Of a stretch of 64,000 nt of DNA, positions 1 through 64,000 are shown piece by piece. A program made the position numbers and the translations under genes. Positions within the stretch are counted from its first letter, which is position 1. The number at the start of each line of letters is the position of its first letter. The notes under the pieces were generated by a model. That model made no database searches. It was not told the origin of the DNA and saw only the letters and a list, made by a program, of their open reading frames with translations. Origin of the DNA: Squalus acanthias (lineage: Eukaryota); the NCBI GenBank assembly GCA_030390025.1, contig CM059443.1, positions 48,670,001-48,734,000 of the forward strand, read 5' to 3'.

Positions 1-140
1 CTGCTACAAGCTGAATGAGGGATTGGGGGTGTTGCCTGTGACGGGCTTAAGGAAATACCACAGCAACTTAATATAGTGCCTTTAACGTTGTAAAACATCC
101 CAAGCTGCTTCACAGAGGCATAAGCAAAATGGAATCCAAG

Positions 141-470
141 CTAAGGAAGGATATATTGGCCTTGGAGGGAGTGCAGCGTAGATTTACTAGAACGATACCT
201 GAACTCCAGGGGTTAAATTACGAGGAGCGATTACACCAACGAGGGTTGTAGTCCCTGGAATTTAGACGGTTAAGGGGTGATTTGATTGAAGTTTTCAAGA
301 TATTAAGGGGAACTGATAGAGTAGATAAAGAGAAGCTATTGCCGCTGGTTGGGGAGTCTAGGACTAGGGGGCATAGTCTAAAAAATTAGAGCCAGACCTT
401 TCAAGAGTGAAGTTAGGAAACACTTCTACACACAAAGGGTGGTAGAAGTTTGGAACACTCTACCAAAGTG
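141..470 (+). mobile_element. CR1 LINE 3' ORF2 fragment
   Basis: Encodes LALEGVQRRFTR...RRLRGDLIEVFKI-type CR1 C-terminus. Confidence 0.85.
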
Positions 471-1526
471 GGTAACTTCACATTTATCCACATTATATTC
501 CATCTGCCATGTTCTCGCCCACTCACTGAGCCTGTCGAGATCCCCTTGAAGCCTCTTCACATCCTCTTCGCAACTGACACTGCCACCTAGCTTTGTGTCA
601 TCAGCAAATTTGGAAATGTTTCATTTAGTCCCTTCATCCAAATCATTGATATAGATTGTGAATAGCTGGGGCTCAAGCACCGATCCTTGCGGTACCCCAC
701 TAGTCACAGCCTGCCATCCTGAAAAAGACCCGTTTATCCCTACTCTTTGTTTTCTGTCCATTAACCAATTCTCAATCCATGCTAGTATATTACCCCCAAT
801 TCCATGTGCCCTAATTTTGTTCACCAACCTCTTGTGTGGGACCTTATCGAAGGCCTTCTGAAAATCCAGATACACCACATCTACCGGTTCCCCTTTGTCT
901 ACTCCACTAGTTACATCCTCAAAGAACTCCAATAGGTTTGTCAAACAGGATTTCCCTTCCATAAATCCATGTTGACTCTGCCCAATCTTACTATTAGTTT
1001 CTAAGTGTCCAGTTATTGCATCCTTTATAATAGATTCCAACATTTTCCCAACTACTGATGTGAGGCTAACAGGTCTGTAGTTCCCCGTTTTCTCTCTCCC
1101 TCCTTTCTTAAATAGCGGGGTTACATTTGCTATCCTCCAATCTGCAGGAACCATTCCAGAATCTATAGAATTTTGGAAGATGACAACCAATGCGTCCACT
1201 ATTCCAATGGCCACCTCTTTCAAAACCCTAGGATGTAGGTCATCCGGTCCTTGGGATTTATCGACTGCTAGTACTGTTTTTTTACTAATAATAATTTGTT
1301 TAAGTTTCACATTCTCGTCACACCCTTGGTTTTCTCATATTTCTGGGAGGTTTTTTGTGTCTTCCTCCGTGAAGACAGAAACAAAGTATTTATTTAATTT
1401 TTCTGCCATTTCCTCATTTTCCATTATAAATTCTCTCGTCTCTGACTGTAAAGGACCTTCGCCAGTCTTTTCCTTTTCACATACCTATAGAAGCTTTTAC
1501 AATCCATTTTTATATTTTTTGCTAGT
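471..1526 (-). mobile_element. CR1 LINE RT fragment
   Basis: ORF 621-1310 with [16 protein letters not shown] and GVPQGSVL. Confidence 0.9.
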
Positions 1527-1549
1527 TTGTGCTCATATTCCATTTTCCC

Positions 1550-2512
1550 TTTCTTCAGCTGCTTCATTAATGACCTTCCCTTCAACATAAGGTCAGAAAT
1601 AGGGATGTTCGCTGATGACTGCACAGCGTTCAGTGCCATTCACAACTCCTCAGATAATGAAGCAGTCCATGCCCGCATGCAACAAGACCTGGACGACATT
1701 CAGGCTTGGGCTGATAAGTGGCAGGTAACATTCGCGCCACAGAATTGCCAGGCAATGACTATCTCCAACAAGCGAGAGTCTAACCAATGCCCCTTGACAT
1801 TTAATGGCATTACCATCACCGAATCCCCCACCATCAACATCCTGGGGGTCACCATTGACCAGAAACTTAACTGGACCAACCACATAAATACTGTGGCAAC
1901 AAGAGCAGGTCAGAGGCTAGGTATTCTGCGGCGAGTGTCTCACCTCCTGACTCCCCAAAGCTTTTCTACCATCTACAAGGCACAAGTAAGGAGTGTGATG
2001 GAATACTCTCCACTTGCCTGGATGAGTGCAGCTCCAACAACACTCAAGAAGCTTGACACTATCCAGGACAAAGCAGCCTGCTTGATTGGCACCCCATCTA
2101 ACACTTTAAGCATTCACTCCCTCCACCACCAGCATACCATGGCTGCAGTGTGTACCATCTACAAGATGCACTGCAGCAACTCGCCAAGGTTTCTTCGGCA
2201 GCACCTCCCAAACCCGCGACCTCTTCCACCTAGAAGGACAAGGGGAGCAGGCGCATGGGAATACCACCACCTCCAAGTTCCCCTCCAAGTCACACACCAT
2301 CCTGACTTAGAAGTATATTGCCGATCCTTCATCGTCGCTGGGTCAAAATCCTGGAACTCCCGCCCTAACAGCACTGTGGGAGTACCTTCACCACACGGAC
2401 TGCAGCGGTTCAAGAAGGCGGCTCACCACCACCTTCTCAAGGGCAATTAGGGATGGGCAATAAATGCTGGCCTTGCCAGCGACGCCCACATTGCATGAAC
2501 GAAAAAAAAAAA
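1550..2512 (+). mobile_element. 5'-truncated non-LTR LINE, second family (CR1/L2 group)
   Basis: FADD RT motif, QQDLDDIQAWADKWQV, 3' gggcaataaatgc and A-tail. Confidence 0.85.
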
Positions 2513-2971
2513 TTGCACGGTAAAAATGCATCAAATTATTAACCAGCAGGAAAACCCAAAGACTGAATCCATTTTTATATCCGGCTGAATCTCTCACCCA
2601 CTTCTACACCAATAAGCTGTAAATAGCCAAGCCTTTTACACTTGCATCATTGCCCATCATCAGTTCAAATTTCACAATCATCGCACACTTCCTGCCACTT
2701 TGTATTGAGGAGGCTTTCGTAATGAGTTCATTTGGATTCACTTCACAGCAGTCCTTGTTGTGTGTGGTGTTCATATTGTAAATAACACCCATTGTTCCAG
2801 AGTTAGGTGCTGAAGCCAAGAGCTGGACAATGAGTCAATGCCAGGGTTATGAGGGTAAATTCACTGACTCTAACCCCTTCCCGCACCCCGCCAGCAGTGA
2901 GCTCTGCTTGAAGGAGACACAATTTATTAGAGAGCCACAGTGCTAACCCCTGACCCCTGTTTGAGCATGGC

Positions 2972-4742
2972 TACCGGCATGTAAACAGTAAGTGGGTAGT
3001 AAGAGGCGGGGTGGGGCCTATTAGAGACAAAGAAGGTGATATATGCTTAGAGGTGCAGGGCAAGGTTAGAATATTCAATGAGTACTTTGTATCGGTGTTT
3101 ACTAAGGAGGTGGATGCTGACAAAATATCAGTAGAAGTGGAAAAGGTAGAAGCAATGGAAGGGGTGAAAATTGATTGACAGGATGTACTAGAAAGGCTGG
3201 GTATGCTTAGAGTGGACAAGTCGCCTGGTCCAGATGGCTTGCATCCCAGGTTGCTAAGGAAATTGGGGGAGGAGATAGCAGAAGGGCTTGCCATAATTTT
3301 CCAATCTTCCCTAGATGCGGGGGAGGTGCCTGAGGATTGGAAAGTGGCAAATGTGACACCATTGTTCAAGAATGTGTGTAACGACAATTCTAGTAACTAC
3401 AGGCCGGTTTAACATCAGTGGTGGATAAAGTTTTAGAAATAATAATCAAGGAATTAATTAACAGGCATTTGGAGAGGTTTAAGCTAATTAAGGAGAGCCA
3501 ACACGGATTTGTAAAAGGCAGATCGTGTTTGACTAATCTAATTGAATTTTTTGATGAAGTAAGAGAGGATCGATGAAGGGAATGCAGTGGATGTTTTCTA
3601 CATGGATTTTCGGATGGCGTTTGACAAAGTACCACATAGAAGGCTGGTTAACAAAATTGAGGCTCATGGAATAGGTGGGTCAGTGGCAGCTTGGATAAGG
3701 AATTGGCTTAGGACAGAAAACAGCAAGTTGTGGTAAATGGCTGTTTTTCAGACTGGAGGATGGTAGACAGTGGTGTTCCCCTAGGGTCAGTGCTGGGGCC
3801 ACTGCTTTTTTTGATATATATAAATGACCTGGATATTGGAATACAGAGTAGAATTTCTAAATTGCAGATGACACCAAACTTGGGGGTGTGGCAAACAGTG
3901 ATGATGATATCAATCGACTGCAACAGGACATAGAAAGGCTAGCAGAATGGGCAGACAATTGGCAGATGGAATTTAATACAGAGAAATGTGAGGTGATGCA
4001 TTTTAGCAGAAGGAACAGGGAGAGGCAATATACACTTAATGGCACAGTTTTAAAGAGTGTGCAGGGACAGAGGAACCTGGGAGTTAATGTGCATAGGTCC
4101 CTGAAGGTGGCAGGACATATTGAGAGAGTGGTTAACAAAGCATATGGGATCTTGGGCTTCATAAATAGAGGTAGAGTACAAAATTAGAGAAGTTATGCTG
4201 AATCTTTATAAAGCGCTGGTTAGGCCACAACTGGAGTATTGCGTCAGGATGTGAAGGCCCTTGAGAGGGTACAGAGGAGATTTACCAAAATGGTTCCGGG
4301 GATGGGGGATCTTAGTTACAAGGACAGGTTGGAGAAGCTGGATTTGTTTTCATTACAGCAAAGGAGGTTGAGGGGTGATTTGATAGAGGCGTACAAGATT
4401 ATGACGGGTTTGGATAGGCTAGACGGGGAAAGGCTGTTCCCACTTGTTGATGGTACAAGGACTAGGGGACACAGATTTAAGGTTTTGGGCAAGAGATACA
4501 GGGGGGACGTGAGGAAAAACTTTTTTACGCAGCGAGTGGTGATGACCTGGAATTTGCTGCCGATGGAAGTGGTGGAAGCGGAGACACTCGATGTTTTCAA
4601 GGGGAGACTGGATAGGTACTTGGGAGAAATAAACTTGCAGGGCTACGGGGATAGAGCGGGGGGAATGGGACTGACTGGATTGCTCTACAGAGGGCCGGCA
4701 CGGACTCGATGGGCTGAATGGCCTCCTTCTGTGCCTCTATGA
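2972..4742 (+). mobile_element. Degenerate CR1 LINE ORF2
   Basis: Frameshifted RT ORFs 3203-4742. It interrupts sequence that is contiguous at 23600-23610. Confidence 0.9.
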
Positions 4743-5399
4743 CAAGCAGTGTGGGACTGGTGAATCGTGAAAGTCCTTTTATCTTACTGAGCCATTGTTT
4801 AATATTTCCAACATTAAAATATAAACTTCTAATTTCAATGTAGTTACACTGTTTTATGCTTTTCAAAATACTGTTCAGAAATCGGCTGGGGGCAGACAAT
4901 TTGTACCAAACTTTCCCTTACACAATCGTGAATTTCAGCTTCCTCACCCCTCCCCCACAATCCCCACTCCCCCCCTCTCTCCTCCCACTTTGCCCTCTAC
5001 CCCTGCGCCCTCCCCCCACCACAGTATCTAAACAGAGGAAATGCATGATGCCCCATCAGGGAAAGCTCCGTACCAAATGACCACATTTAACCAGCAGCTC
5101 ACCACAGCAACAGGAAGCACTCGGACCGTGAGGGTTTATGGGAGAATCAGTGCAATTCACTTCCCCTTTTGAAAGCATCTGTATTTGGTTTGATTTCATT
5201 TGGTTTTTCTTCAGTTATCGCCTCTCTCTCTCTCTCTTATCTTGAAGGCTCTAACTCTCACTGGGGATCAAGCACTGGGAACTCCAGCCAAATGACAACT
5301 CTTCATGTGCGAGTGTAGGCTGCGACTGTTTGCCTGCTGTCTGATCTTGAGACCATCACAAGTAGAGGTCCTGATCCTGTTCTCCCATAGCCACACATG

Positions 5400-5790
5400 T
5401 GGAACAGGAGCCCTAGGAACAGGAGGAGGCCATTCAGCCCTTCGAGCCTGCTCCATCATTCAATGAGATCATGGCTGATTTGTACCTCAACTCCATCTAC
5501 CTGCCTTTGCACCATATCCCTTGATACACTCGCCTAACAAAATCTATCGATCTCAGTCTTGAAAGCTCCAATTGTCCCCCAGCATCTACAAGCTTTTGGG
5601 AGAGAGAGTTCCAGATTTCTACTACCCTTTGTATGAAAAAGTAGCTCCGATTTCACTCCTAAATGGCCGAATCTAAGCTTTCAAGATTATGTCCCCTTGT
5701 TCTTCATAGTTTCTCTGCATCTACCCTTTGAATCATTTTAACATTATAATCTTCTACACTCAAGGGAATACAAGACAAGTCCTTGGGCAC
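5400..5790 (-). mobile_element. CR1 3' end
   Basis: ggaggccattcagcccttcgagcctgctcc 3' UTR signature. Confidence 0.75.
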
Positions 5791-6262
5791 CAATCAGTGT
5801 TGGGAGCCCTGCTGATCTTTCTCCTCTCTAACCCAGGGGCACTGAGTCTGATTGTAGTGTCCTCACTGAGATCAGTTCATTCATTCAATTAATTTTGCAG
5901 AAAAAAATCCTGCTGGACAGATAACACAGTTTAGTTATAGTTTTTAAACAGTGTTTATTGAATGACTTTCAATCACACAAGTTCCATTTTGTGTCTCACA
6001 CAGCAGCGATGCGTTGTTCTATCTAAACAGAGTCCAAGGGGGTGAAATTCATTTCCATCAAAGTCGAAACTGGCGAGGACCAATTTCGGCCCCGAGCATG
6101 TAGCCGTTACATTCTTCAACTGTGGGTTCCCATCGCCCACATCCCGTGTCGGTGAGAGTGGAAATCTCACGTTGAATCTGTCTCCGTGTTTTGTGTCGGT
6201 CGTCACAAAACTTCAGAACAGTCTGTGAAAGCCAAGGAGCTGACGCCAGCGGTTTAATATCA

Positions 6263-7036
6263 TTAGCGGAACATTGGGAGAAGATTTCTCCGCACACAAT
6301 CCTGCGCTTCAAGCAGCCTCAGTGTTACAATCTGTGAAAACACACTTGCATTCGAGGGGGGCCGGTTGCGCACCTGCCGTCCATGGTCCGTGCGGTCTCT
6401 GCCTAGATATCAAGAGAGGAGATCACGTTTGATGGGTTCACTTCCAGTGGGGGACAGATAATGAAAGCGGACTGTCTCGTTACATCAGATAAAGCTCCAG
6501 GAGCTTTAGAACAGACACAGTGTTGGCTGAGAGGATTGTACTGAAAGATTGCAATTACTTACATTTTACTCACTGAATTTCACTTTTGCCTCCATCACTA
6601 AGAATACAGAAAATTAAACATGTGAAGCATCAGTAACATAAGATTCAAACAATAATAAACATCTGTAAATGGATTTGCTATTTTTAACCCCTGGATTTGA
6701 ATCCGTCTCTCTACTCTTCAATTTTCGCTCTCACCATCTCCCATCACTCTCCCTTTCCCTCACTCGCCCTCTATCTTTCCCTCCCTCCTTTCTCTCTCTC
6801 TCTATGTCTGTCTCTCTCACTCTACCCCTCTCTCCATCCCTCCTCCTCTCTCTGGACTGTAAGGGTCATTTAGGAAATGATTTACATTCAGCTTCCTGTG
6901 TCAGCCACACATTAGCCTCCTACAGTTATTAAAGAAATGCAACTGGTAAATGTTTCATTGAATGAGAAAAACTAAACAGAAAGTCTGAATGAAAACTGAG
7001 TGAATCACATCCCTGCCACTACCGATGCTGAGGATC
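6263..7036 (-). CDS. Copy 1 cytoplasmic exons (7023-7036 GSSAS; 6886-6919 EANVWLTQEAE; 6263-6402 CRDRTDHGRQ...LLPMFR*), no tyrosine
   Basis: Homologous to the cytoplasmic exons of copies 2/3 with compatible phases. Donors GTAGTG and GTAAAT are weak. Confidence 0.6.
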
Positions 7037-10000
7037 CTTCATAAAAATAAATAACGGGGGGAACTTACTAGATTTAATATAAGTTTTAAAAACGGTAATG
7101 GAGAAAATAATGGGACTTAAGTTTGACAAATCTCCAGGATCTGATGGCTTCCACCCCAGGGAATTAAAAGAAGCAGGTGAGGAAATTGCAGATACTCTAT
7201 TCATGATCTTCCAAAACTCTCTTGATTCAGGAATTGTCCCCTTGGATTGGAATACTGCCAAATGTTACTCCATTATTTCAGCAGGGTGGGAGAGAGAAAC
7301 CAGGAAATTATAGACCTATTCGTCCAACGTCTGTTGTGGGGAAGTTACTAGAATCTGTTACTGGGGACAGAGCAACTGAGCACTTGGACAAATATGAGTT
7401 GACCAGAGAGAGCCAGCATGGATTGGTAAAGGGTATGTCAGGTCTAACTAACCTTGTTGAATTTTATGAGGAGATCACTAACGTGGTAGATAAGGGAGTG
7501 TACATGAATTTTAGATGGACTTCCAGAAGGCATTCAATAATGTTCCACACAAGACACTCTTAGCAAAAATGAAAGCACATGGCTATTGACAAGGCTAGGG
7601 AATTGGTTAGGTGGTTGGAAGCTGAGAGTAGGGATAATGGGTAATATACTCCAATTGGCAGGATGTGACTACTAGTGTCTCCCAGAGATCTGAACTGGGG
7701 CCTCAGATTTTCACTATATTTATAAAAAAAAGACTTAGATAAAGGAATAGAGCGCCAAATATCCAAGGTTGCTGACAACACGGAGTTAGGTGCCACAGTA
7801 AGTAGTGTTGTCAAGGGATGTTGACAGATTAAGTGAGTTGGCAAAACTGGCAGATGGGGTTCAGTGTAGGGAAGTGTGAGGGGATCCACTTTGGACCGAA
7901 GAAAGATAGGTCAGAATATTTTCTAAATGGTGAGAAGATAGGAACTGTGGAGGAGCCGAGAGATTTCGGGGTCCAAGTACAGAAATCACTAAAAAGCTAA
8001 AAACAGGGACAAAAAATAATTAAAAAGGCGAATAGAAAGTTAGCTTTATCTCAAGTTGGCTGGAATACAAAAGAGCAGATGTTATGCGACAGTTGTATAA
8101 AGCTTAGGTGAGACCACATCTGGAGTGCTGTATTGAGTTCTGGGCACTGCACCTCAGGAAGGACATACTGGCCTTAGAAGGGGTGATACTGGGGCTAAAA
8201 GGGTTAAATTACGAGGACAGGTTGCAGAGACTAGGCTTGTATTCCCTCGAGTATAGAAGATTAAGGGGTGATCTAATTGAGGTGTTTAAGATGATATAAG
8301 GATTTGATAGGGTGGGTAGAGAGAAACTATTTCCTCTGGTGGAGGGGTCTAAAACAAGGCGGCATAACGTTACCCCACTATTCAAAAAGGGGGGTAGGGA
8401 AAAAGCAGGTAATTACAGACCTGTAAGCCTTACATCAGTTGTGGGCAAAATGCTGGAGTCCATCATTAAGGATGAAATAGCGGAGCACTTAGCAAATGGG
8501 GACAGGATAGAACAGAGTCAACATGGATTTACAAAGGGTAAATCGTGCTTGACTAATCTATTGGAATTTTTTGAGGGAGTAACTGGTAAAATAGATGGGG
8601 GAGAGCCAGTAGATGTGGTGTACCTGGACTTCCAAAAGGCCTTCGATAAGGTCCCACATAAAAGATTAGCAGGGAAAATTGAAGCTCATGGGATAAAGGG
8701 GAAAGTATTGACGTGGATAGAGAACTGGCTGTCAGATAGAAAACAGAGAGTTGGAATAAACGGCTCATTTTCTGAATGGCAGGCAGTAACAAGTGGGGTA
8801 CCACAGGGATCTGTCCTGGGTCCCCAGCTGTTCACAATTTACATTAATGACCTGGATCAGGGAGTCGGATGCAGCATTTCCAAATTTGCAGACGACACTA
8901 AACTAGGAGGGGGGGTGGGCTCAGAGGAGGAGACCAGGAAGCTCCAGAGCGATTTGGACAGACTGGGTGATTGGGCGGATAAATGGCAGATGCACTATAA
9001 TGTGGACAAGTGCGAAGTTATCCACCTTGGGTGCAGGAACGGGAGGGCAAATTATTATTTAAATGGCAATAAATTGGGAGAGGGGGAAGTACAGAGAGAC
9101 CTGGGTGTTCTTGTACACCAGTCACTGAAGGCGAGCATGCAGGTGCAACAGGCGGTCAAGAAGGCAAACGGTATGCTGGCCTTCATAGCAAAAGGGTTGG
9201 AATACAGGAACAGGGATACCTTGCTGCAGCTGTACAGGGCACTGGTGAGACCACACCTCGAGTACTGTGTACAGTTTTGGTCGCCTCATCTGAGGAAAGA
9301 TGTTCTTGCCATGGAGGGGGTGCAGCGGCGATTCACCAGGCTGATACCAGGAATGGCGGGATTGACCTATGAGGAGAGACTATGTAGTTTAGGGATGTAC
9401 ACACTGGAGTTTAGAAGATTGAGAGGGGACCTCATAGAAGTGTATAAAATTCTGACAGGTCTAGACAGACTAGATGCAGAAGGAATGTTTCCCTTGGCGG
9501 GTGAGAACAGAACTAGAGGACATAATTTAAGGATAAGGGCTAAAACATTTAGGACAGAAATGAGGGGGAATTTCTTCACTCAGAGGGTGGTGAAACTGTG
9601 GAACTCATTGCCACAGAGGGCAGTGTACGCCAGCTCATTAAATATATTTAAGAGGGAATTAGATATATTTCTACAGGCAAAAGGGGTTAAGGGTTACGGA
9701 GAGAAGGCGGGGATGGGATACTGAATTGGAGGATCAGCCATGATCTCATTAAATGGCGGAGCAGGCTCGAAGGGCCGGATGGCCTACTCCTGCTCCTATC
9801 TTCTATGTATCTATGTATAACCTTAAAATTAGAGCCAGGCACTTTAGGGGTGATGTCAGGAAACACTTCTTCACACAAAGGGTGGTGGAAATCCGGAACT
9901 TGCTCCCCCCAAAAAGCTGTTGAGGCTGAGAGTCAATTGAAAATTTCAGAACTGAGATTGGTAGATGTTTATCAGTTAAGGGTATGACGGCATATGGAAC

Positions 10001-13000
10001 CAAGGCGGGTAAATGGAGTTAGGTCACAGATCAGCAATGATCAAATTGAATGGCGGAACAGGCTCGAGGGGCTGAATGGCCTCCTTCTGTTCCTATGTCG
10101 CTATGGTCACAGTAAATGTGATAAGATCAGAACAATGAATTTAAAAATCATTGTAATAAGTCTGTACTTAAATATAATTTTCCGGATTTAGATCAAACAT
10201 TTTAAAGCTCTTGCTTACCCTTGGCAGCTTGCCGTTTCCTTCGGATTATGCAAAGTGCCCCATCAATGCAAACTAGCACAACCAAGTACAGAACCAAAAC
10301 ACACATACGTATGTCACTGCAGCTGGTGTAAGGACCTGCAGAGGAGAAGCAACATTAAGTTCAGTCTGTGCAATCCCGTGTTATATGTACAGCTGATCAC
10401 ACTGGTTACCTGGGCTGAGGAACAGACATTTCTGGTTAGAATCTGGAATAGTCCAATGGCGAAGGAAGTAAATCAAAGCAACTTATAACGGCTACAAACT
10501 GTACAACTGATCTGGAATCTCTCAGTTTGAATTATTGATATTAAAAGATTCACATCATATTCTAGATTGTATCACTTACTTTGAGTATTTGTACGAGTTA
10601 TGCTGCTGGTCACTGAGGAGATTCCAGATGTTGAGGTGGGGGTGTCTGAAGTCTCTGCACTCGCCTCTGTCACAGTAAGGGAGATGTTTGCTGCAATCTT
10701 CCAGACAGGTTTCCCTGAATCCTGACCGTGGACAGCACAGAGATACCTCCCAGTGTCCACCACATCCGCTGAGTGAATAGTAAGGTTGTGAGACTGGCGT
10801 CTAGCAGTAGGATTGTCTGAGCTTTGGGCAGAGATTCTTTGTGACGACTTTCTGTCCACACAGCAGCGTGTGTTAATTTTTGCCTCATAACCCTCAATGT
10901 GAACAGAGTGCAGACACTTGTTGACGTTTCCAGATCTGATCCAAAACAGAGTGAAAGCGAGGTATTTTGTATTCTCAAACTGGCAGGGTAAAGCCACATT
11001 TGCTCCCTTTGACACTGTCAGCGACCAGGAGTTTTCTTCAGTAGAAAATATTTCATCTGAATCTATAAACAACATTGAAAAGAACCTTTGTTACTAATTA
11101 TTTAGAAGTGCTGTTCCCACATGTTATCCAGCTGTTTGATGTAAGTGTGAGTCTGACTGTAACTAGCTGTATTATCAGCAGTGGAGACAGCAGGCGTGGG
11201 CCAGGGCCAAATCCTTGTTTGGAATATTTGTCTGATTTTCCCACCGTTAGATTAAACATTCCCCAGCTAGAGGCAGATTGTGTAAGAGCAGGAAACACTC
11301 GGGGACTGAGAGCAAGGAGCGATAAGACAGGACAAATAATGAAAGATCGAACACACAAAGGCAAAAGACAGGGGCAGACACTAAAGGACAGAGACAAGGG
11401 GGGGAGACTTCAAACTCGCTTCTCTGTATCTCGATACCTGGGAATTTTATCCACCCCACCCCCCCCCGCCCCGCCCAGATATTTCCCCAATACCTCCCCT
11501 GATACCTCCCCCGATATTGCCCCAGTACACGTACCACTCTGGATTATCACAAAGAACAAGTCGTGGTTTTCACATCCCTCTCCTGACAGTGTGAGCCAGG
11601 ACGGACACTTCGATGATCCTCCTTCTGTGGAATCCTGAGCCGAGCAGGTAAATACCATCGAGTTAAACGTCTTCACATCGAATGTCAGAGACTGAGACTC
11701 CGTTTGTTCTTCATTTAATTTGCATTTTCTACACTCTGGCTTACTCTGCCTGTTTGTCCAATTAGGACTGATATTTTCACAAAATTGCATTTCCTTCTCT
11801 TTATTCTCACATGTATTGTCAATTTCTGCTCCGAGATCAGTGAAGCTGCACAAGGTGACTTCATCCCCAGCACCAGTGGTCACGTTGCACTGCAGAGTGG
11901 TGACATCTCCTGGTCCTCGGGAGAAGAGATAAGTGGATCCTGCAGGGAAAGGGCAGAATCGGATAAAGATAAATAACATTCCACACGGGAAATATCATTA
12001 CACACTCAATGTGACACAAGCCTCTCACAGTAAATGAGCCTAGTTAGACCCCCACCACCCCCTTTACACATTGTGATAGACTGCCCTCCCATTACACAGT
12101 CTGAATCCAGTCCACACCACCCCCTCTCCCTGCCTCCATCACACAGGCCTGGACAGAGATCCCACCCCCACCATAACACATTCTGATCGAGACCTCACCC
12201 CATCCCCATCATAGCCTGAATAGAGACCCCCCACCCTTTCACTGAGCCTGACTACAGTCATACATAGTACATAGGTTGAGGTTATTGGAAGTCAATCATC
12301 TCAGCTCCAGAACATCGCTGCAGGAGTTCCTCAGGGCAGTGTCCAAAGCCCAACCATCTTCAGCTTCTTCATCAATGACCTTCCCTCCATCATGAGGTGA
12401 CACGTGGGACTGTTCACTGATGATTGCACAGTGTTCTGCTCCATTTCCAATTCCTCAGATAATGAAGCAGTCCGTGCCTGCATGCAGCAAGACCTGGACA
12501 ACATCCAGGCTTGGGCTGATAAGTGATAAGTAACAGTCACACCACATAATGACCATCTCCAACAAGAGAGAGCCTAACCACCTGCCCTTGACATTTGATG
12601 GCATTACCATCATCGACTCTCCCACCATTAACATCCCGGGGTCACCATTGACCAGAGACTTAGCTGCAGCAACCACATAAATACTGTGGATACTAGGGCA
12701 GGTCAGAGGCTGGGTACTCTGCGGCAACTGGCTCACCGGCTCCCCAAAACCTTTCCACCACCTATAAGGCACATGTCAGGAGAGTGATGAAATACTCTCC
12801 ACTTACGTGGATGAGTGCAGCTCCAAAAACACTCAGGAAACTCAACACCATCCAGGACAAAGCAGTCCACTTGATCGGCTCCCTATCCGTCCCCTTAAAC
12901 ATTCACTCCCTCCACCACTGGCACACCATGGCTGCAGTGTATACCATCTACATGATAGTACCTCGCCAAGGCTTCTACGGCAGTATCTCCCAAACCCCCG

Positions 13001-14852
13001 ACCTTCACCACCTATAAGGACAAGCGCAGCAGGTGCTTGGGAACACCATCACCTCCAAGTTTCCTTAAAAGTCGCACAACATTCTGACTTGGAAATATAT
13101 TGCTGTTCCTTCATTGTCGCTGGGTCAAAATCCTAGAATTGCCTACCTAACAGCATTGTGGAGAACCTTCACCATTTGGAGTGCAGAAGAAAGGTCAAAC
13201 CCAACTGACCTTCTCAATGGCAACTAGGGATTGGGCAATAAATGCCGGAATTGCCAGTGACACCCACATCCCGAAGAAAGATAAAATAAATATGAAGTAA
13301 TCATCCACTTAATGAGGGAACTTAATTTAAGACGTGGCATTGAATACTGGTTCCTAACTTTCAGGGAGATTATAATAACTGATAATAGGTGTGAGGACAT
13401 TAGTTAGTCCTGTAAAAGGAAAACATATGGGTAAATATTATCTTTTTAGTTGGGGTTTCTGTAGAAGGAGGGAATTAGCTGAAGTTGAATGGTGCAGACC
13501 AGAGAGATATTTATAATTAAAAGTATCACTTGATGGAGAGCAATTATATGTAACAAGAGCCGAATTATTTATAAGGTAATGAAGTAGAGTTATACCAATC
13601 TCGTTAGCCGAATGGAAAAAGAACTCGTTAGTTAGGAAACCAGCTGTTAGCTAAAGTTATCGATAAGGACTCAGTTCAATTAGACTCTCCTTATATGGAG
13701 TTGTTTTTCAATGCAGAAATGTGCAAATTGTCACATATTCGGAGTGAGGGGTAAGTACAAAAAGTGGCAGAGTGTAATCAGTATTTGGATTCGAAGGGGT
13801 TTGATTGGCCTAAAACACTGAACATTAACGCGTTTGAGTCGCCAGCCATCAGCTCTTGTAAGTTCTTGTGGCTCTTTGCTAGAATCAACTCACGGCCTCG
13901 CTCTCCCCACAGTGCTCCTGTATCTTTCACAGCTTCAAATGTTTATCCAATTCTCACTTAAAAGATAGAATCATAGAATCATAGAAAGTTACAGCACGGA
14001 AGCAGGCCATTTCGGCCCATCGTGTCTGCGCCGGCCAACAAAGAGCTATCCAGCCTAATCCCACTTCCCAGCTCTTGGTCCGTAGCCCTGCAGGTTACAG
14101 CATCCCAAGTGCACATCCAAGTACTTTTTAAATGTGGTTAGGGTTTCTGCCTCTACCACCCTTTCAGGCAGTGAGTTCCAGACCCCCACAACCGTCTGGG
14201 TGAAGAAATTCCCATCAAATCCCCTCTAAACCTTCCACCAATTACTTCAAATCTGTGCCCCCTGGTTTTTGACCCCTCTGCTAAGGAAAATAGGTCCTTT
14301 TTGTCCACTTTATCTCGGCCCCTCATCATTTTATACACCTCAATAAGGTCTCCCCTCAGCCTCCTCTGTTCCAAGGAAAACAAACCCAGCCTATCCAGTC
14401 TTTCCTCATAGCTAAGATTCTCTACTCCCGGCAACATCCTTGCAAATCTCCTCTGTACCCTTTCTAGTGCAATTATATCTTTCCTGTAATGTGGTGACCA
14501 GAACTGCACGCAGTACTCTAGCTGAGGCCTAACTAGTGTTTTATACAGTTGATAAGATCCAAAGCTCTCTGCCTCAACCATTCGCTGTGGTAAAGCATTC
14601 TCTGCTCCAACAACATTTCTCCTAACCTCTCTCCTCACTGTCTTAGTGCCATTTTTAAACTGATGACCCATGATTAAACCGTGTTAAAATGCCACAGCAA
14701 GGACTGTGATGCGAGCACATTAAACATATTCACAAGAACACCACTGTTTTATATCCTTATCCTAAGCTGAAGATTAACTGAAAGTATTAATCCTTACCTG
14801 TAACATGTTGGAACAGAAGGAAAAGACCCACAAACACAGCACCGAGCGCCAT
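6263..14852 (-). CDS. IgSF paired-receptor-like gene, copy 1 (putative activating form; about 426 aa, 8 coding exons)
   Basis: Exons 14798-14852, 11535-11939, 10580-11062, 10410-10442, 10219-10335, 7023-7036, 6886-6919 and 6263-6402. All have GT-AG boundaries with compatible phases; total 1281 nt = 427 codons, no internal stop. Encodes signal peptide, two Ig-like domains, TM and basic stop-transfer RRKRQ. AATAAA at 5954-5959 (minus). Confidence 0.8.
7041..10105 (+). mobile_element. Old CR1 with nested younger CR1 (~8369-9816)
   Basis: The decayed RT is interrupted at ggcataac and resumes at ataaccttaaaattagag. The nested copy gives the uninterrupted 470-aa RT ORF and a ctatgtat tail. Confidence 0.9.
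10219..10442 (-). CDS. Copy 1 stalk micro-exon (10410-10442, NSNQKCLFLSP) and TM exon (10219-10335, GPYTSCSDIRMCVLVLYLVVLVCIDGALCIIRRKRQAAK)
   Basis: 33-nt and 117-nt phase 1-1 exons with ttccag/GTAACC and ctcctctgcag/GTAAGC sites; hydrophobic stretch followed by RRKR. Confidence 0.85.
10580..11062 (-). CDS. Copy 1 V-set Ig domain D2 plus Ser/Thr-rich stalk exon
   Basis: G-x-N-V-x-L-P-C, LFWIR, LTIHSADVVDTGRYLC (DxGxYxC V-set motif) and ISLTV. Acceptor gtttatag, donor CAAA|GTAAGT, 483 nt, phase 1-1. Confidence 0.9.
11535..11939 (-). CDS. Copy 1 Ig-like domain D1 exon (Cys-rich, divergent)
   Basis: Acceptor cccctttccctgcag-type tract, donor AGTG|GTACGT, 405 nt, phase 1-1. B-strand-like TLQC and F-strand-like FTC, 9 Cys, no canonical C-strand Trp. 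Confidence 0.8.
12270..13290 (+). mobile_element. Second-family LINE 3' fragment (duplicate at 34100-35120)
   Basis: Same family as 1550-2512. Confidence 0.85.
13965..14670 (-). mobile_element. CR1 3' fragments (duplicate at 35795-36510)
   Basis: atagaatc tail repeats; YKTLVRPQLEYCVQFW. Confidence 0.85.
14798..14852 (-). CDS. Copy 1 leader (signal peptide) exon MALGAVFVGLFLLFQHVT(G)
   Basis: ATG with an in-frame TAG 9 nt upstream, hydrophobic 18-mer and phase-1 donor CAG|GTAAGG. An acceptor ctctttatctcacag before 14918 implies an upstream 5' UTR exon. Confidence 0.85.
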
Positions 14853-15342
14853 TTCACATTCCTAGCTCGTTCTTTGCTCTTCAGAAGCTGGGTGGCTGTT
14901 TCACCATCACATTCTGATCTGTGAGATAAAGAGAGAAGTGTAACTTTTGATGATGGTGGAAGAGAAAAGCAGCTTCCTGTTTGATCAACTCAGATGATAT
15001 GTGTGCACTGACATTGTATTAATGGGCCTGGGGACAGAGTTTGGGCTGTTCGTTCAACCCTCCAACCACAGAAGTGTCTGGAGAGGTGAGAGGCTCTGAA
15101 ATACAAAGTGTACACTATGAGTGTGCCACTGTGCACCACAGTGATAGTGGGTAACACACTCGGCAGACATGTTAACAGCCCCCTGTTACGATGTAGATAA
15201 TAACCATCTGGAGCACAAGAGCTTTTAGTCAACAGTAACATTGGGTCACTCCCACTCTCGGAGAGGATTAACATGGGGGACAGTTTGGATGTTGGGTTAC
15301 AAGATCACAACATCAATACAGATGAGAGCGTTAGCTCCTCCC

Positions 15343-18050
15343 CTATCATGCTATAGAATGGTTACAGCACAGAAGGAGGCAATTCGGCCTGTCGAGCCCG
15401 TGCCGGGTCTCTGCAAGAGCACTTCAGCTCGTCCCACTCCCCCGCCGTTTCCCCGTGGCCCTGCATTTGTTTTCCTTCAGGTACTTATCCAATTCCCTTT
15501 TGAAAGCCACAATTGAGTCTACCTCCACCATCCTTTCAGGCAGTGCATTCCAGATCCTAACCACTGCCTGCGTAAAAAAGTTTTTCCTTATGTCGCGTTT
15601 GGTTCTTCTGCCAATCACCTTAAATCTGTGTCCTCTGGTTCTCGACCCTTCCACCAATGGGAACAGTTTCTCTCTATCTACTCTGTCCAGACCCCTCATG
15701 ATTTTGAATACCTCTATCAAATCTCCTCTCAACCTTCTCTGTTCTAAGGAGAACAATCCCAGCTTCTCCAGTCTATCCACGTAACTGAAGCCGCTCATCC
15801 TGGAACCATTCTCATTAATCTTTTCTGCACCCTCTCTAAGGCCGACACATCCTTCCTAAAGTGCGGTTCCCAGAATTGGACACAATACTCCAGTTGAGGC
15901 CGAACCAATGTTTTATACAGGTTCATCATAACTTCCTTGCTTTTGTACTCTATACCTCTATTTATAAAGCCTGTAAGCTTTTTTAACCACTTTCTCAACC
16001 TGCCCTGCCATCTTCAACGATTTGTGCACATATACCCCCAGGTCTCTCTGTTCATGCACGCCCTTTAGGATTGTACCCTATACTTTATGTTGCCTCTCCT
16101 CGTTCTTCCTACCAAAATATATCACTTCGCACTTTTCTGCGTTAAATTTCAAATGCCACGTGTCCACCTATTTCACCAGCCTATCTATGTATTTTTGAAG
16201 TCGTAGCCCTATCCTCCTCACTGTTCGCTATACTTCCAAGTTTTGTGCAAATTTGAAATTGTGCCGTGTACACCCATGTCCAAGTCATTAATATATATCA
16301 AGAAAAGCAGAGGTGCTAGTACTGACCCCTGGGGAACACCACTGTATATCTTCCTCTCATCCGAAAAACAACCGTTCACCACTACTCTCTGTTTCCTGTC
16401 ACTTAGCCAATTTTGTATCCATGCTGCCACTGTCCCTTTTATTCCATGAGCTTCAACTTTGCTGGCAAGCCTACAATGTGGCACTTTATCAAACTCCTTT
16501 TGGACGTCTATGTTCACCACGTCAACCGCATTGCCCTCATCAACCCTTTCTGTTACCTCATCAAAAAACTCGATTAAGTTAGTTAAACATGATTTGCCTT
16601 TAAGAAATCCATGCTGCCTTTCCTTAATTACTCCACACTTGTCCAAGTGACTGTTCATTTTGTCCCTGATTATCGTTTCTAAAAGCTTCCCCACTACTGA
16701 GGTTAAACTGACTGGCCTGTAGTTGCTGGGTTTATCCTTACACCCTTTTTTGAACAAGGGTGTAACATTTGTAATTCTCCAGTCCTCTGGCACCACTCCT
16801 GTATCGAAGGAGGTTTGGAAGATTATGGCCAGTACCTCCGCAATTTCCACCTTAATTTCCCTCAGCATCCTAGGATGCATCCCATCCGGTCCTGGTGACT
16901 TATCTACTTTATATACAGCCAACCTTTCTAGTACCTCCTCTTTATCAATTTTTATCCCATCCAGTATCTCCACTACCTCCTCTTTCACTATGACTTAGGC
17001 AGCATCTTCTTCCTTGGTGAAGACAGATGCAAAGTACTCGATCAGTACCTCAGCCCTTTTATGAGCCAGGTCTCCAGTATCGCCATGACATCATATTCCC
17101 ATGTGGCTATTTGCTCCTGCAGCTCCCCAACCTTATTCACCAGGCTTCGTGCATTTACACACATGCACTGTAAACCTCTCTTAGACCTTCTTATATTCTC
17201 TCTTAGTCTGACACCACCTAATACCTTACTATTTCTTATCTAGTGCTACCTGTCTCTTTGTGCACTTTGTTTCTCCATTCGAATGGAACATCCTGGTTCC
17301 CAGCCCCCTGAAAAATTAGTTCAAACCCTCCCCAACAGCACTAGCAACCTCTCCGCCCCACCCCGCGAGGATATTGGTCTCGGCTCTTTTGAGGTGCAAC
17401 CCGTCTGGCCTGTACAGGTCCCACCTCCCCCAGAACCAGTCTCAATGTCCCATGAATCTAAAGCCCTCCCTCCCACACCATTTCTCCAGCCACGCATTCA
17501 TCTGCTCTATTCTCCTATTTCTATACTTAGTAGGTCATGGCACCGGGAGTAAGCCGGAGATTACTACCTTTGAGGTCATGCTTTTTAATCTCTTTCCTAG
17601 CTCCCTAAAATCTGCCTGCAAGGCCTCATCCCTCTTTCTACCTATGTCGTTGATACCGATATGCACCACGACCTCTGGCTGCTCCCCCTCCCCCCTCAGA
17701 ATGTTCTGCAGCCACTCAGTGACACCCTTGACCCTGGCACCAGGGAGGCAACATACCATCCTGGAACCACATCTGCAGGCGCAGAAACGCCAAGCCGTTC
17801 CGCCAACTATCGAATCCCCTACCACTATTGCCTCTGTACAGCTGAGCCACCCGTGGTGCTGTGGACTTGACTCTGGCTGTACTCCCCAGAGGAACTACTG
17901 CCCTCACCAGTATACCAGTTAGAGAGTGAGATGCACTCAGGGGACTCCTGCACTACCTGCCTGGTCCTCCTTGTCTGTCTGACGGTCACCCATTCCCTCT
18001 CTGCCAGCACACTCCTACGCTGCGGCATGACCACCTCCTGAAACGTGCTA
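15343..18050 (-). mobile_element. Internally deleted CR1 with ORF1 esterase and RT (duplicate at 37190-39895)
   Basis: GDSIV...HIGINDI SGNH-type ORF1; RT ORF 16218-16988. Confidence 0.9.
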
Positions 18051-18339
18051 TCTTTCCAGGTCTGCGCTGTCCTCAGGCTCCGCTCTGTTTAAGTACTGTC
18101 GCCGGTCCTGCCGCTTATTTCCAGGATCTAACTGGGTCTTGAATAAATCGAAGGTCTCCCTCTCCACTTCCTTACCAGCAACAACAGTCCAAGTGGTGGT
18201 CAGTCTTTGTGTGAAGACATTCTTCACAACATCTGTGTTCAAATTGATTTTCACCAGTTTTAGCTCAAACACATTGTTCTGGTATCTTGACTTACTGTCA
18301 AGTAGAGTCTGGATTGCTGGATCCACAGGGTTCCATATT

Positions 18340-19300
18340 TTTTTTAACTCATTTTGCAGTATGTGGGCATCAAGGGCAATTGCGGAATTTATTGCCCATC
18401 CCTAGTTGCCCTTGAGATGGTGATAGGCCCTCTCCTTGAACGGCTGCTGTCAGTGTCGTGAGGTTGCTCCCACAGTGTTGTTAGTTCAGGAGTTCCAAGA
18501 TTTTGACCCAGCGACAATGAAGGAACTGCCGATTTATGTCCAAGTCAGGATGGTGTGTGACTTGGAGGGGAACTTGGAGGTGTTGGTGTGTCATGCACCT
18601 GCTGCCCTTGTCCTTCTTAAGTGGGGGAGGTTGCGGGTTTGGGAGGTGCTGTCGAAGAAGCCTTGGTGAGTTGCTGCAGTGCAACTTGTAGATGGTGCAC
18701 ACTGTAGCCACGTTGTGCCGATGGTGGGGGGACTGAATGTTTAAGGTGGTGGATGGGATGCCAATTAAGCAGGTTGCTTTGTCTTGGATGGTGTCGAGCT
18801 TCTTGAGTGTTGTTGCAGCTGCACTCATCCAGGCAAGTGGAGAGTATTCCATCACACTCCTGACTTGTACCTTGTAGGTGGTGGAGAGACTTTGGGGAGT
18901 CAGGAAGTGAAACACTCGCCGCAGAATATGACCTGCTCTAGTAGCCAGGGATTATATGTGGCTGTTCCAGCTATGCTTCTGGTGAATTGTGACCCCCCAG
19001 GATGTTGATGGTGGGGTATTCAGGGATGTTAATGCCATTGAATGTCAAGAGGAGGTTGTTACGCTCTCTTTGTTGGAGATGGTCATTGTCTGGCACATAG
19101 GTGGTGCAAATGTTAATTGCCAGTTATCAGCCCAGGCCTGGATGTTGTCCAGATCTTGCTGCATGCGGACATTGACTGGTTCATTATCTGAGGAATTATG
19201 AAAGGAGTTGAACACTGAAAACATCAGCAAACATCCCCACTTCTGACATGATGATGGATGGAAGGTCAATGATGAAGCAGCTGAAGATCGTTGGGCCTAG
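18340..19300 (-). mobile_element. Second-family LINE 3' fragment (duplicate at 40185-41150)
   Basis: YKVQVRSVMEYSPLAW; QQDLDNIQAW. Confidence 0.85.
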
Positions 19301-19325
19301 GAGTACCTGAATCGATGACCCCAGG

Positions 19326-22300
19326 GACATAGAAACATAGAAGATAGGAGCAGGAGTAGGCCATTCAGCCCCTCTAGCCTGCTCCACCATTCAATGCGAT
19401 CATGGCTGATCATCCAAATTCAGAACCCTGTCCCTGCTTTCTCCCCATATCCCTTGATCCCTTTAGCCTTAAGAAATATATCCAACTCCTTCTTGAATCT
19501 ATTTAATGAATTGGCCTCTACTGCCTTCTGTGGCAGAGAATTCTATAGTGTCACCACTCTCTGGGTGAAGAAATTCCTCCTCATTTCTGTCCTAAATGGC
19601 TTATCCCTTATCCTTAGACTGTGACCCCTGGTTCTGGACTCCCCAACCATCGGGAACATCCTTCCTGCATCAAGTCTGTCCAGTCCTTTCAGAATTTTAT
19701 AAGTTTCAATGAGATGCCCTCTCATTCTTCTAAATTCTAGCGAGTATAAGCCCAATCGACCCAATCTCTCCTCATACGTCATTCCTGCCATCCTAGGTAT
19801 CAGCTTGGTGAATCTTCGCTGAACTCCTTCCATGGCAAGAAGATCCTTCCTCAGATAAGGCGACCAAAACTGCACACAATACTCAAGATGTGATCTCACC
19901 AAGGCCCTGTACAACTGCAGCAAGACATCCTTGTTCCTGTACTCAAACCCTCTCGCTACGAAGGCCAACATACCATTTGCCTTCTTAACCTCCTGCTGCA
20001 CCTGCATGCTTACCTTCAGCGACTGGTGCACAAGGACACCCAGGTCTCGATGCACTTCCCGTTCTCCCAATCTATTGCCATTCAGATAATAATCTGCCTT
20101 CCTGTTTTTGACACCAAAGTGCATAGCCTCACATTTAGCCACGTTATATTGCATCTGCCATGCTTCTGCCCAATCACCCAACCTGTCCAAATCATACTGG
20201 AGTTTCTCGGCATCCTCTTCACAGCACACACGCCCACCCAGCTTTGTGTCGTCTGCAAACTTGGAGATATTACATCTAGTTCCCTTGTCTAGATCATTAA
20301 TATATATTGTGAATAGCTGGGGTCCAAGGACCGATCCCTGCGGTACCCCACTAGTCACTGCCTGCCACTCGGAAAAAGACCCGTTTATTCCAACTCTTTG
20401 CTTTCTGTCTGCCAACCAGTTCTCTATCCAAGTCAATACCTTGCCCCCAATCCCATGTGCCTTAACTTTACACGCTAATCTCCTATGCGGGACCTTATCG
20501 AAAGCCTTTTGAAAGTCCAAATACACCACATCCACTGGTTCTCCCTTATCTATTTTACCAGTTACATCCTCAAAAAATTCTAGCAGATTAGTCAAGCACA
20601 ATTTACCTTTTGTAAATCCATGTTGACTTTGTCATTGTTTTTTAAGTGCTCTGCTATTACATCCTTTATAATGGACTCTAGCATTTTCCCCACTACCGAT
20701 GTCAGGCTTACCGGTCTGTAATTCCCCGTTTTCTCTCTACCAAATTTTTTGAATAGTCGGGTAACATTAGCTACCCTCCAATCCATGGGTATTGTTCCAG
20801 ATTCCATCGAATGTTGGAAGATGATCAGCAATGCATCTACTATTTCTAGGGCCACTTCCTTAACTACCCTAGGATGTAGATTATCAGGCCCTGGGGATTT
20901 ATCGGCCTTCAATCCCACCAATTTCCCTAACACCATTTTCCTACAAATACTGATTTCTTTCAGTTCCTCCCTTTCATCAGACCCTATGTTCCCCAACATC
21001 TCTGGGAGGTTTTTTGTGTCCTCCTTTGTGAAGACAGAACCAAAATATGTATTTAATTGGTCAAACATTTCTTTGTTCCCCATTATAAGTTCCCCTGATT
21101 CTGACTGCAAGGGACCTACGCTTGACTTCACCAATCTTTTGCTCTTCACATATCTATAAAAGCTTTTACAGTCAGTTTTTATGTTCCCTGCAAGCTTACT
21201 CTCATATTCTAGGATCCCCACCTTAATTAATCCCTTTGTCCTCCTTTGTTGAATCCTAAACTGCTCACAATCCTCAGGTTTACTGCTTTCTCTGGCCAAT
21301 TTATATGTCCTCTCCTTGGATCTTATGCTATCCCTAATTTCCCTTGTTAGCCACGGTTGAGTCACCTTTTTTGTTTTATTCTTATGCCAAACTGGGAGGA
21401 ACAAATTCTGTAGTTCGTCCATGCGGTCTTTGTATGTTTGCCATTGCCTATCCACCGTCAACCCTTTGAGTGTCATTCCCCAATCAATCCTACCCAACTC
21501 GCGCCTCATACCATCGTAGTTTCCTTTATTTAAATTCAGGACCCGAGTCTCTGAGTCAACTACTTCACTCTCCATCTTAATGAAGAATTCTATCATATTA
21601 TGATCGCTCCGACCCAAGGGGCCTCGTACAACAAGATTGCTAATTAATCCTTTCTCATTACTTAATACCCAGTCTAAGATGGCCTGCTCTCTGGTTGGTT
21701 CCTCAACATATTGGTCCAGGAAACCATCCCGTAAACACGCTAAATACCACTCCCACTAACGTTTTCTGCCCCTTGGTATTTCTCAGTTCTACCCATACAG
21801 ATTCCACATCATCAGAGCTAATATCCTTCCTTACAATTGTGTTAATCCCCTCTTTAACCAGCAGTGCTACATCACCTCCCTTTCCTTTTTGCCTATCTTT
21901 CCTGAATATTGAATACCCCTGGATGTTGAGTTACCAGCCTTGGCCACCCTGGAGCCATGTTTCCATAATCCCAATCAAATCATATTTGTTTTCCTGTATT
22001 TGCGCAGCTAATTCATCCACCTTATTCCGAATGCTCCTCGCATTAAGACACAAAGCCTTCAGGCTTGTTTTTTTAACGCTCTTAGACCTATTAGAATTAT
22101 TATTTACTGTGGCCATGTTTGATTTAAACCGTTGATTTCTCTGACTGCCACTTTTGTTTTTCTCCTTCCTATCTTTTGCTTTTATCCTTGTTTCCCTTTC
22201 CTCTGTCTCCCTGCTCAGGTTCCCAACCCCCTGCCATTTTAGTTTAAACCCTCCCCCAGAGCACTAGCAAACACTCCCCCTAGGACATCGGTCCCAGCCC

Positions 22301-22830
22301 TGCCCAGGTGCAATCCGTCCGGTTTGTACTGGTCCCACCTCCCCCAGAACCGGTTCCAATGTCCCAGGAATTTGAATCCCTCCCCCTTGCACCATTCCTC
22401 TAGCCACGTATTCATCTGAAATATCCTTCTATTTCTACTCTGACTAGCACGTGGCACTAGTAGCAATCTGGAGATTACTAACTTTGTGGTCCTATTTTTT
22501 AATTTACCTCCTAACTCCCTATATTCGGCTTTTAGGACCTCATCCCATTTTTTACCTATATCGTTGGTACCTATATGCACCACGACAACTGGCTGTTCAC
22601 CCTCCCCTTCCAAAATGTTCTGCAGCTGCTCTGAGACATCCTTGACCCTTGCACCAGGGAGGCAACACACCATCCTGGAGTCTCGTTTGCGGCCGCAGAA
22701 ACGCCTATCTATTCCCCTTACAATAGAATCCCCTATCACTATAGCTCTACCCCTCTTTTTCCTCCCGTCCTATGCAGCAGGGCCACCCCTGGTGCCAGGA
22801 AGTTGGCTGCTGCTGCCTTCCTCTGATAAG
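19326..22830 (-). mobile_element. CR1 LINE, ORF1 (GDS esterase) plus ORF2 (endonuclease, RT), frameshifted
   Basis: ORFs 22239-22739, 20592-21617 and 19543-20601; acatagaa tail. Confidence 0.92.
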
Positions 22831-24174
22831 CTCTGAGGTCATTGGCCTCAAAAAACCACAACCATCTTCCTTTGTGCCTTAAAATCCACTCCTTTGATCA
22901 AACTTTTGGTCACCCCTTCTATTATCTCCTTCTTTAGCTCAGACTCCAATTTTTCCTAACACCTCTCTATGGGGACATGTTGGGAACAGTTCAGTTTTTC
23001 CACCAGTTCCTCTTTGTCATCTTTTGTCTTGGGAAGTTTGAATGTGATAAATATATATCTAACTCGAGGTTTATTAGTTGCAGTTCTTCCACCCAAAGAA
23101 AAGTCCCACAAGCCTAGAAATATCTGAGAACTGTTACTGCAGATCACACAGTATAAATGCATCAAATTATTAACCAGCAGGAAAACTCAAAGACTGAATC
23201 CATTTGTATATCCGGCTGAATCTCACACCCACTTCGACACCAATAAGCTGTAAATAGCCAAGCCTTTTACACTTGCATCATTGCCCATCATCAGTTCGAA
23301 TTTCACAATCATCGCACACTTCCTGCCACTTTGTATGGAGGAGGTTTTAGTACTGAGTTCATTAGGATTCATTTCAATTCAGTACTTGTATGTGTGGTGT
23401 TCATGTTGTAAATAACACCCATTGTTCCAGAATTAGGTGCTGAAGTCAAGGGCTGGACAATGAGCCAAATGCCAGGGTTATGAGGGTAAATTCACTGACT
23501 CTATGCCCTCCCCGCACCCCGCCAGCAGTGAGCTCTGCTTGAAGGAGACACAATCTATCAGAGGGCCACAGTGCTAACCCCTGACCCCTGTTTGAGCATG
23601 GCTGCCCACAAGGAGTGTGGGATTGGTGAATCTAGCGTGAAAGTCCTTTTATCTTACTGAGCCATGCATTAAACATTTCCAACATTAAAATATAAACTTC
23701 TAATTTCAATGTAGTTACACTGTTTTATGCTTTGCAAAATACTGTTCAGAGATCGGAGGGGGCAGACAATTTGTACCAAACTTTCCCTTACACAATCATG
23801 AATTTCCACCTCAGCGTCCTCATAAATTGGGTTCCGCGTCCCCCTCCGACCCCTCTCCACAGCCCATTGCCCCCTCTCCACAGCCCATTCCCCCCACTCC
23901 CCCCACCCCACTCCCTCCTCCCACTTCCTTCTGAGTCTGATTGCAGTGTCCTCACTGAGAGCAGTTCATTCATTCAATTGGTTTGGCATAAAATTCCTGC
24001 TGGACAGATAACACAGCTCGTCGTTTAGTTATAATTTTTAAAGTGTTTATTGAATGACTTTCAATCGCACAAGTTCCATTTTGTGTCTCACACAGCAGCG
24101 ATGCGTTATTCTATCTAAACAGAGTCCAAGGGGGTGAAATTGCTCTTCGCCAGTAGCGTGAAATTCATGACGAA

Positions 24175-24370
24175 TCGATATTGGCCAGGACACTGGGGAG
24201 AACTCCCCTGCTCTTCTTCGAAATAGTGCCACGGGATCTTTTACATCACCTGAGAGAGCAGACGGGTCTCAGTTTAACGTCTCATCCGAAAGACGTCACC
24301 TCTGACAGTGCAGCACTCCCTCAGTACTGTACCGGAGTGTCAGCCTGGATGATGTGCTCAGGTCTCTGGA
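24175..24370 (-). mobile_element. Deu-domain SINE fragment in the copy 2 3' UTR (duplicate at 46135-46600, split by a ~265-bp insertion)
   Basis: cgtctcatccgaaagacg...cagtgcagcactccctcagtactg. Confidence 0.75.
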
Positions 24371-25716
24371 GTGCCATTCAAATTTCTGGATATGCATTCT
24401 CAGCTTGTCTGAGATTCCACAGCGCGAGCGTGAATCCGTCTACATGCTCCCACGTTTAGCATGGCTCCCTGTATTCTGCTCCAACAACGACACCAGTGTG
24501 ATTTTCTGTTTCCCACACCAGCCGTCGCTACAGCTTCCCCATCCCCCCACCCCCGCCCGACTCACACTGGGAATTGAGTGCTGTGCTGTGAGACCATGTG
24601 TGAGAACTGGGCTGGGCTGGACTGGGCCAAACACATTTCACGTTGCTATGCTGCAAGCAGTGGAGAGAGGAGACTGTTATGCAGGCATTCTGGACTGCAT
24701 TCAAAGCCAGATGCCAGAGAGAAAAAGTGAAAGGGTATCGTGCTAAAACTGGCGCCAGCTTAGCACGGACTGGCACTCTGACCCAGAGAGGTCACAAGGT
24801 CAGGTGGTGTGGGAAAAGTTGGCTCTGCACCAAACCCGTGCTGTACCAGACCTGGGCCTGCTCGACACTGACACTGGGGCTTAGAAATTGGCTCCGGGTG
24901 CAGCACACACCGCACACACCCAATGGGGCCGGCGGCAGGAACACGGTACATTGGACCCCCGGCCTCATTAGTTTATCAGTAGCAAGCTGCAGGCTCCAAT
25001 CATGGCCTCAGAGGCAGCTCACAGGAGGAGGGAGCAAGATTGGCCGACTGGGACCTGAGCTGATTCCGGGATTGGGTGGGGGGGACAGAGGGATGAGGCA
25101 AATGGGAGGGGGGCACGCGAGCGGTGTCTGGTAGTGGCTGACGGTTTTAATGTGGGGCTGGGAGGAGCACGCCTGCTCCCTCCTGATTCACATTCAGGTC
25201 AGGATTTGTTTTAAAACTTACTCTTTTGGTGGCGGCCTCCAGCGGTCTCTTTAAGGACCCCTGGTTAGGCCTGGTGAGGTCGCGTGGAGACCTGGTCACC
25301 CTGAATTCAGCAGGCCCAAGGCCGGCAGCGTTCAGGAAAAGCCAGTCTCCGGCTTGGGTCCTAGAACAAGCGGTAGGCCCCTCATTAGCATATTCAAGGT
25401 GCCTAACGCCTATTTCAGGCGATCGCCAGGGACGCCTCTACAGTGCCCGAACCAATAAGGCGTCAGACATATTTCTGACGCTATTCGGGCATGGAGGGTT
25501 GGCCCCCTAAATTGGACCTCTTTTGCACCCATTATCCACCCAGAAAAACGGTGCAACGATGTCCAATTAACCCCCAATCCGGGTGTCTGCAGTGGGAAAT
25601 TGCTCAATACCCAGTGCTGACCATGATGAGTGTAAAATATATGTATTTTTTAAATCTTGTACCACTATGAGTTTCAACAAGTTATCCGTTGCCTTTCTCC
25701 TGTTACTCGATTATGC

Positions 25717-25967
25717 TCAGGTTTCCTCCATTTTCGCATAAATAGGATTTTTTTCCATTTTTAACAGGCCAGGTCGTGGATCATCTTCCTCCAGCTGGGA
25801 CTGTGTCACCGCGTCTACCGGGCAGCCTATCAAAGAATAAATCTGCTCATTGGACAAAGCAACGGGATCCTCCTTACTGTCCTCTTTGGGCTGTGATTGG
25901 CCGCCTGGTTTGAGTTCAGTAGCTGAAGAGGTTTCAACCTGCCGTCCATGGTCCGTGTGGTCTCTGC
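25717..25967 (-). CDS. Copy 2 terminal cytoplasmic exon B (RDHTDHGRQ...EQIYSLI...NPIYAKMEET*)
   Basis: Acceptor ctctcttaatatctag and a 251-nt open frame to TGA. Same length and frame in copy 3, with synonymous differences. Absent from the ORF track. Confidence 0.8.
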
Positions 25968-28900
25968 CTAGATATTAAGAGAGGAGATCACGTTTGATGG
26001 GTTCACTTCCAGTGGGGGACAGATAATGAAAGTGGACTGTCTCATTATTTGAGATAAAGGTCCAGGAGCTTTAGAACAGACACAGTGTTGACTGAAAGGA
26101 TTATACTGAAAGATTGCAACGACTTACATTTTACTCCCTGGTTTTCAGTTTTGCCTCCATCACTAGGAAAACAGAAAAATAAACATGTGACTACTGAGTA
26201 ACATAAGATTCAAACAATATTAAACCATTGTAAGTGGAGACTAGGTGAGGTCACTTTCTTCCCAGGGCCTGGATTTGAGTCCAGCCCAGACTGAAATTCT
26301 CTCATTCATTTTCTCTCTCTCTGTCTCTCTCTCCCTCTGACTCTCTGATTGTCTCTCCGTCTCTCTTTCTCTCTGTCTCTTTCATTCTCTCTCTTTCACT
26401 GTCTCTCTCTGCCTGACTCTCTCTCTCTGTCTGTCTATCTCACTGTCTCTCTCACTGTCTCTGTCTCTCTCCATTCTCTCTGTCTCTCTGTCTGTGTCTT
26501 TTCCCTGTCTCTATGTCTGTCTCTCTCCCTGTCTCTGTCTGTCTATCTCACTTCTCTTTCGCTGTCTCCCTGTCTCTCTCCATTCTCTCTGCCTCTGTCT
26601 CAGTCTCTTTGTGTCTGTCATTCCCTCCCTGTCTCTATGTCTGTCTCACTATGTCNNNNNNNNNNNNNNNNNNNNNNNNNNNNNNNNNNNNNNNNNNNNN
26701 NNNNNNNNNNNNNNNNNNNNNNNNNNNNNNNNNNNNNNNNNNNNNNNNNNNNNNNNNNNNNNNNNNNNNNNNNNNNNNNNNNNNNNNNNNNNNNNNNNNN
26801 NNNNNNNNNNNNNNNNNNNNNNNNNNNNNNNNNNNNNNNNTTGTCTCCCTCTCTCTCTCTTTGTCTCTCTCACTGTCTTTGCTGTGTGAGCAGTCCTCTC
26901 TGCAATGAGTTTTCACAGTTTCAATCCAGTTCCTTGCCTAAAACTGCGCATCATTCAGTAAAATATTTGGACTAAATTGATCATTATGGTCAGATAAGCC
27001 AAAATATTGTCCTGAGAAAGTTTAATAAAAATAACTTCACACGGGCACAGTGAAAGGAGTTATTCTGATGTTGGGATAAAGGAGCACTATCAGGTCAGAG
27101 TTCAGAGTGCTTTACAAGGCCTCCAGCCATTCTATACCTGACTTAGAACTGTTCGGTTGTGAGATTGGCTGCACAGCCTGGAAATGTTTTATGCTGGGTG
27201 GTGGAATAGATTAGTACGGCCCTTTAATATTTTAGGATCTGCCAAGTCCAGATTACTAGGAATAAAAGTCCTCTTTCTATATCTCCCTGGTCTCTCTCTC
27301 TGTCTGTCTCTGTCGCAATCTCTGTCTGTCTCTGTCTCTTTGTCTTTCTCTGTCTCTTTCTCTCTAAGGGTCCTTGATGAAATGAATTTGGTCATCTCGA
27401 TCCAGTTTGTAGTTCGTGTGAGCCACAGTACAAAACTACCCCTAAGTTGGCACTTTCACTCAAACAGGCCATGAAGTGTGAGAAATGAAATGTCCGAGCT
27501 CCCTCCTGAGTTTGGAGTTGAGGAGCATTGTTGGGACAGTCCAGAGGGAGCTTTATGCTGCACCTAATCTGGAGTGCTCCAAATGTGACTGTGTGCCCAC
27601 AGTGGAAAAGTAACCCATTTGCCAGCATGGGCTCCCCTCACCTTCATTACATTAACAATCTCCGAACCCTCCGTCCCAAAACAAACCCGTGGTCAGTGTT
27701 GAACGCTGCCGGGGCCGACAGCTGTCACTCTGCTTACCCTTTGACCATTGACTCTTCGATCATAGAATCATAGAAGATAGGAGCAGGAGTAGGCCATTCG
27801 GCCCCTCTTAGCCTGCTCCGCCATTCAATGCGATCATGGCTGATCATCCAAATTCAGTACCCTGTCCCTGCTTTCTCCCCATATCCCTTTAGCCTTAAGA
27901 AATATATCGAACTCCTTCTTGAATATATTTAATGAATTGGCCTCTACTGCCTTCTGTGGCAGAGAATTCCACAGGTTCACCACTCTCTGGGTGAAGAAAT
28001 TCCTCTTCATTTCTTTCCTAAATGGCTTACCCCTTATCCTTAGACTGTGACCCCTGGTTCTGGACTCCCCGACCATCGGGAACATCCTTCCTGCATCTAG
28101 TTTGTCCTGTCCTGTCAGAATTTTATAAGTTTCAATGAGATCCCCTCTCATTCTTCTAAACTCCAGCGAGTATAAGTCCAATTGACCCAATCTCTCTTCA
28201 TACGTCATTCCTGCCATCCCAGGTATCAGCCTTGTGAATCTTCGCTGAACTTCTTCCACGGCAAGAACATCCTTCCTCAGATAAGGCAACCAAAACTGCA
28301 CACAGTACTCAAGGTGTCGTCTCACCAAGGCCCTGTACAACTGCAGCAAGACATCCTTGTTCCTGTACTCAAACCCTCTCGCTATGAAGGCCAACATACC
28401 ATTTGCCTTCTTAACCGCCTGCTGCACCTGCATGCTTACCTTCAGCGACTGGTGCACAAGGACACCCAGGTCTCGTTGCACTTCCTCTTCTCCCAATCTA
28501 TTGCCATTCAGATAATAATCTGCCTTTCTGTTTTTGACACCAAAGTGGATAACCTCGCATTTATCCACGTTCTATTGCATCTGCCACGCTTCTGCCCAAT
28601 CACCCAACCTGTCCAAATCATCCTGGAGTTTCTCGGCATCCTCCTCACAGCACACACGCCCACCCAGTTTTGTGTCGTCTGCAAACTTGGAGATATTACA
28701 TCTAGTTCCCTTGTCTAGATCATTAATATATATTGTGAATAGCTGGGGTCCAAGGACCAATCCCTGCGGTACCCCACTAATCACTGCCTGCCACTCGGAA
28801 AAAGACCCGTTTATTCCAACTCTTTGCTTTCTGTCTGCCAACCAGTTCTCTATCCAAGTCAATACCTTGCCCCCAATCCCATGTGCCTTAACTTTACACG

Positions 28901-31900
28901 CTAATCTCTTATGCGGGACCTTATCAAAAGCCTTTTGGAAGTCCAAATACACCACATCCACTGGTTCTCCCTTATCTATTTTACCAGTTACATCCTCAAA
29001 AAATTCCAGTCGATTAGTCAAGCATGATTTACCTTTTGTAAATCCATGTTGACTTTGTCCGATCCTGTCACTGTTTTCAAGTGCTCAGCTATTACATCTT
29101 TTACATCTTGAATAATGGACTCTAGCATTTTCCCCACTACCGATGTCTGTAATTCCCTGTTTTCTCTCTACCACCCTTTTTGAATAGTGGGGTAACATTA
29201 GCTACCCTCCAATCCATGGGTACTGTTCCAGATTCCATCGAATGTTTGAAGATGATCAGCAATGCATCTACTATTTCTAGGGCCACTTCCTTAAGTACCC
29301 TAGGATGTAGATTATCAGGCCCTGGGGATTTATCGGCCTTCAATCCCTTCAATTTCCCTAACACCATTTCCCTACAAATACTGATTTCTTTCAGTTCCTC
29401 CCTTTCATCAGACCCTATGTTCCCCAACATCTCTGGGAGGTTATTTGTGTCCTCCTTTGTGAAGACAGAACCAAATTATGTATTTAATTGGTCTGACATT
29501 TCTTTGTTCCCCATTATAAGTTCCCCTGATTCTGACTGCAAGGGACCTACGCTTGACTTCACCAATCTTTTCCTCTTCACATATCTATAAAAGCTTTTAC
29601 AGTCAGTTTTTATGTTCCCTGTAAGCTTACTCTCATATTCTATTTTCCCCTTCTTAATTAATCCCTTTGTCCTCCTTTGTTGAATCTTAAACTGCTCCCA
29701 ATCCTCAGGGTTACTGCTTTTTCTGGCCAATTTATATGCCCTCTCCTTGGATCTTATCCTATCCCTAATTTCCCTTGTTAGCCACAGTTGAGTCACCCTT
29801 TTTGTTTTATTCTTATGCCAAACTGGGATGAACAAATTCTGTAGTTCGTCCATGCGGTCTTTGAATGTTTGCCATTGCCTATCCACCGTCAACCCTTTGA
29901 GTGACATTCCCCAATCAATCCTACCCAACTCACACCTCATACCATCGTAGTTTCCTTTATTTAAATTCAGGACCCTAGTCTCTGAGTCAACTACTTCACT
30001 CTCCATCCTAATGAAGAATTCTATCATATTATGATCGCTCTGACCCAAGGGGCCTCACACAACAAGATTGCTAATTAATCCTTTCTCATTGCATAATACC
30101 CAGTCTAAGATGGCCTGATCTCTGGTTGGTTCCTCGACATATTGGTCCAGGAAACCATCCCGTAAACACTCCAGGAATTCCTCCTCCATAGTATTGTTAC
30201 TAATTTGGTTAGCCCAATCTATATGTAGATTAAAGTCACCCATGATGACTGCTGTGCCATTATTGCACGCTTCTCTAATTTCCCTTTTAATGCCATCCCC
30301 AACCTCCGCATTACTGTTTGGAGGTCTTTTTATCACTCCCACTAACGTTTTCTGCCCCTTGTTATTTCTCAGTTCAACTCATACAGATTCCACATCATCA
30401 GAGCTAATATCCTTCCTTTCAATTGTGTTAATCCCCTCTTTAACCAGCAATGCTACCCCACCTCCCTTTCCTTTTTGCCTGTCTTTCCTGAATATTGAGT
30501 ACCCTGGATGTTGAGTTCCCAGCCTTGGCCACCCTGGAGCCATGTTTCGGTAATCCCAATCAAATCATATTCGTTTACCTGTATTTGCGCAGCTAATTCA
30601 TCCACCTTGTTCCGAATGCTCCTTGCATTAAGACACAAAGCCTTCAGGCTTGTTTTTTTAACGCTCTTAGACCTATTAGAATTAGTATTTACTGTGGCCA
30701 TGTTTGATTTAACACATTGCTTTCTCTGACTGCCACTTTTGTTTTTCTCCTTCCTATCTTTTGCTTTTATCCTTGTTTCCCTTTCCTCTGTCTCCCTGCT
30801 CAGGTTCCCAACCCCCTGCCATTTTAGTTTAAACCCCCTCCCAGAGCATGAGCAAACACTCCCCCTAGGACATCGGTCCCGGCCCTGCCCAGGTGTAGAC
30901 CGTCCGGTTTGTACTGGTCCCACCTCCCCCAGAACCAGTTCCAATGCCCCAGGAATTTGAATCCCTCCCCCTTGCACCATTCCTCTAGCCACGTATTCAT
31001 TTGAAATATCCTTCTATTTCTACTCTGACTAGCACGTGGCACTGGTAGCAATCCTGAGATTACTACCTTTGAGTTCCTATTTTTTAATTTACCTCCTAAC
31101 TCCCTATATTCTGCTTTTAGGACCTCATCCCGTTTTTTACCTATATCGTTGTTACCTATGTGCACCACGACAATTGGCTGTTCAGCCGCCCCTTCCAAAA
31201 TGCTCTGTAGCCACTCTGAGACACACTTGACCCTTGCACCAGGGAGGCAACATACCATCCTGGAGTCTCGTTTGCGGCTGCAGAAACGCCTATCTATTCC
31301 CCTTACAATAGAATCCCCTATCACTATAGCTCTCCCACTCTTTTTCCTCCCATCCTGTGCAGCAGAACCACCTACGGTGCTAGGAAGTTGGCTGCTGCTG
31401 TCTTCCCCTGATAAGCCATCTCCCTCAACAATATCCAAAGCGGTATATCTGTTTGAGAGGGGGATGGCCACAGGGGACCCCTGCACTACCTGCCTGCGCC
31501 TATTACTCTGCCTGGTGGTCACCCATTCCCTTCCAAACAGTACACATGCTCTGTAGAGTCAGGCTTTGGGCCAGTGCTCTCCATTCCTTCACCAGGCCTT
31601 GGCTGGCTCGATGGCGTTGGAACTCTCGTCACCGAGTACGCAACATGGTCGTTGTCATCGCTCTGATCCCTTCTGGGAACCACAGAGTACGGGAAACCTA
31701 GACAGAAGGACGAGTAGACGATGTGTGCTTTTAGTTTCAACTCTCAAAGGGACAGGCTCGGAAGAGCTGGGCAGTAATTCTAGTCACTTACATTCAGCCA
31801 CCTGTGTCAGCTGCACATCACCAGCCCTACAGTTAGTAAAGAAAAGCAACCTGTAAATGTTCCATGAAATGAGGAAAACTATACAGAAAGTCTGCCCGAA

Positions 31901-34900
31901 AACTGAACGAATCCCATCCCGACCTGGGTCCTGGTGCTGAGGATCCTTCACAACACATGCCATAAGATTGGAAAGGTAAATTTAAAAATCTTTGTAAGGA
32001 GTCTGCACTTCCAATTTTCTAGATTTAGAGCAAACATTTTAAAGCTCTTGCTTACCTTTGGCAGCTTGTCGTTTCCTTCGGATTATGCAAAGTGCCCCAA
32101 CAATGCAAAGTACCCCAACAATGCAAATGATTACAACCGCACACGCTATGGTTACTTTAACAGGTGTGGCAATGACTGGACCTGCAGAGGAGAAGCAACA
32201 TTAAATTCAGTCTGTGCAATCCCGTGTTATATGTACAGCTGATCACACTGGTTACCTGGGCTGAGGAACAGACATTTCCGGTTAGAATCTGGAATAGTGC
32301 AATGGCGAGGGAAGTAAATCAAAGCAACTTATAACGGCTGCAAACTGTACGACTGATCTGGAAACTCTCAGTTTGAATTATTGATATTAAATGATTCACA
32401 TCATATTCTAGATTGTATCACTTACTTTGAGTATTTGTACAAGTAAAGCTGCTGGTCACTGAGGAGATTCCAGATGTTGAGGTGGGGGTGTCTGAAGTCT
32501 CTGCACTCGCCTCTGTCACAGTAAGGGAGATGTTTGCTGCAATCTTCCAGACAGGTTTCCTTGAATCCTGACCGCGGACAGCACAGAGATACCTCCCAGT
32601 GTCCACCACATCCGCTGAGTGAATAGTAAGGTTGTGAGACTGGCGTCTTGCAGTAAGATTGTCTGAGCTTTGGGCAGAGATTCTTTGTGACGACTTTCTG
32701 TCCACACAGCAGCGTGTGTTAGAATGTGCCTCATAATCCTCAATGTGAACAGAGTGCAGACACTTGTTGATGTTTCCAGATCTGATCCAAAACAGAGTGA
32801 AAGCGAGGTTTTTTGTATTCTCAAACTGGCAGGGTAAAGTCACATTTTCTCCCTTTGACACTGTCAGCGACCAGGAGTTTTCTTCAGTAGAAAATATTTC
32901 ATCCGAATCAATAAACAACATTGAAAAGAACATTTGTTACTAATTATTTAGAAGTGCTGTTCCCACATGTTATCCAGCTGTTTGATGTAAGTGTGAGTCT
33001 GTCTGTAACTAGCTGTATTATCAGCAGTGGAGACAGCAGGCGTGGGCCAGGGCCAAATCCTTGTTTGGAATATTTGTCTGATTTTCCCACCGTTAGATTA
33101 AACATTCCCCAGCTAGAGGCAGATTGTGTAAGATCAGGAAACACTCGGGGACTGAGAGCAAGGAGCGAGAAGACAGGACAAATAATGAAAGATCGAACAC
33201 ACAAAGGCAAAAGACAGGGGCAGACACTAAAGGACAGAGACAAGGGGGGGGGGGGGGGAAGACTTCAAACTCGCTTCTCTGTATCTCGATACCTGGGAAT
33301 TTTATCCCCCCCACCCCCCCAGATACTTCCCCGATCCCTCCCCCGATATTGCCCCAGTACACGTACCACTCTGGATTATCACAAAGAACAAGTCGTGGTT
33401 TTCACATCCCTCTCCTGACAGTGTGAGCCAGGACGGACACTTCGATGATCCTCCTTCTGTGGAATCCTGAGCCGAGCAGGTAAATACCGTCGAGTTAAAC
33501 GTCTTCACATCGAATGTCAGAGACTGAGACTCCGTTTGTTCTTCATTTAATTTGCATTTTCTGCACTCTGGCTTACTGTTTGTCCAATTAGGACTGATAT
33601 TTTCACAAAATTGCATTTCCTTCTCTTTATTCTCACATGTATTGTCAATTTCTGCTCCGAGATCAGTGAAGCTGCACAAGGTGACTTCATCCCCAGCACC
33701 AGTGGTCACGTTGCACTGCAGAATGGTGACATCTCCTGGTCCTCGGGAGAAGAGATAAGTGGATCCTGCAGGGAAAGGGCAGAATCGGATAGAGTTAAAT
33801 AACATTCCACACAGGAAAGATCATTAAACACTCAATCTGACACAAGCCTCTCACAGTAAATGAGCCTAGTGAGACCCCCACCACCCCCTTTACACATTGT
33901 GATAGACTGCCCTCCCATTACACAGTCTGAATCGAGTCCACACCACCCCCTCTCCCTGCCTCCATCACACAGGCCTGGACAGAGATCCCACCCCCACCAT
34001 AACACATTTTGATCGAGACCTCACCCCCCATCCCCTTCATAGCCTGAATAGAGACCCCCCCACCCTTTCACTGAGCCTGACTACAGTCATACATAGTACA
34101 TAGGTTGAGGTTATTGGAAGTCAATCATCTCAGCTCCAGGACATCGCTGCAGGAGTTCCTCAGGGCAGTGTCCAAGGCCCAACCATCTTCAGCTGCTTCA
34201 TCAATGACCTTCCCTCCATCATGAGGTGACACGTGGGACTGTTCACTGATGATTGCACAGTGTTCTGCTCCATTTCCAATTCCTCAGATAATGAAGCAGT
34301 CCGTGCCTGCATGCAGCAAGACCTGGACAACATCCAGGCTTGGGCTGATAAGTGATAAGTAACAGTCACACCACATAATGACCATCTCCAACAAGAGAGA
34401 GCCTAACCACCTGCCCTTGACATTTGATGGCATTACCATCATCGACTCTCCCACCATTAACATCCCGGGGTCACCATTGACCAGAGACTTAGCTGCAGGA
34501 ACCACATTACTACTGTGGATACTAGGGCAGGTCAGAGGCTGGGTAGTCTGCGGCAAGTGGCTCACCTGACTCCCCAAAGCCTTTCCACCACCTATAAGGC
34601 ACATGTCAGGAGAGTGATGAAATGCTCTCCACTTACGTGGATGAGTGCAGCTCCAAAAACACTCAGGAAACTCAACACCATCCAGGACAAAGCAGTCCAC
34701 TTGATCGGCTCCCTATCCGTCCCCTTAAACATTCACTCCCTCCACCACTGGCACACCATGGCTGCAGTGTGTACCATCTACATGATAGTACCTCGCCAAG
34801 GCTTTTACGGCAGTATCTCCCAAACCCCCGACCTTCACCACCTATAAGGACAAGGGCAGCAGGTGCTTGGGAACACCATCACCTCCAAGTTTCCTTAAAA

Positions 34901-36698
34901 GTCGCACAACATTCTGATTTGGAAATATATTGCTGTTCCTTCATTGTTGCTGGGTCAAAATCCTAGAATTGCCTCCCTAACAGCATTGTGGAGCACCTTC
35001 ACCATTTGGAGTGCAGAAGAAAGGCCAAACCCAACTGACCTTCTCAATGGCAACTAGGGATTGGGCAATAAATGCCGGAATTGCCAGTGACACCCACATC
35101 CCGAAGAAAGATAAAATAAATATGAATTAATCATCCACTTAATGAGGGAACTTAATTTAAGACGTGGCATTGAATACTGGTTCCTAACTTTCAGGGAGAT
35201 TATAATAACTGATAATTGGTGTGAGGACATTAGTTAGTCCTGTAAAAGGAAAACATATGGGTAAATATTATCTTTTTAGTTGGGGTTTCTGTAGAAGGAG
35301 GGAATTAGCTGAAGTTGAATGGTGCAGACCAGAGAGATATTTATAATTAAAAGTATCACTTGATGGAGAGCAATTATATGTAACAAGAGCCGAATTATTT
35401 ATAAGGTAATGAAGTAGAGTTATACCAATCTCGTTAGCCGAATGGAAAAAGAGCTCGTTAGTTAGGAAACCAGCTGTTAGCTAAAGTTATCGATAAGGAC
35501 TCAGTTCAATTGGACTCTCCTTATATGGAGTTGTTTTTCAATGCAGAAATGTGCAAATTGTCACATAGTCGGAGTGAGGGGTAAGTACAAAAACTGGCAG
35601 AGTGTAATCAGTATTTGGATTCGAAGGGATTTGATTGGCCTAAAACACTGAACATTAACACGTTTGAGTCGCCAGCCATCAGCTCTTGTAAGTTCTTGTG
35701 GCTCTTTGCCAGAATCAACTCACGGCCTCGCTCTCCCCACAGTTCTCCTGTATCTTTCACAGCTTCAAATGTTTATCCAATTCTCACTTAAAAGATAGAA
35801 TCATAGAATCATAGAAAGTTACAGCACGGAAGCAGGCCATTTCGGCCCATCGTATCTGCCGCGGCCAACAAAGAGCCATCCAGTCTAATCCCACTTCCCA
35901 GCTCTTGGTCCGTAGCCCTGCAGGTTACAACATCCCAAGTGCACATCCAAGTACTTTTTAAATGTGGTTAGGGTTTCTGCTTCTACCACCCTTTCAGGCA
36001 GTGAGTTCCAGACCCCCACAACCGTCTGGGTGAAGAAATTCCCCTCAAATCCCCATTAAACCTCCCACCAATTGCTTTAAATCTGTCCCCCCTGGTTTTT
36101 GACCCCTCTGCTAAGGGAAATAGGTCCTTTTTGTCCACTTTATCTCGGCCCCTCATAATTTTATACACCTCAATAAGGTCTCCCCTCAGCCTCCTCTGTT
36201 CCAAGGAAAACAAACCCAGCCAATCCAGTCTTTCCTCATAGCTAAGATTCTCTACTCCCGGCAACATCCTTGTAAATCTCCTCTGTACCCTTTCTAGTGC
36301 AATTATATCTTTCCTGTAATGTGGTGACCAGAACTGCACGCAGTACTCTAGCTGAGGCCTAACTAGTGTTTTATACAGTTGATAAGATCCAAAGCTCTCT
36401 GCCTCAACCATTCGCTGTGGTAAAGCATTCCCTGCTCCAACAACAGACATTTGTAAAGACATTTCTCCTAACCTCTCTCCTCACTGTCTTAGTGCCATTT
36501 TTAAACTGATGACCCGTGATTAAACCGTGTTAAAATGCCACAGCAAGGACTGTGATGCGAGCACATTAAACATATTCACAAGAACACCACTGTTTTATAT
36601 CCTTATCCTATGCTGAAGATTAACTGAAAGTATTAATCCTTACCTGTAACATGTTGGAACAGAAGGAAAAGACCCACAAACACAGCACCGAGCGCCAT
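25717..36698 (-). CDS. IgSF paired-receptor-like gene, copy 2 (Tyr-motif tail; exon A interrupted by CR1; possibly altered or partly pseudogenised)
   Basis: Leader 36644-36698, D1 33367-33765, D2 32426-~32908, stalk 32256-32288, TM 32056-32181, cytoplasmic 31924-31945 and 31792-31826, exon A 31534-31697 (remainder 27738-27760), exon B 25717-25967. AATAAA at 24046-24051. Confidence 0.75.
26310..26880. repeat. (TC)n/(TCTG)n low-complexity tract containing assembly gap 26656-26840
   Basis: Direct; 185 Ns. Confidence 0.95.
27763..31533 (-). mobile_element. CR1 LINE (ORF1 part plus ORF2) inserted in exon A of copy 2
   Basis: Flanks rejoin as cttcgat-ca-aacagtac, as seen uninterrupted at 49726-49742. 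Confidence 0.95.
31534..31697 (-). CDS. Copy 2 cytoplasmic Tyr exon A, 5' part (CFPYSVV...VAYSVT...EHVYCL), broken by CR1
   Basis: Acceptor ccttctgtctag. Matches copy 3 exon A up to YCL, then runs into CR1; the rest of the exon is at 27738-27760. Confidence 0.8.
32056..32288 (-). CDS. Copy 2 stalk micro-exon (32256-32288) and TM exon (32056-32181, GPVIATPVKVTIACAVVIICIVGVLCIVGALCIIRRKRQAAK)
   Basis: Phase 1-1 exons with canonical splice sites; uncharged hydrophobic core. Confidence 0.85.
32426..32908 (-). CDS. Copy 2 V-set D2 plus stalk exon (5' acceptor uncertain)
   Basis: ORF 32418-32933 carries DTGRYLC. The acceptor homologous to copy 1 reads TTG, so the true exon start is probably shifted. 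Confidence 0.8.
33367..33765 (-). CDS. Copy 2 Ig-like D1 exon
   Basis: Near-identical to copy 1 D1 (6-nt in-frame deletion); 399 nt, same splice sites. Confidence 0.8.
36644..36698 (-). CDS. Copy 2 leader exon MALGAVFVGLFLLFQHVT(G)
   Basis: Same peptide as the copy 1 leader; donor GTAAGG. Confidence 0.85.
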
Positions 36699-39600
36699 TT
36701 CACATTCCTAGCTCGTTTTTTGCTCTTCAGAAGCTGGGTGGCTGTTTCACCATCACATTCTGATCTGTGAGATAAAGAGAGAATTGTAACTTTTAATGAT
36801 GGTGGAAGAGAAAAGCAGCTTCCTGTTTGATCAACTCAGATGATATGTGCGCACTGACATTGTATTAATGGGCCTGGGGACAGAGTTTGGGCTGTTCGTT
36901 CAACCCTCCGACCACAGAAGTGTCTAGAGAGGCGAGAGGCTCTGAAATACAAAGTGTACACTATGAGTGTGTCACTGTGCACCACAGTGATAGTGGGCAA
37001 CACACTCGGCAGACATGTTAACAGCCCCCTAGTACGATGTAGATAATAACTATCTGGAGCACAAGAGCTTTTAGTCAACAGTAACATTGGGTCACTCCCA
37101 CTCTCGGAGAGGATTAACATGGGGGACAGTTTGGATGTTGGGTTACAAGATCACAACATCAATACAGATGAGAGCGTTAGCTCCTCCCCTATCATGCTAT
37201 AGAATGGTTACAGCACAGAAGGAGGCCATTCGGCCTGTCGAGCCCGTGCCGGGTCTCTGCAAGAGCACTTCAGCTCGTCCCACTCCCCCGCCGTTTCCCC
37301 GTGGCCCTGCAATTGTTTTCCTTCAGGTACTTATCCAATTCCCTTTTGAAAGCCACAATTGAGTCTACCTCCACCATCCTTTCAGGCAGTGCATTCCAGA
37401 TCCTAACCACTGCCTGCGTAAAAAAGTTTTTCCTTATGTCGCGTTTGGTTCTTCTGCCAATCACCTTAAATCTGTGTCCTCTGGTTCTCGACCCTTCCAC
37501 CAATGGGAACAGTTTCTCTCTATCTACTCTGTCCAGACCCCTCATGATTTTGAATACCTCTATCAAATCTCCTCTCAACCTTCTCTGTTCTAAGGAGAAC
37601 AATCCCAGCTTCTCCAGTCTATCCACGTAACTGAAGCCCCTCATTCTGGAACCATTCTCATAAATCTTTTCTGCACCCTCTCTAAGGTCTTCCTAAAGTG
37701 CGGTTCCCAGAATTGGACACAATACTCCAGTTGAGGCCGAACCAATGTTTTATACAGGTTCATCATAACTTCCTTGCTTTTGTACTCTATACCTCTATTT
37801 ATAAAGCCTGTATGCTTTTTTAACCACTTTCTCAACCTGCCCTGCCATCTTCAGCGATTTGTGCACATATACCCCCAGGTATCTCTGTTCATGCACGTCC
37901 TTTAGCATTGTACCCTATACTTTATGTTGCCTCTCCTTGTTCTTCCTACCAAAATATATCACTTCGCACTTTTCTGTGTTAAATTTCAAGTGCCACGTGT
38001 CCACCTATTTCACCAGCCTATCTATGCATTTTTGAAGTCTTATCCCTTTCCTCCTCACTGTTCGCAAAACTTCCAAGTTTTGTGCAAATTTGAAATAGTG
38101 CCGTGTACACCCATGTCCAAGTCATTAATATATATCAAGAAAAGCAGAGGTGCTAGTGCTGACCCCTGGGGAACACCACTGTATATCTTCCTCTCATCCG
38201 AAAAACAACCATTCACCACTACTCTCTGTTTCCTGTCACTTAGCCAATTTTGTATCCATGCTGCCACTGTCCCTTTTATTCCATGAGCTTCAACTTTGCT
38301 GGCAAGACTATTATGTGGCACTTTATCAAACTCCTTTTGGACGTCTATGTTCACCACGTCAACCGCATTGCCCTCATCAACCCTTTCTGTTACCTCATCA
38401 AAAAACTCGATTAAGTTAGTTAAACATGATTTGCCTTTAAGAAATCCATGCTGCCTTTCCTTAATTACTCCACACTTGTCCAAGTGACTGTTAATTTTGT
38501 CCCTGATTATCGTTTCTAAAAGCTTCCTCACTACTGAGGTTAAACTGACTGGCCTGTAGTTGGTGGGTTTATCCTTACACCCTTTTTTGAACAAGGGTGT
38601 AACATTTGTAATTCTCCAGTCCTCTGGCACCACTCCTGTATCGAAGGAGGATTGGAAGATTATGGCCAGTACCTCCGCAATTTCCACCTTAACTTCCCTC
38701 AGCATCCTAGGATGCATCCCATCCGGTCCTGGTGACTTACCTACTTTAAATACAGCCAACCTTTCTAGTACCTCTTCTTTATCAATTTTTATCCCATCCA
38801 GTATCTCCACTACCTCCTCTTTCACTATGACTTTGGCAGCATCTTCTTCCTTGGTGAAGACAGATACAAAGTACTCGATCAGTACCTCAGCCCTTTTATG
38901 AGCCAGCTCTCCCGTATCGCCATGACATCATATTCCCATGTGGCTATTTGCTCCTGCAGCTCCCCAACCTTATTCACCAGGCTTCGTGCATTTACACACA
39001 TGCACTGTAAACCTCTCTTAGACCTTCTTATATTCTCTCTTAGTCTGACACCACCTAATACCTTACTATTTCTTATCTAGTGCTACCTGTCTCTCCCAAC
39101 CCTTTGTGCACTTTGTTTCTCCCTTCGAATGGAACATCCTGGTTCCCATCCCCCTGCAAAATTAGTTCAAACCCTCCCCAACAGCACTAGCAACCTCTCC
39201 GCCCCACCCCGCGAGGATATTGGTCTCGGCTCTTTTGAGGTGCAACCCGTCTGGCCTGTACAGGTCCCACCTCCCCCAGAACAGGTCCCAATGTCCCATG
39301 AATCTAAAGCCCTCCCTCCCACACCATTTCTCCAGCCACGCATTCATCTGCTCTATTCTCCTATTTCTATACTCAGTAGCTCGTGGCACCGGGAGTAATC
39401 CGGAGATTACTACCTTTGAGGTCCTGCTTTGTAATCTCTTTCCTAGCTCCCTAAAATCTGCCTGCAAGGCCTCATCCCTCTTTCTACCTATGTTGTTGAT
39501 ACCGATATGCACCACGACCTCTGGCTGCTCCCCCTCCCCCCTCAGAATGTTCTGCAGCCACTCAGTGACACCCTTGACCCTGGCACCAGGGAGGCAACAT

Positions 39601-41171
39601 ACCATCCTGGAACCACATCTGCAGGCGCAGAAACGCCAAGCCGTTCCCCCAACTATCGAATCCCCTACCACTATTGCCTCTGTACAGCTGAGCCACCCGT
39701 GGTGCCGTGGACTTGGCTCTGGCTGTACTCCCCAGAGGAACTACTGCCCTCACCAGTATACCAGTTAGAGAGTGAGATGCACTCAGGGGACTCCTGCACT
39801 ACCTGCCTGGTCCTCCTTGTCTGTCTGACGGTCACCCATTCCCTCTCTGCCAGCACACTCCTATGCTGCGGCATGACCACCTTCTGAAACGTGCTATCTT
39901 TCCAGGTCTGCGCTGTCCTCAGGCTCCGCTCTGTTTAAGTACTGTCGCCGGTCCTGCCGCTTATTTCCAGGATCTAACTGGGTCTTGAATAAATCGAAGG
40001 TCTCCCTCCCCACTTCCTTACCAGCAACAACAATCCAAGTGGTGGTCAGTCTTTGTGTGAAGACATTCTTCACAACGTCTGTGTTCAAATTGATTTTCAC
40101 CAGTTTTAGCTCAATCACCTTGTTCTGGTATCTTGACTTACCGTCAAGTAGAGGCTGGATTGCTGGATCCACAGGGTTCCATATTTTTTTTAACTCATTT
40201 TTCAGTATGTGGGCATCAAGGGCAATTGCGGAATTTATTGCCCATCCCTAGTTGCCCTTGAGATCGTGATAGGCCCTCTCCTTGAACTGCTGCTGTCAGT
40301 GTCGTGAGGTTGCTCCCAAAGTGTTGTTAGTTCAGGAGTTCCAAGATTTTGACCCAGCGACAATGAAGGAACTGCCAATTTATGTCCAAGTCAGGATGGT
40401 GTGTGACTTGGAGGGGAACTTGGAGGTGGTGGTGTGTCATGCACCTGCTGCCCTTGTCCTTCTTAAGTGGGGGAGGTTGCGGGTTTGGGAGGTGCTGTCG
40501 AAGAAGCCTTGGTGAGTTGCTGCAGTGCAACTTGTAGATGGTGCACACTGTAGCCACGTTGTGCCGATGGTGGGGGGACTGAATGTTTAAGGTGGTGGAT
40601 GGGATGCCAATTAAGCAGGTTGCTTTGTCTTGGATGGTGTCGAGCTTCTTGAGTGTTGTTGCAGCTGCACTCATCCAGGCAAGTGGAGAGTATTCCATCA
40701 CACTCCTGACTTGTACCTTGTAGGTGGTGGAGAGACTTTGGGGAGTCAGGAGGTGAAACACTCGCCGCAGAATATGACCTGCTCTAGTAGCCAGGGATTA
40801 TATGTGGCTGTTCCAGCTATGCTTCTGGACAATTGTGACCCCCAGGATGTTGATGGTGGGGGATTCAGGGATGTTAATGCCATTGAATGTCAAGGGGAGG
40901 TTGTTACGCTTTCTCTTGTTGGAGATGGTCATTGTCTGGCACATAGGTGGTGCAAATGTTAATTGCCAGTTATCAGCCCAGGCCTGGATGTTGTCCAGAT
41001 CTTGCTGCATGCGGACATTGACGGGTTCATTATCAGAGGAATTATGAAAGGAGTTGAACACTGAAAACATCAGCAAACATCCCCACTTCTGACATGATGA
41101 TGGAGGGAAGGTCAATGATGAAGCAGCTGAAGATCGTTGGGCCTAGGAGTACCTGAAGCGATGACCCATGG

Positions 41172-44100
41172 GACATAGAAACATAGAAGATAGGAGCAGG
41201 AGTAGGCCATTCGGCCCCTCAAGCCTGCTCCGCCATTCAATGTGATCATGGCTGATCATCCAAATTCAGAACCCTGTCCCTGCTTTCTCCCAATATACCT
41301 TGATCCCTTTAGCCTTAAGAAATATATCCAACTCCTTCTTGAATATATTTAATGAATTGTCCTCTACTGCCTTCTGTGGTAGAGAATTCCACAGGTTCAC
41401 CACTCTCTGAGTGAAGAAATTCCTCCTCATTTCTGTCCTAAATGGCCTACCTCTTATCCTTAGACTGTGACCCCTGGTTCTGGACTCCCCGACCATCGGG
41501 AACATCCTTCCTGCATCTAGTCTGTCCAGTCCTATCAGAATTTTATAAGTTTCAATGAGATCCCCTCTCATTCTTCTAAACTCCAGCGAGTATAAGCCCA
41601 ATCGACCCAATCTCTCCTCATACGTCATTCCTGCCATCCCAGGTAGCAGCCTGGTGAATCTTCGCTGAACTCCTTCCATGGCAAGAACCTCCTTCCTCAG
41701 ATAAGGCGACCAAAACTGCACACAATACTCAAGATGTGGTCTCACCAAGGCCCTGTACAACTGCAGCAAGACATCCTTGTTCCTGTACTCAAACCCTCTC
41801 TCTACCATTTGCCTTCTTAACCTCCTGCTGCACCTGCATGCTTACCTTCAGCGACTGGTGCACAAGGACACCCAGGTCTCGTTGCACTTCCCCTTCTCCC
41901 AATCTATTGCCATTCAGATAATAATCTGCCTTTCTGTTTTTGACACCAAAGTGGATAACCTGACATTTATCCACGTTATATTGCATCTGCCATGCTTCTG
42001 CCCAATCAGCCAACCTGTCCAAATCATCCTGGAGTTTCTCGGCATCGTCCTCACAGCACACACGCCCACCCAGCTTTGTGTCGTCTGCAAACTTGGAGAT
42101 ATTACATCTAGTTCCCTTGTCTAGATCATTAATATATATTGTGAACAGCTGGGGTCCAAGGACCAATCCCTGCAGTACCCCACTAGTCACTGCCTGCCAC
42201 TCGGAAAAAGACCCGTTTATTCCAACTCTTTGCTTTCTGTCTGCCAACCAGTTCTCTATCCAAGTCAATACCTTGCCCCCAATCCCATGTGCCTTAACTT
42301 TACACGCTAATCTCTTATGCGGGACCTCATACAAAGTCTTTTGAAAGTCCAAATACACCACATCCACTGGTTCTCCCTTATCTATTTTACCAGTTACATC
42401 CTCAAAAAATTCTAGTAAATTAGTCAAGCACGATTTACCTTTTGTAAATCCATGCTGACTTTGTCCGATCCTGTCATTGTTTTCCAAGTGCTCTGCTATT
42501 ACATCTTTTTTAATGGACTCTAGCATTTCCCCCACTACCGATGTCAGGCTTACCGGTCTGTAATTCCCCATTTTCTCTCTACCACCTTTTTTGAATAGTG
42601 GGGTAACATTAGCTACCCTCCAATCCATGGGTATTGTTCCAGATTCCATCGAATGTTGGAAGATGATCAGCAATGCATCTACTATTTCTAGGGCCACTTC
42701 CTTAACTACCCTAGGATGTAGATTATCAGGCCCTGGGGATTTATCGGCCTTCAATCCTGCCAATTTCCCTAACACCATTTCCCTACAAATACTGATTTAT
42801 TTCAGTTCCTCCCTTTCATCAGACCCTATGTTCCCCAACATCTCTGGGAGGTTATTTGTGTCCTCCTTTGTGAAGACAGAACCAAAATATGTATTTAATT
42901 GGTCTGACATTTCTTTGTTCCCCATTATAAGTTCCCCTGATTCTGACTGCAAGGGACCTTTGCTTGATTTCACTAATCTTTTTCTCTTCACATATCTATA
43001 AAAGCTTTTACAGTCAGTTTCTATGTTACCTGCCAGCTTACTCTCGTATTCTATTTTCCCCATCTTAATTAATCCCTTTGTCCTCCTTTGTTGAATCCTA
43101 AACTGCTCCCAATCCTCAGGTTTACTGCTTTTTCTGGCCAATTTATATGCCCTCTCCTTGGATCTTATGCTATCCCTAATTTCCCTTGTTAGCCACGGTT
43201 GAGTCACCCTTTTTGTTTTATTCTTATGCCAAACTGGGATGAATTCTGTTGTTCATCCATGCGGTCTTTGAATGTTTGCCATTGCCTATCCACCGTCAAC
43301 CCTTTGAGTGACATTCCCCAATCAATCCTACCCAACTCGCGCCTCATACCATCATAGTTTCCTTTATTTAAATTCAGGACTCTAGTATCTGAGTCAACTA
43401 CTTCACTCTCCATCTTAATGAAGAATTCTATCATATTATGAACGCTCCGAACCAAGGGGCCTCATAGAACAAGATTGCTCATTACATAATACCCAGTCTA
43501 AGATGGCCTGCTCTCTGGTTGGTTCCTCGACATATTGGTCCAGGAAACCATCCCGTAAACACTGTAGGAATTCCTCCTCCACAGTATTGTTACTAATTTG
43601 GTTAGCCCAATCTATATGTAGATTAAAGTCATCCATGATGACTGCTGTGCCCTTATTGCACGCTTCTCTAATTACCCTTTTAATGCCATCCTCAACCTCC
43701 GCATTACTGTTTGGAGGTCTTTTTATCACTCCCACTAATGTTTTCTGCCCCTTGGTATTTCTCAGCTGTACCCATACAGATTCCACATCATCAGAGCTAA
43801 TATCCTTCCTTACTATTGTGTTAATCCCCTCTTTAACCAGCAATGCTATGCCACCTCCCTTTCCTTTTTGCCTATCTTTCCTGAATATTGAATACCCCTG
43901 GATGTTGAGTTCCCAGCCTTGGCCACCCTGGAGCCATGTTTCCGTAATCCCAATCAAATCATATTCGTTTACCTCTATTTGCGCAGCTAATTCCTCCACC
44001 TTATTCCGAATGCTCCTTGCATTAAGACACAAAGCCTTCAGGCTTGTTTTTTTAACGCTCTTAGACCTATTAGAATTATTATTTACTGTGGCCAAGTTTG

Positions 44101-44775
44101 ATTTAAACCGTTGATTTCTCTGACTGCCACTTTTGTTTTTCTCCTTCCTATCTTTTGCTTTCATCCTTGTTTCCCTTTCCTCTGTCTCCCTGCTCAGGTT
44201 CCCAACCCCCTGCCATTTTAGTTTAAACCCTCCCCCAGAGCACTAGCAAACACTCCCCCGAGGACATCGGTCCCGGCCCTGCCCAGGTGCAAACCGTCCG
44301 GTTTTTACTGGTCCAACCTCCCCCAGAACTGGTTCCAATGTCCCAGGAATTTGAATCCCTCCCCCTTGCACCATTCCTCTAGCCACGTATTCATCTGAAA
44401 TATCCTTCTATTTCTACTCTACCTTTGAGGTCATGTTTTTTAATGTACCTCCGAACTCCGTATATTCTGCTTTTAGGACCTCATCCCCTTTTTTACCTAT
44501 ATTGTTGGTACCTATATGCACCACGACAACTGGCTGTTCACCCTCCCCTTCCAAAATGTTCTGCAGCCGCTCTGAGACATCCTTGACCCTTGCACCAGGG
44601 AGGCAACACACCATCCTGGAATCTCGTTTGCGGCCGCAGAAACGCCTATCTATTCCCCTTACAATAGAATCCCCTATCACTATAGCTCTACCCCTCTTTT
44701 TCCTCCCGTCCTGTGCAGCAGGGCCACCCCTGGTGCCAGGAAGTTGGCTGCTGCTGCCTTCCTCTGATAAGCTCT
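41172..44775 (-). mobile_element. CR1 LINE, duplicate of 19326-22830
   Basis: Same insertion site and flanks; esterase, endonuclease and RT ORFs. Confidence 0.92.
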
Positions 44776-47700
44776 GAGGTCATTGGCCTCAAAAAACCAC
44801 AACCATCTTCCTTTGTGCCTTCAAATCCACTCCTTTGATCAAACTTTTGGTCACCCCTTCTATTATCTCCTTCTTTAGCTCAGACTCCAATTTTTCCTAA
44901 CACCTCCCTATGGGGACATGTTGGGAACAGTTCAGTTTTTCCACCAGTTCCTCTTTGTCATCTTTTGTCTTGGGAAGTTTGAACCAGAGGAACAAATGAA
45001 AAAGAGGAAGTCCCCTGAATGTGATAAATATATATCTAACTCGAGGTTTATTAGTTGCAGTTCTTCCACCCAAAGAAAAGGTCCCACCAGCCTAGAAATA
45101 TCTGAGAACTGTTACTGCAGATCACACAGTATAAATGCGCCAAATTATTAACCAGCAGGAAAACTCAAAGACTGAATCCATTTGTATATCCGGCTGAATC
45201 TCACACCCACTTCGATACCAATAAGCTGTAAATAGCCAAGCCTTTTACACTTGCATCATTGCCCATCATCAGTTCGAATTTCACAATCATCGCACACTTC
45301 CTGCCACTTTGTATGGAGGAGGCTTTAGTACTGAGTTCATTAGGATTCATTTCACTTCAGTACTTGTATGTGTGGTGTTCATATTGTAAATAACACCCAT
45401 TGTTCCAGAATTAGGTGCAGAAGCCAAGGGCTGGACAATGAGCCAAATGCCAGGGTTATGAGGGTAAATTCACTGACTCTATCCCTCCCCGCACCCCGCC
45501 AGCAGTGAGCTCTGCTTGAAGGAGACACAATTTAGCAGAGGGCCACAGTGCTAACCCCTGACCCCTGTTTGAGCATGGCTGCCCACAAGGAGTGTGGGAT
45601 TGGTGAATCTAGAGTGAAAGTTCTTTTATCTTACTGAGCCATGCATTAAACATTTCCAACATTAAAATATAAACTTCTAATTTCAATGTAGTTACACTGT
45701 TTTATGCTTTGCAAAATACTATTCAGAGATCGGCTGGGGGCAGGCAATTTGTACCAAACTTTCCCTTACACAATCATGAATTTCTACCTCAGCGTGGGTT
45801 CCGCGTCCCCCTCCGCCCCCTCTCCACACCCCATTGCCCCCTCTCCACAGCCCATTCCCCCCACCCAACTCCCTCCTCCCACCTCCTCCTGAGTCTGATT
45901 GCAGTGTCCTCACTGAGAGCAGTTCATTCATTCAATTGGTTTGGCATAAAATTCCTGCTGGACAGATAACACAGCTCGTCATTTAGTTATAATTTTTAAA
46001 GTGTTTATTGAATCACTTTCAATCGCACAAGTTCCATTTTGCGTCTCACACACCAGCGATGCGTTATTCTATCTAAACAGAGTCCAAGGGGGTGAAATTG
46101 CTCTTCGCCAGTAGCATGAAATTCATTACGAATCGATATTGGCCAGGACACCGGGGAGAACTCCCCTGCTCTTCTTCGAAATAGTGCCACGGGATCTTTT
46201 ACATCACCTGAGAGAGCAGACGGGTCTCAATTTAACGTCTCATCCGAAAGACGTCACCTCTGACAGTGCAGCACTCCCTCAGTACTGTAAAACATAGAAA
46301 CATAGAATCTAGGAGCAGGAGTAGGCCATTCGGCCCGTCGAGCTTGCTCCGCCATTCAATACGATCATGGCTGATCATCCAAATCCAGTACCCTGTCCCT
46401 GCTTTAATCCCCACAGTACACATATCCCACCCTACCCCCGTAACCCCACGTATTTAATTCCCCCTAACATATCCCATCCTATCCCCATAACCCCACATAT
46501 TTAATCCCCCCTAACACTAAGGGTCAATTTATCATAGCCAAATCAACCTAACATGTACTGGAGTGTCAGCCTAGATGATGTGCTCAGGTCTCTGGAGTGC
46601 CATTCAAATTTCTGGATATGCATTCTCAGCTTGTCCGAGATTCCACAGCGCGAGCGTGAATCCGTCTACATGCTCCCACGTTTAGCATGGCTCCCTGTAT
46701 TCTGCTCCAACAACGACACCAGTGTGATTTTCTGTTTCCCACACCAGCCGTCGCTACAGCTTCCCCATCCCCCCACACCCGCCCGACTCACACTGGGAAT
46801 TGAGTGCTGTGCTGTGAGACCATGTGTGAGAACTGGGCTGGGCTGGACTGGGCAAAAACACATTTCGCGTTGCTATGCTGCAAGCAGTGGAGAGAGGAGA
46901 CTGTCATCCAGGCATTCTGGACTGCATTCAAAGCCAGATGCCAGAGAGAAAAAGTGAAAGGGTATCGTGCTAAATCTGGCGCCAGCTTAGCACAGACTGG
47001 CACTCTGACCCAGAGAGGTCACAAGGTCAGGTGGTGCGGGAAAAGTTGTCTCTGCACCAAACCCGTGCTGTACCAGACCTGGGCCTGCTCGACACTGACA
47101 CTGGGGCCTAGAAATTGGCTCCGGGTGCAGCACACACCGCACACACCCAATGGGGCCGGCGGCAGGAACACGGCACATTGGACCCCCGGCCTCATTAGTT
47201 TATCAGTAGCGAGCTGCAGGCTCCAGTCACGGCCCCAGAGGCAGCTCACAGGAGGAGGGAGCAAGATTGGCCGACTGGGACCTGAGCTGATTCCGGGATT
47301 GGGGGGGGACAGAGGGATGAGGCAAATGGGAGGGGGGCACGCGAGCAGTGTCTGGTAGTGGCTGACGGTTTTAATGTGGGGCCGGGAGGAGCACGCCTGC
47401 TTCCTCCTGATTCACATTCAGGTAAGGATTTGTTTTAAAACTTACTCTTTTGGTGGCGGCCTCCAGCGGTCTCTTTAAGGACCCCTGGTTAGGCCTGGTG
47501 AGGCCGCGTGGAGACCTGGTCACCCTGAATTCAGCAGGCCCAAGGCCGGCAGCGTTCAGGAAAAGCCAGTCTCCGGCTTGGGTCCTAGAACAAGCGGTAG
47601 GCCCCTCATTAGCATATTCAAGGTGCCTAACGCCTGTTTCAGGCGATCGCCAGGGACGCCTCTACAGTGCCCGAACCAATAAGGCAACAGACGTGTTTCT

Positions 47701-47940
47701 GATGCTATTCGGCCATGGAGGGTTGGCCCCCTAAATTGGACCTCTTTTGCACCCATTATCCACCCAGAAAAACGGTGCAACGATGTCCAATTAACCCCCA
47801 CCCCGGGTGTCTGCAGTGGGAAAATGTTCAATACCCAGTGCTGACCATGATGAGTGTAAAATATATGTATTTTTTAAATCTTGTACCACTATGAGTTTCA
47901 ACAAGTTATCCGTTGCCTTTCTCCTGTTACTCGATTATGC

Positions 47941-48191
47941 TCAGGTTTCCTCCATTTTAGCATAAATAGGATTTTCTTCCATTTTTAACGGGCCAGGTCG
48001 TGGATCATCTTCCTCCAGCTGGGACTGTGTTACCGCGTCTACCGGGCAGCCTATCAAAGAATAAATCTGCTCATTGGACAAAGCAACGGGATCCTCCTTA
48101 CTGTCCTCTTTGGGCTGTGATTGGCCGTCTGGTTTGAGTTCAGCAGCTGAAGAGGTTTCAACCTGCCGTCCATGGTCCGTGTGGTCTCTGC
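47941..48191 (-). CDS. Copy 3 terminal cytoplasmic exon B (QIYSLI, PIYAKM)
   Basis: 251-nt open frame conserved with copy 2. Confidence 0.8.
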
Positions 48192-51100
48192 CTAGATATT
48201 AAGAGAGGAGATCACGTTTGATGGGTTCACTTCCAGTGGGGGACAGATAATGAAAGTGGACTGTCTCGTTACTTGAGATAAAGGTCCAGGAGCTTTAGAA
48301 CAGAAACAGTGTTGACTGAGAGGATTATACTGAAAGATTGCAACGACTTACATTTTACTCCCTGGATTTCAGTTTTGTCTCCATCACTAAGAAAACAGAA
48401 AATTAAAACATGTGAATAATGAGTAACATAAGATTCAAACAATATCAAACCATTGTAAGTGGAGACTAGATTAGCTCACTTTCTCCCCAGAGCCTGGATT
48501 TCAGTCCAGCCCAGACTGAAATTCTCTCATTCATTTTCTCTCTCTCTGTCTCTCTCTCTCTCTCTCTGTCTCTCCGACTCTCGTTCTCCCTNNNNNNNNN
48601 NNNNNNNNNNNNNNNNNNNNNNNNNNNNNNNNNNNNNNNNNNNNNNNNNNNNNNNNNNNNNNNNNNNNNNNNNNNNNNNNNNNNNNNNNNNNNNNNNNNN
48701 NNNNNNNNNNNNNNNNNNNNNNNNNNNNCGTCTGTGTCTCTCACTGTCTCTGTCTCTCTCTCTGTCTCTCTCTCTCTGTCTCTCTCTCTTTGTGTCTCTG
48801 TCTCTCTGTCATTGTCTCTCTGTCCCTATCTCTTTCTCTCTTGCTTTGTCTCTCTCTCTCTTTCTATCTTTGCTATGTGAGCAGTCCTCTCTACAATGAG
48901 TTTTCACAGTCCCAATCCAATTCCTTGCCTAAAACTGTCCATCATTCAGTAAAATATTTGGACGAAATTGATCATTATCGTCAAAATACGCCAAAATATT
49001 GTCCTGACAAAGTGTAAAAGAAAATAACTTCACACGGGCACAGTGAAAGGAGCTATTCTGATATTGGGATAAAGGAGCACTATCAGGTCAGAGGGCAGAG
49101 TGATTTACACGGCCTCCAGCCATTCTATACCTGACTTAGAACTGTTCGGTTGTGAGATTGGCTGCACAACCTGGAAATGTTTTGTGCTGGGTGGTGGAAT
49201 AGATTAGTACGGCCCTTTCATATTTTAGGATCTGTTCTCAAATCAAGTCCAGAATATTGGGAATAAAAGTCTCTCTCTGTGCCTCTATTACTGTCTGTCT
49301 GTCCCTGTCTCTTTGTCTTTCTCTGTCTCTTACTCTCGAAGGGTCCTTGATGAAATAAGTTTAGTCATCTCGTTCCAGTTTGTAGCTCGTGTGAGCCACA
49401 GTACAAAACTACCGCTAAATTAGCACTTTCACTCAAACAGGCCATGAGGTGTGAGAAGTGAAATGTCCGAGCTCCCTCCTGAGTTTGGAGTTGAGGAGCA
49501 TTGTTGGGACAGTCCAGAGGGAGCTTTACGCTGCACCTAATCTGGAGTGCTCCAAATGATACTGTGTGGCCACAGTGGAAAAGTAATCCATTTGCAGAGT
49601 GGGCTCCCCTCACCTTCATTACATTAACAATCTCCGAACCCTCCATCCCAAAACAAACCCATGGTCAGTGTTGAACGTTGCCGGGGCCGACAGCTGTCAC
49701 TCTGCTTACCCTTTGACCATTGACTCTTCGATCAAACAGTACACATGCTCTGTAGAGTCAGACTTTGGGCCAGTGCTCTCCATTCCTTCACCAGGCCTTG
49801 GCTGGCTCGATGGCGTTGGAACTCTCGTCACCGAGTACGCAACATGGTCGTTGTCATCGCTCTGATCCCTTCTGGGAACCACAGAGTACGGGAAACCTAG
49901 ACAGAAGGACGAGTAGACGATGTGTGCTTTTAGTTTCAACTCTCAAAGGGACAGGCTTGGAAGAGCTGGGCAGTAATTCTAGTCACTTACATTCAGCCAC
50001 CTGTGTCAGCTGCACATCACCAGCCCTACAGTTCGTAAAGAAAAGCAACCTGTAAATGTCCCATTAAATGAGGAAAACTATACAGAAAGTCTGCCCGAAA
50101 ACTGAACAAATCCCATCCCTACCTGGGTCCTGGTGCTGAGGATCCTTCACAACACATGCCATAAGATTGGAAAGATAAATTTAAAAGTCTTTGTAAGGAG
50201 TCTGCACTTACAATTTTCTAGATTTAGAGCAAACATTTTAAAGCTCTTGCTTACCTTTGGCAGCTTGTCGTTTCCTTTGGATTATGCAAAGTGCCCCAAC
50301 AATGCAAAGTACCCCAACAATGCAAATGATCACAACCGCACACGCTATGGCTACTTTCACAGGTGTGGCAGTGTCTGGGCCTGCAGAGGAGAAGCAACAT
50401 TAAGTTCAGTCTGTGCAATCCCATGTTATATGTACAGCTGATCACACTGGTTACCTGGGCTGAGGAACAGACATTTCCGGTTAGAATCTGGAAAAGTGCA
50501 ATGGCGAAGAAAGGAAATCGAACCAACTTTTAATGGGTACAAACTGGACAACTGATCTGGAATCTATCAACTTTAATTTTTTTTATTCATTCATGGGATG
50601 TGGGCGTCATTGACAAGGCCAACATTTATTGCCCATCCCTAATTGCCCTTGAGAAGGTGGTGGTGAGCTGCTTTCTTGAACCGCTGCAGTCCATGTGGTG
50701 AAGTTACTCCCACAGTGCTGTTAGGGAAGGAGTCCCAGGATTGTGAGCCAGCGACGATGAAGGATCGGCGATGTACTTCTGAGTCAGGATGGTGTGTGAC
50801 TTGGAGGGCAACTTGGAGATGATGGTGTTCCCATGAGCCTGCTGCCCTGTCTTTCTAGGTGGTAGAGGTCACGGGTTTGGGAGGTGCTGCCGAAGAAGCT
50901 TTGGCGAGTTGCTGCAGTGCATCTTGTAGCTGGTACACACTGCAGCCAAGGTACGCCAGTGGTGGAGGGAGTGAATGTTTAAGATGTGGATGGGGTGCCA
51001 ATCAAGCAGGCTGCTTTGTCCTGGATGGTGTCGAGTGTCTTCAGTGTTGTTGGAACTGCACTCATCGAGGCAAGTGGAGAGTATTCCATCACACTCCTTA

Positions 51101-54100
51101 CTTGTGCCTTGTAGATGGTGGAAAGGCTTTGGTGAGTAAGGAGGTGAGACACTCGCTGCAGAATACCTAGCCTCTGACCTACTGTTGTTGCCACAGTATT
51201 TATGTGGCTGTTCCAGTTACGTTTCTGGTCAATAGTGACCCCCAGGATGTTGATGGTGGGGGATTCGGCAATGGTAATGCCATTGAATGTTAAGGGGAGG
51301 TGGTTACACTCTCTCTTGTTGGAGATGGTCATTGCCTGGCACTTATGTGGCGCGAATGTTACTTGCCACTTATCAGCCCAAGCCTGAATGTTGTTCAGGT
51401 CTTGCTGCATGCAGACACGGACTGCTTCATTATCTGAGGAGTTGCGAATGGAACTGAACACTGTGCAGTCATCAGCAAACATCCCCACTTCTGTCCTTTT
51501 GATGGAGGGAAGGTCATTGATGAAGCAGCTGAAGATAGTTGGGCCTAGGACACTGCCCTGAGGAACTTTTGCAGCAATGTCCTAAGGCTGAGATGATTGG
51601 CCTCCAACAACCAGAACCACCTTCCTTTGTGATAGGTATGACTCCAGCCAGTGGAGAGTTTACCCCCTGATTCCATTGCCTTCAATTTTACTAAGGTTCC
51701 TTGATGCCACACTCGGTCAAATGCTGCCTTAATGTCAAGGGCAGTCACTCTCACCTCCCCTCTGGAATTCAGCTTTTGTCCATGTTTGGACCAAAATTGT
51801 AATGAGGTCTGGAGCCAAGTGGTTCTAGCAGAACCCAAACTGAGCATCAGTGAGCAGGTTATTGGTGAGTAAGTGCCACTTAATAGTACTGTCGACAATA
51901 CCATCCATCACTTTGCTGATGATTGAGAGTAGACTGATGGCGCGGGAATTGACCGTTTCTGATTTATACTACTTTTTGAAGACCGGACATACCTGGGCAA
52001 TTTTCCACTTTGTCGGGTAGATGCCAGTGTTGTAGCTGTACTGGAACAGCTTGGCTAGAGGCACGGCTAGTTCTGCAGCACAAGCCTTCAGCACGACAGC
52101 CGGGATGTTGTCGGGGCTCATAGCCTTTGCTGTATCCAGTGCGCTCAACCGTTTCTTGATAGCACGTGGAGTGAATCAAATTGGCTGAAGACAGGCTTCT
52201 GTGATGGTGGGGACCTCAGGAGGAGGCCGAGATGAATCATCCACTCGCCACTACTGGCTGAAGGTGGTTGCGAACACTTCAGCCTTGTCTTTTGCACTCA
52301 CGTGCTGGGCTCTGACATCATTGAAATGGGGCTGTGCATGGAGCCTGCTCCCGTTAGTTGTTTAATGGTCCACCACCATTCACGATGTGGCAGGACTGCA
52401 GAGCTTTGATCTCATCCATTGGTTGTGGGATCGCTTTACTCTGTCTATAGCATGCTGCTTCTGCTGTTTAGCATGCATGTATTGTAGCTTCACCAGGTTG
52501 GCACCTCATTTTTTGGTACGTCTGCTGCTGTTCCTGGCATGCTCTTCTACACTGCTCATTGAACCGGGGTTGGTCCCCTGGCTTGATGTTAATGGTAGAG
52601 TGAGGGATATGTCGGCCCATGAGGTTACAGATTGTGATGGAGTGCAATTCTGCTGCCGCTGATGGTCCACAGCACCGCATGGATGTCCAGTTTTGAGCAG
52701 CTAGATCTGTTCTGAATCTATCCCATTTAGCACGGTGGTAGTGCCACACAACACGATGGAGGGTGTCCTCAGGATGAAGACGGGTCCTCATCTCCACAAG
52801 GACTGTGCGGTGGTCACTCTTACCAATACTGTCATGGAGAGATGCATCTGCGACAGGTAGATTGGTGAGGACGAGGTCAAGTATGTTTCTCCCTCGTGTT
52901 GGTTCTTTCACCACCCGCCGCTGGCAGCTATGTCCTTCAGGGCTTGGCCAGCTCCGTCAGTAGCGGTGCTACTGAGCCACTCGGTGATGGATATTGAAGT
53001 CGCCCACCCAGAGTACATTCTGTGCCCTTGCTACCCTCAGTGCTTCTTCCAAGTGGTGTTCAACGTGGAGGAGTACTGATTCATCAGCTGAGGGAGGGCG
53101 GAAGGTGGTAATCAGCAGGAGGTTTCCTTGCCCATGTTTGATCTGATGCCATGAGACCTCTTGGGGTCAGGGAGTCAATGTTGAGGACTCCAAGGGCCAC
53201 TCCCTCCAACTATATACCACTGTGCTGCCACCTCTGGTGGGTCTGCCTTGCCTGAGGGACAGGAAATACTTAGGGATGGTGATGGAGGAGCCTGGGACAT
53301 TTCGTGAAAGAATTATTTATATTATTTATATTGAATTATTTATATTAAATGAGTCGCATTGTTTCTAGATTGTATCACTTACTTTGAGTATTTGTACGAG
53401 TTAAGCTGCTGGTCACTGAGGAGAATCCAGATGTTGAGGTGGGGGTGTCTGAAGATTTACCACTGCTCATTACACTGGTTACCTGGGCTGGGGAACATAC
53501 TTTTCTGGTTAGACTCTGGAATAGTGCAATGGCGAAGGAAGTAAATGAAAGCAACTTATAACGGCTAAAAACTGTACAACTGATCTGGAATGTCTCAGTT
53601 TGAATTATTGATATTAAATGATTCACATCATATTCTAGATTGTATCGCTTACTTTGAGTATTTGTACGAGTTAAGCTGCTGGTCACTGAGGAGATTCCAG
53701 ATGTTGAGGTGGGGGTGTCTGAAGTCTCTGCACTCGCCTCTGTCACAGTAAGGGAGATGTTTGCTGCAATCTTCCAGACAGGTTTCCCTGAATCCTGACC
53801 GTGGACAGCACAGAGATACCTCCCAGTGTCCACCACATCCGCTGAGTGAATAGTAAGGTTGTGAGACTGGGGTCTAGCAGTAGGATTGTCTGAGCTTTGG
53901 GCAGAGATTCTTTGTGACGACCTTCTATCCACACAGCAGCGTGAGTTAATTTTTGCCTCCTTTTCCTCAATGTGAACAGAGTGCAGACACTTGGAAACGT
54001 TTCCAGATCTGATCCAAAACAGAGTGAAGGGGAGCTTTTTTGTATTCTCAAACTGGCAGGGTAAAGTCACATTCACTCCCTCTGAGGAGATTTCTTCAGT

Positions 54101-57100
54101 AGAAAATATTTCATCTGAATGTATAAACAACATTTACAAGAACATTTATTAATATAATAATCTTCAGTGCGGTACTTTGTCAAACGATTTCCTAAAGTCC
54201 ATGTACAGTATATTCCCTGCATTCCTCCATTTACCATATCTGTTACCTTCTCGACGGTTTTTCAACCTCAATCATCCTCTTTGAAATCCGTGCCAGCTAC
54301 TTATCACTATTTTCTCTTTATCTATATACATGGTTATTTCATCTTAATAAAGACCCTAAAGTTTTCCCAATGACAGCTATCTGCCCTAAAACCTCCTCTA
54401 ATATCTCCCCAACACCTCCCAATATCTCCTCTAACATCTCACCTTATATCTCCCCTAAAGTCCCGGCAATAACTTCCCCGATACCACCCCATACTTCCCC
54501 TGATATCTCCTCCGATACTTCCCCGATCCCTCCCCCGATATTGCCCCAGTACACGTACCACTCTGGATTATCACAAAGAACAAGTCGTGGTTTTCACATC
54601 CCTCTCCTGACAGTGTAAGCCAGGACGGACACTTCGATGATCCTCCTTCTGTGGAATCCTGAGCCGAGCAGGTAAATACCATCGAGTTAAACATCTTCAC
54701 ATCGAATGTCAAAGACTGAGACTCCATTTGTTCTTCATTTAATTTGCATTTACTAGACTTTGGTTTGCTGGGCCTTTTTCTCAAGTTAGGACTGATGTTT
54801 TCACCAAATTTCCTTTCCTTCTTACATTTTATTTTGTCCATTTCTGCTCCGAGATCAGTGGAGCTGCACAAGGTTACTTCATCCCCAGCACCAGTGGGCA
54901 CGTTGCACTGCAGAGTGGTGACATCTCCTGGTCCTCGGGAGAAGAGATAAGTGGATCCTGCAGGGAAAGGGCAGAATCGGATAGAGATAAATAACATCCA
55001 ACACAGGAAAGATCATTAAACACTCAATGTGACACAAGCCTCTCACAGTAAACGAAGGAATCATACTTTTGGTAATAGGCCAGTTTATTGTTCCTTTCAT
55101 AGACTTCTTTGCCACAGTCTATAAATTAGCATCCCTCTCCATTCTCAGCCTTCTACACTGTTCCAACAAAGCTCAACGTAAGCTCGAGGAACAGCACCTC
55201 ATAGAAGCATAGAAGATAGGAGCAGGAGTAGGCCATTCGGCCCCTCGAGCCTGCTCCGCCATTTAATGAGATCATGGCTGATCATCCAAATTCAGTACCC
55301 TGTCCCTGCTTTCTCCCCATATCCCTTGATCCCTTTAGCCTTAAGAAATATATCTATCTCCTTCTTGAATATATTTAATGAATTGGCCTCAACTGCCTTC
55401 TGTGGTAGAGAATTCCACAGGTTCACCACTCTCTGGGTGAAGAAATTCCTCCTCATCTCAGTCCTAAATGGCTTACCCCTTATCCTTAGACTGTGACCCC
55501 TGTTTCTGGACTCACCCGCCATCGGAAACATCCTTCCTGCATCTAGTCTGTCTAGTCCTGTTAGAATTTTATAAGTTTCAATGAGATCCCTTCTCATTCT
55601 TCTAAACTCTAGCGAATATAAGCCTAATCGACCCAATCTCTCTTCATACGTCATTCCTGCCATCCCAGGTATCAGTCTGGTAAATCTTCGCTGCACTCCC
55701 TCCATGGCAAGAACATCCTTCCTCAGATAAGGCGACCAAAACTGCACACAATACACAATACTCATCTTTCAATTAGGTACTTTACAGCCTTCTGGACTCA
55801 ACATCGAGTTCAACAATTTCAGACCATAATCTCTGCCCCTATTTTTTCAGACAGCAGCTGTTGATGATTCTGCCATCCCCATTTGCAACATTTAACCACT
55901 CCTGCCTTCCACCCTATCACAGACCGTCCCTTTTCTTCTTTCCTCCCCGCCCCTCTTTCCCTGCCCCTGCACCTGGTTAAAATCTGTTACATCTCTAACT
56001 TTTTCCAGTTGTGACGAAGGATCACAGACCTGAAACGCTGACTGTTTCTCTCTCCACGGATGCTGCCTGACCTGCTGAGTGTTTCCAGCATTTTCTGTTT
56101 CTGTGCTGTAAATTAGCATATCCACTTGATGTTACCAATTATTTTTTGTCTAATTACTTCTTCCAAATTGTTTCATTAACGCTTGTTGACAATGTCTATG
56201 TTTTCGGCCTTGTCGAAATGACCAACAATATCCTGTGTGATTCCAATCACAGTGCGTTATCCTTCCTCAACCTCCTCAGCATCTCCAAGGCCCTTGACAC
56301 AGTCAACCTCCGCAAATGCCTCTCCAATGGCCCACCTTTGTGGCACTGCCCGCAAATACATCCAGTCCTATCTGTCGCAGTGTAGCCAGCACATCCTCAG
56401 GAATCGCTCTTCTCCCGTGTCCAATGGTCGCCCCTCGTCCACCCAAGGCTCCATCCTTTCCCTATCCTATATTCCACACATACGTGATGTCTCTCAGGAA
56501 CGTCGTCAAGGAGTCAGCTTCTAAACGTAGCCAAGTCGATACCTCACTTCACCTCTCCATCAATGCCCTCAGTGCTGGACTGTCCGATTTCTTATCTGGC
56601 ATCGGGTTCGGGAAAAACCAGGACTCTCCTCAGCTCAAAGTTGGGAAAGGCTAAGCCATCCCGTTCAGCTCCAGTACACACTGACCCTATTTGACCCTGA
56701 GCTGAACCTCAAACCCATATCCAGCCCACCACCAGATGTCGTGACTTCCCCTCCCAAAGATTGCCTACCTCACCCTCAGTGCTGCTGGAACTCTCCTCCA
56801 CAGCTTCATCTCCTCGACCACTGACATCTCCAATCCTTTCCTCATCGACCTCCTGAGCTTCACCGATAACAGACTCCAACTCAGCCGGAACCCATCACCC
56901 ACATCCTGTCCCACACAGCATCCTAATCACCAATCACTCCTGTCCTCACTGACCTCCCCCAGGCATTGAATTCAAAACTCCCCATTACACTCCTAGGGCA
57001 ATGTCCTAGGCCCACCTATCTTCAGCTGCTTCATCAATGCCCTTCCCTCTATCATAAGGACAGAAGTGGGGATGTTCCCTGATGATTGCAGAGTGTTCAG

Positions 57101-60100
57101 CTCTATTCACAATTCCTCAGATAATGAAGCAGTCCGTGCCTGCATGCAGCAACACCTGGACAAACATAGAAACATAGAAAAATCGGAGCAGGAGTAGGCC
57201 ATTTGGCCCTTCGAGCCTGCTCCGCCATTCAATATGATCATGGCTGATCCTCTATCTCAATACCATATGCCCGCTCTCTCCCCATATCCCTTGATGCCTT
57301 TTGTGTCTAGAAATCTATCTATCTCCTTCTCTTCTTAAATATATTCAGTGACTTGGCCTCCACAGCCTTCTGTGGTAGAGAATTCCACAGGTTCACCACC
57401 CTCTGAGTGAAGACATTTTTCCTTATCTCAGTCCTAAATGTCCTACCCCGTTTCCTGAGACTGTGACCCCTCATTCTACTTCTAGAGCCCACCAATCCGG
57501 GGAAACAGCCTCCCTGCATCCAGTCTGTCTAGCCCTGTCAGAATGTTATACTTTTCCACAAGATCCCCTCTCATTCTTCTAAACTCTAGTGAATACAGGC
57601 CTAGTCGACCCAATCTCTCCTCATACGACAGTCCTGCCATCCCAGGAATCAGTCTGGTGAACCTTCGCTGCACTCCCTCTATGGCAAGTATATCCTTTCT
57701 TAGATAAGGAGACCAAAACTGCACACATTACTCCAGGTGCAGTCTCACCAAGGCCCTGTATAACTGTAGTAAGACATCCTTGCTCCTGTACTCAAATCCT
57801 CTTGCAATGAAGGCCAACATGCCATATGAAGGACAACATCCAGGCTTGGCCTGATAAGTGGCAAGTAACATTTGCACCACACAAGTCCCAGGCAATGGCC
57901 ATAGCCAACAAGAGAGAGTCTAACCATCTCCTCTTGACATGCAATGGCATTACCATCGTCGAAACGTCCACCATAAACATCCTGGGAGCCATCATTGATC
58001 AGAAACAAAACTGGCACATCTTTGGCATCTGCAAAAGCTTCCTTAAAATCTACCTCTCCAACCGAGCATTTGGCCACTTCCACTCACTCCCCTCCTACCT
58101 CAAGTTCCCGTCCTTCCCTGCACTTCTACATTTGCAAAACACCACAAGACCTTTCCCACTTTAAGCGCTCTCTATAAATTCAGTTCCTTTTTCTCATGAT
58201 GCCAACTGTGGCTCAGTGGGTAGCGCTCTCGCTCCTGAGTCAGAATGTTGTGAGTTCAAGTCCCACTCCAGAGACTTGAGCACAACAATCTAGGCTGATA
58301 CTCCCAGTACAGTGCTGAGGGAGTGCTGCACTGTCGGAGGTTCCGCCTTTTGGATGACATATTAAACCGAGGCCCCATCTGCTCTCCCAGGTCGATATGA
58401 AAGGTTCCACGGCCACTATTTCAAAGAAGAGCAATGAAGTTCTCCCGGTGTTCTGATCAATATTTATCACCAACATCAACCAACATCACTAAAACACGTT
58501 AACTGGTCATTATCACATTGCTGTTTGTGGGAGCTTCCTGTGTGCAAATTGACTGCTGCGTTTCCTACATTACAACAGTGATTACACTTCAAAAGTACTT
58601 CATTGGCTGTAAGTTGCTTTGGGACGTCCTGAGGTTGTGGAAGGTGCTATAGAAATGCAAGTCTTTCTTTTCTTGTAATGAGCAGGTTTCTGATCAGCAC
58701 ATCTGGATTATCAGAAAGATATTTTCTGCAGTGTGTTCGGAGGCTCATTTCCGGCTGGTTAAGATGCTAAGCTGTGATGGAGAAGTTAGCACAGCTCTGA
58801 TTGGTTGGGTTAAATTCCGGAACATAGTGTATCATGGAGCTGCTGATAGGGATCTGTGTTTACATAAGAACATAAGAAATAGGAGCAGGTGTAGCCCATT
58901 CGGCCCCTCGAGCCTGCTCCTCCATTCAATAAGATCATGGCTGATCTGATCTTGGCCTCAACTCCACTTTCCTGCCCGCTCCACCATAACCCTTGATTCC
59001 CCAGTTTTTCAAAATCTGTCTATCCCCGCCTTGTATATATAAACAATGACTCAGCCTCCACAGATCTCTGGGGTAGAGAATTCCAAAGATTCACGACCCT
59101 CTGAGAGCAGAAATTCCTCCTCATCTCCGTTTTAAATGGGCGACCCTTTTTTCTGAAACTATGACCCCTAGTTCTAGATTCCCCCACGAGGGGAAACATC
59201 CTCCCTGCATCTACCCCATCAAGCCCCCTCAAAATCTTATATGGTTCAAGAAGATCACCTCTCATTCTTCTAAACTCCAATGAGTATAGGCCCAACCTGC
59301 TCAATCTTTCCTCATAAGACAACCCCTTCATCTCCAGAATCAACCTAGTGAACCTTCTCTGAACTGCCTCCAATGCAAGTATATCCTTCCTTAAATAAGG
59401 AGACCAAAACTGTACGCAGTACTCCAGGTGTGGTCTCACCAACGCCCTGTACAGTTGTAGCAAGACTTCTCTACTTTTATACTCCATCCCCCTTGCAATA
59501 AAGGCCAATATTCCATTTGCCTTCCTAATTATTTGCTGTACCTGCATGCAAACTTTTTGTGTTTCATCTACGAAGACACCCAGATCCCTCTGTTCCTCAG
59601 CATTCTGTAGTCTCTCTCCATTTCAATAATATTTTGCTTTTTTATTCTTCCTACCAATGTTAATAACCTCACATTTTCTCACATTATACTCCATCTGCCA
59701 AATTTTTCCCCACTCACTTAACCTATCTATATCCCTTTGCAGACTCTTTGTGTACTCCTCAAAACTTGCTTTCCCAACTATTTTTGTATCATCAGCAAAT
59801 TTGGCAACAGTACACTCGGTCCCTTCATCCAAGTCATTAATATAGATTGTAAATTGTTGAGGCCCCAGCACTGATCCCTGTGGCACCCCACTAGTTACAG
59901 TTTGCCAACCTGAAAATGACCCATTTATCCAACTCTCTGTTTTCTGTTAGTTAGCCAATCCTCTAGCCAATCTAATATATTACCCCAACACCATGAGCTA
60001 TCATCTTGTGCAGTAACCTTTTATGCGGCACTTTATCGAATGCCTTCTGGAAATCCAAATACACGACATCTACTGGTTCCCCTTTATCCACCCTGCTCGT

Positions 60101-62307
60101 TACATCCTCAAAGAACTCTAGTAAATTTGTCAAACACGATTTCTCTTTCATGAAACCATGTTGACTCTGCTTGATTGTATTATGATTTTCTAAATGTCCT
60201 GCTATTCCTTCCTTAATAATGGATTCCAGCATTTTCCCAATGACAGATGTTAGGTTAACTGGCCTATAGTTTCCTGCTTTCTGTCTCCCTCCTTTCTTGA
60301 ATGGGGAAGTTACATTTGGGGTTTTCCAATCCGCTGGGACATCTCCAGAATCCAGGGAATTTTGGTAAATTTTCACCAATGCATCCACTATCTCTGCAGC
60401 CACTTCTTCTAAGACTCTAGGATGCAGGCCATCAGGTCCAGGGGACTTGTCAGCCTTTAGTCCCATTAGTTTGCCTAGTACTTTTTCTCTAGTGATAGTA
60501 ATTGTTTTAAGCTCCTCCCTCCCTATAGCCTGTTCATTATCAATTATTATTGGGCAACTTGAGCATCTGACAGGCACAATTCCCCCTGTAATGGCCCTCA
60601 CAGACTTCACCCAGAAACTCTCCACTCACTGACACAGATGTGTCAGTACTGCAGATCACTATTCCAATAGAGCTCGAATAAACACTGAACCACATCTCCC
60701 AGTCAGACTCGATTGTAACTCAGACATCAGCCGTGTTGGACTGAGGATAGGAGCAGACGTCACTTATCATTTCAGGAACTCAGTCTGTCTGCAGACAGCA
60801 CCCACTACACACAGTCTGTTCAGAATTACCAGCAGCCAAATTACACAGAGACTGGTTACAAACCCCCCATTACACAGTCTGGATAGAGACCCCCCCATTA
60901 CACAGTCTGGATAGAGACCCCCCCCATTACACAGTCTGGATAGAGACCCCCCCCCATTACAGTCTGGATAGAGACCCCCCCCATTACAGTCTGGATAGAG
61001 ACCCCCCCCATTACAGTCTGGATAGAGACCCCCCCCATTACAGTCTGGATAGAGACCCCCCCCATTACACAGTCTGGATAGAGACCCCCCCCATTACAGT
61101 CTGGATAGAGACCCCCCCCATTACACAGTCTGGATAGAGACCCCTACCGCCCCCTCCAATCACAGTGTCAGTTCCCATTTCTTTACAGAAGAATCGTGAA
61201 ATGGGTGGGTCTGTAATGTACAGAAGGACCTGAGCTGCTCCATTTTGCCAGAGTTGCTGAATTCCAGCCCTGGTCCGTGTGGTGTTGTGGATCCCGCCCA
61301 GTGTGGTTTGCACCCTTTACACTTCTCCGCAGTATTTATTGGTGTGAGGCTCGGCTGAGTCATCAACCATAATTGTTACTTTAGAGTTCACAGTGATCGA
61401 GTCTGAGCACAAAATCTTACACAGAATTACATAGAATGTACGGCACAGAAACAGGCCATTCGGCCCAACTGCTCCATGCCGGTGTTAATGCTGCACAGGA
61501 GCCTCATCCCACCCCTCTTCATCAAACCCTGTCAGCAAATCCTTCTCACGCTTCTGAATCTTCCACCATTTAATTCTTAAAGTGAGATATGATTCTGCAG
61601 TAAGCGAACTTGGGATAGGATCAGCGCTGTTCTCGTACTTCATCTCTGCGCTGTTTTAAAACAGGTGTTGAACCAAAGATGTTTGCAGCACTGAAGGAAA
61701 CCGTTCGGCCCATCGTGCCAGTGCTGGCTCTTTGCCAGAGCAAACCCATTGCCCCCCACTCTCCCCACAGCCCTGTATCTTCCTCTGCTTCAAATGTTTT
61801 TCCAGTTTTACTTCAAAAGATGTAAAGGTCTCTGCCTCAACCACCCCGTGTGATAAATTTTTGGGAACGAAGGGAATTAAGGGATATGGGGATAGTGCAG
61901 GAAGGTGGAGTTGAGGTAGAAGATGAGCCAAGATTTTGTTGAATGGCGGAGCAGGCTTGAAGTGCCAAATGGCCTGCTCCAGCTCCTATTTCTTATGTAA
62001 AACAACCCTCTGTGTGAAGAATTTTTTCCTAACCTGTCTCCTCACTCTCAGTGGCACTTTTGAACTGACGCCCCATGATTAAACCATGTTAAAATGGCCC
62101 AGCAAGGACTGTGATGCAAGCTCATTAAACGTCCACACGAAAACAGCACTGATATCTTTCAATCCTTATATTTCTCCATTGGGATATAGATAGAAACTGA
62201 TATTTCCAGATAAGAAATATGTTGCAGGTTAACGTAAAATATTAATCCTTACCTGTAGCATGTTGGAACAGAAGGAAAAGACCCACAAACAAAGCACCGA
62301 GCGCCAT
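47941..62307 (-). CDS. IgSF paired-receptor-like gene, copy 3 (Tyr-motif tail, apparently intact; about 521 aa or more depending on stalk exons)
   Basis: Leader 62253-62307, D1 54559-54957, D2 53653-54114, stalk exons 53483-53515 / 53383-53448 / 50455-50487, TM 50255-50380, cytoplasmic 50123-50144 and 49991-50025, exon A 49710-49896, exon B 47941-48187/48191. AATAAA at 46004-46009. Confidence 0.8.
48535..48875. repeat. (TC)n/(TCTG)n tract containing assembly gap 48592-48728
   Basis: Direct; 137 Ns; paralogous to the first gap. Confidence 0.95.
49706..50144 (-). CDS. Copy 3 cytoplasmic exons 50123-50144, 49991-50025 and Tyr exon A 49710-49896 (CFPYSVV...VAYSVT...EHVYCLIEESMVKG)
   Basis: Phases 1-2, 2-1 and 1-2. 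Exon A ends GG|GTAAGC, which is either a donor or GGG TAA stop. Confidence 0.8.
50255..50487 (-). CDS. Copy 3 stalk micro-exon (50455-50487) and TM exon (50255-50380, GPDTATPVKVAIACAVVIICIVGVLCIVGALCIIQRKRQAAK)
   Basis: Canonical splice sites, phase 1-1, hydrophobic core. Confidence 0.85.
50575..53310 (-). mobile_element. Second-family LINE (endonuclease plus RT), in a copy 3 stalk intron
   Basis: EPTRGRNILDLVLTN...SDH endonuclease, ALDIKAAFDRVWH, MFADD; poly-T on plus at 50575. Confidence 0.9.
53653..54114 (-). CDS. Copy 3 V-set D2 plus stalk exon
   Basis: LFWIR and DTGRYLC; acceptor attcag, donor GTAAGC; 462 nt, phase 1-1. Confidence 0.85.
54559..54957 (-). CDS. Copy 3 Ig-like D1 exon
   Basis: Same splice sites, 399 nt, 7 Cys, basic central segment. 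Confidence 0.8.
55130..56100 (+). mobile_element. Penelope-like element 3' end, split by a minus-strand CR1 3' end (55203-55760)
   Basis: Encodes QRKLEEQHLIF..LGTLQPSGLNIEFNNF across the insertion; ctcat is present at both junctions. Confidence 0.75.
56200..58190 (+). mobile_element. Decayed L2-like LINE with nested second-family LINE (56990-58015), itself split by a minus CR1 (57165-57826)
   Basis: Degenerate L2-type RT text; ggacaa at both nested junctions. Confidence 0.65.
58200..58675 (+). mobile_element. tRNA-head Deu-domain SINE (SacSINE1/AmnSINE1-like), near full length
   Basis: A box tggctcagtgg, B box gagttcaagtc, Deu-like core ttttggatgacatattaaaccgaggcccc, tail gaaatgcaagtctttc. 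Confidence 0.8.
58865..60550 (-). mobile_element. CR1 LINE ORF2 3' half
   Basis: ORFs 59020-60625 carry RT motifs; acataaga tail. Confidence 0.9.
60865..61145. repeat. Minisatellite, about 10 copies of a 26-28 bp unit (C)n attac(ac)agtctggatagaga
   Basis: Direct tandem repeats visible. Confidence 0.95.
62253..62307 (-). CDS. Copy 3 leader exon MALGALFVGLFLLFQHAT(G)
   Basis: Paralog of the copy 1/2 leader; donor GTAAGG. Confidence 0.85.
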
Positions 62308-62439
62308 TTCACATTCCTAGCTGGTTCGGAAGCTGGGTGGCTGTTTCACCATCACACTCTGATCTGTGAGAGAAAATGAGAAGTGCAACCTTTAGAGGTG
62401 GTGAAAGAGAAAATCATCTTCCTGTTTGATCAGCTCAAC

Positions 62440-62930
62440 TACAACAACAACGACAACTTGCATTTATATAGCCCCTTTAATGTAGTAAAACATCCCAAGG
62501 TGCTTCACAGGAGTGTTACAAAACAAAATTTGACACCGGACCACATTAGGGCAGATGACCAAAAGCTTGGTCAAAGAGTTTTGAGGAGCGTCTTGAAGCA
62601 GAAAAGAGAGTTAGAGAGGTGAAGAGGTTTAGGCAGGGAATTCCAGAGCTTAGGGCCTCGGCAGCTGAAGGCACGGCCACCGATGGTTGAGCGATTGAAA
62701 TCGGGGATGCTCAAGAGGGCAGAATTAGAGGAGCGCAGTTATCTCGGAGGGTTGTGGGGCTGTGGGTGATTACAGAGATAGGGAGGGGTGATGCTATGGA
62801 CGGACTTGATAACAAGAATGAGAATTTTAAAATCCAGGCGTTAATTAACCGGGAGCCAATGTAGGTCAGGTTGATTTGTGAACGGGACTTGGTGCGAGTT
62901 AGGACATGGGCAGCAGAGTTATGATGACTC
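62440..62930 (-). mobile_element. L2-type LINE 3' end
   Basis: acaacaac...ttgcatttatatagc tail. Interrupts sequence that is contiguous at 14985-14995. Confidence 0.7.
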
Positions 62931-63659
62931 AGATGATATGTGTGCACTGACATTGTATTAATGGGCCTGAGGACAGCGATTGGGCTGTTCGTTCAACCCT
63001 CCAACCACAGAAAGGACTGGAGAGGTGAGACGCTCTGAAATACAAAGTGTATACTATGAGCGTGCCACTGTGTACCACAGTGATAGTGAGTAACACACTC
63101 GGCAGCCGTGTCATTTTCTACTGCCCACATAGAACAACACCCAGTGCAGGAAAGATTGTGAAACGCTTACTGAGACATAGAAGGAAGTTTTACATTAACC
63201 CACCCACCGGGAAAGTGACAGGATCGGGTGCAACACTGGTTTTACATCTCGCCCAATTGTACCCTCCATTGAGGTCTGTGTAGAGTAATATTGGGCAGGG
63301 TGTAAATGTGGCATTATACTGTGGGGCTCCCCCCGCACCCCCCTGCCCCGTTAACTTAAAATGACCCTCAGCTGCTCACCATACATGAAGCATTTGTTCC
63401 GTAAGATAAGTGAATCTGGGTGTAAGCTCTAGTTCCTGAAACTATGGAAACAGAATTTAATTGGACAGGATCAAAGTGGGTTCACTGGTCACTTTGGGGG
63501 TCAGCGAGCAATAGCAGACAGAAAGTTTCCCTGTACTGTAGTCCTGGCCGCAGGAGATTAGATACATTTGCTAAGATAGAGCAACTTGTACACAGTCTGA
63601 GAAGGGGGATGAAGAAAGAAAAGAAGAAAGAAAGCTAGAAAGAAAGATAGAAAGACAGG

Positions 63660-64000
63660 CAGACAGCCTTGCATTTATAACACGGCATTCATGACCTCAG
63701 GGCGTCTCAAAACGCTTTACAGCCAATTATTTACTTTTTGAAGTGCAGTCACTGTTGTAATGTGGGAAACACGGCAGCCAATATGCACACAGCAAGCTCC
63801 CACAAACAGCAATGTGATAATGACCAGACCAACTGTTTTTAGTGATGCTGATTGAAATAACTGCTGGCCAGGACACCGGGGAGAACTCCCTTGCTCTTCT
63901 TTGAAATAGCGCAGTGGGATCTTTCGCACCCACCTGAGCGGGCAGACGGGGCCTCGGTTTCACGTCTCATCCGAAAGATGGCACCTCAAACAGTGAAGGA
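63660..64000 (-). mobile_element. Deu-domain SINE (runs off the window)
   Basis: Reverse complement of the 58200-58675 family. Confidence 0.8.

Follow-up and report, generated by a model that had tools for sequence, protein, structure and literature searches.

The sequence analysed here is a 64-kb window of the Squalus acanthias genome (GCA_030390025.1, CM059443.1, 48,670,001-48,734,000). All coordinates are positions in this window. It contains three related genes, all on the minus strand, each with a leader exon, an exon for a first domain (D1), an exon for a second domain and a stalk (D2+stalk) and a transmembrane (TM) exon. The borders are of GT-AG type and in phase 1. A first reading made from the letters alone (the sequence-only reading) had described three spliceable genes of leader-D1-D2(V)-stalk design. 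The exon borders and the ectodomain joints seen in RNA-like contigs agree with this description, except that copy 2 is not cleanly spliceable. Copy 1, the charged-TM gene, is organized as follows.

14798..14852, minus strand: leader exon, with its joint to D1 found in four of four RNA-like runs
11535..11939, minus strand: D1, a degenerate Cys-rich Ig-like domain with 9 Cys (exon model, domain search, spliced joints)
10580..11062, minus strand: D2 (V-set) and Ser/Thr stalk (domain search, spliced joints)
10219..10335, minus strand: charged TM exon with Arg, Tyr and Asp (joints on an identical paralogous exon)
6886..7036, minus strand: two relic tail exons (7036-7023 and 6919-6886), skipped in observed transcripts
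6563..6597, minus strand: 35-nt tail exon, in a frame that differs from the long form, with a stop at 6568-6566 (transcripts; three other sharks)
6263..6402, minus strand: last exon, untranslated (3' UTR) in the form seen in RNA-like contigs; it would code only in transcripts without the 35-nt exon

The charged TM announced by the sequence-only reading is indeed present, with an Arg at its start and an Asp near its end. Its exon does not differ among all four charged copies of the array described below. Transcript evidence was taken from RNA-like contigs of four runs belonging to two studies. Their RNA nature was guessed, without an RNA record, and the support consists of spliced joints. The leader-D1 and D1-D2 joints occur at the predicted borders in contigs of all four runs. 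When contigs are mapped to the window genes, most other joints are obscured by repeats. The stalk-TM joint and the joint of the TM to the 35-nt exon were observed in 4/4 runs on a paralogue identical to copy 1 in its TM and 35-nt exons, and the joint from the 35-nt exon to the last exon was observed on the same paralogue in three of the four. A single 766-nt contig covers the joints of the stalk, the TM, the 35-nt exon and the last exon. Thus, the short form omits the two relic exons, and the copy-1-type reading frame stops at 6568-6566 after 363 aa. The exon model agrees with the proposed Tyr-free tail. The gene had been read as ending at 6263, but that exon is 3' UTR in the RNA-supported form. 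The spliced contigs support the array members as a type and are not attributable to individual copies. Overall, the RNA-like contigs bear out the ectodomain joints and the stalk-charged TM-short tail splicing in every run. Decay of copy 1 into a pseudogene is ruled out, the charged type being spliced and also conserved in five other sharks.

Copy 3 carries the intact Tyr tail.

62253..62307, minus strand: leader exon (exon model)
54559..54957, minus strand: D1 with 7 Cys, of a second ectodomain class (exon model)
53653..54114, minus strand: D2+stalk, in which the second AG (54114) is used (exon model, domain search)
50255..50380, minus strand: neutral TM exon (exon model)
49710..50144, minus strand: tail exons 1 and 2 and the Tyr exon (YSVV, YSVT, YCLI)
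47941..48386, minus strand: last two tail exons (YSLI, NPIYAKM, stop)

It gives an open 524-aa model with the tail motifs YSVV, YSVT, YCLI, YSLI and YAKM. The tail junctions of this long form are predicted from near-identical RefSeq models in other sharks. A duplicate piece of the stalk lies downstream of the D2 exon, at about 53383-53454.

Copy 2 has the same organization and is damaged.

36644..36698, minus strand: leader exon (exon model)
33367..33765, minus strand: D1 with 9 Cys (exon model)
32426..32908, minus strand: D2+stalk, with both normal acceptor AGs lost and the next in-frame AG at 32881
32056..32181, minus strand: neutral TM exon (exon model)
31534..31945, minus strand: tail exons 1 and 2 and the 5' part of the Tyr exon (YSVV, YSVT)
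27763..31533, minus strand: CR1-type LINE (esterase ORF1, RT ORF2) inside the Tyr exon
27738..27762, minus strand: 3' remnant of the Tyr exon
25717..26162, minus strand: last two tail exons (26162-26128 and 25967-25717; YSLI, NPIYAKM)

Mutation has removed both AGs of its D2 acceptor, and the Tyr exon is split by the 3.77-kb LINE so that it reads YCLE and then a stop. The frame would stay open to YSLI and YAKM only through a predicted cryptic acceptor at 32881 combined with a weak cryptic donor at 31523. The neutral TM and five Tyr motifs initially ascribed to copies 2 and 3 are therefore complete in copy 3, whereas the YCLI of copy 2 is disrupted.

Pfam assigns D2, which has five Cys, to the V-set (E 8e-8 and 3e-6). 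D1, with 9, 9 and 7 Cys in copies 1, 2 and 3, has no Pfam match below E 0.13 and a best match to PDB sequences at E 0.31. These searches uphold the earlier view that this Cys-rich domain resembles no recognised family. A pattern of B-strand Cys, C-strand Trp and F-strand Cys is found in the D1 of relatives. Modeling of D1 from 15 rows gave eight strands with a poor pLDDT of 47, and a fold search with this model returned only generic beta-sandwiches (Z up to 7.8), a result that excludes no family.

In the 3.7-Gb genome, D2 exons (12 full and 4 half, all 24 candidates being scored) are located on one scaffold only. Of the 12 Tyr exons, 3 are interrupted by the LINE. The array consists of 16 units, 4 with a charged TM (identical TM exons) and 12 of Tyr type, in a repeating higher-order pattern. 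At least 4 of the 12 full copies are damaged, to which the 4 half copies are added. In the assembly the units appear as two clusters ending at gaps. The gap-facing ends are complementary halves of one LINE and abut within about 6 nt. The apparent clusters are thus most likely one array misordered by scaffolding; a reading as two separate clusters was rejected because the ends abut inside one insertion. The first reading of the window had missed the size of the array, its PSMA4 neighbour and the spread of the family in jawed vertebrates.

A PSMA4 exon is found 21 kb past the last array gene. IRP-family exons, for which IRP1 and IRP2 score alike, lie 190 kb beyond it. MPHOSPH10, two SCAMPs and two long-exon nAChR genes are on the same scaffold. 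This matches human 15q25, where the order is IREB2-HYKK-PSMA4-CHRNA5. HYKK was not detected with PF01636. The nAChR-like exons at 53.2-53.5 Mb were considered as the neighbour of the array, but these are broken copies that do not fix it. No gene was found on the 5' side among 150 of 1,575 candidate flank ORFs scanned, and a genome V-set scan (150 of 2,831 candidates scored) revealed no other V-set gene near the array. The suggested synteny check against the LRC and MHC paralogons therefore ends elsewhere: the array adjoins PSMA4, in a setting that is neither LRC- nor MHC-like.

A search with D1 retrieved 17 proteins, none of them aptly named, from seven genera of sharks, in line with the cartilaginous fish origin suspected at first. 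Heptranchias, Pristiophorus, Mustelus and Scyliorhinus each have charged and Tyr types, and Heterodontus has the charged type. Annotation had been expected to overlook the contrast between the two types. RefSeq models of both do exist, but they are unnamed or misnamed. We built an ectodomain tree of 22 sequences, from which two Squalus copies were dropped (one with a D1 frameshift, one with D2 not extracted). The sequences group by species, with type changing 7 times as compared with a shuffled mean of 6.7, and the Squalus acanthias copies cluster with squalomorph sharks. The closest charged/Tyr ectodomain pairs are 92.7-98.4% identical within species, as against 56-73% across species. Unlike the ectodomain, TM type is conserved across shark species. 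These comparisons indicate concerted evolution of a paired receptor that predates the squalomorph/galeomorph split. Both ectodomain classes occur with both signalling modules in the Squalus genome. Crude pairwise pN/pS values, from non-independent pairs, are 1.06 for D1, 1.22 for D2 and 0.35 and 0.57 for tail exons; values near 1 in young paralogues also fit relaxed selection. The genes are clustered, have highly similar ectodomains that are homogenised between types and bear two signalling ends. The paired-receptor design put forward for this locus is hence supported, with two TM types and matched ectodomains in one array. Adjustment of ectodomains of opposite types by gene conversion is described for paired receptors, with Xenopus and mammalian CEACAM as cases, in the available part of PMC5112662. 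The shark genes resemble these CEACAMs in that matched ectodomains diverge between species. They differ in that activating CEACAMs have their own ITAM-like tail, and no relation in sequence or locus was found.

Homologues also occur far outside the sharks. When a profile built from 12 shark proteins was searched against 1.84 billion representatives, 80 matches with E up to 0.001 were obtained. Thirty representatives were looked up. Of these, 1 is named after an acetylcholine receptor, 2 are unnamed and the other 27 are listed as uncharacterized or hypothetical, which agrees with the claim that the family has no name. Their named sources include fish (whale shark, sturgeon, gar, eel, herring, catfish, salmonids, lungfish) and tetrapods (caecilian, salamanders, frogs, turtles, alligator, lizards, kiwi, duck, echidna). 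The nAChR-subunit name, borne by the duck homologue, fits an adjacency of the family and an nAChR gene, and is only a hint. A profile of 35 non-shark members scored 136 bits on D2 in the window, 18-25 bits on D1 and 8.0 bits on the Tyr exon, compared with at most 3.5 bits in 100 shuffles; the last exon, with 1.1 bits, is not above shuffles. By these scores, the family is homologous in D1, D2 and tail across jawed vertebrates. A D2 tree (72 rows, FastTree, few columns) mostly tracks vertebrate groups. No unnamed row in it groups with echidna and thus no therian member is seen, which suggests, without showing it, that the family was lost in therians. A PY(A/S)V-type motif is common to non-shark tails. 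The Arg-Tyr-Asp TM of sharks is absent from non-shark members; three frog proteins have an Arg near the start of the TM. We regard the paired expansion as old and specific to sharks.

The Arg at the TM start is invariant in six of six species. Arg, Tyr and the Cys..Gly surrounding Asp are invariant in the five aligned charged forms, and Asp is replaced by Asn in Mustelus. In 4 species the 35-nt exon is read in the same shifted frame to give the short tail. The charged and neutral TM exons can be aligned, and the Asp codon of the former differs from a Val codon of the latter by one base (GTT to GAT), so we infer that the charged exon arose within the family. XFL and other LRC-type paired receptors have an NxxR TM (available parts of PMC2413239 and PMC4536121). 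As in these receptors, an N-terminal TM Arg with a short Tyr-free tail faces a neutral TM with a YxxL/I/V tail, and both types are intermingled in one cluster. In sharks, however, a Ser stands three residues before the Arg, there is an extra Asp, TM and tail are on separate exons, the charged TM exon has its paralogue in the neutral exon of the family itself and the ectodomain is a degenerate Ig domain plus a V domain rather than C2-type. Membership in the NxxR type (LILRA, XFL TM1) is ruled out, since Ser/Thr replaces Asn in 6/6 species and the tail is on a separate exon. The classical activating FcR motif (M/L)Fxx(D/N)TxL, given in the available part of PMC2413239, is incomplete in the copy 1 TM: L, D and L are kept, F and T are absent. 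D and N alternate across sharks at the corresponding position. FcR-gamma-like and CD3-zeta-like TM exons, named by reading, are present in the genome.

None of the five Tyr motifs of copy 3 fits the ITIM/ITSM consensus (S/I/V/L)xYxx(I/V/L) or TxYxx(V/I), as stated in the available part of PMC12151841. One canonical ITIM is found in 2/6 other sharks, and an ITIM or ITSM in 7/17 non-shark species. NPIY is invariant in all six other sharks, and NPxY is absent from the 17 non-shark tails checked. YxxM is retained in some sharks only. In CD200R, an ITIM-less receptor, inhibition proceeds through NPLY, Dok2 and RasGAP (available part of PMC13613202). Of the probably inhibitory tail first proposed, the richness in Tyr is confirmed; inhibition is an inference, no copy 3 motif being canonical.

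Our preferred explanation, which we consider reasonably probable, is that the genes are spliced members of an unnamed family of two-domain Ig receptors, whose matched long and short forms in sharks are likely an inhibitory/activating pair. An immune role of the pair is highly probable. The charged form probably pairs with an ITAM adaptor. For this adaptor, FcR-gamma would be the leading candidate, slightly more likely than not. Its binding through the TM Arg, and possibly the Asp, would lead to activation. The long form is somewhat more readily seen as inhibitory than otherwise. Upon Tyr phosphorylation, dampening would proceed through several YxxI/V sites, which differ from textbook ITIMs, and the invariant NPIY may bind a PTB adaptor of Dok type. 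If ectodomain exons were exchanged again and again between the forms, the activating form would stay matched to the ligand of the long form, a ligand that probably includes a pathogen product; whether pathogens drove this matching we regard as evenly balanced.

The main rival to inhibition keeps the paired design and makes the long tail co-stimulatory or a scaffold, with Src-type sites and PI3K bound through YxxM, so that the two forms would not be opposite in sign. YxxM could indeed recruit PI3K. The lack of any ITIM or ITSM among the five copy 3 motifs, the acidic residues before three of them and the final YAKM speak for this explanation, which we judge unlikely nonetheless: YxxM is kept in only some sharks, canonical motifs do occur in the shark and non-shark species counted above, and inhibitory receptors that have an activating counterpart typically show such matching of ectodomains to an adaptor-type partner (PMC5112662, available part). 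Less likely still, the short form could be a non-signalling decoy or a dimerisation partner, its polar TM residues serving homodimers or heterodimers with the long form. Such a role would suit a TM that fully matches neither known FcR-gamma motif, that has several Cys and that acquired its Asp by a single base change in a paralogue of the neutral exon. Against it, the Arg has stayed invariant despite turnover of the adjacent ectodomain, and the short Tyr-free tail is conserved.

The inhibitory/activating pair that we favour was also compared with described families. Skate MDIR, CD300 and pIgR receptors (PMC3031540, available part) likewise are multigene activating/inhibitory Ig receptors in cartilaginous fish, but no specific similarity beyond the generic V-set was found, MDIR being compared by description. 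The pIgR match (E 0.007) is weak and level with Fab and TCR, and no CD300, TREM, TIM or CD200R chain is among the best 60 of 382 PDB matches. These generic V-set matches speak neither for nor against membership in MDIR/CD300. NITRs have an N-terminal V domain with a J-like FGxG, followed by an I domain; membership is ruled out, as the shark D1 does not belong to the V-set and FGxG is missing from D2. Membership in the CD28/CTLA4/PD-1 family is also ruled out: that family has a single V domain, the shark family two domains, and PSMA4, HYKK, IREB2 and CHRNA are not among the synteny markers listed in the available part of PMC11599192. Atlas leads in this comparison scored under 0.9.

The extra-Cys spacing of D2 and the NPxY, which is found in copy 3 and the six other sharks and in 0/17 non-shark species, are reminiscent of CD200R. 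CD200R has the order V then C2, a TM Lys in its activating form and linkage to CD200. The likeness extends to the presence of two Ig domains and of paired forms, to NPxY in a tail that lacks an ITIM and to an extra-Cys V domain. However, the shark V domain is membrane-proximal, Arg/Asp stand in place of Lys, NPxY is specific to sharks and the locus is different. Membership is ruled out by D2 being the V-set domain, by the charged TM without Lys and by the PSMA4 neighbour. That the genes have diverged from within a described family (MDIR/CD300/pIgR or CD200R), or are already named elsewhere in the literature, is very improbable: the CD200R-like features and weak pIgR matches are opposed by the unnamed state of nearly all homologues looked up, by the chains missing from the best PDB matches and by the locus. 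In the open literature, subscription journals being outside its scope, we found no fitting family name or description and no paper on PSMA4, CHRNA5 and immunoglobulin synteny. While paired receptors are a known kind of system, this family appears to be undescribed, as do its locus and signalling ends.

More tentatively, and as a possibility short of likely, the family may be a checkpoint receptor as old as jawed vertebrates, located by PSMA4, kept from sharks to monotremes and lost in therians, with an activating partner that sharks built themselves and that has stayed matched since before the squalomorph/galeomorph split. If so, the family's own TM exon independently reached the Arg solution for FcR-gamma, and a long-standing pathogen ligand is implied. 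If therian loss holds, placental and marsupial mammals gave up a regulatory pathway. The family would add an unnamed receptor to the ancestral immune toolkit of jawed vertebrates. The shark array suggests that an activating partner can originate from a receptor's own TM exon and remain matched for very long, and it allows the counterbalance model of paired receptors to be put to the test in the oldest lineage that has adaptive immunity. Homologues in single or few copies in Xenopus, axolotl and salmonids offer tractable species for studies of ligand, expression and knockout.

Among homologous proteins, the tail of P0032 (Logan) is homologous to the tail of the long, Tyr-bearing form (E 7e-11). 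Its ectodomain is Cys-rich and has no recognisable D2, the V-set domain; this protein could be a relative from a ray or a chimaera, or it could come from a shuffled gene. P0001 from Heptranchias, wrongly named as a serine-rich adhesin, belongs to the charged type, and its D1-D2-stalk ectodomain is duplicated. In the frog proteins P0062, P0077 and P0093, an Arg lies close to the TM start, in an NxxR arrangement in one of them, and the tails are short or truncated. They may correspond to an activating form that arose independently in frogs. Salminus has at least four paralogues.

In several Tyr-type copies a piece of the stalk is duplicated and has a separate donor, as observed in the window (53383-53454) and likewise in L012- and L018-type copies. 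Neutral TM exons differ in steps of an 18-nt unit (108, 126 and 144 nt). Four half copies are located on the array scaffold, G000:C19:

48.745 Mb, half copy
48.667 Mb, half copy
50.462 Mb, half copy
50.385 Mb, half copy

All four retain only the last third of D2, the stalk, a neutral TM and the Tyr tail; the DNA upstream of these parts is repeat sequence. They are either pseudogenes or ectodomain-less forms.

The same LINE insertion holds the assembly gaps that end both array halves, at 48,643,406 (L005) and 50,528,384 (L038), and the halves abut at LINE-internal ends. The scaffold order at these two positions is probably wrong. Past the gap lies an apparently young endogenous retrovirus, in which frames resembling gag, pol and env are open over long stretches (L040:1-8824, 50.54-50.55 Mb). 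Further along the scaffold are three broken, near-identical nicotinic receptor exons, which we take to be CHRNA5-like:

53.18 Mb, nicotinic receptor exon (L081)
53.50 Mb, nicotinic receptor exon (L082)
53.51 Mb, nicotinic receptor exon (L083)

Follow-up and report, generated by a model that had tools for sequence, protein, structure and literature searches.

Paired receptors such as KIR, SIRP and Siglec combine homogenised ectodomains with two kinds of transmembrane (TM) segment and tail. For activating receptors, the available excerpts of PMC13107469 give two modes of assembly on FcR-gamma/CD247 dimers. In the first, used by CD89 and assumed for NKp30 and NKp46, an Arg at the top of the TM, which is the known signature of gamma/zeta coupling, sits on the Asp pair of the dimer; in the second, used by CD16A, an FxxDT motif low in the helix binds the adaptor Tyr and Thr. 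Clients of DAP12 carry a central Lys, according to the same excerpts. The parts available of PMC6557307, PMC4536121 and PMC2413239 describe NxxR, a DYT start and an acidic C-terminal TM end as LRC-type features, and PMC2413239 gives (M/L)Fxx(D/N)TxL as the Fc-receptor TM motif. Note that, in these same parts, NxxR TMs are used by several unrelated families, including the Xenopus FCRL and SLAM receptors, and that the "invariable Asp at -2" of PMC6557307 clashes with that paper's own NxxR. The LRC neighbours named there are TTYH1, LENG8, RPS9 and others. As for cartilaginous fish, paired MDIRs have been described in skate, in an article whose excerpts also give WCR in strand C and FTV in strand E as CD300 motifs (PMC3031540), and a 2014 survey of shark genomes, in the portion available, reports no FcR-gamma, FcR or LRC genes (PMC4016189).

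The gene analysed here, copy 1, lies in a window of 64,000 nucleotides (the whole stretch of DNA studied) of the Squalus acanthias genome. Our results suggest, with a probability of about 0.7 based on sequence and analogy, that copy 1 represents the activating side of an old family of paired receptors in sharks and would couple through a membrane Arg to FcR-gamma or CD247, a binding that we infer from the features described below. Its charged TM exon, the object of this study, lies on the minus strand at 10219..10335 (117 nt, AG/GT ends, phase 1-1), with the reading frame starting at 10336/10333. The earlier note had these coordinates exactly right, and the peptide it gave is indeed encoded on the minus strand, except that the first residue is Ser and not Gly, because the V exon completes the split codon. 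Its reading of CIDGAL in copy 1 against CIVGAL in the window paralogs was likewise borne out.

The remaining exons of copy 1 are all on the minus strand. A signal-peptide exon (14798..14852, 55 nt from the ATG to a GT donor) was located by tblastn of shark homologs and by its open frame; its junction with the following exon is predicted, not taken from reads. This is followed by the Cys-rich exon D1 (11535..11939, 9 Cys), which has no Pfam family and only weak V-type look-alikes, and by exon D2 (10580..11062), which encodes a V-set Ig domain and a Ser/Thr stalk (Pfam V-set, E 8.3e-8; V-type folds with the structure model and Foldseek). D1 is spliced to D2 in 4/4 runs, and a 33-nt exon-like piece with AG/GT ends (10410..10442) is left out of the spliced contigs seen. 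The TM exon is joined straight to a tail exon carrying the stop (6563..6597), as seen in loose contig ends of three runs; this exon is read in a frame that differs from that of the inhibitory copies, and the whole tail has 18 residues and no Tyr. Between both, at 6882..7041, the first two tail exons known from the inhibitory copies survive as a decayed remnant of about 80% identity. The last exon (6048..6410) keeps 39 shared bases and continues with unlike sequence, which replaces the part for the two last Tyr motifs. The five-exon model is open over 363 codons and the contigs show the splicing D1-V-TM-tail; copy 1 encodes a type I receptor of 363 residues, whose membrane helix is charged and whose tail of 18 residues is free of Tyr. 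We rejected the contigs over 6048-6360 as proof that the last exon is expressed, because three inhibitory copies have the same sequence about 2.1 kb downstream, and at 6360, the end of that copy, the best contig breaks off. We also observed that transcript and paralog differences bunch in short stretches of the V domain (window 10876-10882 and 10956-11002), as for a diversifying ligand site.

The charged exon is real and not a sequencing error, a possibility raised in the earlier note. Four of the 16 full-length TM-exon matches in the genome are identical, charged 117-nt copies; over 10219-10333, which includes the Arg and Asp codons, 0 differences were seen in the contigs of X7 and X10, two runs of one study on organism A, and likewise in those of X8, from another study on organism B, where the cover comes in two overlapping pieces. 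In X7, X10 and X8 the intron to the V exon is skipped (CT..AC ends) and the sequence then continues in the exon at 6597. Cover of the TM exon comes from 3 of 4 runs (2 studies, 2 organisms), the DNA run X5 having no contig there. None of the runs is recorded as RNA, and their RNA nature rests on the spliced joins.

Hydropathy, on which the membrane placement is based, gives M10-I30 as the best 21-residue window of the copy 1 helix. As the earlier note had supposed, the Arg and the Asp would belong to the TM: Arg9 would stand on its outer edge and Asp24 within its lower half. The Arg (R, 10307..10309, CGT) aligns with CCT or TCT codons in the 108-nt uncharged paralogs. Four residues ahead of it, a Cys predicted to lie outside the membrane (10319..10321) is found in 8/8 activating helices. 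An activating-specific Tyr at R+7 (10286..10288) shares the helix face of the Arg, and the Asp at R+15 (10262..10264, GAT) corresponds to a GTT Val in the paralogs and to D, N or H in the orthologs. On a helical wheel, Arg, Tyr and Asp stand at 0, -20 and +60 degrees, all within 80 degrees. The chance of Y, T, I and M at the given offsets from an anchored Arg is about 1e-6, a figure that assumes rough generic residue frequencies and uses a motif chosen post hoc that is complete in only one of the eight orthologous helices. Against solved structures, the TM exon gave one match, at chance level (E 0.51).

We next consider the other sharks. Of 28 shark proteins in the ortholog set, 7 have a charged helix and a short tail and 18 a long Tyr tail, with no overlap; the remaining three have no TM or are cut-off uncharged models. 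The seven come from Heptranchias, Heterodontus, Pristiophorus, Mustelus, Scyliorhinus, Hemiscyllium and Stegostoma, and together with copy 1 they make eight helices with the common pattern C-x3-R-x6-Y-x5-C-x-[DNH]-G, of which the first part, C-x3-R-x6-Y, was found in 0 of 100 other proteins compared. Note that charged helices were first spotted by eye among short-tailed TM proteins (7/8 of these) and then gathered by the pattern, so the 8/8 at its columns, the Arg included, is partly by construction. Three columns that are not part of the pattern are also uniform in 8/8, with Pro at R-8, Leu at +4 and Val at +5. At the other positions the helices vary: R-7 is Tyr in four, Asp in two and Cys in two, R-6 is Thr in four, R-1 is Ile in 2/8 and R+1 is Met in 4/8. 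The conservation of R and D, which the earlier note proposed to check, was confirmed in part, since the Arg and a polar residue 15 positions lower are kept and the Asp itself only in 5/8; R+15 is Asn in one helix and His in two, polar rather than acidic. Both His forms belong to carpet sharks and have a short, atypical lower helix, so they may not be intact membrane forms. The Arg was absent from all nine uncharged shark TMs compared.

The V-domain and TM trees differ. In the V-domain tree (15 rows; the Heterodontus inhibitory model, with no full V, was left out), activating and inhibitory members pair by species in 7/7 species with both, with support of 92-100. In the TM tree (16 rows, 35 columns), the sequences split by type, 8 vs 8, with support 99/100, and the activating side has shorter branches than the inhibitory one; because the alignment is short, only the type split is trusted. 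A V domain that sorts by species and a TM that sorts by type is the pattern of an old paired-receptor system. The Heptranchias activating model (P0002) shows D1-D2 twice, and is either a four-domain receptor or two fused gene models.

The dogfish genome itself shows the same linkage of charge with tail loss. The window is part of a tandem array with units of about 22 kb; the genome has 21 TM-region matches (16 full-length), which fall on one contig in two clusters with 1.6 Mb between them. Both clusters have long stretches in common, at 97-99% (on G000:C19, blocks of 10-21 kb between 48.64-48.81 Mb and 50.38-50.52 Mb), so some copies may be haplotype or segmental duplicates. Besides the four charged TM exons, 12 are uncharged and have 108, 126 or more bases through an 18-nt repeat. 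Both other copies in the window are of this second type and also on the minus strand: copy 2 has a 126-nt uncharged TM exon with the 18-nt internal duplication (32056..32181) and a last exon with the tyrosine motifs IYSL and IYAK (25720..25975), and copy 3 an uncharged TM exon (50255..50380) and a last exon with tyrosine motifs (47944..48199). The long Tyr exon is missing in 4/4 charged copies and kept in 12/12 uncharged ones; the last Tyr exon follows 11/12 uncharged copies (2 partial) and 0/4 charged. In the four charged copies this last exon is broken after 39 bases and continues with sequence that three uncharged copies carry 2052-2070 bases further down, which suggests a deletion. The tail of the Heterodontus activating model resembles that of copy 1 (E 0.001), so this event may be old. 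The D2 exons, compared in 12 copies, show 92-100% identity (99% for one charged against two uncharged) and no grouping by TM type. As in other paired receptors, near-identical ectodomains are thus found both with a charged TM and short tail and with an uncharged TM and Tyr motifs, although the motifs of the uncharged copies (IYSL, IYAK, VYCL, VAYSV) fit the ITIM consensus only loosely.

Several units of the array deserve separate mention. Some on G000:C19 lack D1 and most of D2. In copy 2, the long Tyr exon (window 27735-31697) is split after 164/190 bases by a LINE-like insert of about 3.8 kb, and the copy at G000:C19:50499153 is split at the same point; copies with this split may be disrupted. 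One uncharged TM exon (L009, G000:C19:48646055-48646407) has a CAC acceptor and three 18-nt repeats beside an N run, and its last exon was not found. Another (L014, G000:C19:48782609-48782942) has its first ten bases of the charged type, likely a conversion tract. LINE-like reverse transcriptase fragments fill most introns and spacers (e.g. window 8300-9815), and beyond the second cluster there is a retroelement-like stretch (L061) that carries domains for reverse transcriptase, RNase H and integrase. The array is flanked by an ICE2/NARG2 exon and a PSMA4 exon (L024:1-300 and L042:5103-5375), and none of the LRC neighbours was present among the 101 of 581 candidate flank ORFs scanned. ICE2/NARG2 and PSMA4 we take to lie at human 15q22-25, in a paralogy group with 1q21-23, the site of the Fc receptor genes.

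The ectodomain also points to a family of its own. It consists of the Cys-rich D1 (9 Cys, no family) and the V-set D2, on two extracellular exons, with no CDR3 proline motif. A profile search of 1.84 billion representatives gave 80 matches at E up to 0.001, of which 30 were identified; 28 of these are named by their source, all as uncharacterized, hypothetical or generic. Their hosts are whale shark, sturgeon, gar, teleosts, lungfish, amphibians, turtle, lizards, alligator, kiwi and echidna, with one weak mollusc match, likely due to chance, and no therian mammal among the 30 of 80. The non-shark members mostly have an uncharged TM and a Tyr tail. A few carry an Arg in the upper TM and short tails, namely P0074 and P0116 (Xenopus), P0096 (Hyperolius), P0065 (Bombina) and P0072 (catfish), with one NxxR context; these are possibly independent activating forms, or truncated models. 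Solved-structure and Foldseek searches returned generic Ig/V-type neighbours only (TCR alpha, PD-1, ROBO); the matches listed (V-set and D1) include no LRC chain, and CD300 and pIgR chains are missing from the 60 best solved-structure matches listed. The structure model, made from 12 sequences, has a mean pLDDT of 49 and an unusable D1, and protein-atlas searches with the family gave V-set clusters and unnamed clusters only. Among the listings of word searches in an open-access library, no prior description of the family was found.

The earlier note had seen in copy 1 both an LRC-type YT-x4-IRM motif and the TM Asp motif of CD16 and FceRI, and neither label survives the comparison with the other sharks. 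The full YT-x4-IRM string is present in one of the eight helices and the YT pair at R-7/R-6, preceded by Pro, in three; uncharged forms have it too, and PYT also opens uncharged ITIM-type TMs (P0005, L014). The Asn of NxxR is replaced, as the earlier note had remarked, and NxxR occurs in 0/8 helices (Ser in seven, Thr in one). An Arg near the N-terminal end of the TM, as in LRC receptors, is found in 8/8 helices, being part of the selecting pattern, and the shark helices end in Arg/Lys-rich sequence, not in the acidic C-terminal end. D or N at R-2 in 6/8 is a weak point in favour of an LRC reading. As for the Fc-receptor motif, FxxDT and (M/L)Fxx(D/N)TxL are both found in 0/8, the position of the Asp is Asn or His in 3/8, and the polar residue alone matches. 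By sequence, then, the LRC and Fc-receptor labels fail their own definitions, and copy 1 is in neither family.

How the charged exon aligns depends on the paralogs used. Aligned by MAFFT to the 126-nt paralogs of the window, the copy 1 TM exon shows gaps of 8 nt and 1 nt and its upper half looks frameshifted; the 18-nt repeat of these paralogs is missing in most other sharks. With the 108-nt uncharged exons, the alignment is gapless from the right, with a Val GTT changed to Asp GAT and a Pro CCT to Arg CGT. The diverged half then matches at 25-27 of 54 bases in frame, the best of 22 offsets, with codon-shuffle p values of 6e-4 and below 2e-5 (0 of 50000). Gapped scores are higher with the 126-nt paralogs (133-138, vs 113-116 for the in-frame 108-nt alignment). 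The lower half and the splice sites are near-identical to those of an uncharged paralog exon. We set aside a recent frameshift as origin of the motif, given the same motif in other sharks and the in-frame 108-nt alignment; an ancient frameshift may have contributed to the upper helix. With or without such a frameshift, the exon descends from a TM exon of its own family. The charged helix probably arose from it by substitutions, a single time, in a common ancestor of the shark lineages sampled. This derivation favours convergence with LRC, and the likeness of the shark helix to LRC helices is probably convergent. Deep conservation from LRC, one of two origins offered in the earlier note, is unlikely for a helix that is an in-frame relative of the family's uncharged TM.

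The genome has candidate partners. Two TM exons of the zeta family came up in a Pfam search, each on its own contig: one FcR-gamma-like (G000:C1222:25571-25654, L063; E 1.3e-11 for FcR-gamma vs 2.7e-9 for zeta), of which the TM exon alone was examined, and one CD247-like (G000:C5:143156198-143156284, L062; E 1e-11 for CD3 zeta vs 1.5e-8). Both keep the Asp, Tyr and Thr. The proposal that copy 1 is an activating-type member is therefore upheld by the conserved Arg and polar residue, the lost Tyr tail and the presence of FcR-gamma-like and CD247-like adaptors with a TM Asp. Since it is a spliced gene with a Tyr-free tail whose membrane Arg and lower polar residue are common to seven other genera, copy 1 is likely the activating twin, and by analogy it probably works like an Arg-type client of FcR-gamma/CD247. 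Its top Arg would dock on the paired Asp residues of a dimer of FcR-gamma or CD247, as in CD89, NKp30 and NKp46. The Tyr at R+7 and the D/N/H at R+15, which lie on the same helix face, may add a second contact by hydrogen bonding, possibly with Tyr/Thr of the adaptor; Asn and His at R+15 argue for a hydrogen bond over a salt bridge. Counted from the first cytosolic basic residue, the receptor Asp (-7) would be near the adaptor Thr (-5), so that the two contacts may be compatible. From the first mode the shark helix has the Arg, from the second only the polar residue. Less likely than not, but conceivable on the analogy with CD89 for the Arg on the Asp pair and with CD16A for the D/N/H bond to the adaptor Thr, is that a helix with this dual grip has been kept since before the main shark lineages split.

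Copy 1 might do without an adaptor, as a tail-less decoy or homodimer that competes with its inhibitory twins for ligand; in that case the Cys at R-4, the Tyr and the D/N/H would drive self-association of the helix or its retention in the ER. We consider this unlikely. The invariant extracellular Cys and the same-face polar residues would suit it, as would the two observations that speak against coupling, namely that the Arg is at the very edge of the hydrophobic stretch, where it could be a plain interface residue, and that neither published adaptor motif is complete. However, a decoy has no need of an Arg fixed in 8/8 helices and absent from uncharged TMs, and the shorter branches of the activating TMs indicate a conserved partner surface. 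Another way of reading the same residues is that the Arg couples to a different adaptor, DAP10 or DAP12, or the Asp to a shark partner with a basic TM residue. DAP10 is the partner of NKG2D, and where one chain has an acidic TM residue, its partner usually has a basic one. NKG2D itself uses a TM Arg (PMC13107469, in excerpt). We judge this quite improbable: copy 1 lacks the central Lys that those excerpts give for DAP12 clients, the Asn and His tolerated at R+15 argue against a salt bridge, and for DAP10, a short, split gene, the best Pfam match in the genome (E 0.75, with a stop) is under the cut-off.

That the helix is truly homologous to the LRC NxxR exon, whether by inheritance or by transplantation, is very improbable in our view. 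It would explain why Tyr at R-7, Thr at R-6 and Met at R+1, each in 4/8 helices, occur on both sides of the shark tree; the DYT start and the "invariable Asp at -2" in the available text of PMC6557307, with D/N at -2 in 6/8 sharks, agree with it, and so does the occurrence of NxxR TMs in several unrelated families. Against it, R-3 is never Asn, the exon joins a lower half and splice sites near-identical to those of an uncharged paralog to an upper half alignable in frame, PYT opens uncharged TMs too, the ectodomain is not LRC-like, and the flanking ICE2/NARG2 and PSMA4 are not among the neighbours named in the available part of that paper. There is next to no chance that the motif is an artefact, be it that the sequence is wrong, that a recent frameshift was compensated or that the gene is a pseudogene. 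The 8-nt and 1-nt MAFFT gaps could be taken that way, and the shifted frame equals copy 2 at 5/10 residues. But it is opposed by the four identical copies in the genome, by spliced contigs of two organisms that show no difference, by a model open over 363 codons and by the presence of the motif in seven other genera, and the spliced contigs and the ortholog motif refute it.

As far as the excerpts cited go, paired receptors, Arg-based adaptor coupling and the paired MDIR family of skate were already known. New are the receptor family and its helix, which departs from both published assembly motifs and is nevertheless better conserved than the inhibitory one. In contrast with what the available portion of the 2014 survey reports (PMC4016189), the Squalus acanthias genome has an FcR-gamma-like exon and a candidate client. 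If true, the dual grip would be a third way of assembly on FcR-gamma/CD247, in an unnamed family of all jawed vertebrates, and FcR-gamma would have had paired-receptor clients earlier than Fc receptors and LRC.

Finally, how does copy 1 compare with the known systems? With the LRC activating receptors (LILRA, PIR-A, CD89/FCAR, NKp46, GPVI, OSCAR) it has in common the top-of-TM Arg, the short tail and inhibitory paralogs, and some shark helices match their Tyr/Thr at R-7/R-6. It differs from them in a helix without Asn at R-3 and with an invariant Cys at R-4, a low extra polar residue and a basic TM end, in an ectodomain made of the Cys-rich D1 and a V-set, and in its gene neighbours. CD16A, CD64 and FceRI-alpha have an Asp/Asn low in the TM as the shark helices do, the Asp of copy 1 being 7 residues ahead of the first cytosolic basic residue. 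Unlike in these classical Fc receptors, there is no Phe at -3 (a Val/Ile/Ser region), Gly replaces Thr at +1 in 8/8 and His is allowed; moreover, CD16A has no TM basic residue, unlike the shark helix, and the ectodomains are unrelated beyond generic Ig. The MDIR/CD300/NILT receptors are, like the shark genes, a multigene activating/inhibitory V-type family of cartilaginous fish (skate; PMC3031540, in excerpt). The motifs described in those excerpts set the two apart, strand C being FWIR and not WCR in the shark protein and strand E lacking FTV. The CD28/PD-1 family of sharks also joins a V-set to tails with Tyr motifs, and PD-1 is among the weak sequence and fold neighbours; its members, as excerpted from PMC11599192, have a single extracellular V, CDR3 proline motifs and other synteny blocks, whereas the family of copy 1 has two domains and no such motif. 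Compared with KIR, SIRP and Siglec, what distinguishes the shark system is one activating TM lineage across all the shark orders sampled, in a family that has no name.

Follow-up and report, generated by a model that had tools for sequence, protein, structure and literature searches.

We analysed a 64,000-nt stretch of the Squalus acanthias genome (contig CM059443.1, positions 48,670,001 to 48,734,000), here called the window. It holds copies 1, 2 and 3 of an array of 16 units that encode unnamed cell-surface receptors (Table 1). Two receptor forms occur in the array, one short-tailed with an arginine in the transmembrane segment (Arg-TM) and the other with a long, tyrosine-bearing tail, and both of its head types (h1 and h3) are found with both tail types, which gives four head/tail combinations. 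A sequence-only reading of the window had correctly recognised that copy 1 has an Arg/Asp TM and a short tail, and copies 2 and 3 a neutral TM and a tyrosine-motif tail. In copy 1 the TM exon is spliced to T2 (6563–6597) in another frame, giving a 10-residue end, and there is no T1.

The genes appear to form two matched sets, with three Arg and five long-tail genes for h1, and one Arg and three long-tail genes for h3. Copy 2 would be the long-tail partner of the copy 1 head type (h1), and copy 3 that of A3, which lies outside the window. Units A4, B7, A8 and B3 are headless long-tail units, and each of the four Arg genes is followed directly downstream by a headless long-tail cassette. The array is cut by an assembly gap: the LINE of A9 ends at C19:48643406 and that of B0 resumes at the adjacent LINE base, C19:50528384. 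Instead of forming a single array, clusters A and B could represent two haplotypes.

Table 1. Features of the three receptor genes and their surroundings in the window.
Feature	Position	Strand	Remarks
Copy 1 (A7)	6200..14852	-	h1 head
Copy 1 TM exon	10219-10335	-	Arg/Asp
Copy 2 tail exon T3	25717..25967	-	two Tyr motifs (last NPIYAKM), frame open
Copy 2 tail exon T2	26128..26162	-	
Copy 2 tail exon T1, 3' part	27738..27760	-	severed by LINE
LINE inside copy 2 T1	27761..31533	-	broken frames, 3.77 kb
Copy 2 tail exon T1, 5' part	31534..31697	-	three Tyr motifs
Copy 2 small tail exon m2	31792..31826	-	
Copy 2 small tail exon m1	31924..31945	-	joint in RNA-type contigs
Copy 2 TM exon	32056..32181	-	neutral, long-tail type
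133-bp block just before TM exon	32178..32310		near-identical in 16/16 units; contains head/tail switch
Copy 2 exon D2	32426..32908	-	V-set Ig domain and Ser/Thr stalk
Copy 2 lost D2 splice acceptor	32909..32910	-	TG in copy 2; AG in 8/12 headed genes
Copy 2 exon D1	33367..33765	-	Cys-rich N-terminal domain, head type h1
Copy 2 leader exon	36644..36698	-	ATG and GT donor; joint to D1 a loose end in RNA-type contigs
Copy 2 upstream tract	39001..47900		0.4% from B1; 2.1-2.9% from four other units aligned there
Copy 3 (A5)	47941..62307	-	h3 head, intact T1-T3
Copy 3 TM exon	50255-50380	-	neutral
Copy 3 extra stalk exon	53383-53487	-	Ser/Thr; LINE in next intron

Copy 2 is one damaged array member of the long-tail class. 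Its D1 has a private in-frame 6-nt deletion, and besides the lost D2 acceptor the alternative AG, 6 nt further, is GG. Contigs of RNA type use the acceptor position that is missing from copy 2 (joint 32908–33367). These contigs come from two runs, and their RNA status is predicted, no run being recorded as RNA; both splice forms (Arg and long-tail) are present in them. Among the long-tail units with m1 located, copy 2 has GTC as the m1 donor and the remaining 11 have GTA. Read-through from T1 meets a stop four codons inside the LINE, which we take from its motifs to be CR1-like and whose insertion in T1 is common to copy 2, A9/B0 and B1. A search for the LINE junction in contigs of other individuals gave one second-sample contig with the LINE-free form only, an absence that is uninformative. 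The product of copy 2 is predicted to be at most tail-truncated or V-less.

D2 is a V-set domain, as seen from the PF07686 match of the copy 1 D2 (33.5 bits, cut-off 26, E 5e-8) and from the predicted model of a turtle relative, which compares with a V domain at Z 13.6 and an rmsd of 2.0 over 108 residues. No Pfam match was found for D1 of copy 1; its shark model is of low confidence, and that of the turtle relative consists mainly of beta strands. Relatives of the family are found in sharks, sturgeon, lungfish, frog, reptiles and birds. Nearly all named matches are annotated as uncharacterized or hypothetical, and none of them is named MDIR or CD300. CD300 or TREM chains are absent from the best 60 PDB sequence matches, and pIgR matches are weak (E ~0.006–0.01) among many V domains. 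A search of open-access literature found no published description of the family. Pooled pN/pS among copies is 1.03 for D1, 1.41 for D2, 0.94 for T1 and 0.58 for T3, values that are descriptive only as the pairs are non-independent.

A basic TM residue, Arg usually together with Asp, is present in all four Arg genes of the array and in six other species, and T2 supplies a 10-residue end behind the TM exon. The short-tailed Arg-TM form is likely activating. It is predicted to signal via an ITAM adaptor, and the long form via its tyrosines. The canonical ITIM consensus is (S/I/V/L)xYxx(I/V/L). Opposite signalling stays a prediction, since none of the five tail motifs (FPYSVV, VAYSVT, HVYCLI, QIYSLI and PIYAKM) is a full canonical ITIM; some other sharks have tail motifs that fit (LPYSVV/LPYSVI/VAYAVV).

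The head/tail discordance reported for copy 2 exists. Its upper part is collinear with copy 1 (10107–21738 vs 31948–43562, at 96.0%), with blocks continuing through 26374/48591, and the introns of copy 3 do differ in the head, where only exon areas are shared (53462–54154 and 54498–55055). The lower part was said to match copy 3. TM and tail align (31534–32388 vs 49733–50587, 95.4%), but the tail is not copy 3's own, and the statement that all tail exons match overlooks the 3.77-kb LINE (27761–31533) in the first large tail exon as well as a 6.9% divergence of the next intron. In a comparison by 400-bp windows, none of 39 on the head side (32401–48000) has copy 1 as its best match, and none of 15 on the tail side (25601–32400) has copy 3; nine of these 15 lie in the LINE that copy 3 lacks, and two windows with N were skipped.

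When all 16 stalks were compared, copy 2 had the copy-1 state at 15/15 diagnostic sites in 32384–32311 and that of the long-tail class at 59/63 in 32177–31950. The proposed breakpoint at 32280–32300 falls inside this switch interval (32310–32178) and cannot be singled out, because the block is near-identical in all copies. No contig was found to bridge the block, which is no surprise for contigs built from short words and a block present in 16 copies. At 32279, the stalk codon CGG, put forward as a marker of the tail class, is a CpG site that Arg-type B6 also carries and neither sister of copy 2 does. RNA-type contigs skip the 33-nt 'exon' that holds it and join the stalk end straight to the TM exon, and the reading of these 33 nt as a stalk exon was dropped. 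A breakpoint at the TM start, from a comparison of three genes, was also rejected, as sites 32295, 32224 and 32180 fail to separate the classes with 16 stalks.

The junction of copy 2 is common to two sister genes, A9 and B1. The extra stalk exon is absent from all genes of this trio and from all four Arg genes, which for the trio fits a crossover in an Arg stalk equally well. The 15 'copy-1' sites are also found in long-tail genes with the extra exon, in their first stalk intron, and therefore mark the loss of this exon and not Arg-gene ancestry. The stalk repeat of copy 3 was considered as a recent deletion junction and proved to be an exon, predicted also in Pristiophorus, Mustelus and Heterodontus; with this the pre-TM intron fell as a parsimony mark of Arg ancestry.

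In the tail tree (12 of 13 tails, that of A9 being represented by B0), the h1-headed long tails of A2, B4, copy 2, B1 and B0 fall with headless A4 and B7, and the h3-headed tails of A1, copy 3 and B5 with headless A8 and B3, a split with a support of 98/99. The tail of copy 2 thus groups with those of its own head type. A clade of the copy 2 and copy 3 tails is rejected (p-AU 9e-8), and a tail donated by copy 3 is not supported. Head and tail divergence between the two copies agree (D1 7.1%, T1–T2 intron 6.9%). The post-TM intron and T1 of copy 2 differ by 1.7–2.5% from those of every long-tail gene, including copy 3, so that its tail is itself mosaic and a single tail tree oversimplifies. An activating head had been proposed to move onto a Tyr tail; the reverse direction fits at least as well, since long tails follow the head type, whereas the four Arg tails belong to two head types and are 0–1.9% apart.

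A second break lies near 39283, where copy 2 equals B1 at 42/111 sites to the left and at 222/231 to the right (0/200 permutations), and we interpret the upstream tract in Table 1 as the trace of a further recent event, either an exchange or a duplication. A3 has the h3 state at 33/33 columns and then the h1/Arg type at 6/6. It is a reciprocal chimera, a copy-3-type head on an Arg tail, young and a cleaner case than copy 2. This chimera and the second break contradict a single event, and the 16 units contradict a two-gene ancestor.

Arg-TM and long-tail forms are both found in six other sharks, whose proteins are gene predictions. The TM tree (15 rows, 41 columns) places seven Arg segments on one side and eight long-tail segments on the other (support 100/96); shared function could add to this grouping by type. 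The V domains group by species. Arg and long-tail V domains are 92–97% identical within each of the six species with both V domains, across species they are 68% and 67% identical, and Arg V domains as one clade are rejected (p-AU 1e-4). For the V-domain tree, three proteins lacking a TM were left out, as were eight of the 12 array heads, and P0009 was assigned manually to the Arg type. As TM segments group by type and V domains by species, the pair is ancient, and recurrent exchange has likely re-matched its heads. The two TM types are older than the sampled shark lineages, and copy 2 can hardly be a snapshot of how pairs arise. The split between the types is far older than rodent or primate comparisons.

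An ectopic exchange near the stalk is, as first proposed, the likely cause of the discordance. That it was one stalk crossover between copies 1 and 3 of a two-gene ancestor, with a matched pair being born, is scarcely credible. In the window alone, 10107–32388 and 31948–50587 do resemble a single tandem duplication joined at the stalk, but the size of the array, the rejected tail clade and the presence of both forms in six other sharks all speak against it, and parent divergence is uneven (0.8–3.5% for copy 1 vs 1.9–6.9% for copy 3), with other units closer. A haplotype mis-join or other assembly artefact at the copy 2 junction is very improbable, even though the array is cut between A9 and B0, some A/B blocks are at least 99% alike and the pre-TM block is bridged by no contig. 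Three units that are 2–6% apart in most of their segments carry the same junction, and cluster A contains two of the three. Private alleles of copy 2 lie to either side of it, and a contig of one public DNA run, which may be the source sample, is identical to copy 2 over 32279–32409.

It is conceivable, if rather unlikely, that the trio goes back to a single unequal crossover within the pre-TM block. One parent would have been an h1 Arg gene, the source of head and short stalk, and the other either a long-tail gene of h1 type or a headless cassette like B7 or A4; LINE gain and duplication would have followed. The mechanism is that of the sequence-only reading with other parents, inside a large array. 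In its favour are the stalk that the trio has in common with the Arg genes, the derived sites (32351, TM start) and the LINE shared within the trio, a trio tail nearest to B7, A2, A4 and B4, and the cassette behind every Arg gene. However, in a gene like A2 or B4 a deletion between the two repeated introns of the stalk can also produce the short stalk, and the diagnostic intron sites are shared with the first intron of such genes. Moreover, h1 heads on long tails without the trio junction exist (A2 and B4), and the trio V exons do not cluster with the Arg genes as a set.

The explanation we favour, and consider reasonably probable, is that copy 2 is a damaged long-tail member of an array in which the Arg short-tail and tyrosine-tail forms share heads, likely through recurrent events of ectopic gene conversion and unequal crossover that end within the 133-bp block. 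Repeated exchange, and not one two-gene crossover, would keep the outer parts of both forms matched. The tracts would stop at the TM exon for two reasons, the ~19% divergence between the TM types and the loss of signalling type that a longer tract would cause. Less firmly, long-tail genes may have been the main source of heads for the Arg lineage. A bolder and improbable extension is that the family kept the pair matched throughout shark evolution via one short exchange block, and that the headless cassette behind each of the four Arg genes is a working part. It would serve either as an alternative 3' end, one promoter and head yielding an activating or a long-tail receptor, or as a standing in-cis donor for tail swaps.

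Merohomogenization has been described for KLRC/NKG2, KLRI, Ly49 and PIR, whose ligand-binding parts group within species and whose TM and tail group by signalling type; in mammalian paired receptors the activating form has a TM arginine, with a short tail in PIR and KIR, and the tracts are patchy and reach introns (PMC3210942). The shark V domains likewise group by species and the TM by type. The shark family differs in being unnamed and known here from sequence alone, and its type split is common to sharks of both sampled major lineages. FCGR2C, with 5' exons of one paralog and 3' exons of another joined via unequal crossover (PMC6786274), was in effect the first model for copy 2. As described there, FCGR2C has two identifiable parents and one segmental duplication of >98% (PMC6786274). 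Copy 2 lacks a single parent on either side, and two sisters share its junction. In the FCGR2C type each end is nearest to one flanking parent and age is uniform, a pattern from which copy 2 departs.

SIGLEC11/16 and CD300A/C are described as having recurrent lineage-specific ectodomain conversion, relaxed constraint on converted exons and frequent non-functional copies (PMC5701461, PMC12447643). By the same accounts they come as pairs of two genes, their ligands are known and their ITIMs are canonical, unlike the shark array (PMC5701461, PMC12447643), and no sequence relationship of the shark family to them was found beyond the V fold. The MDIR of skate (CD300/TREM/pIgR-like), set against the shark family by description, are likewise multigene V-domain receptors in cartilaginous fish, with activating and inhibitory members (PMC3031540).

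The claim of a chimera thus reduces to a known process, the homogenization of paired-receptor heads together with birth and death in an array. The family is worth keeping for its paired-receptor signature in six shark species, and the mapped 133-bp exchange block and the young natural chimera A3 offer material for study. Merohomogenization, described in mammals, would extend to cartilaginous fish.

The window occupies positions 48670001-48734000 of C19 in a 3.7 Gb genome, and a genome search with the head of copy 2 gave 34 matches, all on C19 and divided between two clusters, A and B. Exon mapping in 200 kb around the window and in 200 kb at 50.34-50.54 Mb identified 12 receptor genes that have a head, together with 4 TM-tail cassettes that lack one (headless). 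The heads (the Cys-rich exon D1 and the Ig and stalk exon D2) are of two types, h1 as in copy 1 and h3 as in copy 3, the latter with other introns; D1 differs by 7% between them. The Arg-type TM-tail carries Arg and Asp at the TM, is without tail exon T1 and reads T2 in an alternate frame, so that the protein ends after 10 residues. In the long type the TM is neutral and the tail contains five Tyr motifs. Every possible combination of head and tail is present: h1-long (n=5; A2, copy 2, A9/B0, B1 and B4), h1-Arg (n=3; copy 1, B2 and B6), h3-long (n=3; A1, copy 3 and B5) and h3-Arg (n=1; A3). A headless long cassette lies directly behind the Arg gene in 4/4 cases.

These cassettes (A4, A8, B3 and B7) begin within D2 and have mostly intact splice sites, and T3 is open in three of the four. 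The neutral TM exon contains an 18-nt repeat unit whose variable copy number shifts the TM length by 6 residues (108 nt in A4, B1 and B4, 126 nt in most long-tail units and 144 nt in A9).

Coordinates of features in copy 2 (window positions) and in the surrounding array (positions on C19 of assembly G000)
Feature	Position	Observation
Copy-1 state in copy 2	32384-32311 (window)	15/15 sites, 16 stalks compared
Long-tail state in copy 2	32177-31950 (window)	59/63 sites, 16 stalks compared
Contig of one DNA run	32279-32409 (window)	Identical to copy 2
Second break in copy 2	near 39283 (window)	Max-chi test, 0/200 permutations
A3 (L010-L011)	48754666-48772769	Copy-3-type head on Arg TM and short tail
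A9 cut (L005)	48643406	Inside LINE, at gap
B0 cut (L039)	50528384	Inside LINE, at gap
Headless cassette (example)	48661703-48667365	Begins within D2
B2 (Arg gene)	50474898-50475300	Frameshift in D1 (403 nt)
A1 (h3 gene)	48811852-48812296	V exon mostly h1 type (conversion tract)
Minisatellite array	48609220-48614222	Multi-kb, bounds cluster A
Minisatellite array	48852306-48864000	Multi-kb, bounds cluster A

In A1, moreover, 36 nt are deleted at the end of D2, the splice donor of T1 is broken and T3 is truncated.

The discordance between head and tail of copy 2 noticed in the sequence-only reading was reproduced by self-comparison of the window. The 133 bp between the two runs of diagnostic sites are near-identical in every unit, and the switch point can therefore not be placed more closely. 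The CGG stalk codon, read earlier as copy-3-type, is a CpG site that also occurs in an Arg gene, and RNA-type contigs skip the 33-nt block that contains it. These contigs additionally show two small tail exons, an Arg-form TM-to-T2 splice and a LINE-free T1-to-T2 splice.

The parents proposed for copy 2, a copy-1 ectodomain joined to the TM and tail of copy 3 by one crossover in a two-gene ancestor, did not hold. Copy 1 was nearest to copy 2 in 0/39 head and upstream windows (distance uneven, 0.8-3.5%), and copy 3 in 0/15 tail windows, 9 of them within the LINE (uneven, 1.9-6.9%). B1 differs from copy 2 by 0.4% over 39.0-47.9 kb and by 2.0-4.3% in the remaining head, and the second break speaks against a single crossover. 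A tree of 12 long tails separated h1-headed from h3-headed groups (support 98/99), with headless cassettes in both, and rejected grouping of the copy 2 and copy 3 tails (p-AU 9e-8). Against this two-lineage picture, the post-TM intron and T1 of copy 2 are 1.7-2.5% from all long-tail genes, and its tail is therefore also patchy. Any trio of h1-Arg, h1-long and h3-long genes looks as if one member had its head from the second and its tail from the third, and the window contains exactly one of each. The discordance and the class of mechanism thus stand; the specific copy-1/copy-3 story does not.

An assembly mis-join could also produce such a junction, but three diverged copies of it and private alleles of copy 2 on both sides argue against this. 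The switch, and the LINE insertion in T1 that copy 2 carries, recur in A9 and B1. The identical contig from a DNA run possibly comes from the source sample itself. The A9 head and B0 tail each stop at an assembly gap inside one and the same LINE, at neighbouring bases of it, and were therefore counted as one gene; the halves lie 1.9 Mb apart, likely through a scaffolding cut or misorder. We infer that the 16 units form one array divided during scaffolding, though clusters A and B could instead be two joined haplotypes.

The short stalk shared by copy 2, A9/B0 and B1 could derive from an Arg gene or from a deletion between two repeated stalk introns; either origin fits, because the diagnostic intron sites are common to the first intron of genes with an extra stalk exon. 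The clearest young chimera in the array is A3, which is h3 at 33/33 columns (15 of them one indel) up to D2 offset 247 and h1/Arg type at 6/6 columns from offset 471, with the switch in between. The split between the two long-tail lineages (6.9%) is about as deep as that between the heads (7.1%). Among the four Arg tails the differences are only 0-1.9%, although they occur on both head types. Heads would mostly pass from long-tail genes to the Arg lineage.

Copy 2 is a damaged gene. Among 12 heads it alone has lost both AG options of the D2 acceptor, a position at which RNA-type contigs of the family are spliced, and the LINE, if read through, terminates its tail after the third Tyr motif. Judged from sequence, an in-frame AAG deeper in D2 and a weak in-frame GT within the LINE could rescue a product. 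The T2 acceptor is lost in B0 and B1.

Searching with the V domain returned 20 proteins from sharks, of which 19 bear the name uncharacterized. The receptors of the window fall among shark proteins, beside Pristiophorus with moderate support (90/84). Both forms were found in Heptranchias, Pristiophorus, Heterodontus, Scyliorhinus, Mustelus and Hemiscyllium, and three species besides Squalus acanthias share the T2-derived short end. Arg TM segments of 7 species fell on one side of the TM tree (support 100/96). Between the two forms, V-domain identity is 92-97% within 6/6 species and 67-68% across species; a single clade of Arg V domains was rejected (p-AU 1e-4). The pair thus predates the sampled lineages, and heads were likely re-matched separately in each. 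In Heptranchias an Arg-type protein (P0001) is predicted with a tandem duplicate of the D1-D2 pair.

D2 is a V-set domain. A profile search for the family gave 88 representatives at E <= 0.001. The 10 looked up (from sawshark, sturgeon, catfish, lungfish, frog, turtle, lizards, alligator and kiwi) are all uncharacterized or hypothetical proteins, and when a kiwi protein served as query, 19/20 matches were labelled uncharacterized, unnamed or Ig-like. None of the relatives looked up had a mammalian name, and a search of an open-access literature collection found no paper on this receptor family. Relatives P0022-P0123 (sturgeon, catfish, lungfish, frog, turtles, lizards, crocodilians and birds) share a conserved V domain of the Cys-Cys kind and carry tyrosines in the tail. 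The long tail in Squalus acanthias has no canonical ITIM, and we therefore do not term this form inhibitory.

The array resembles the merohomogenization of KLRC, Ly49 and PIR (PMC3210942) and the processes at SIGLEC11/16 (PMC5701461) and CD300A/C (PMC12447643), copy 2 differs from a single-crossover chimera of the FCGR2C type (PMC6786274), and the skate MDIRs (PMC3031540) are a candidate group for the family. The array presents a known evolutionary process at work in an unnamed receptor family.
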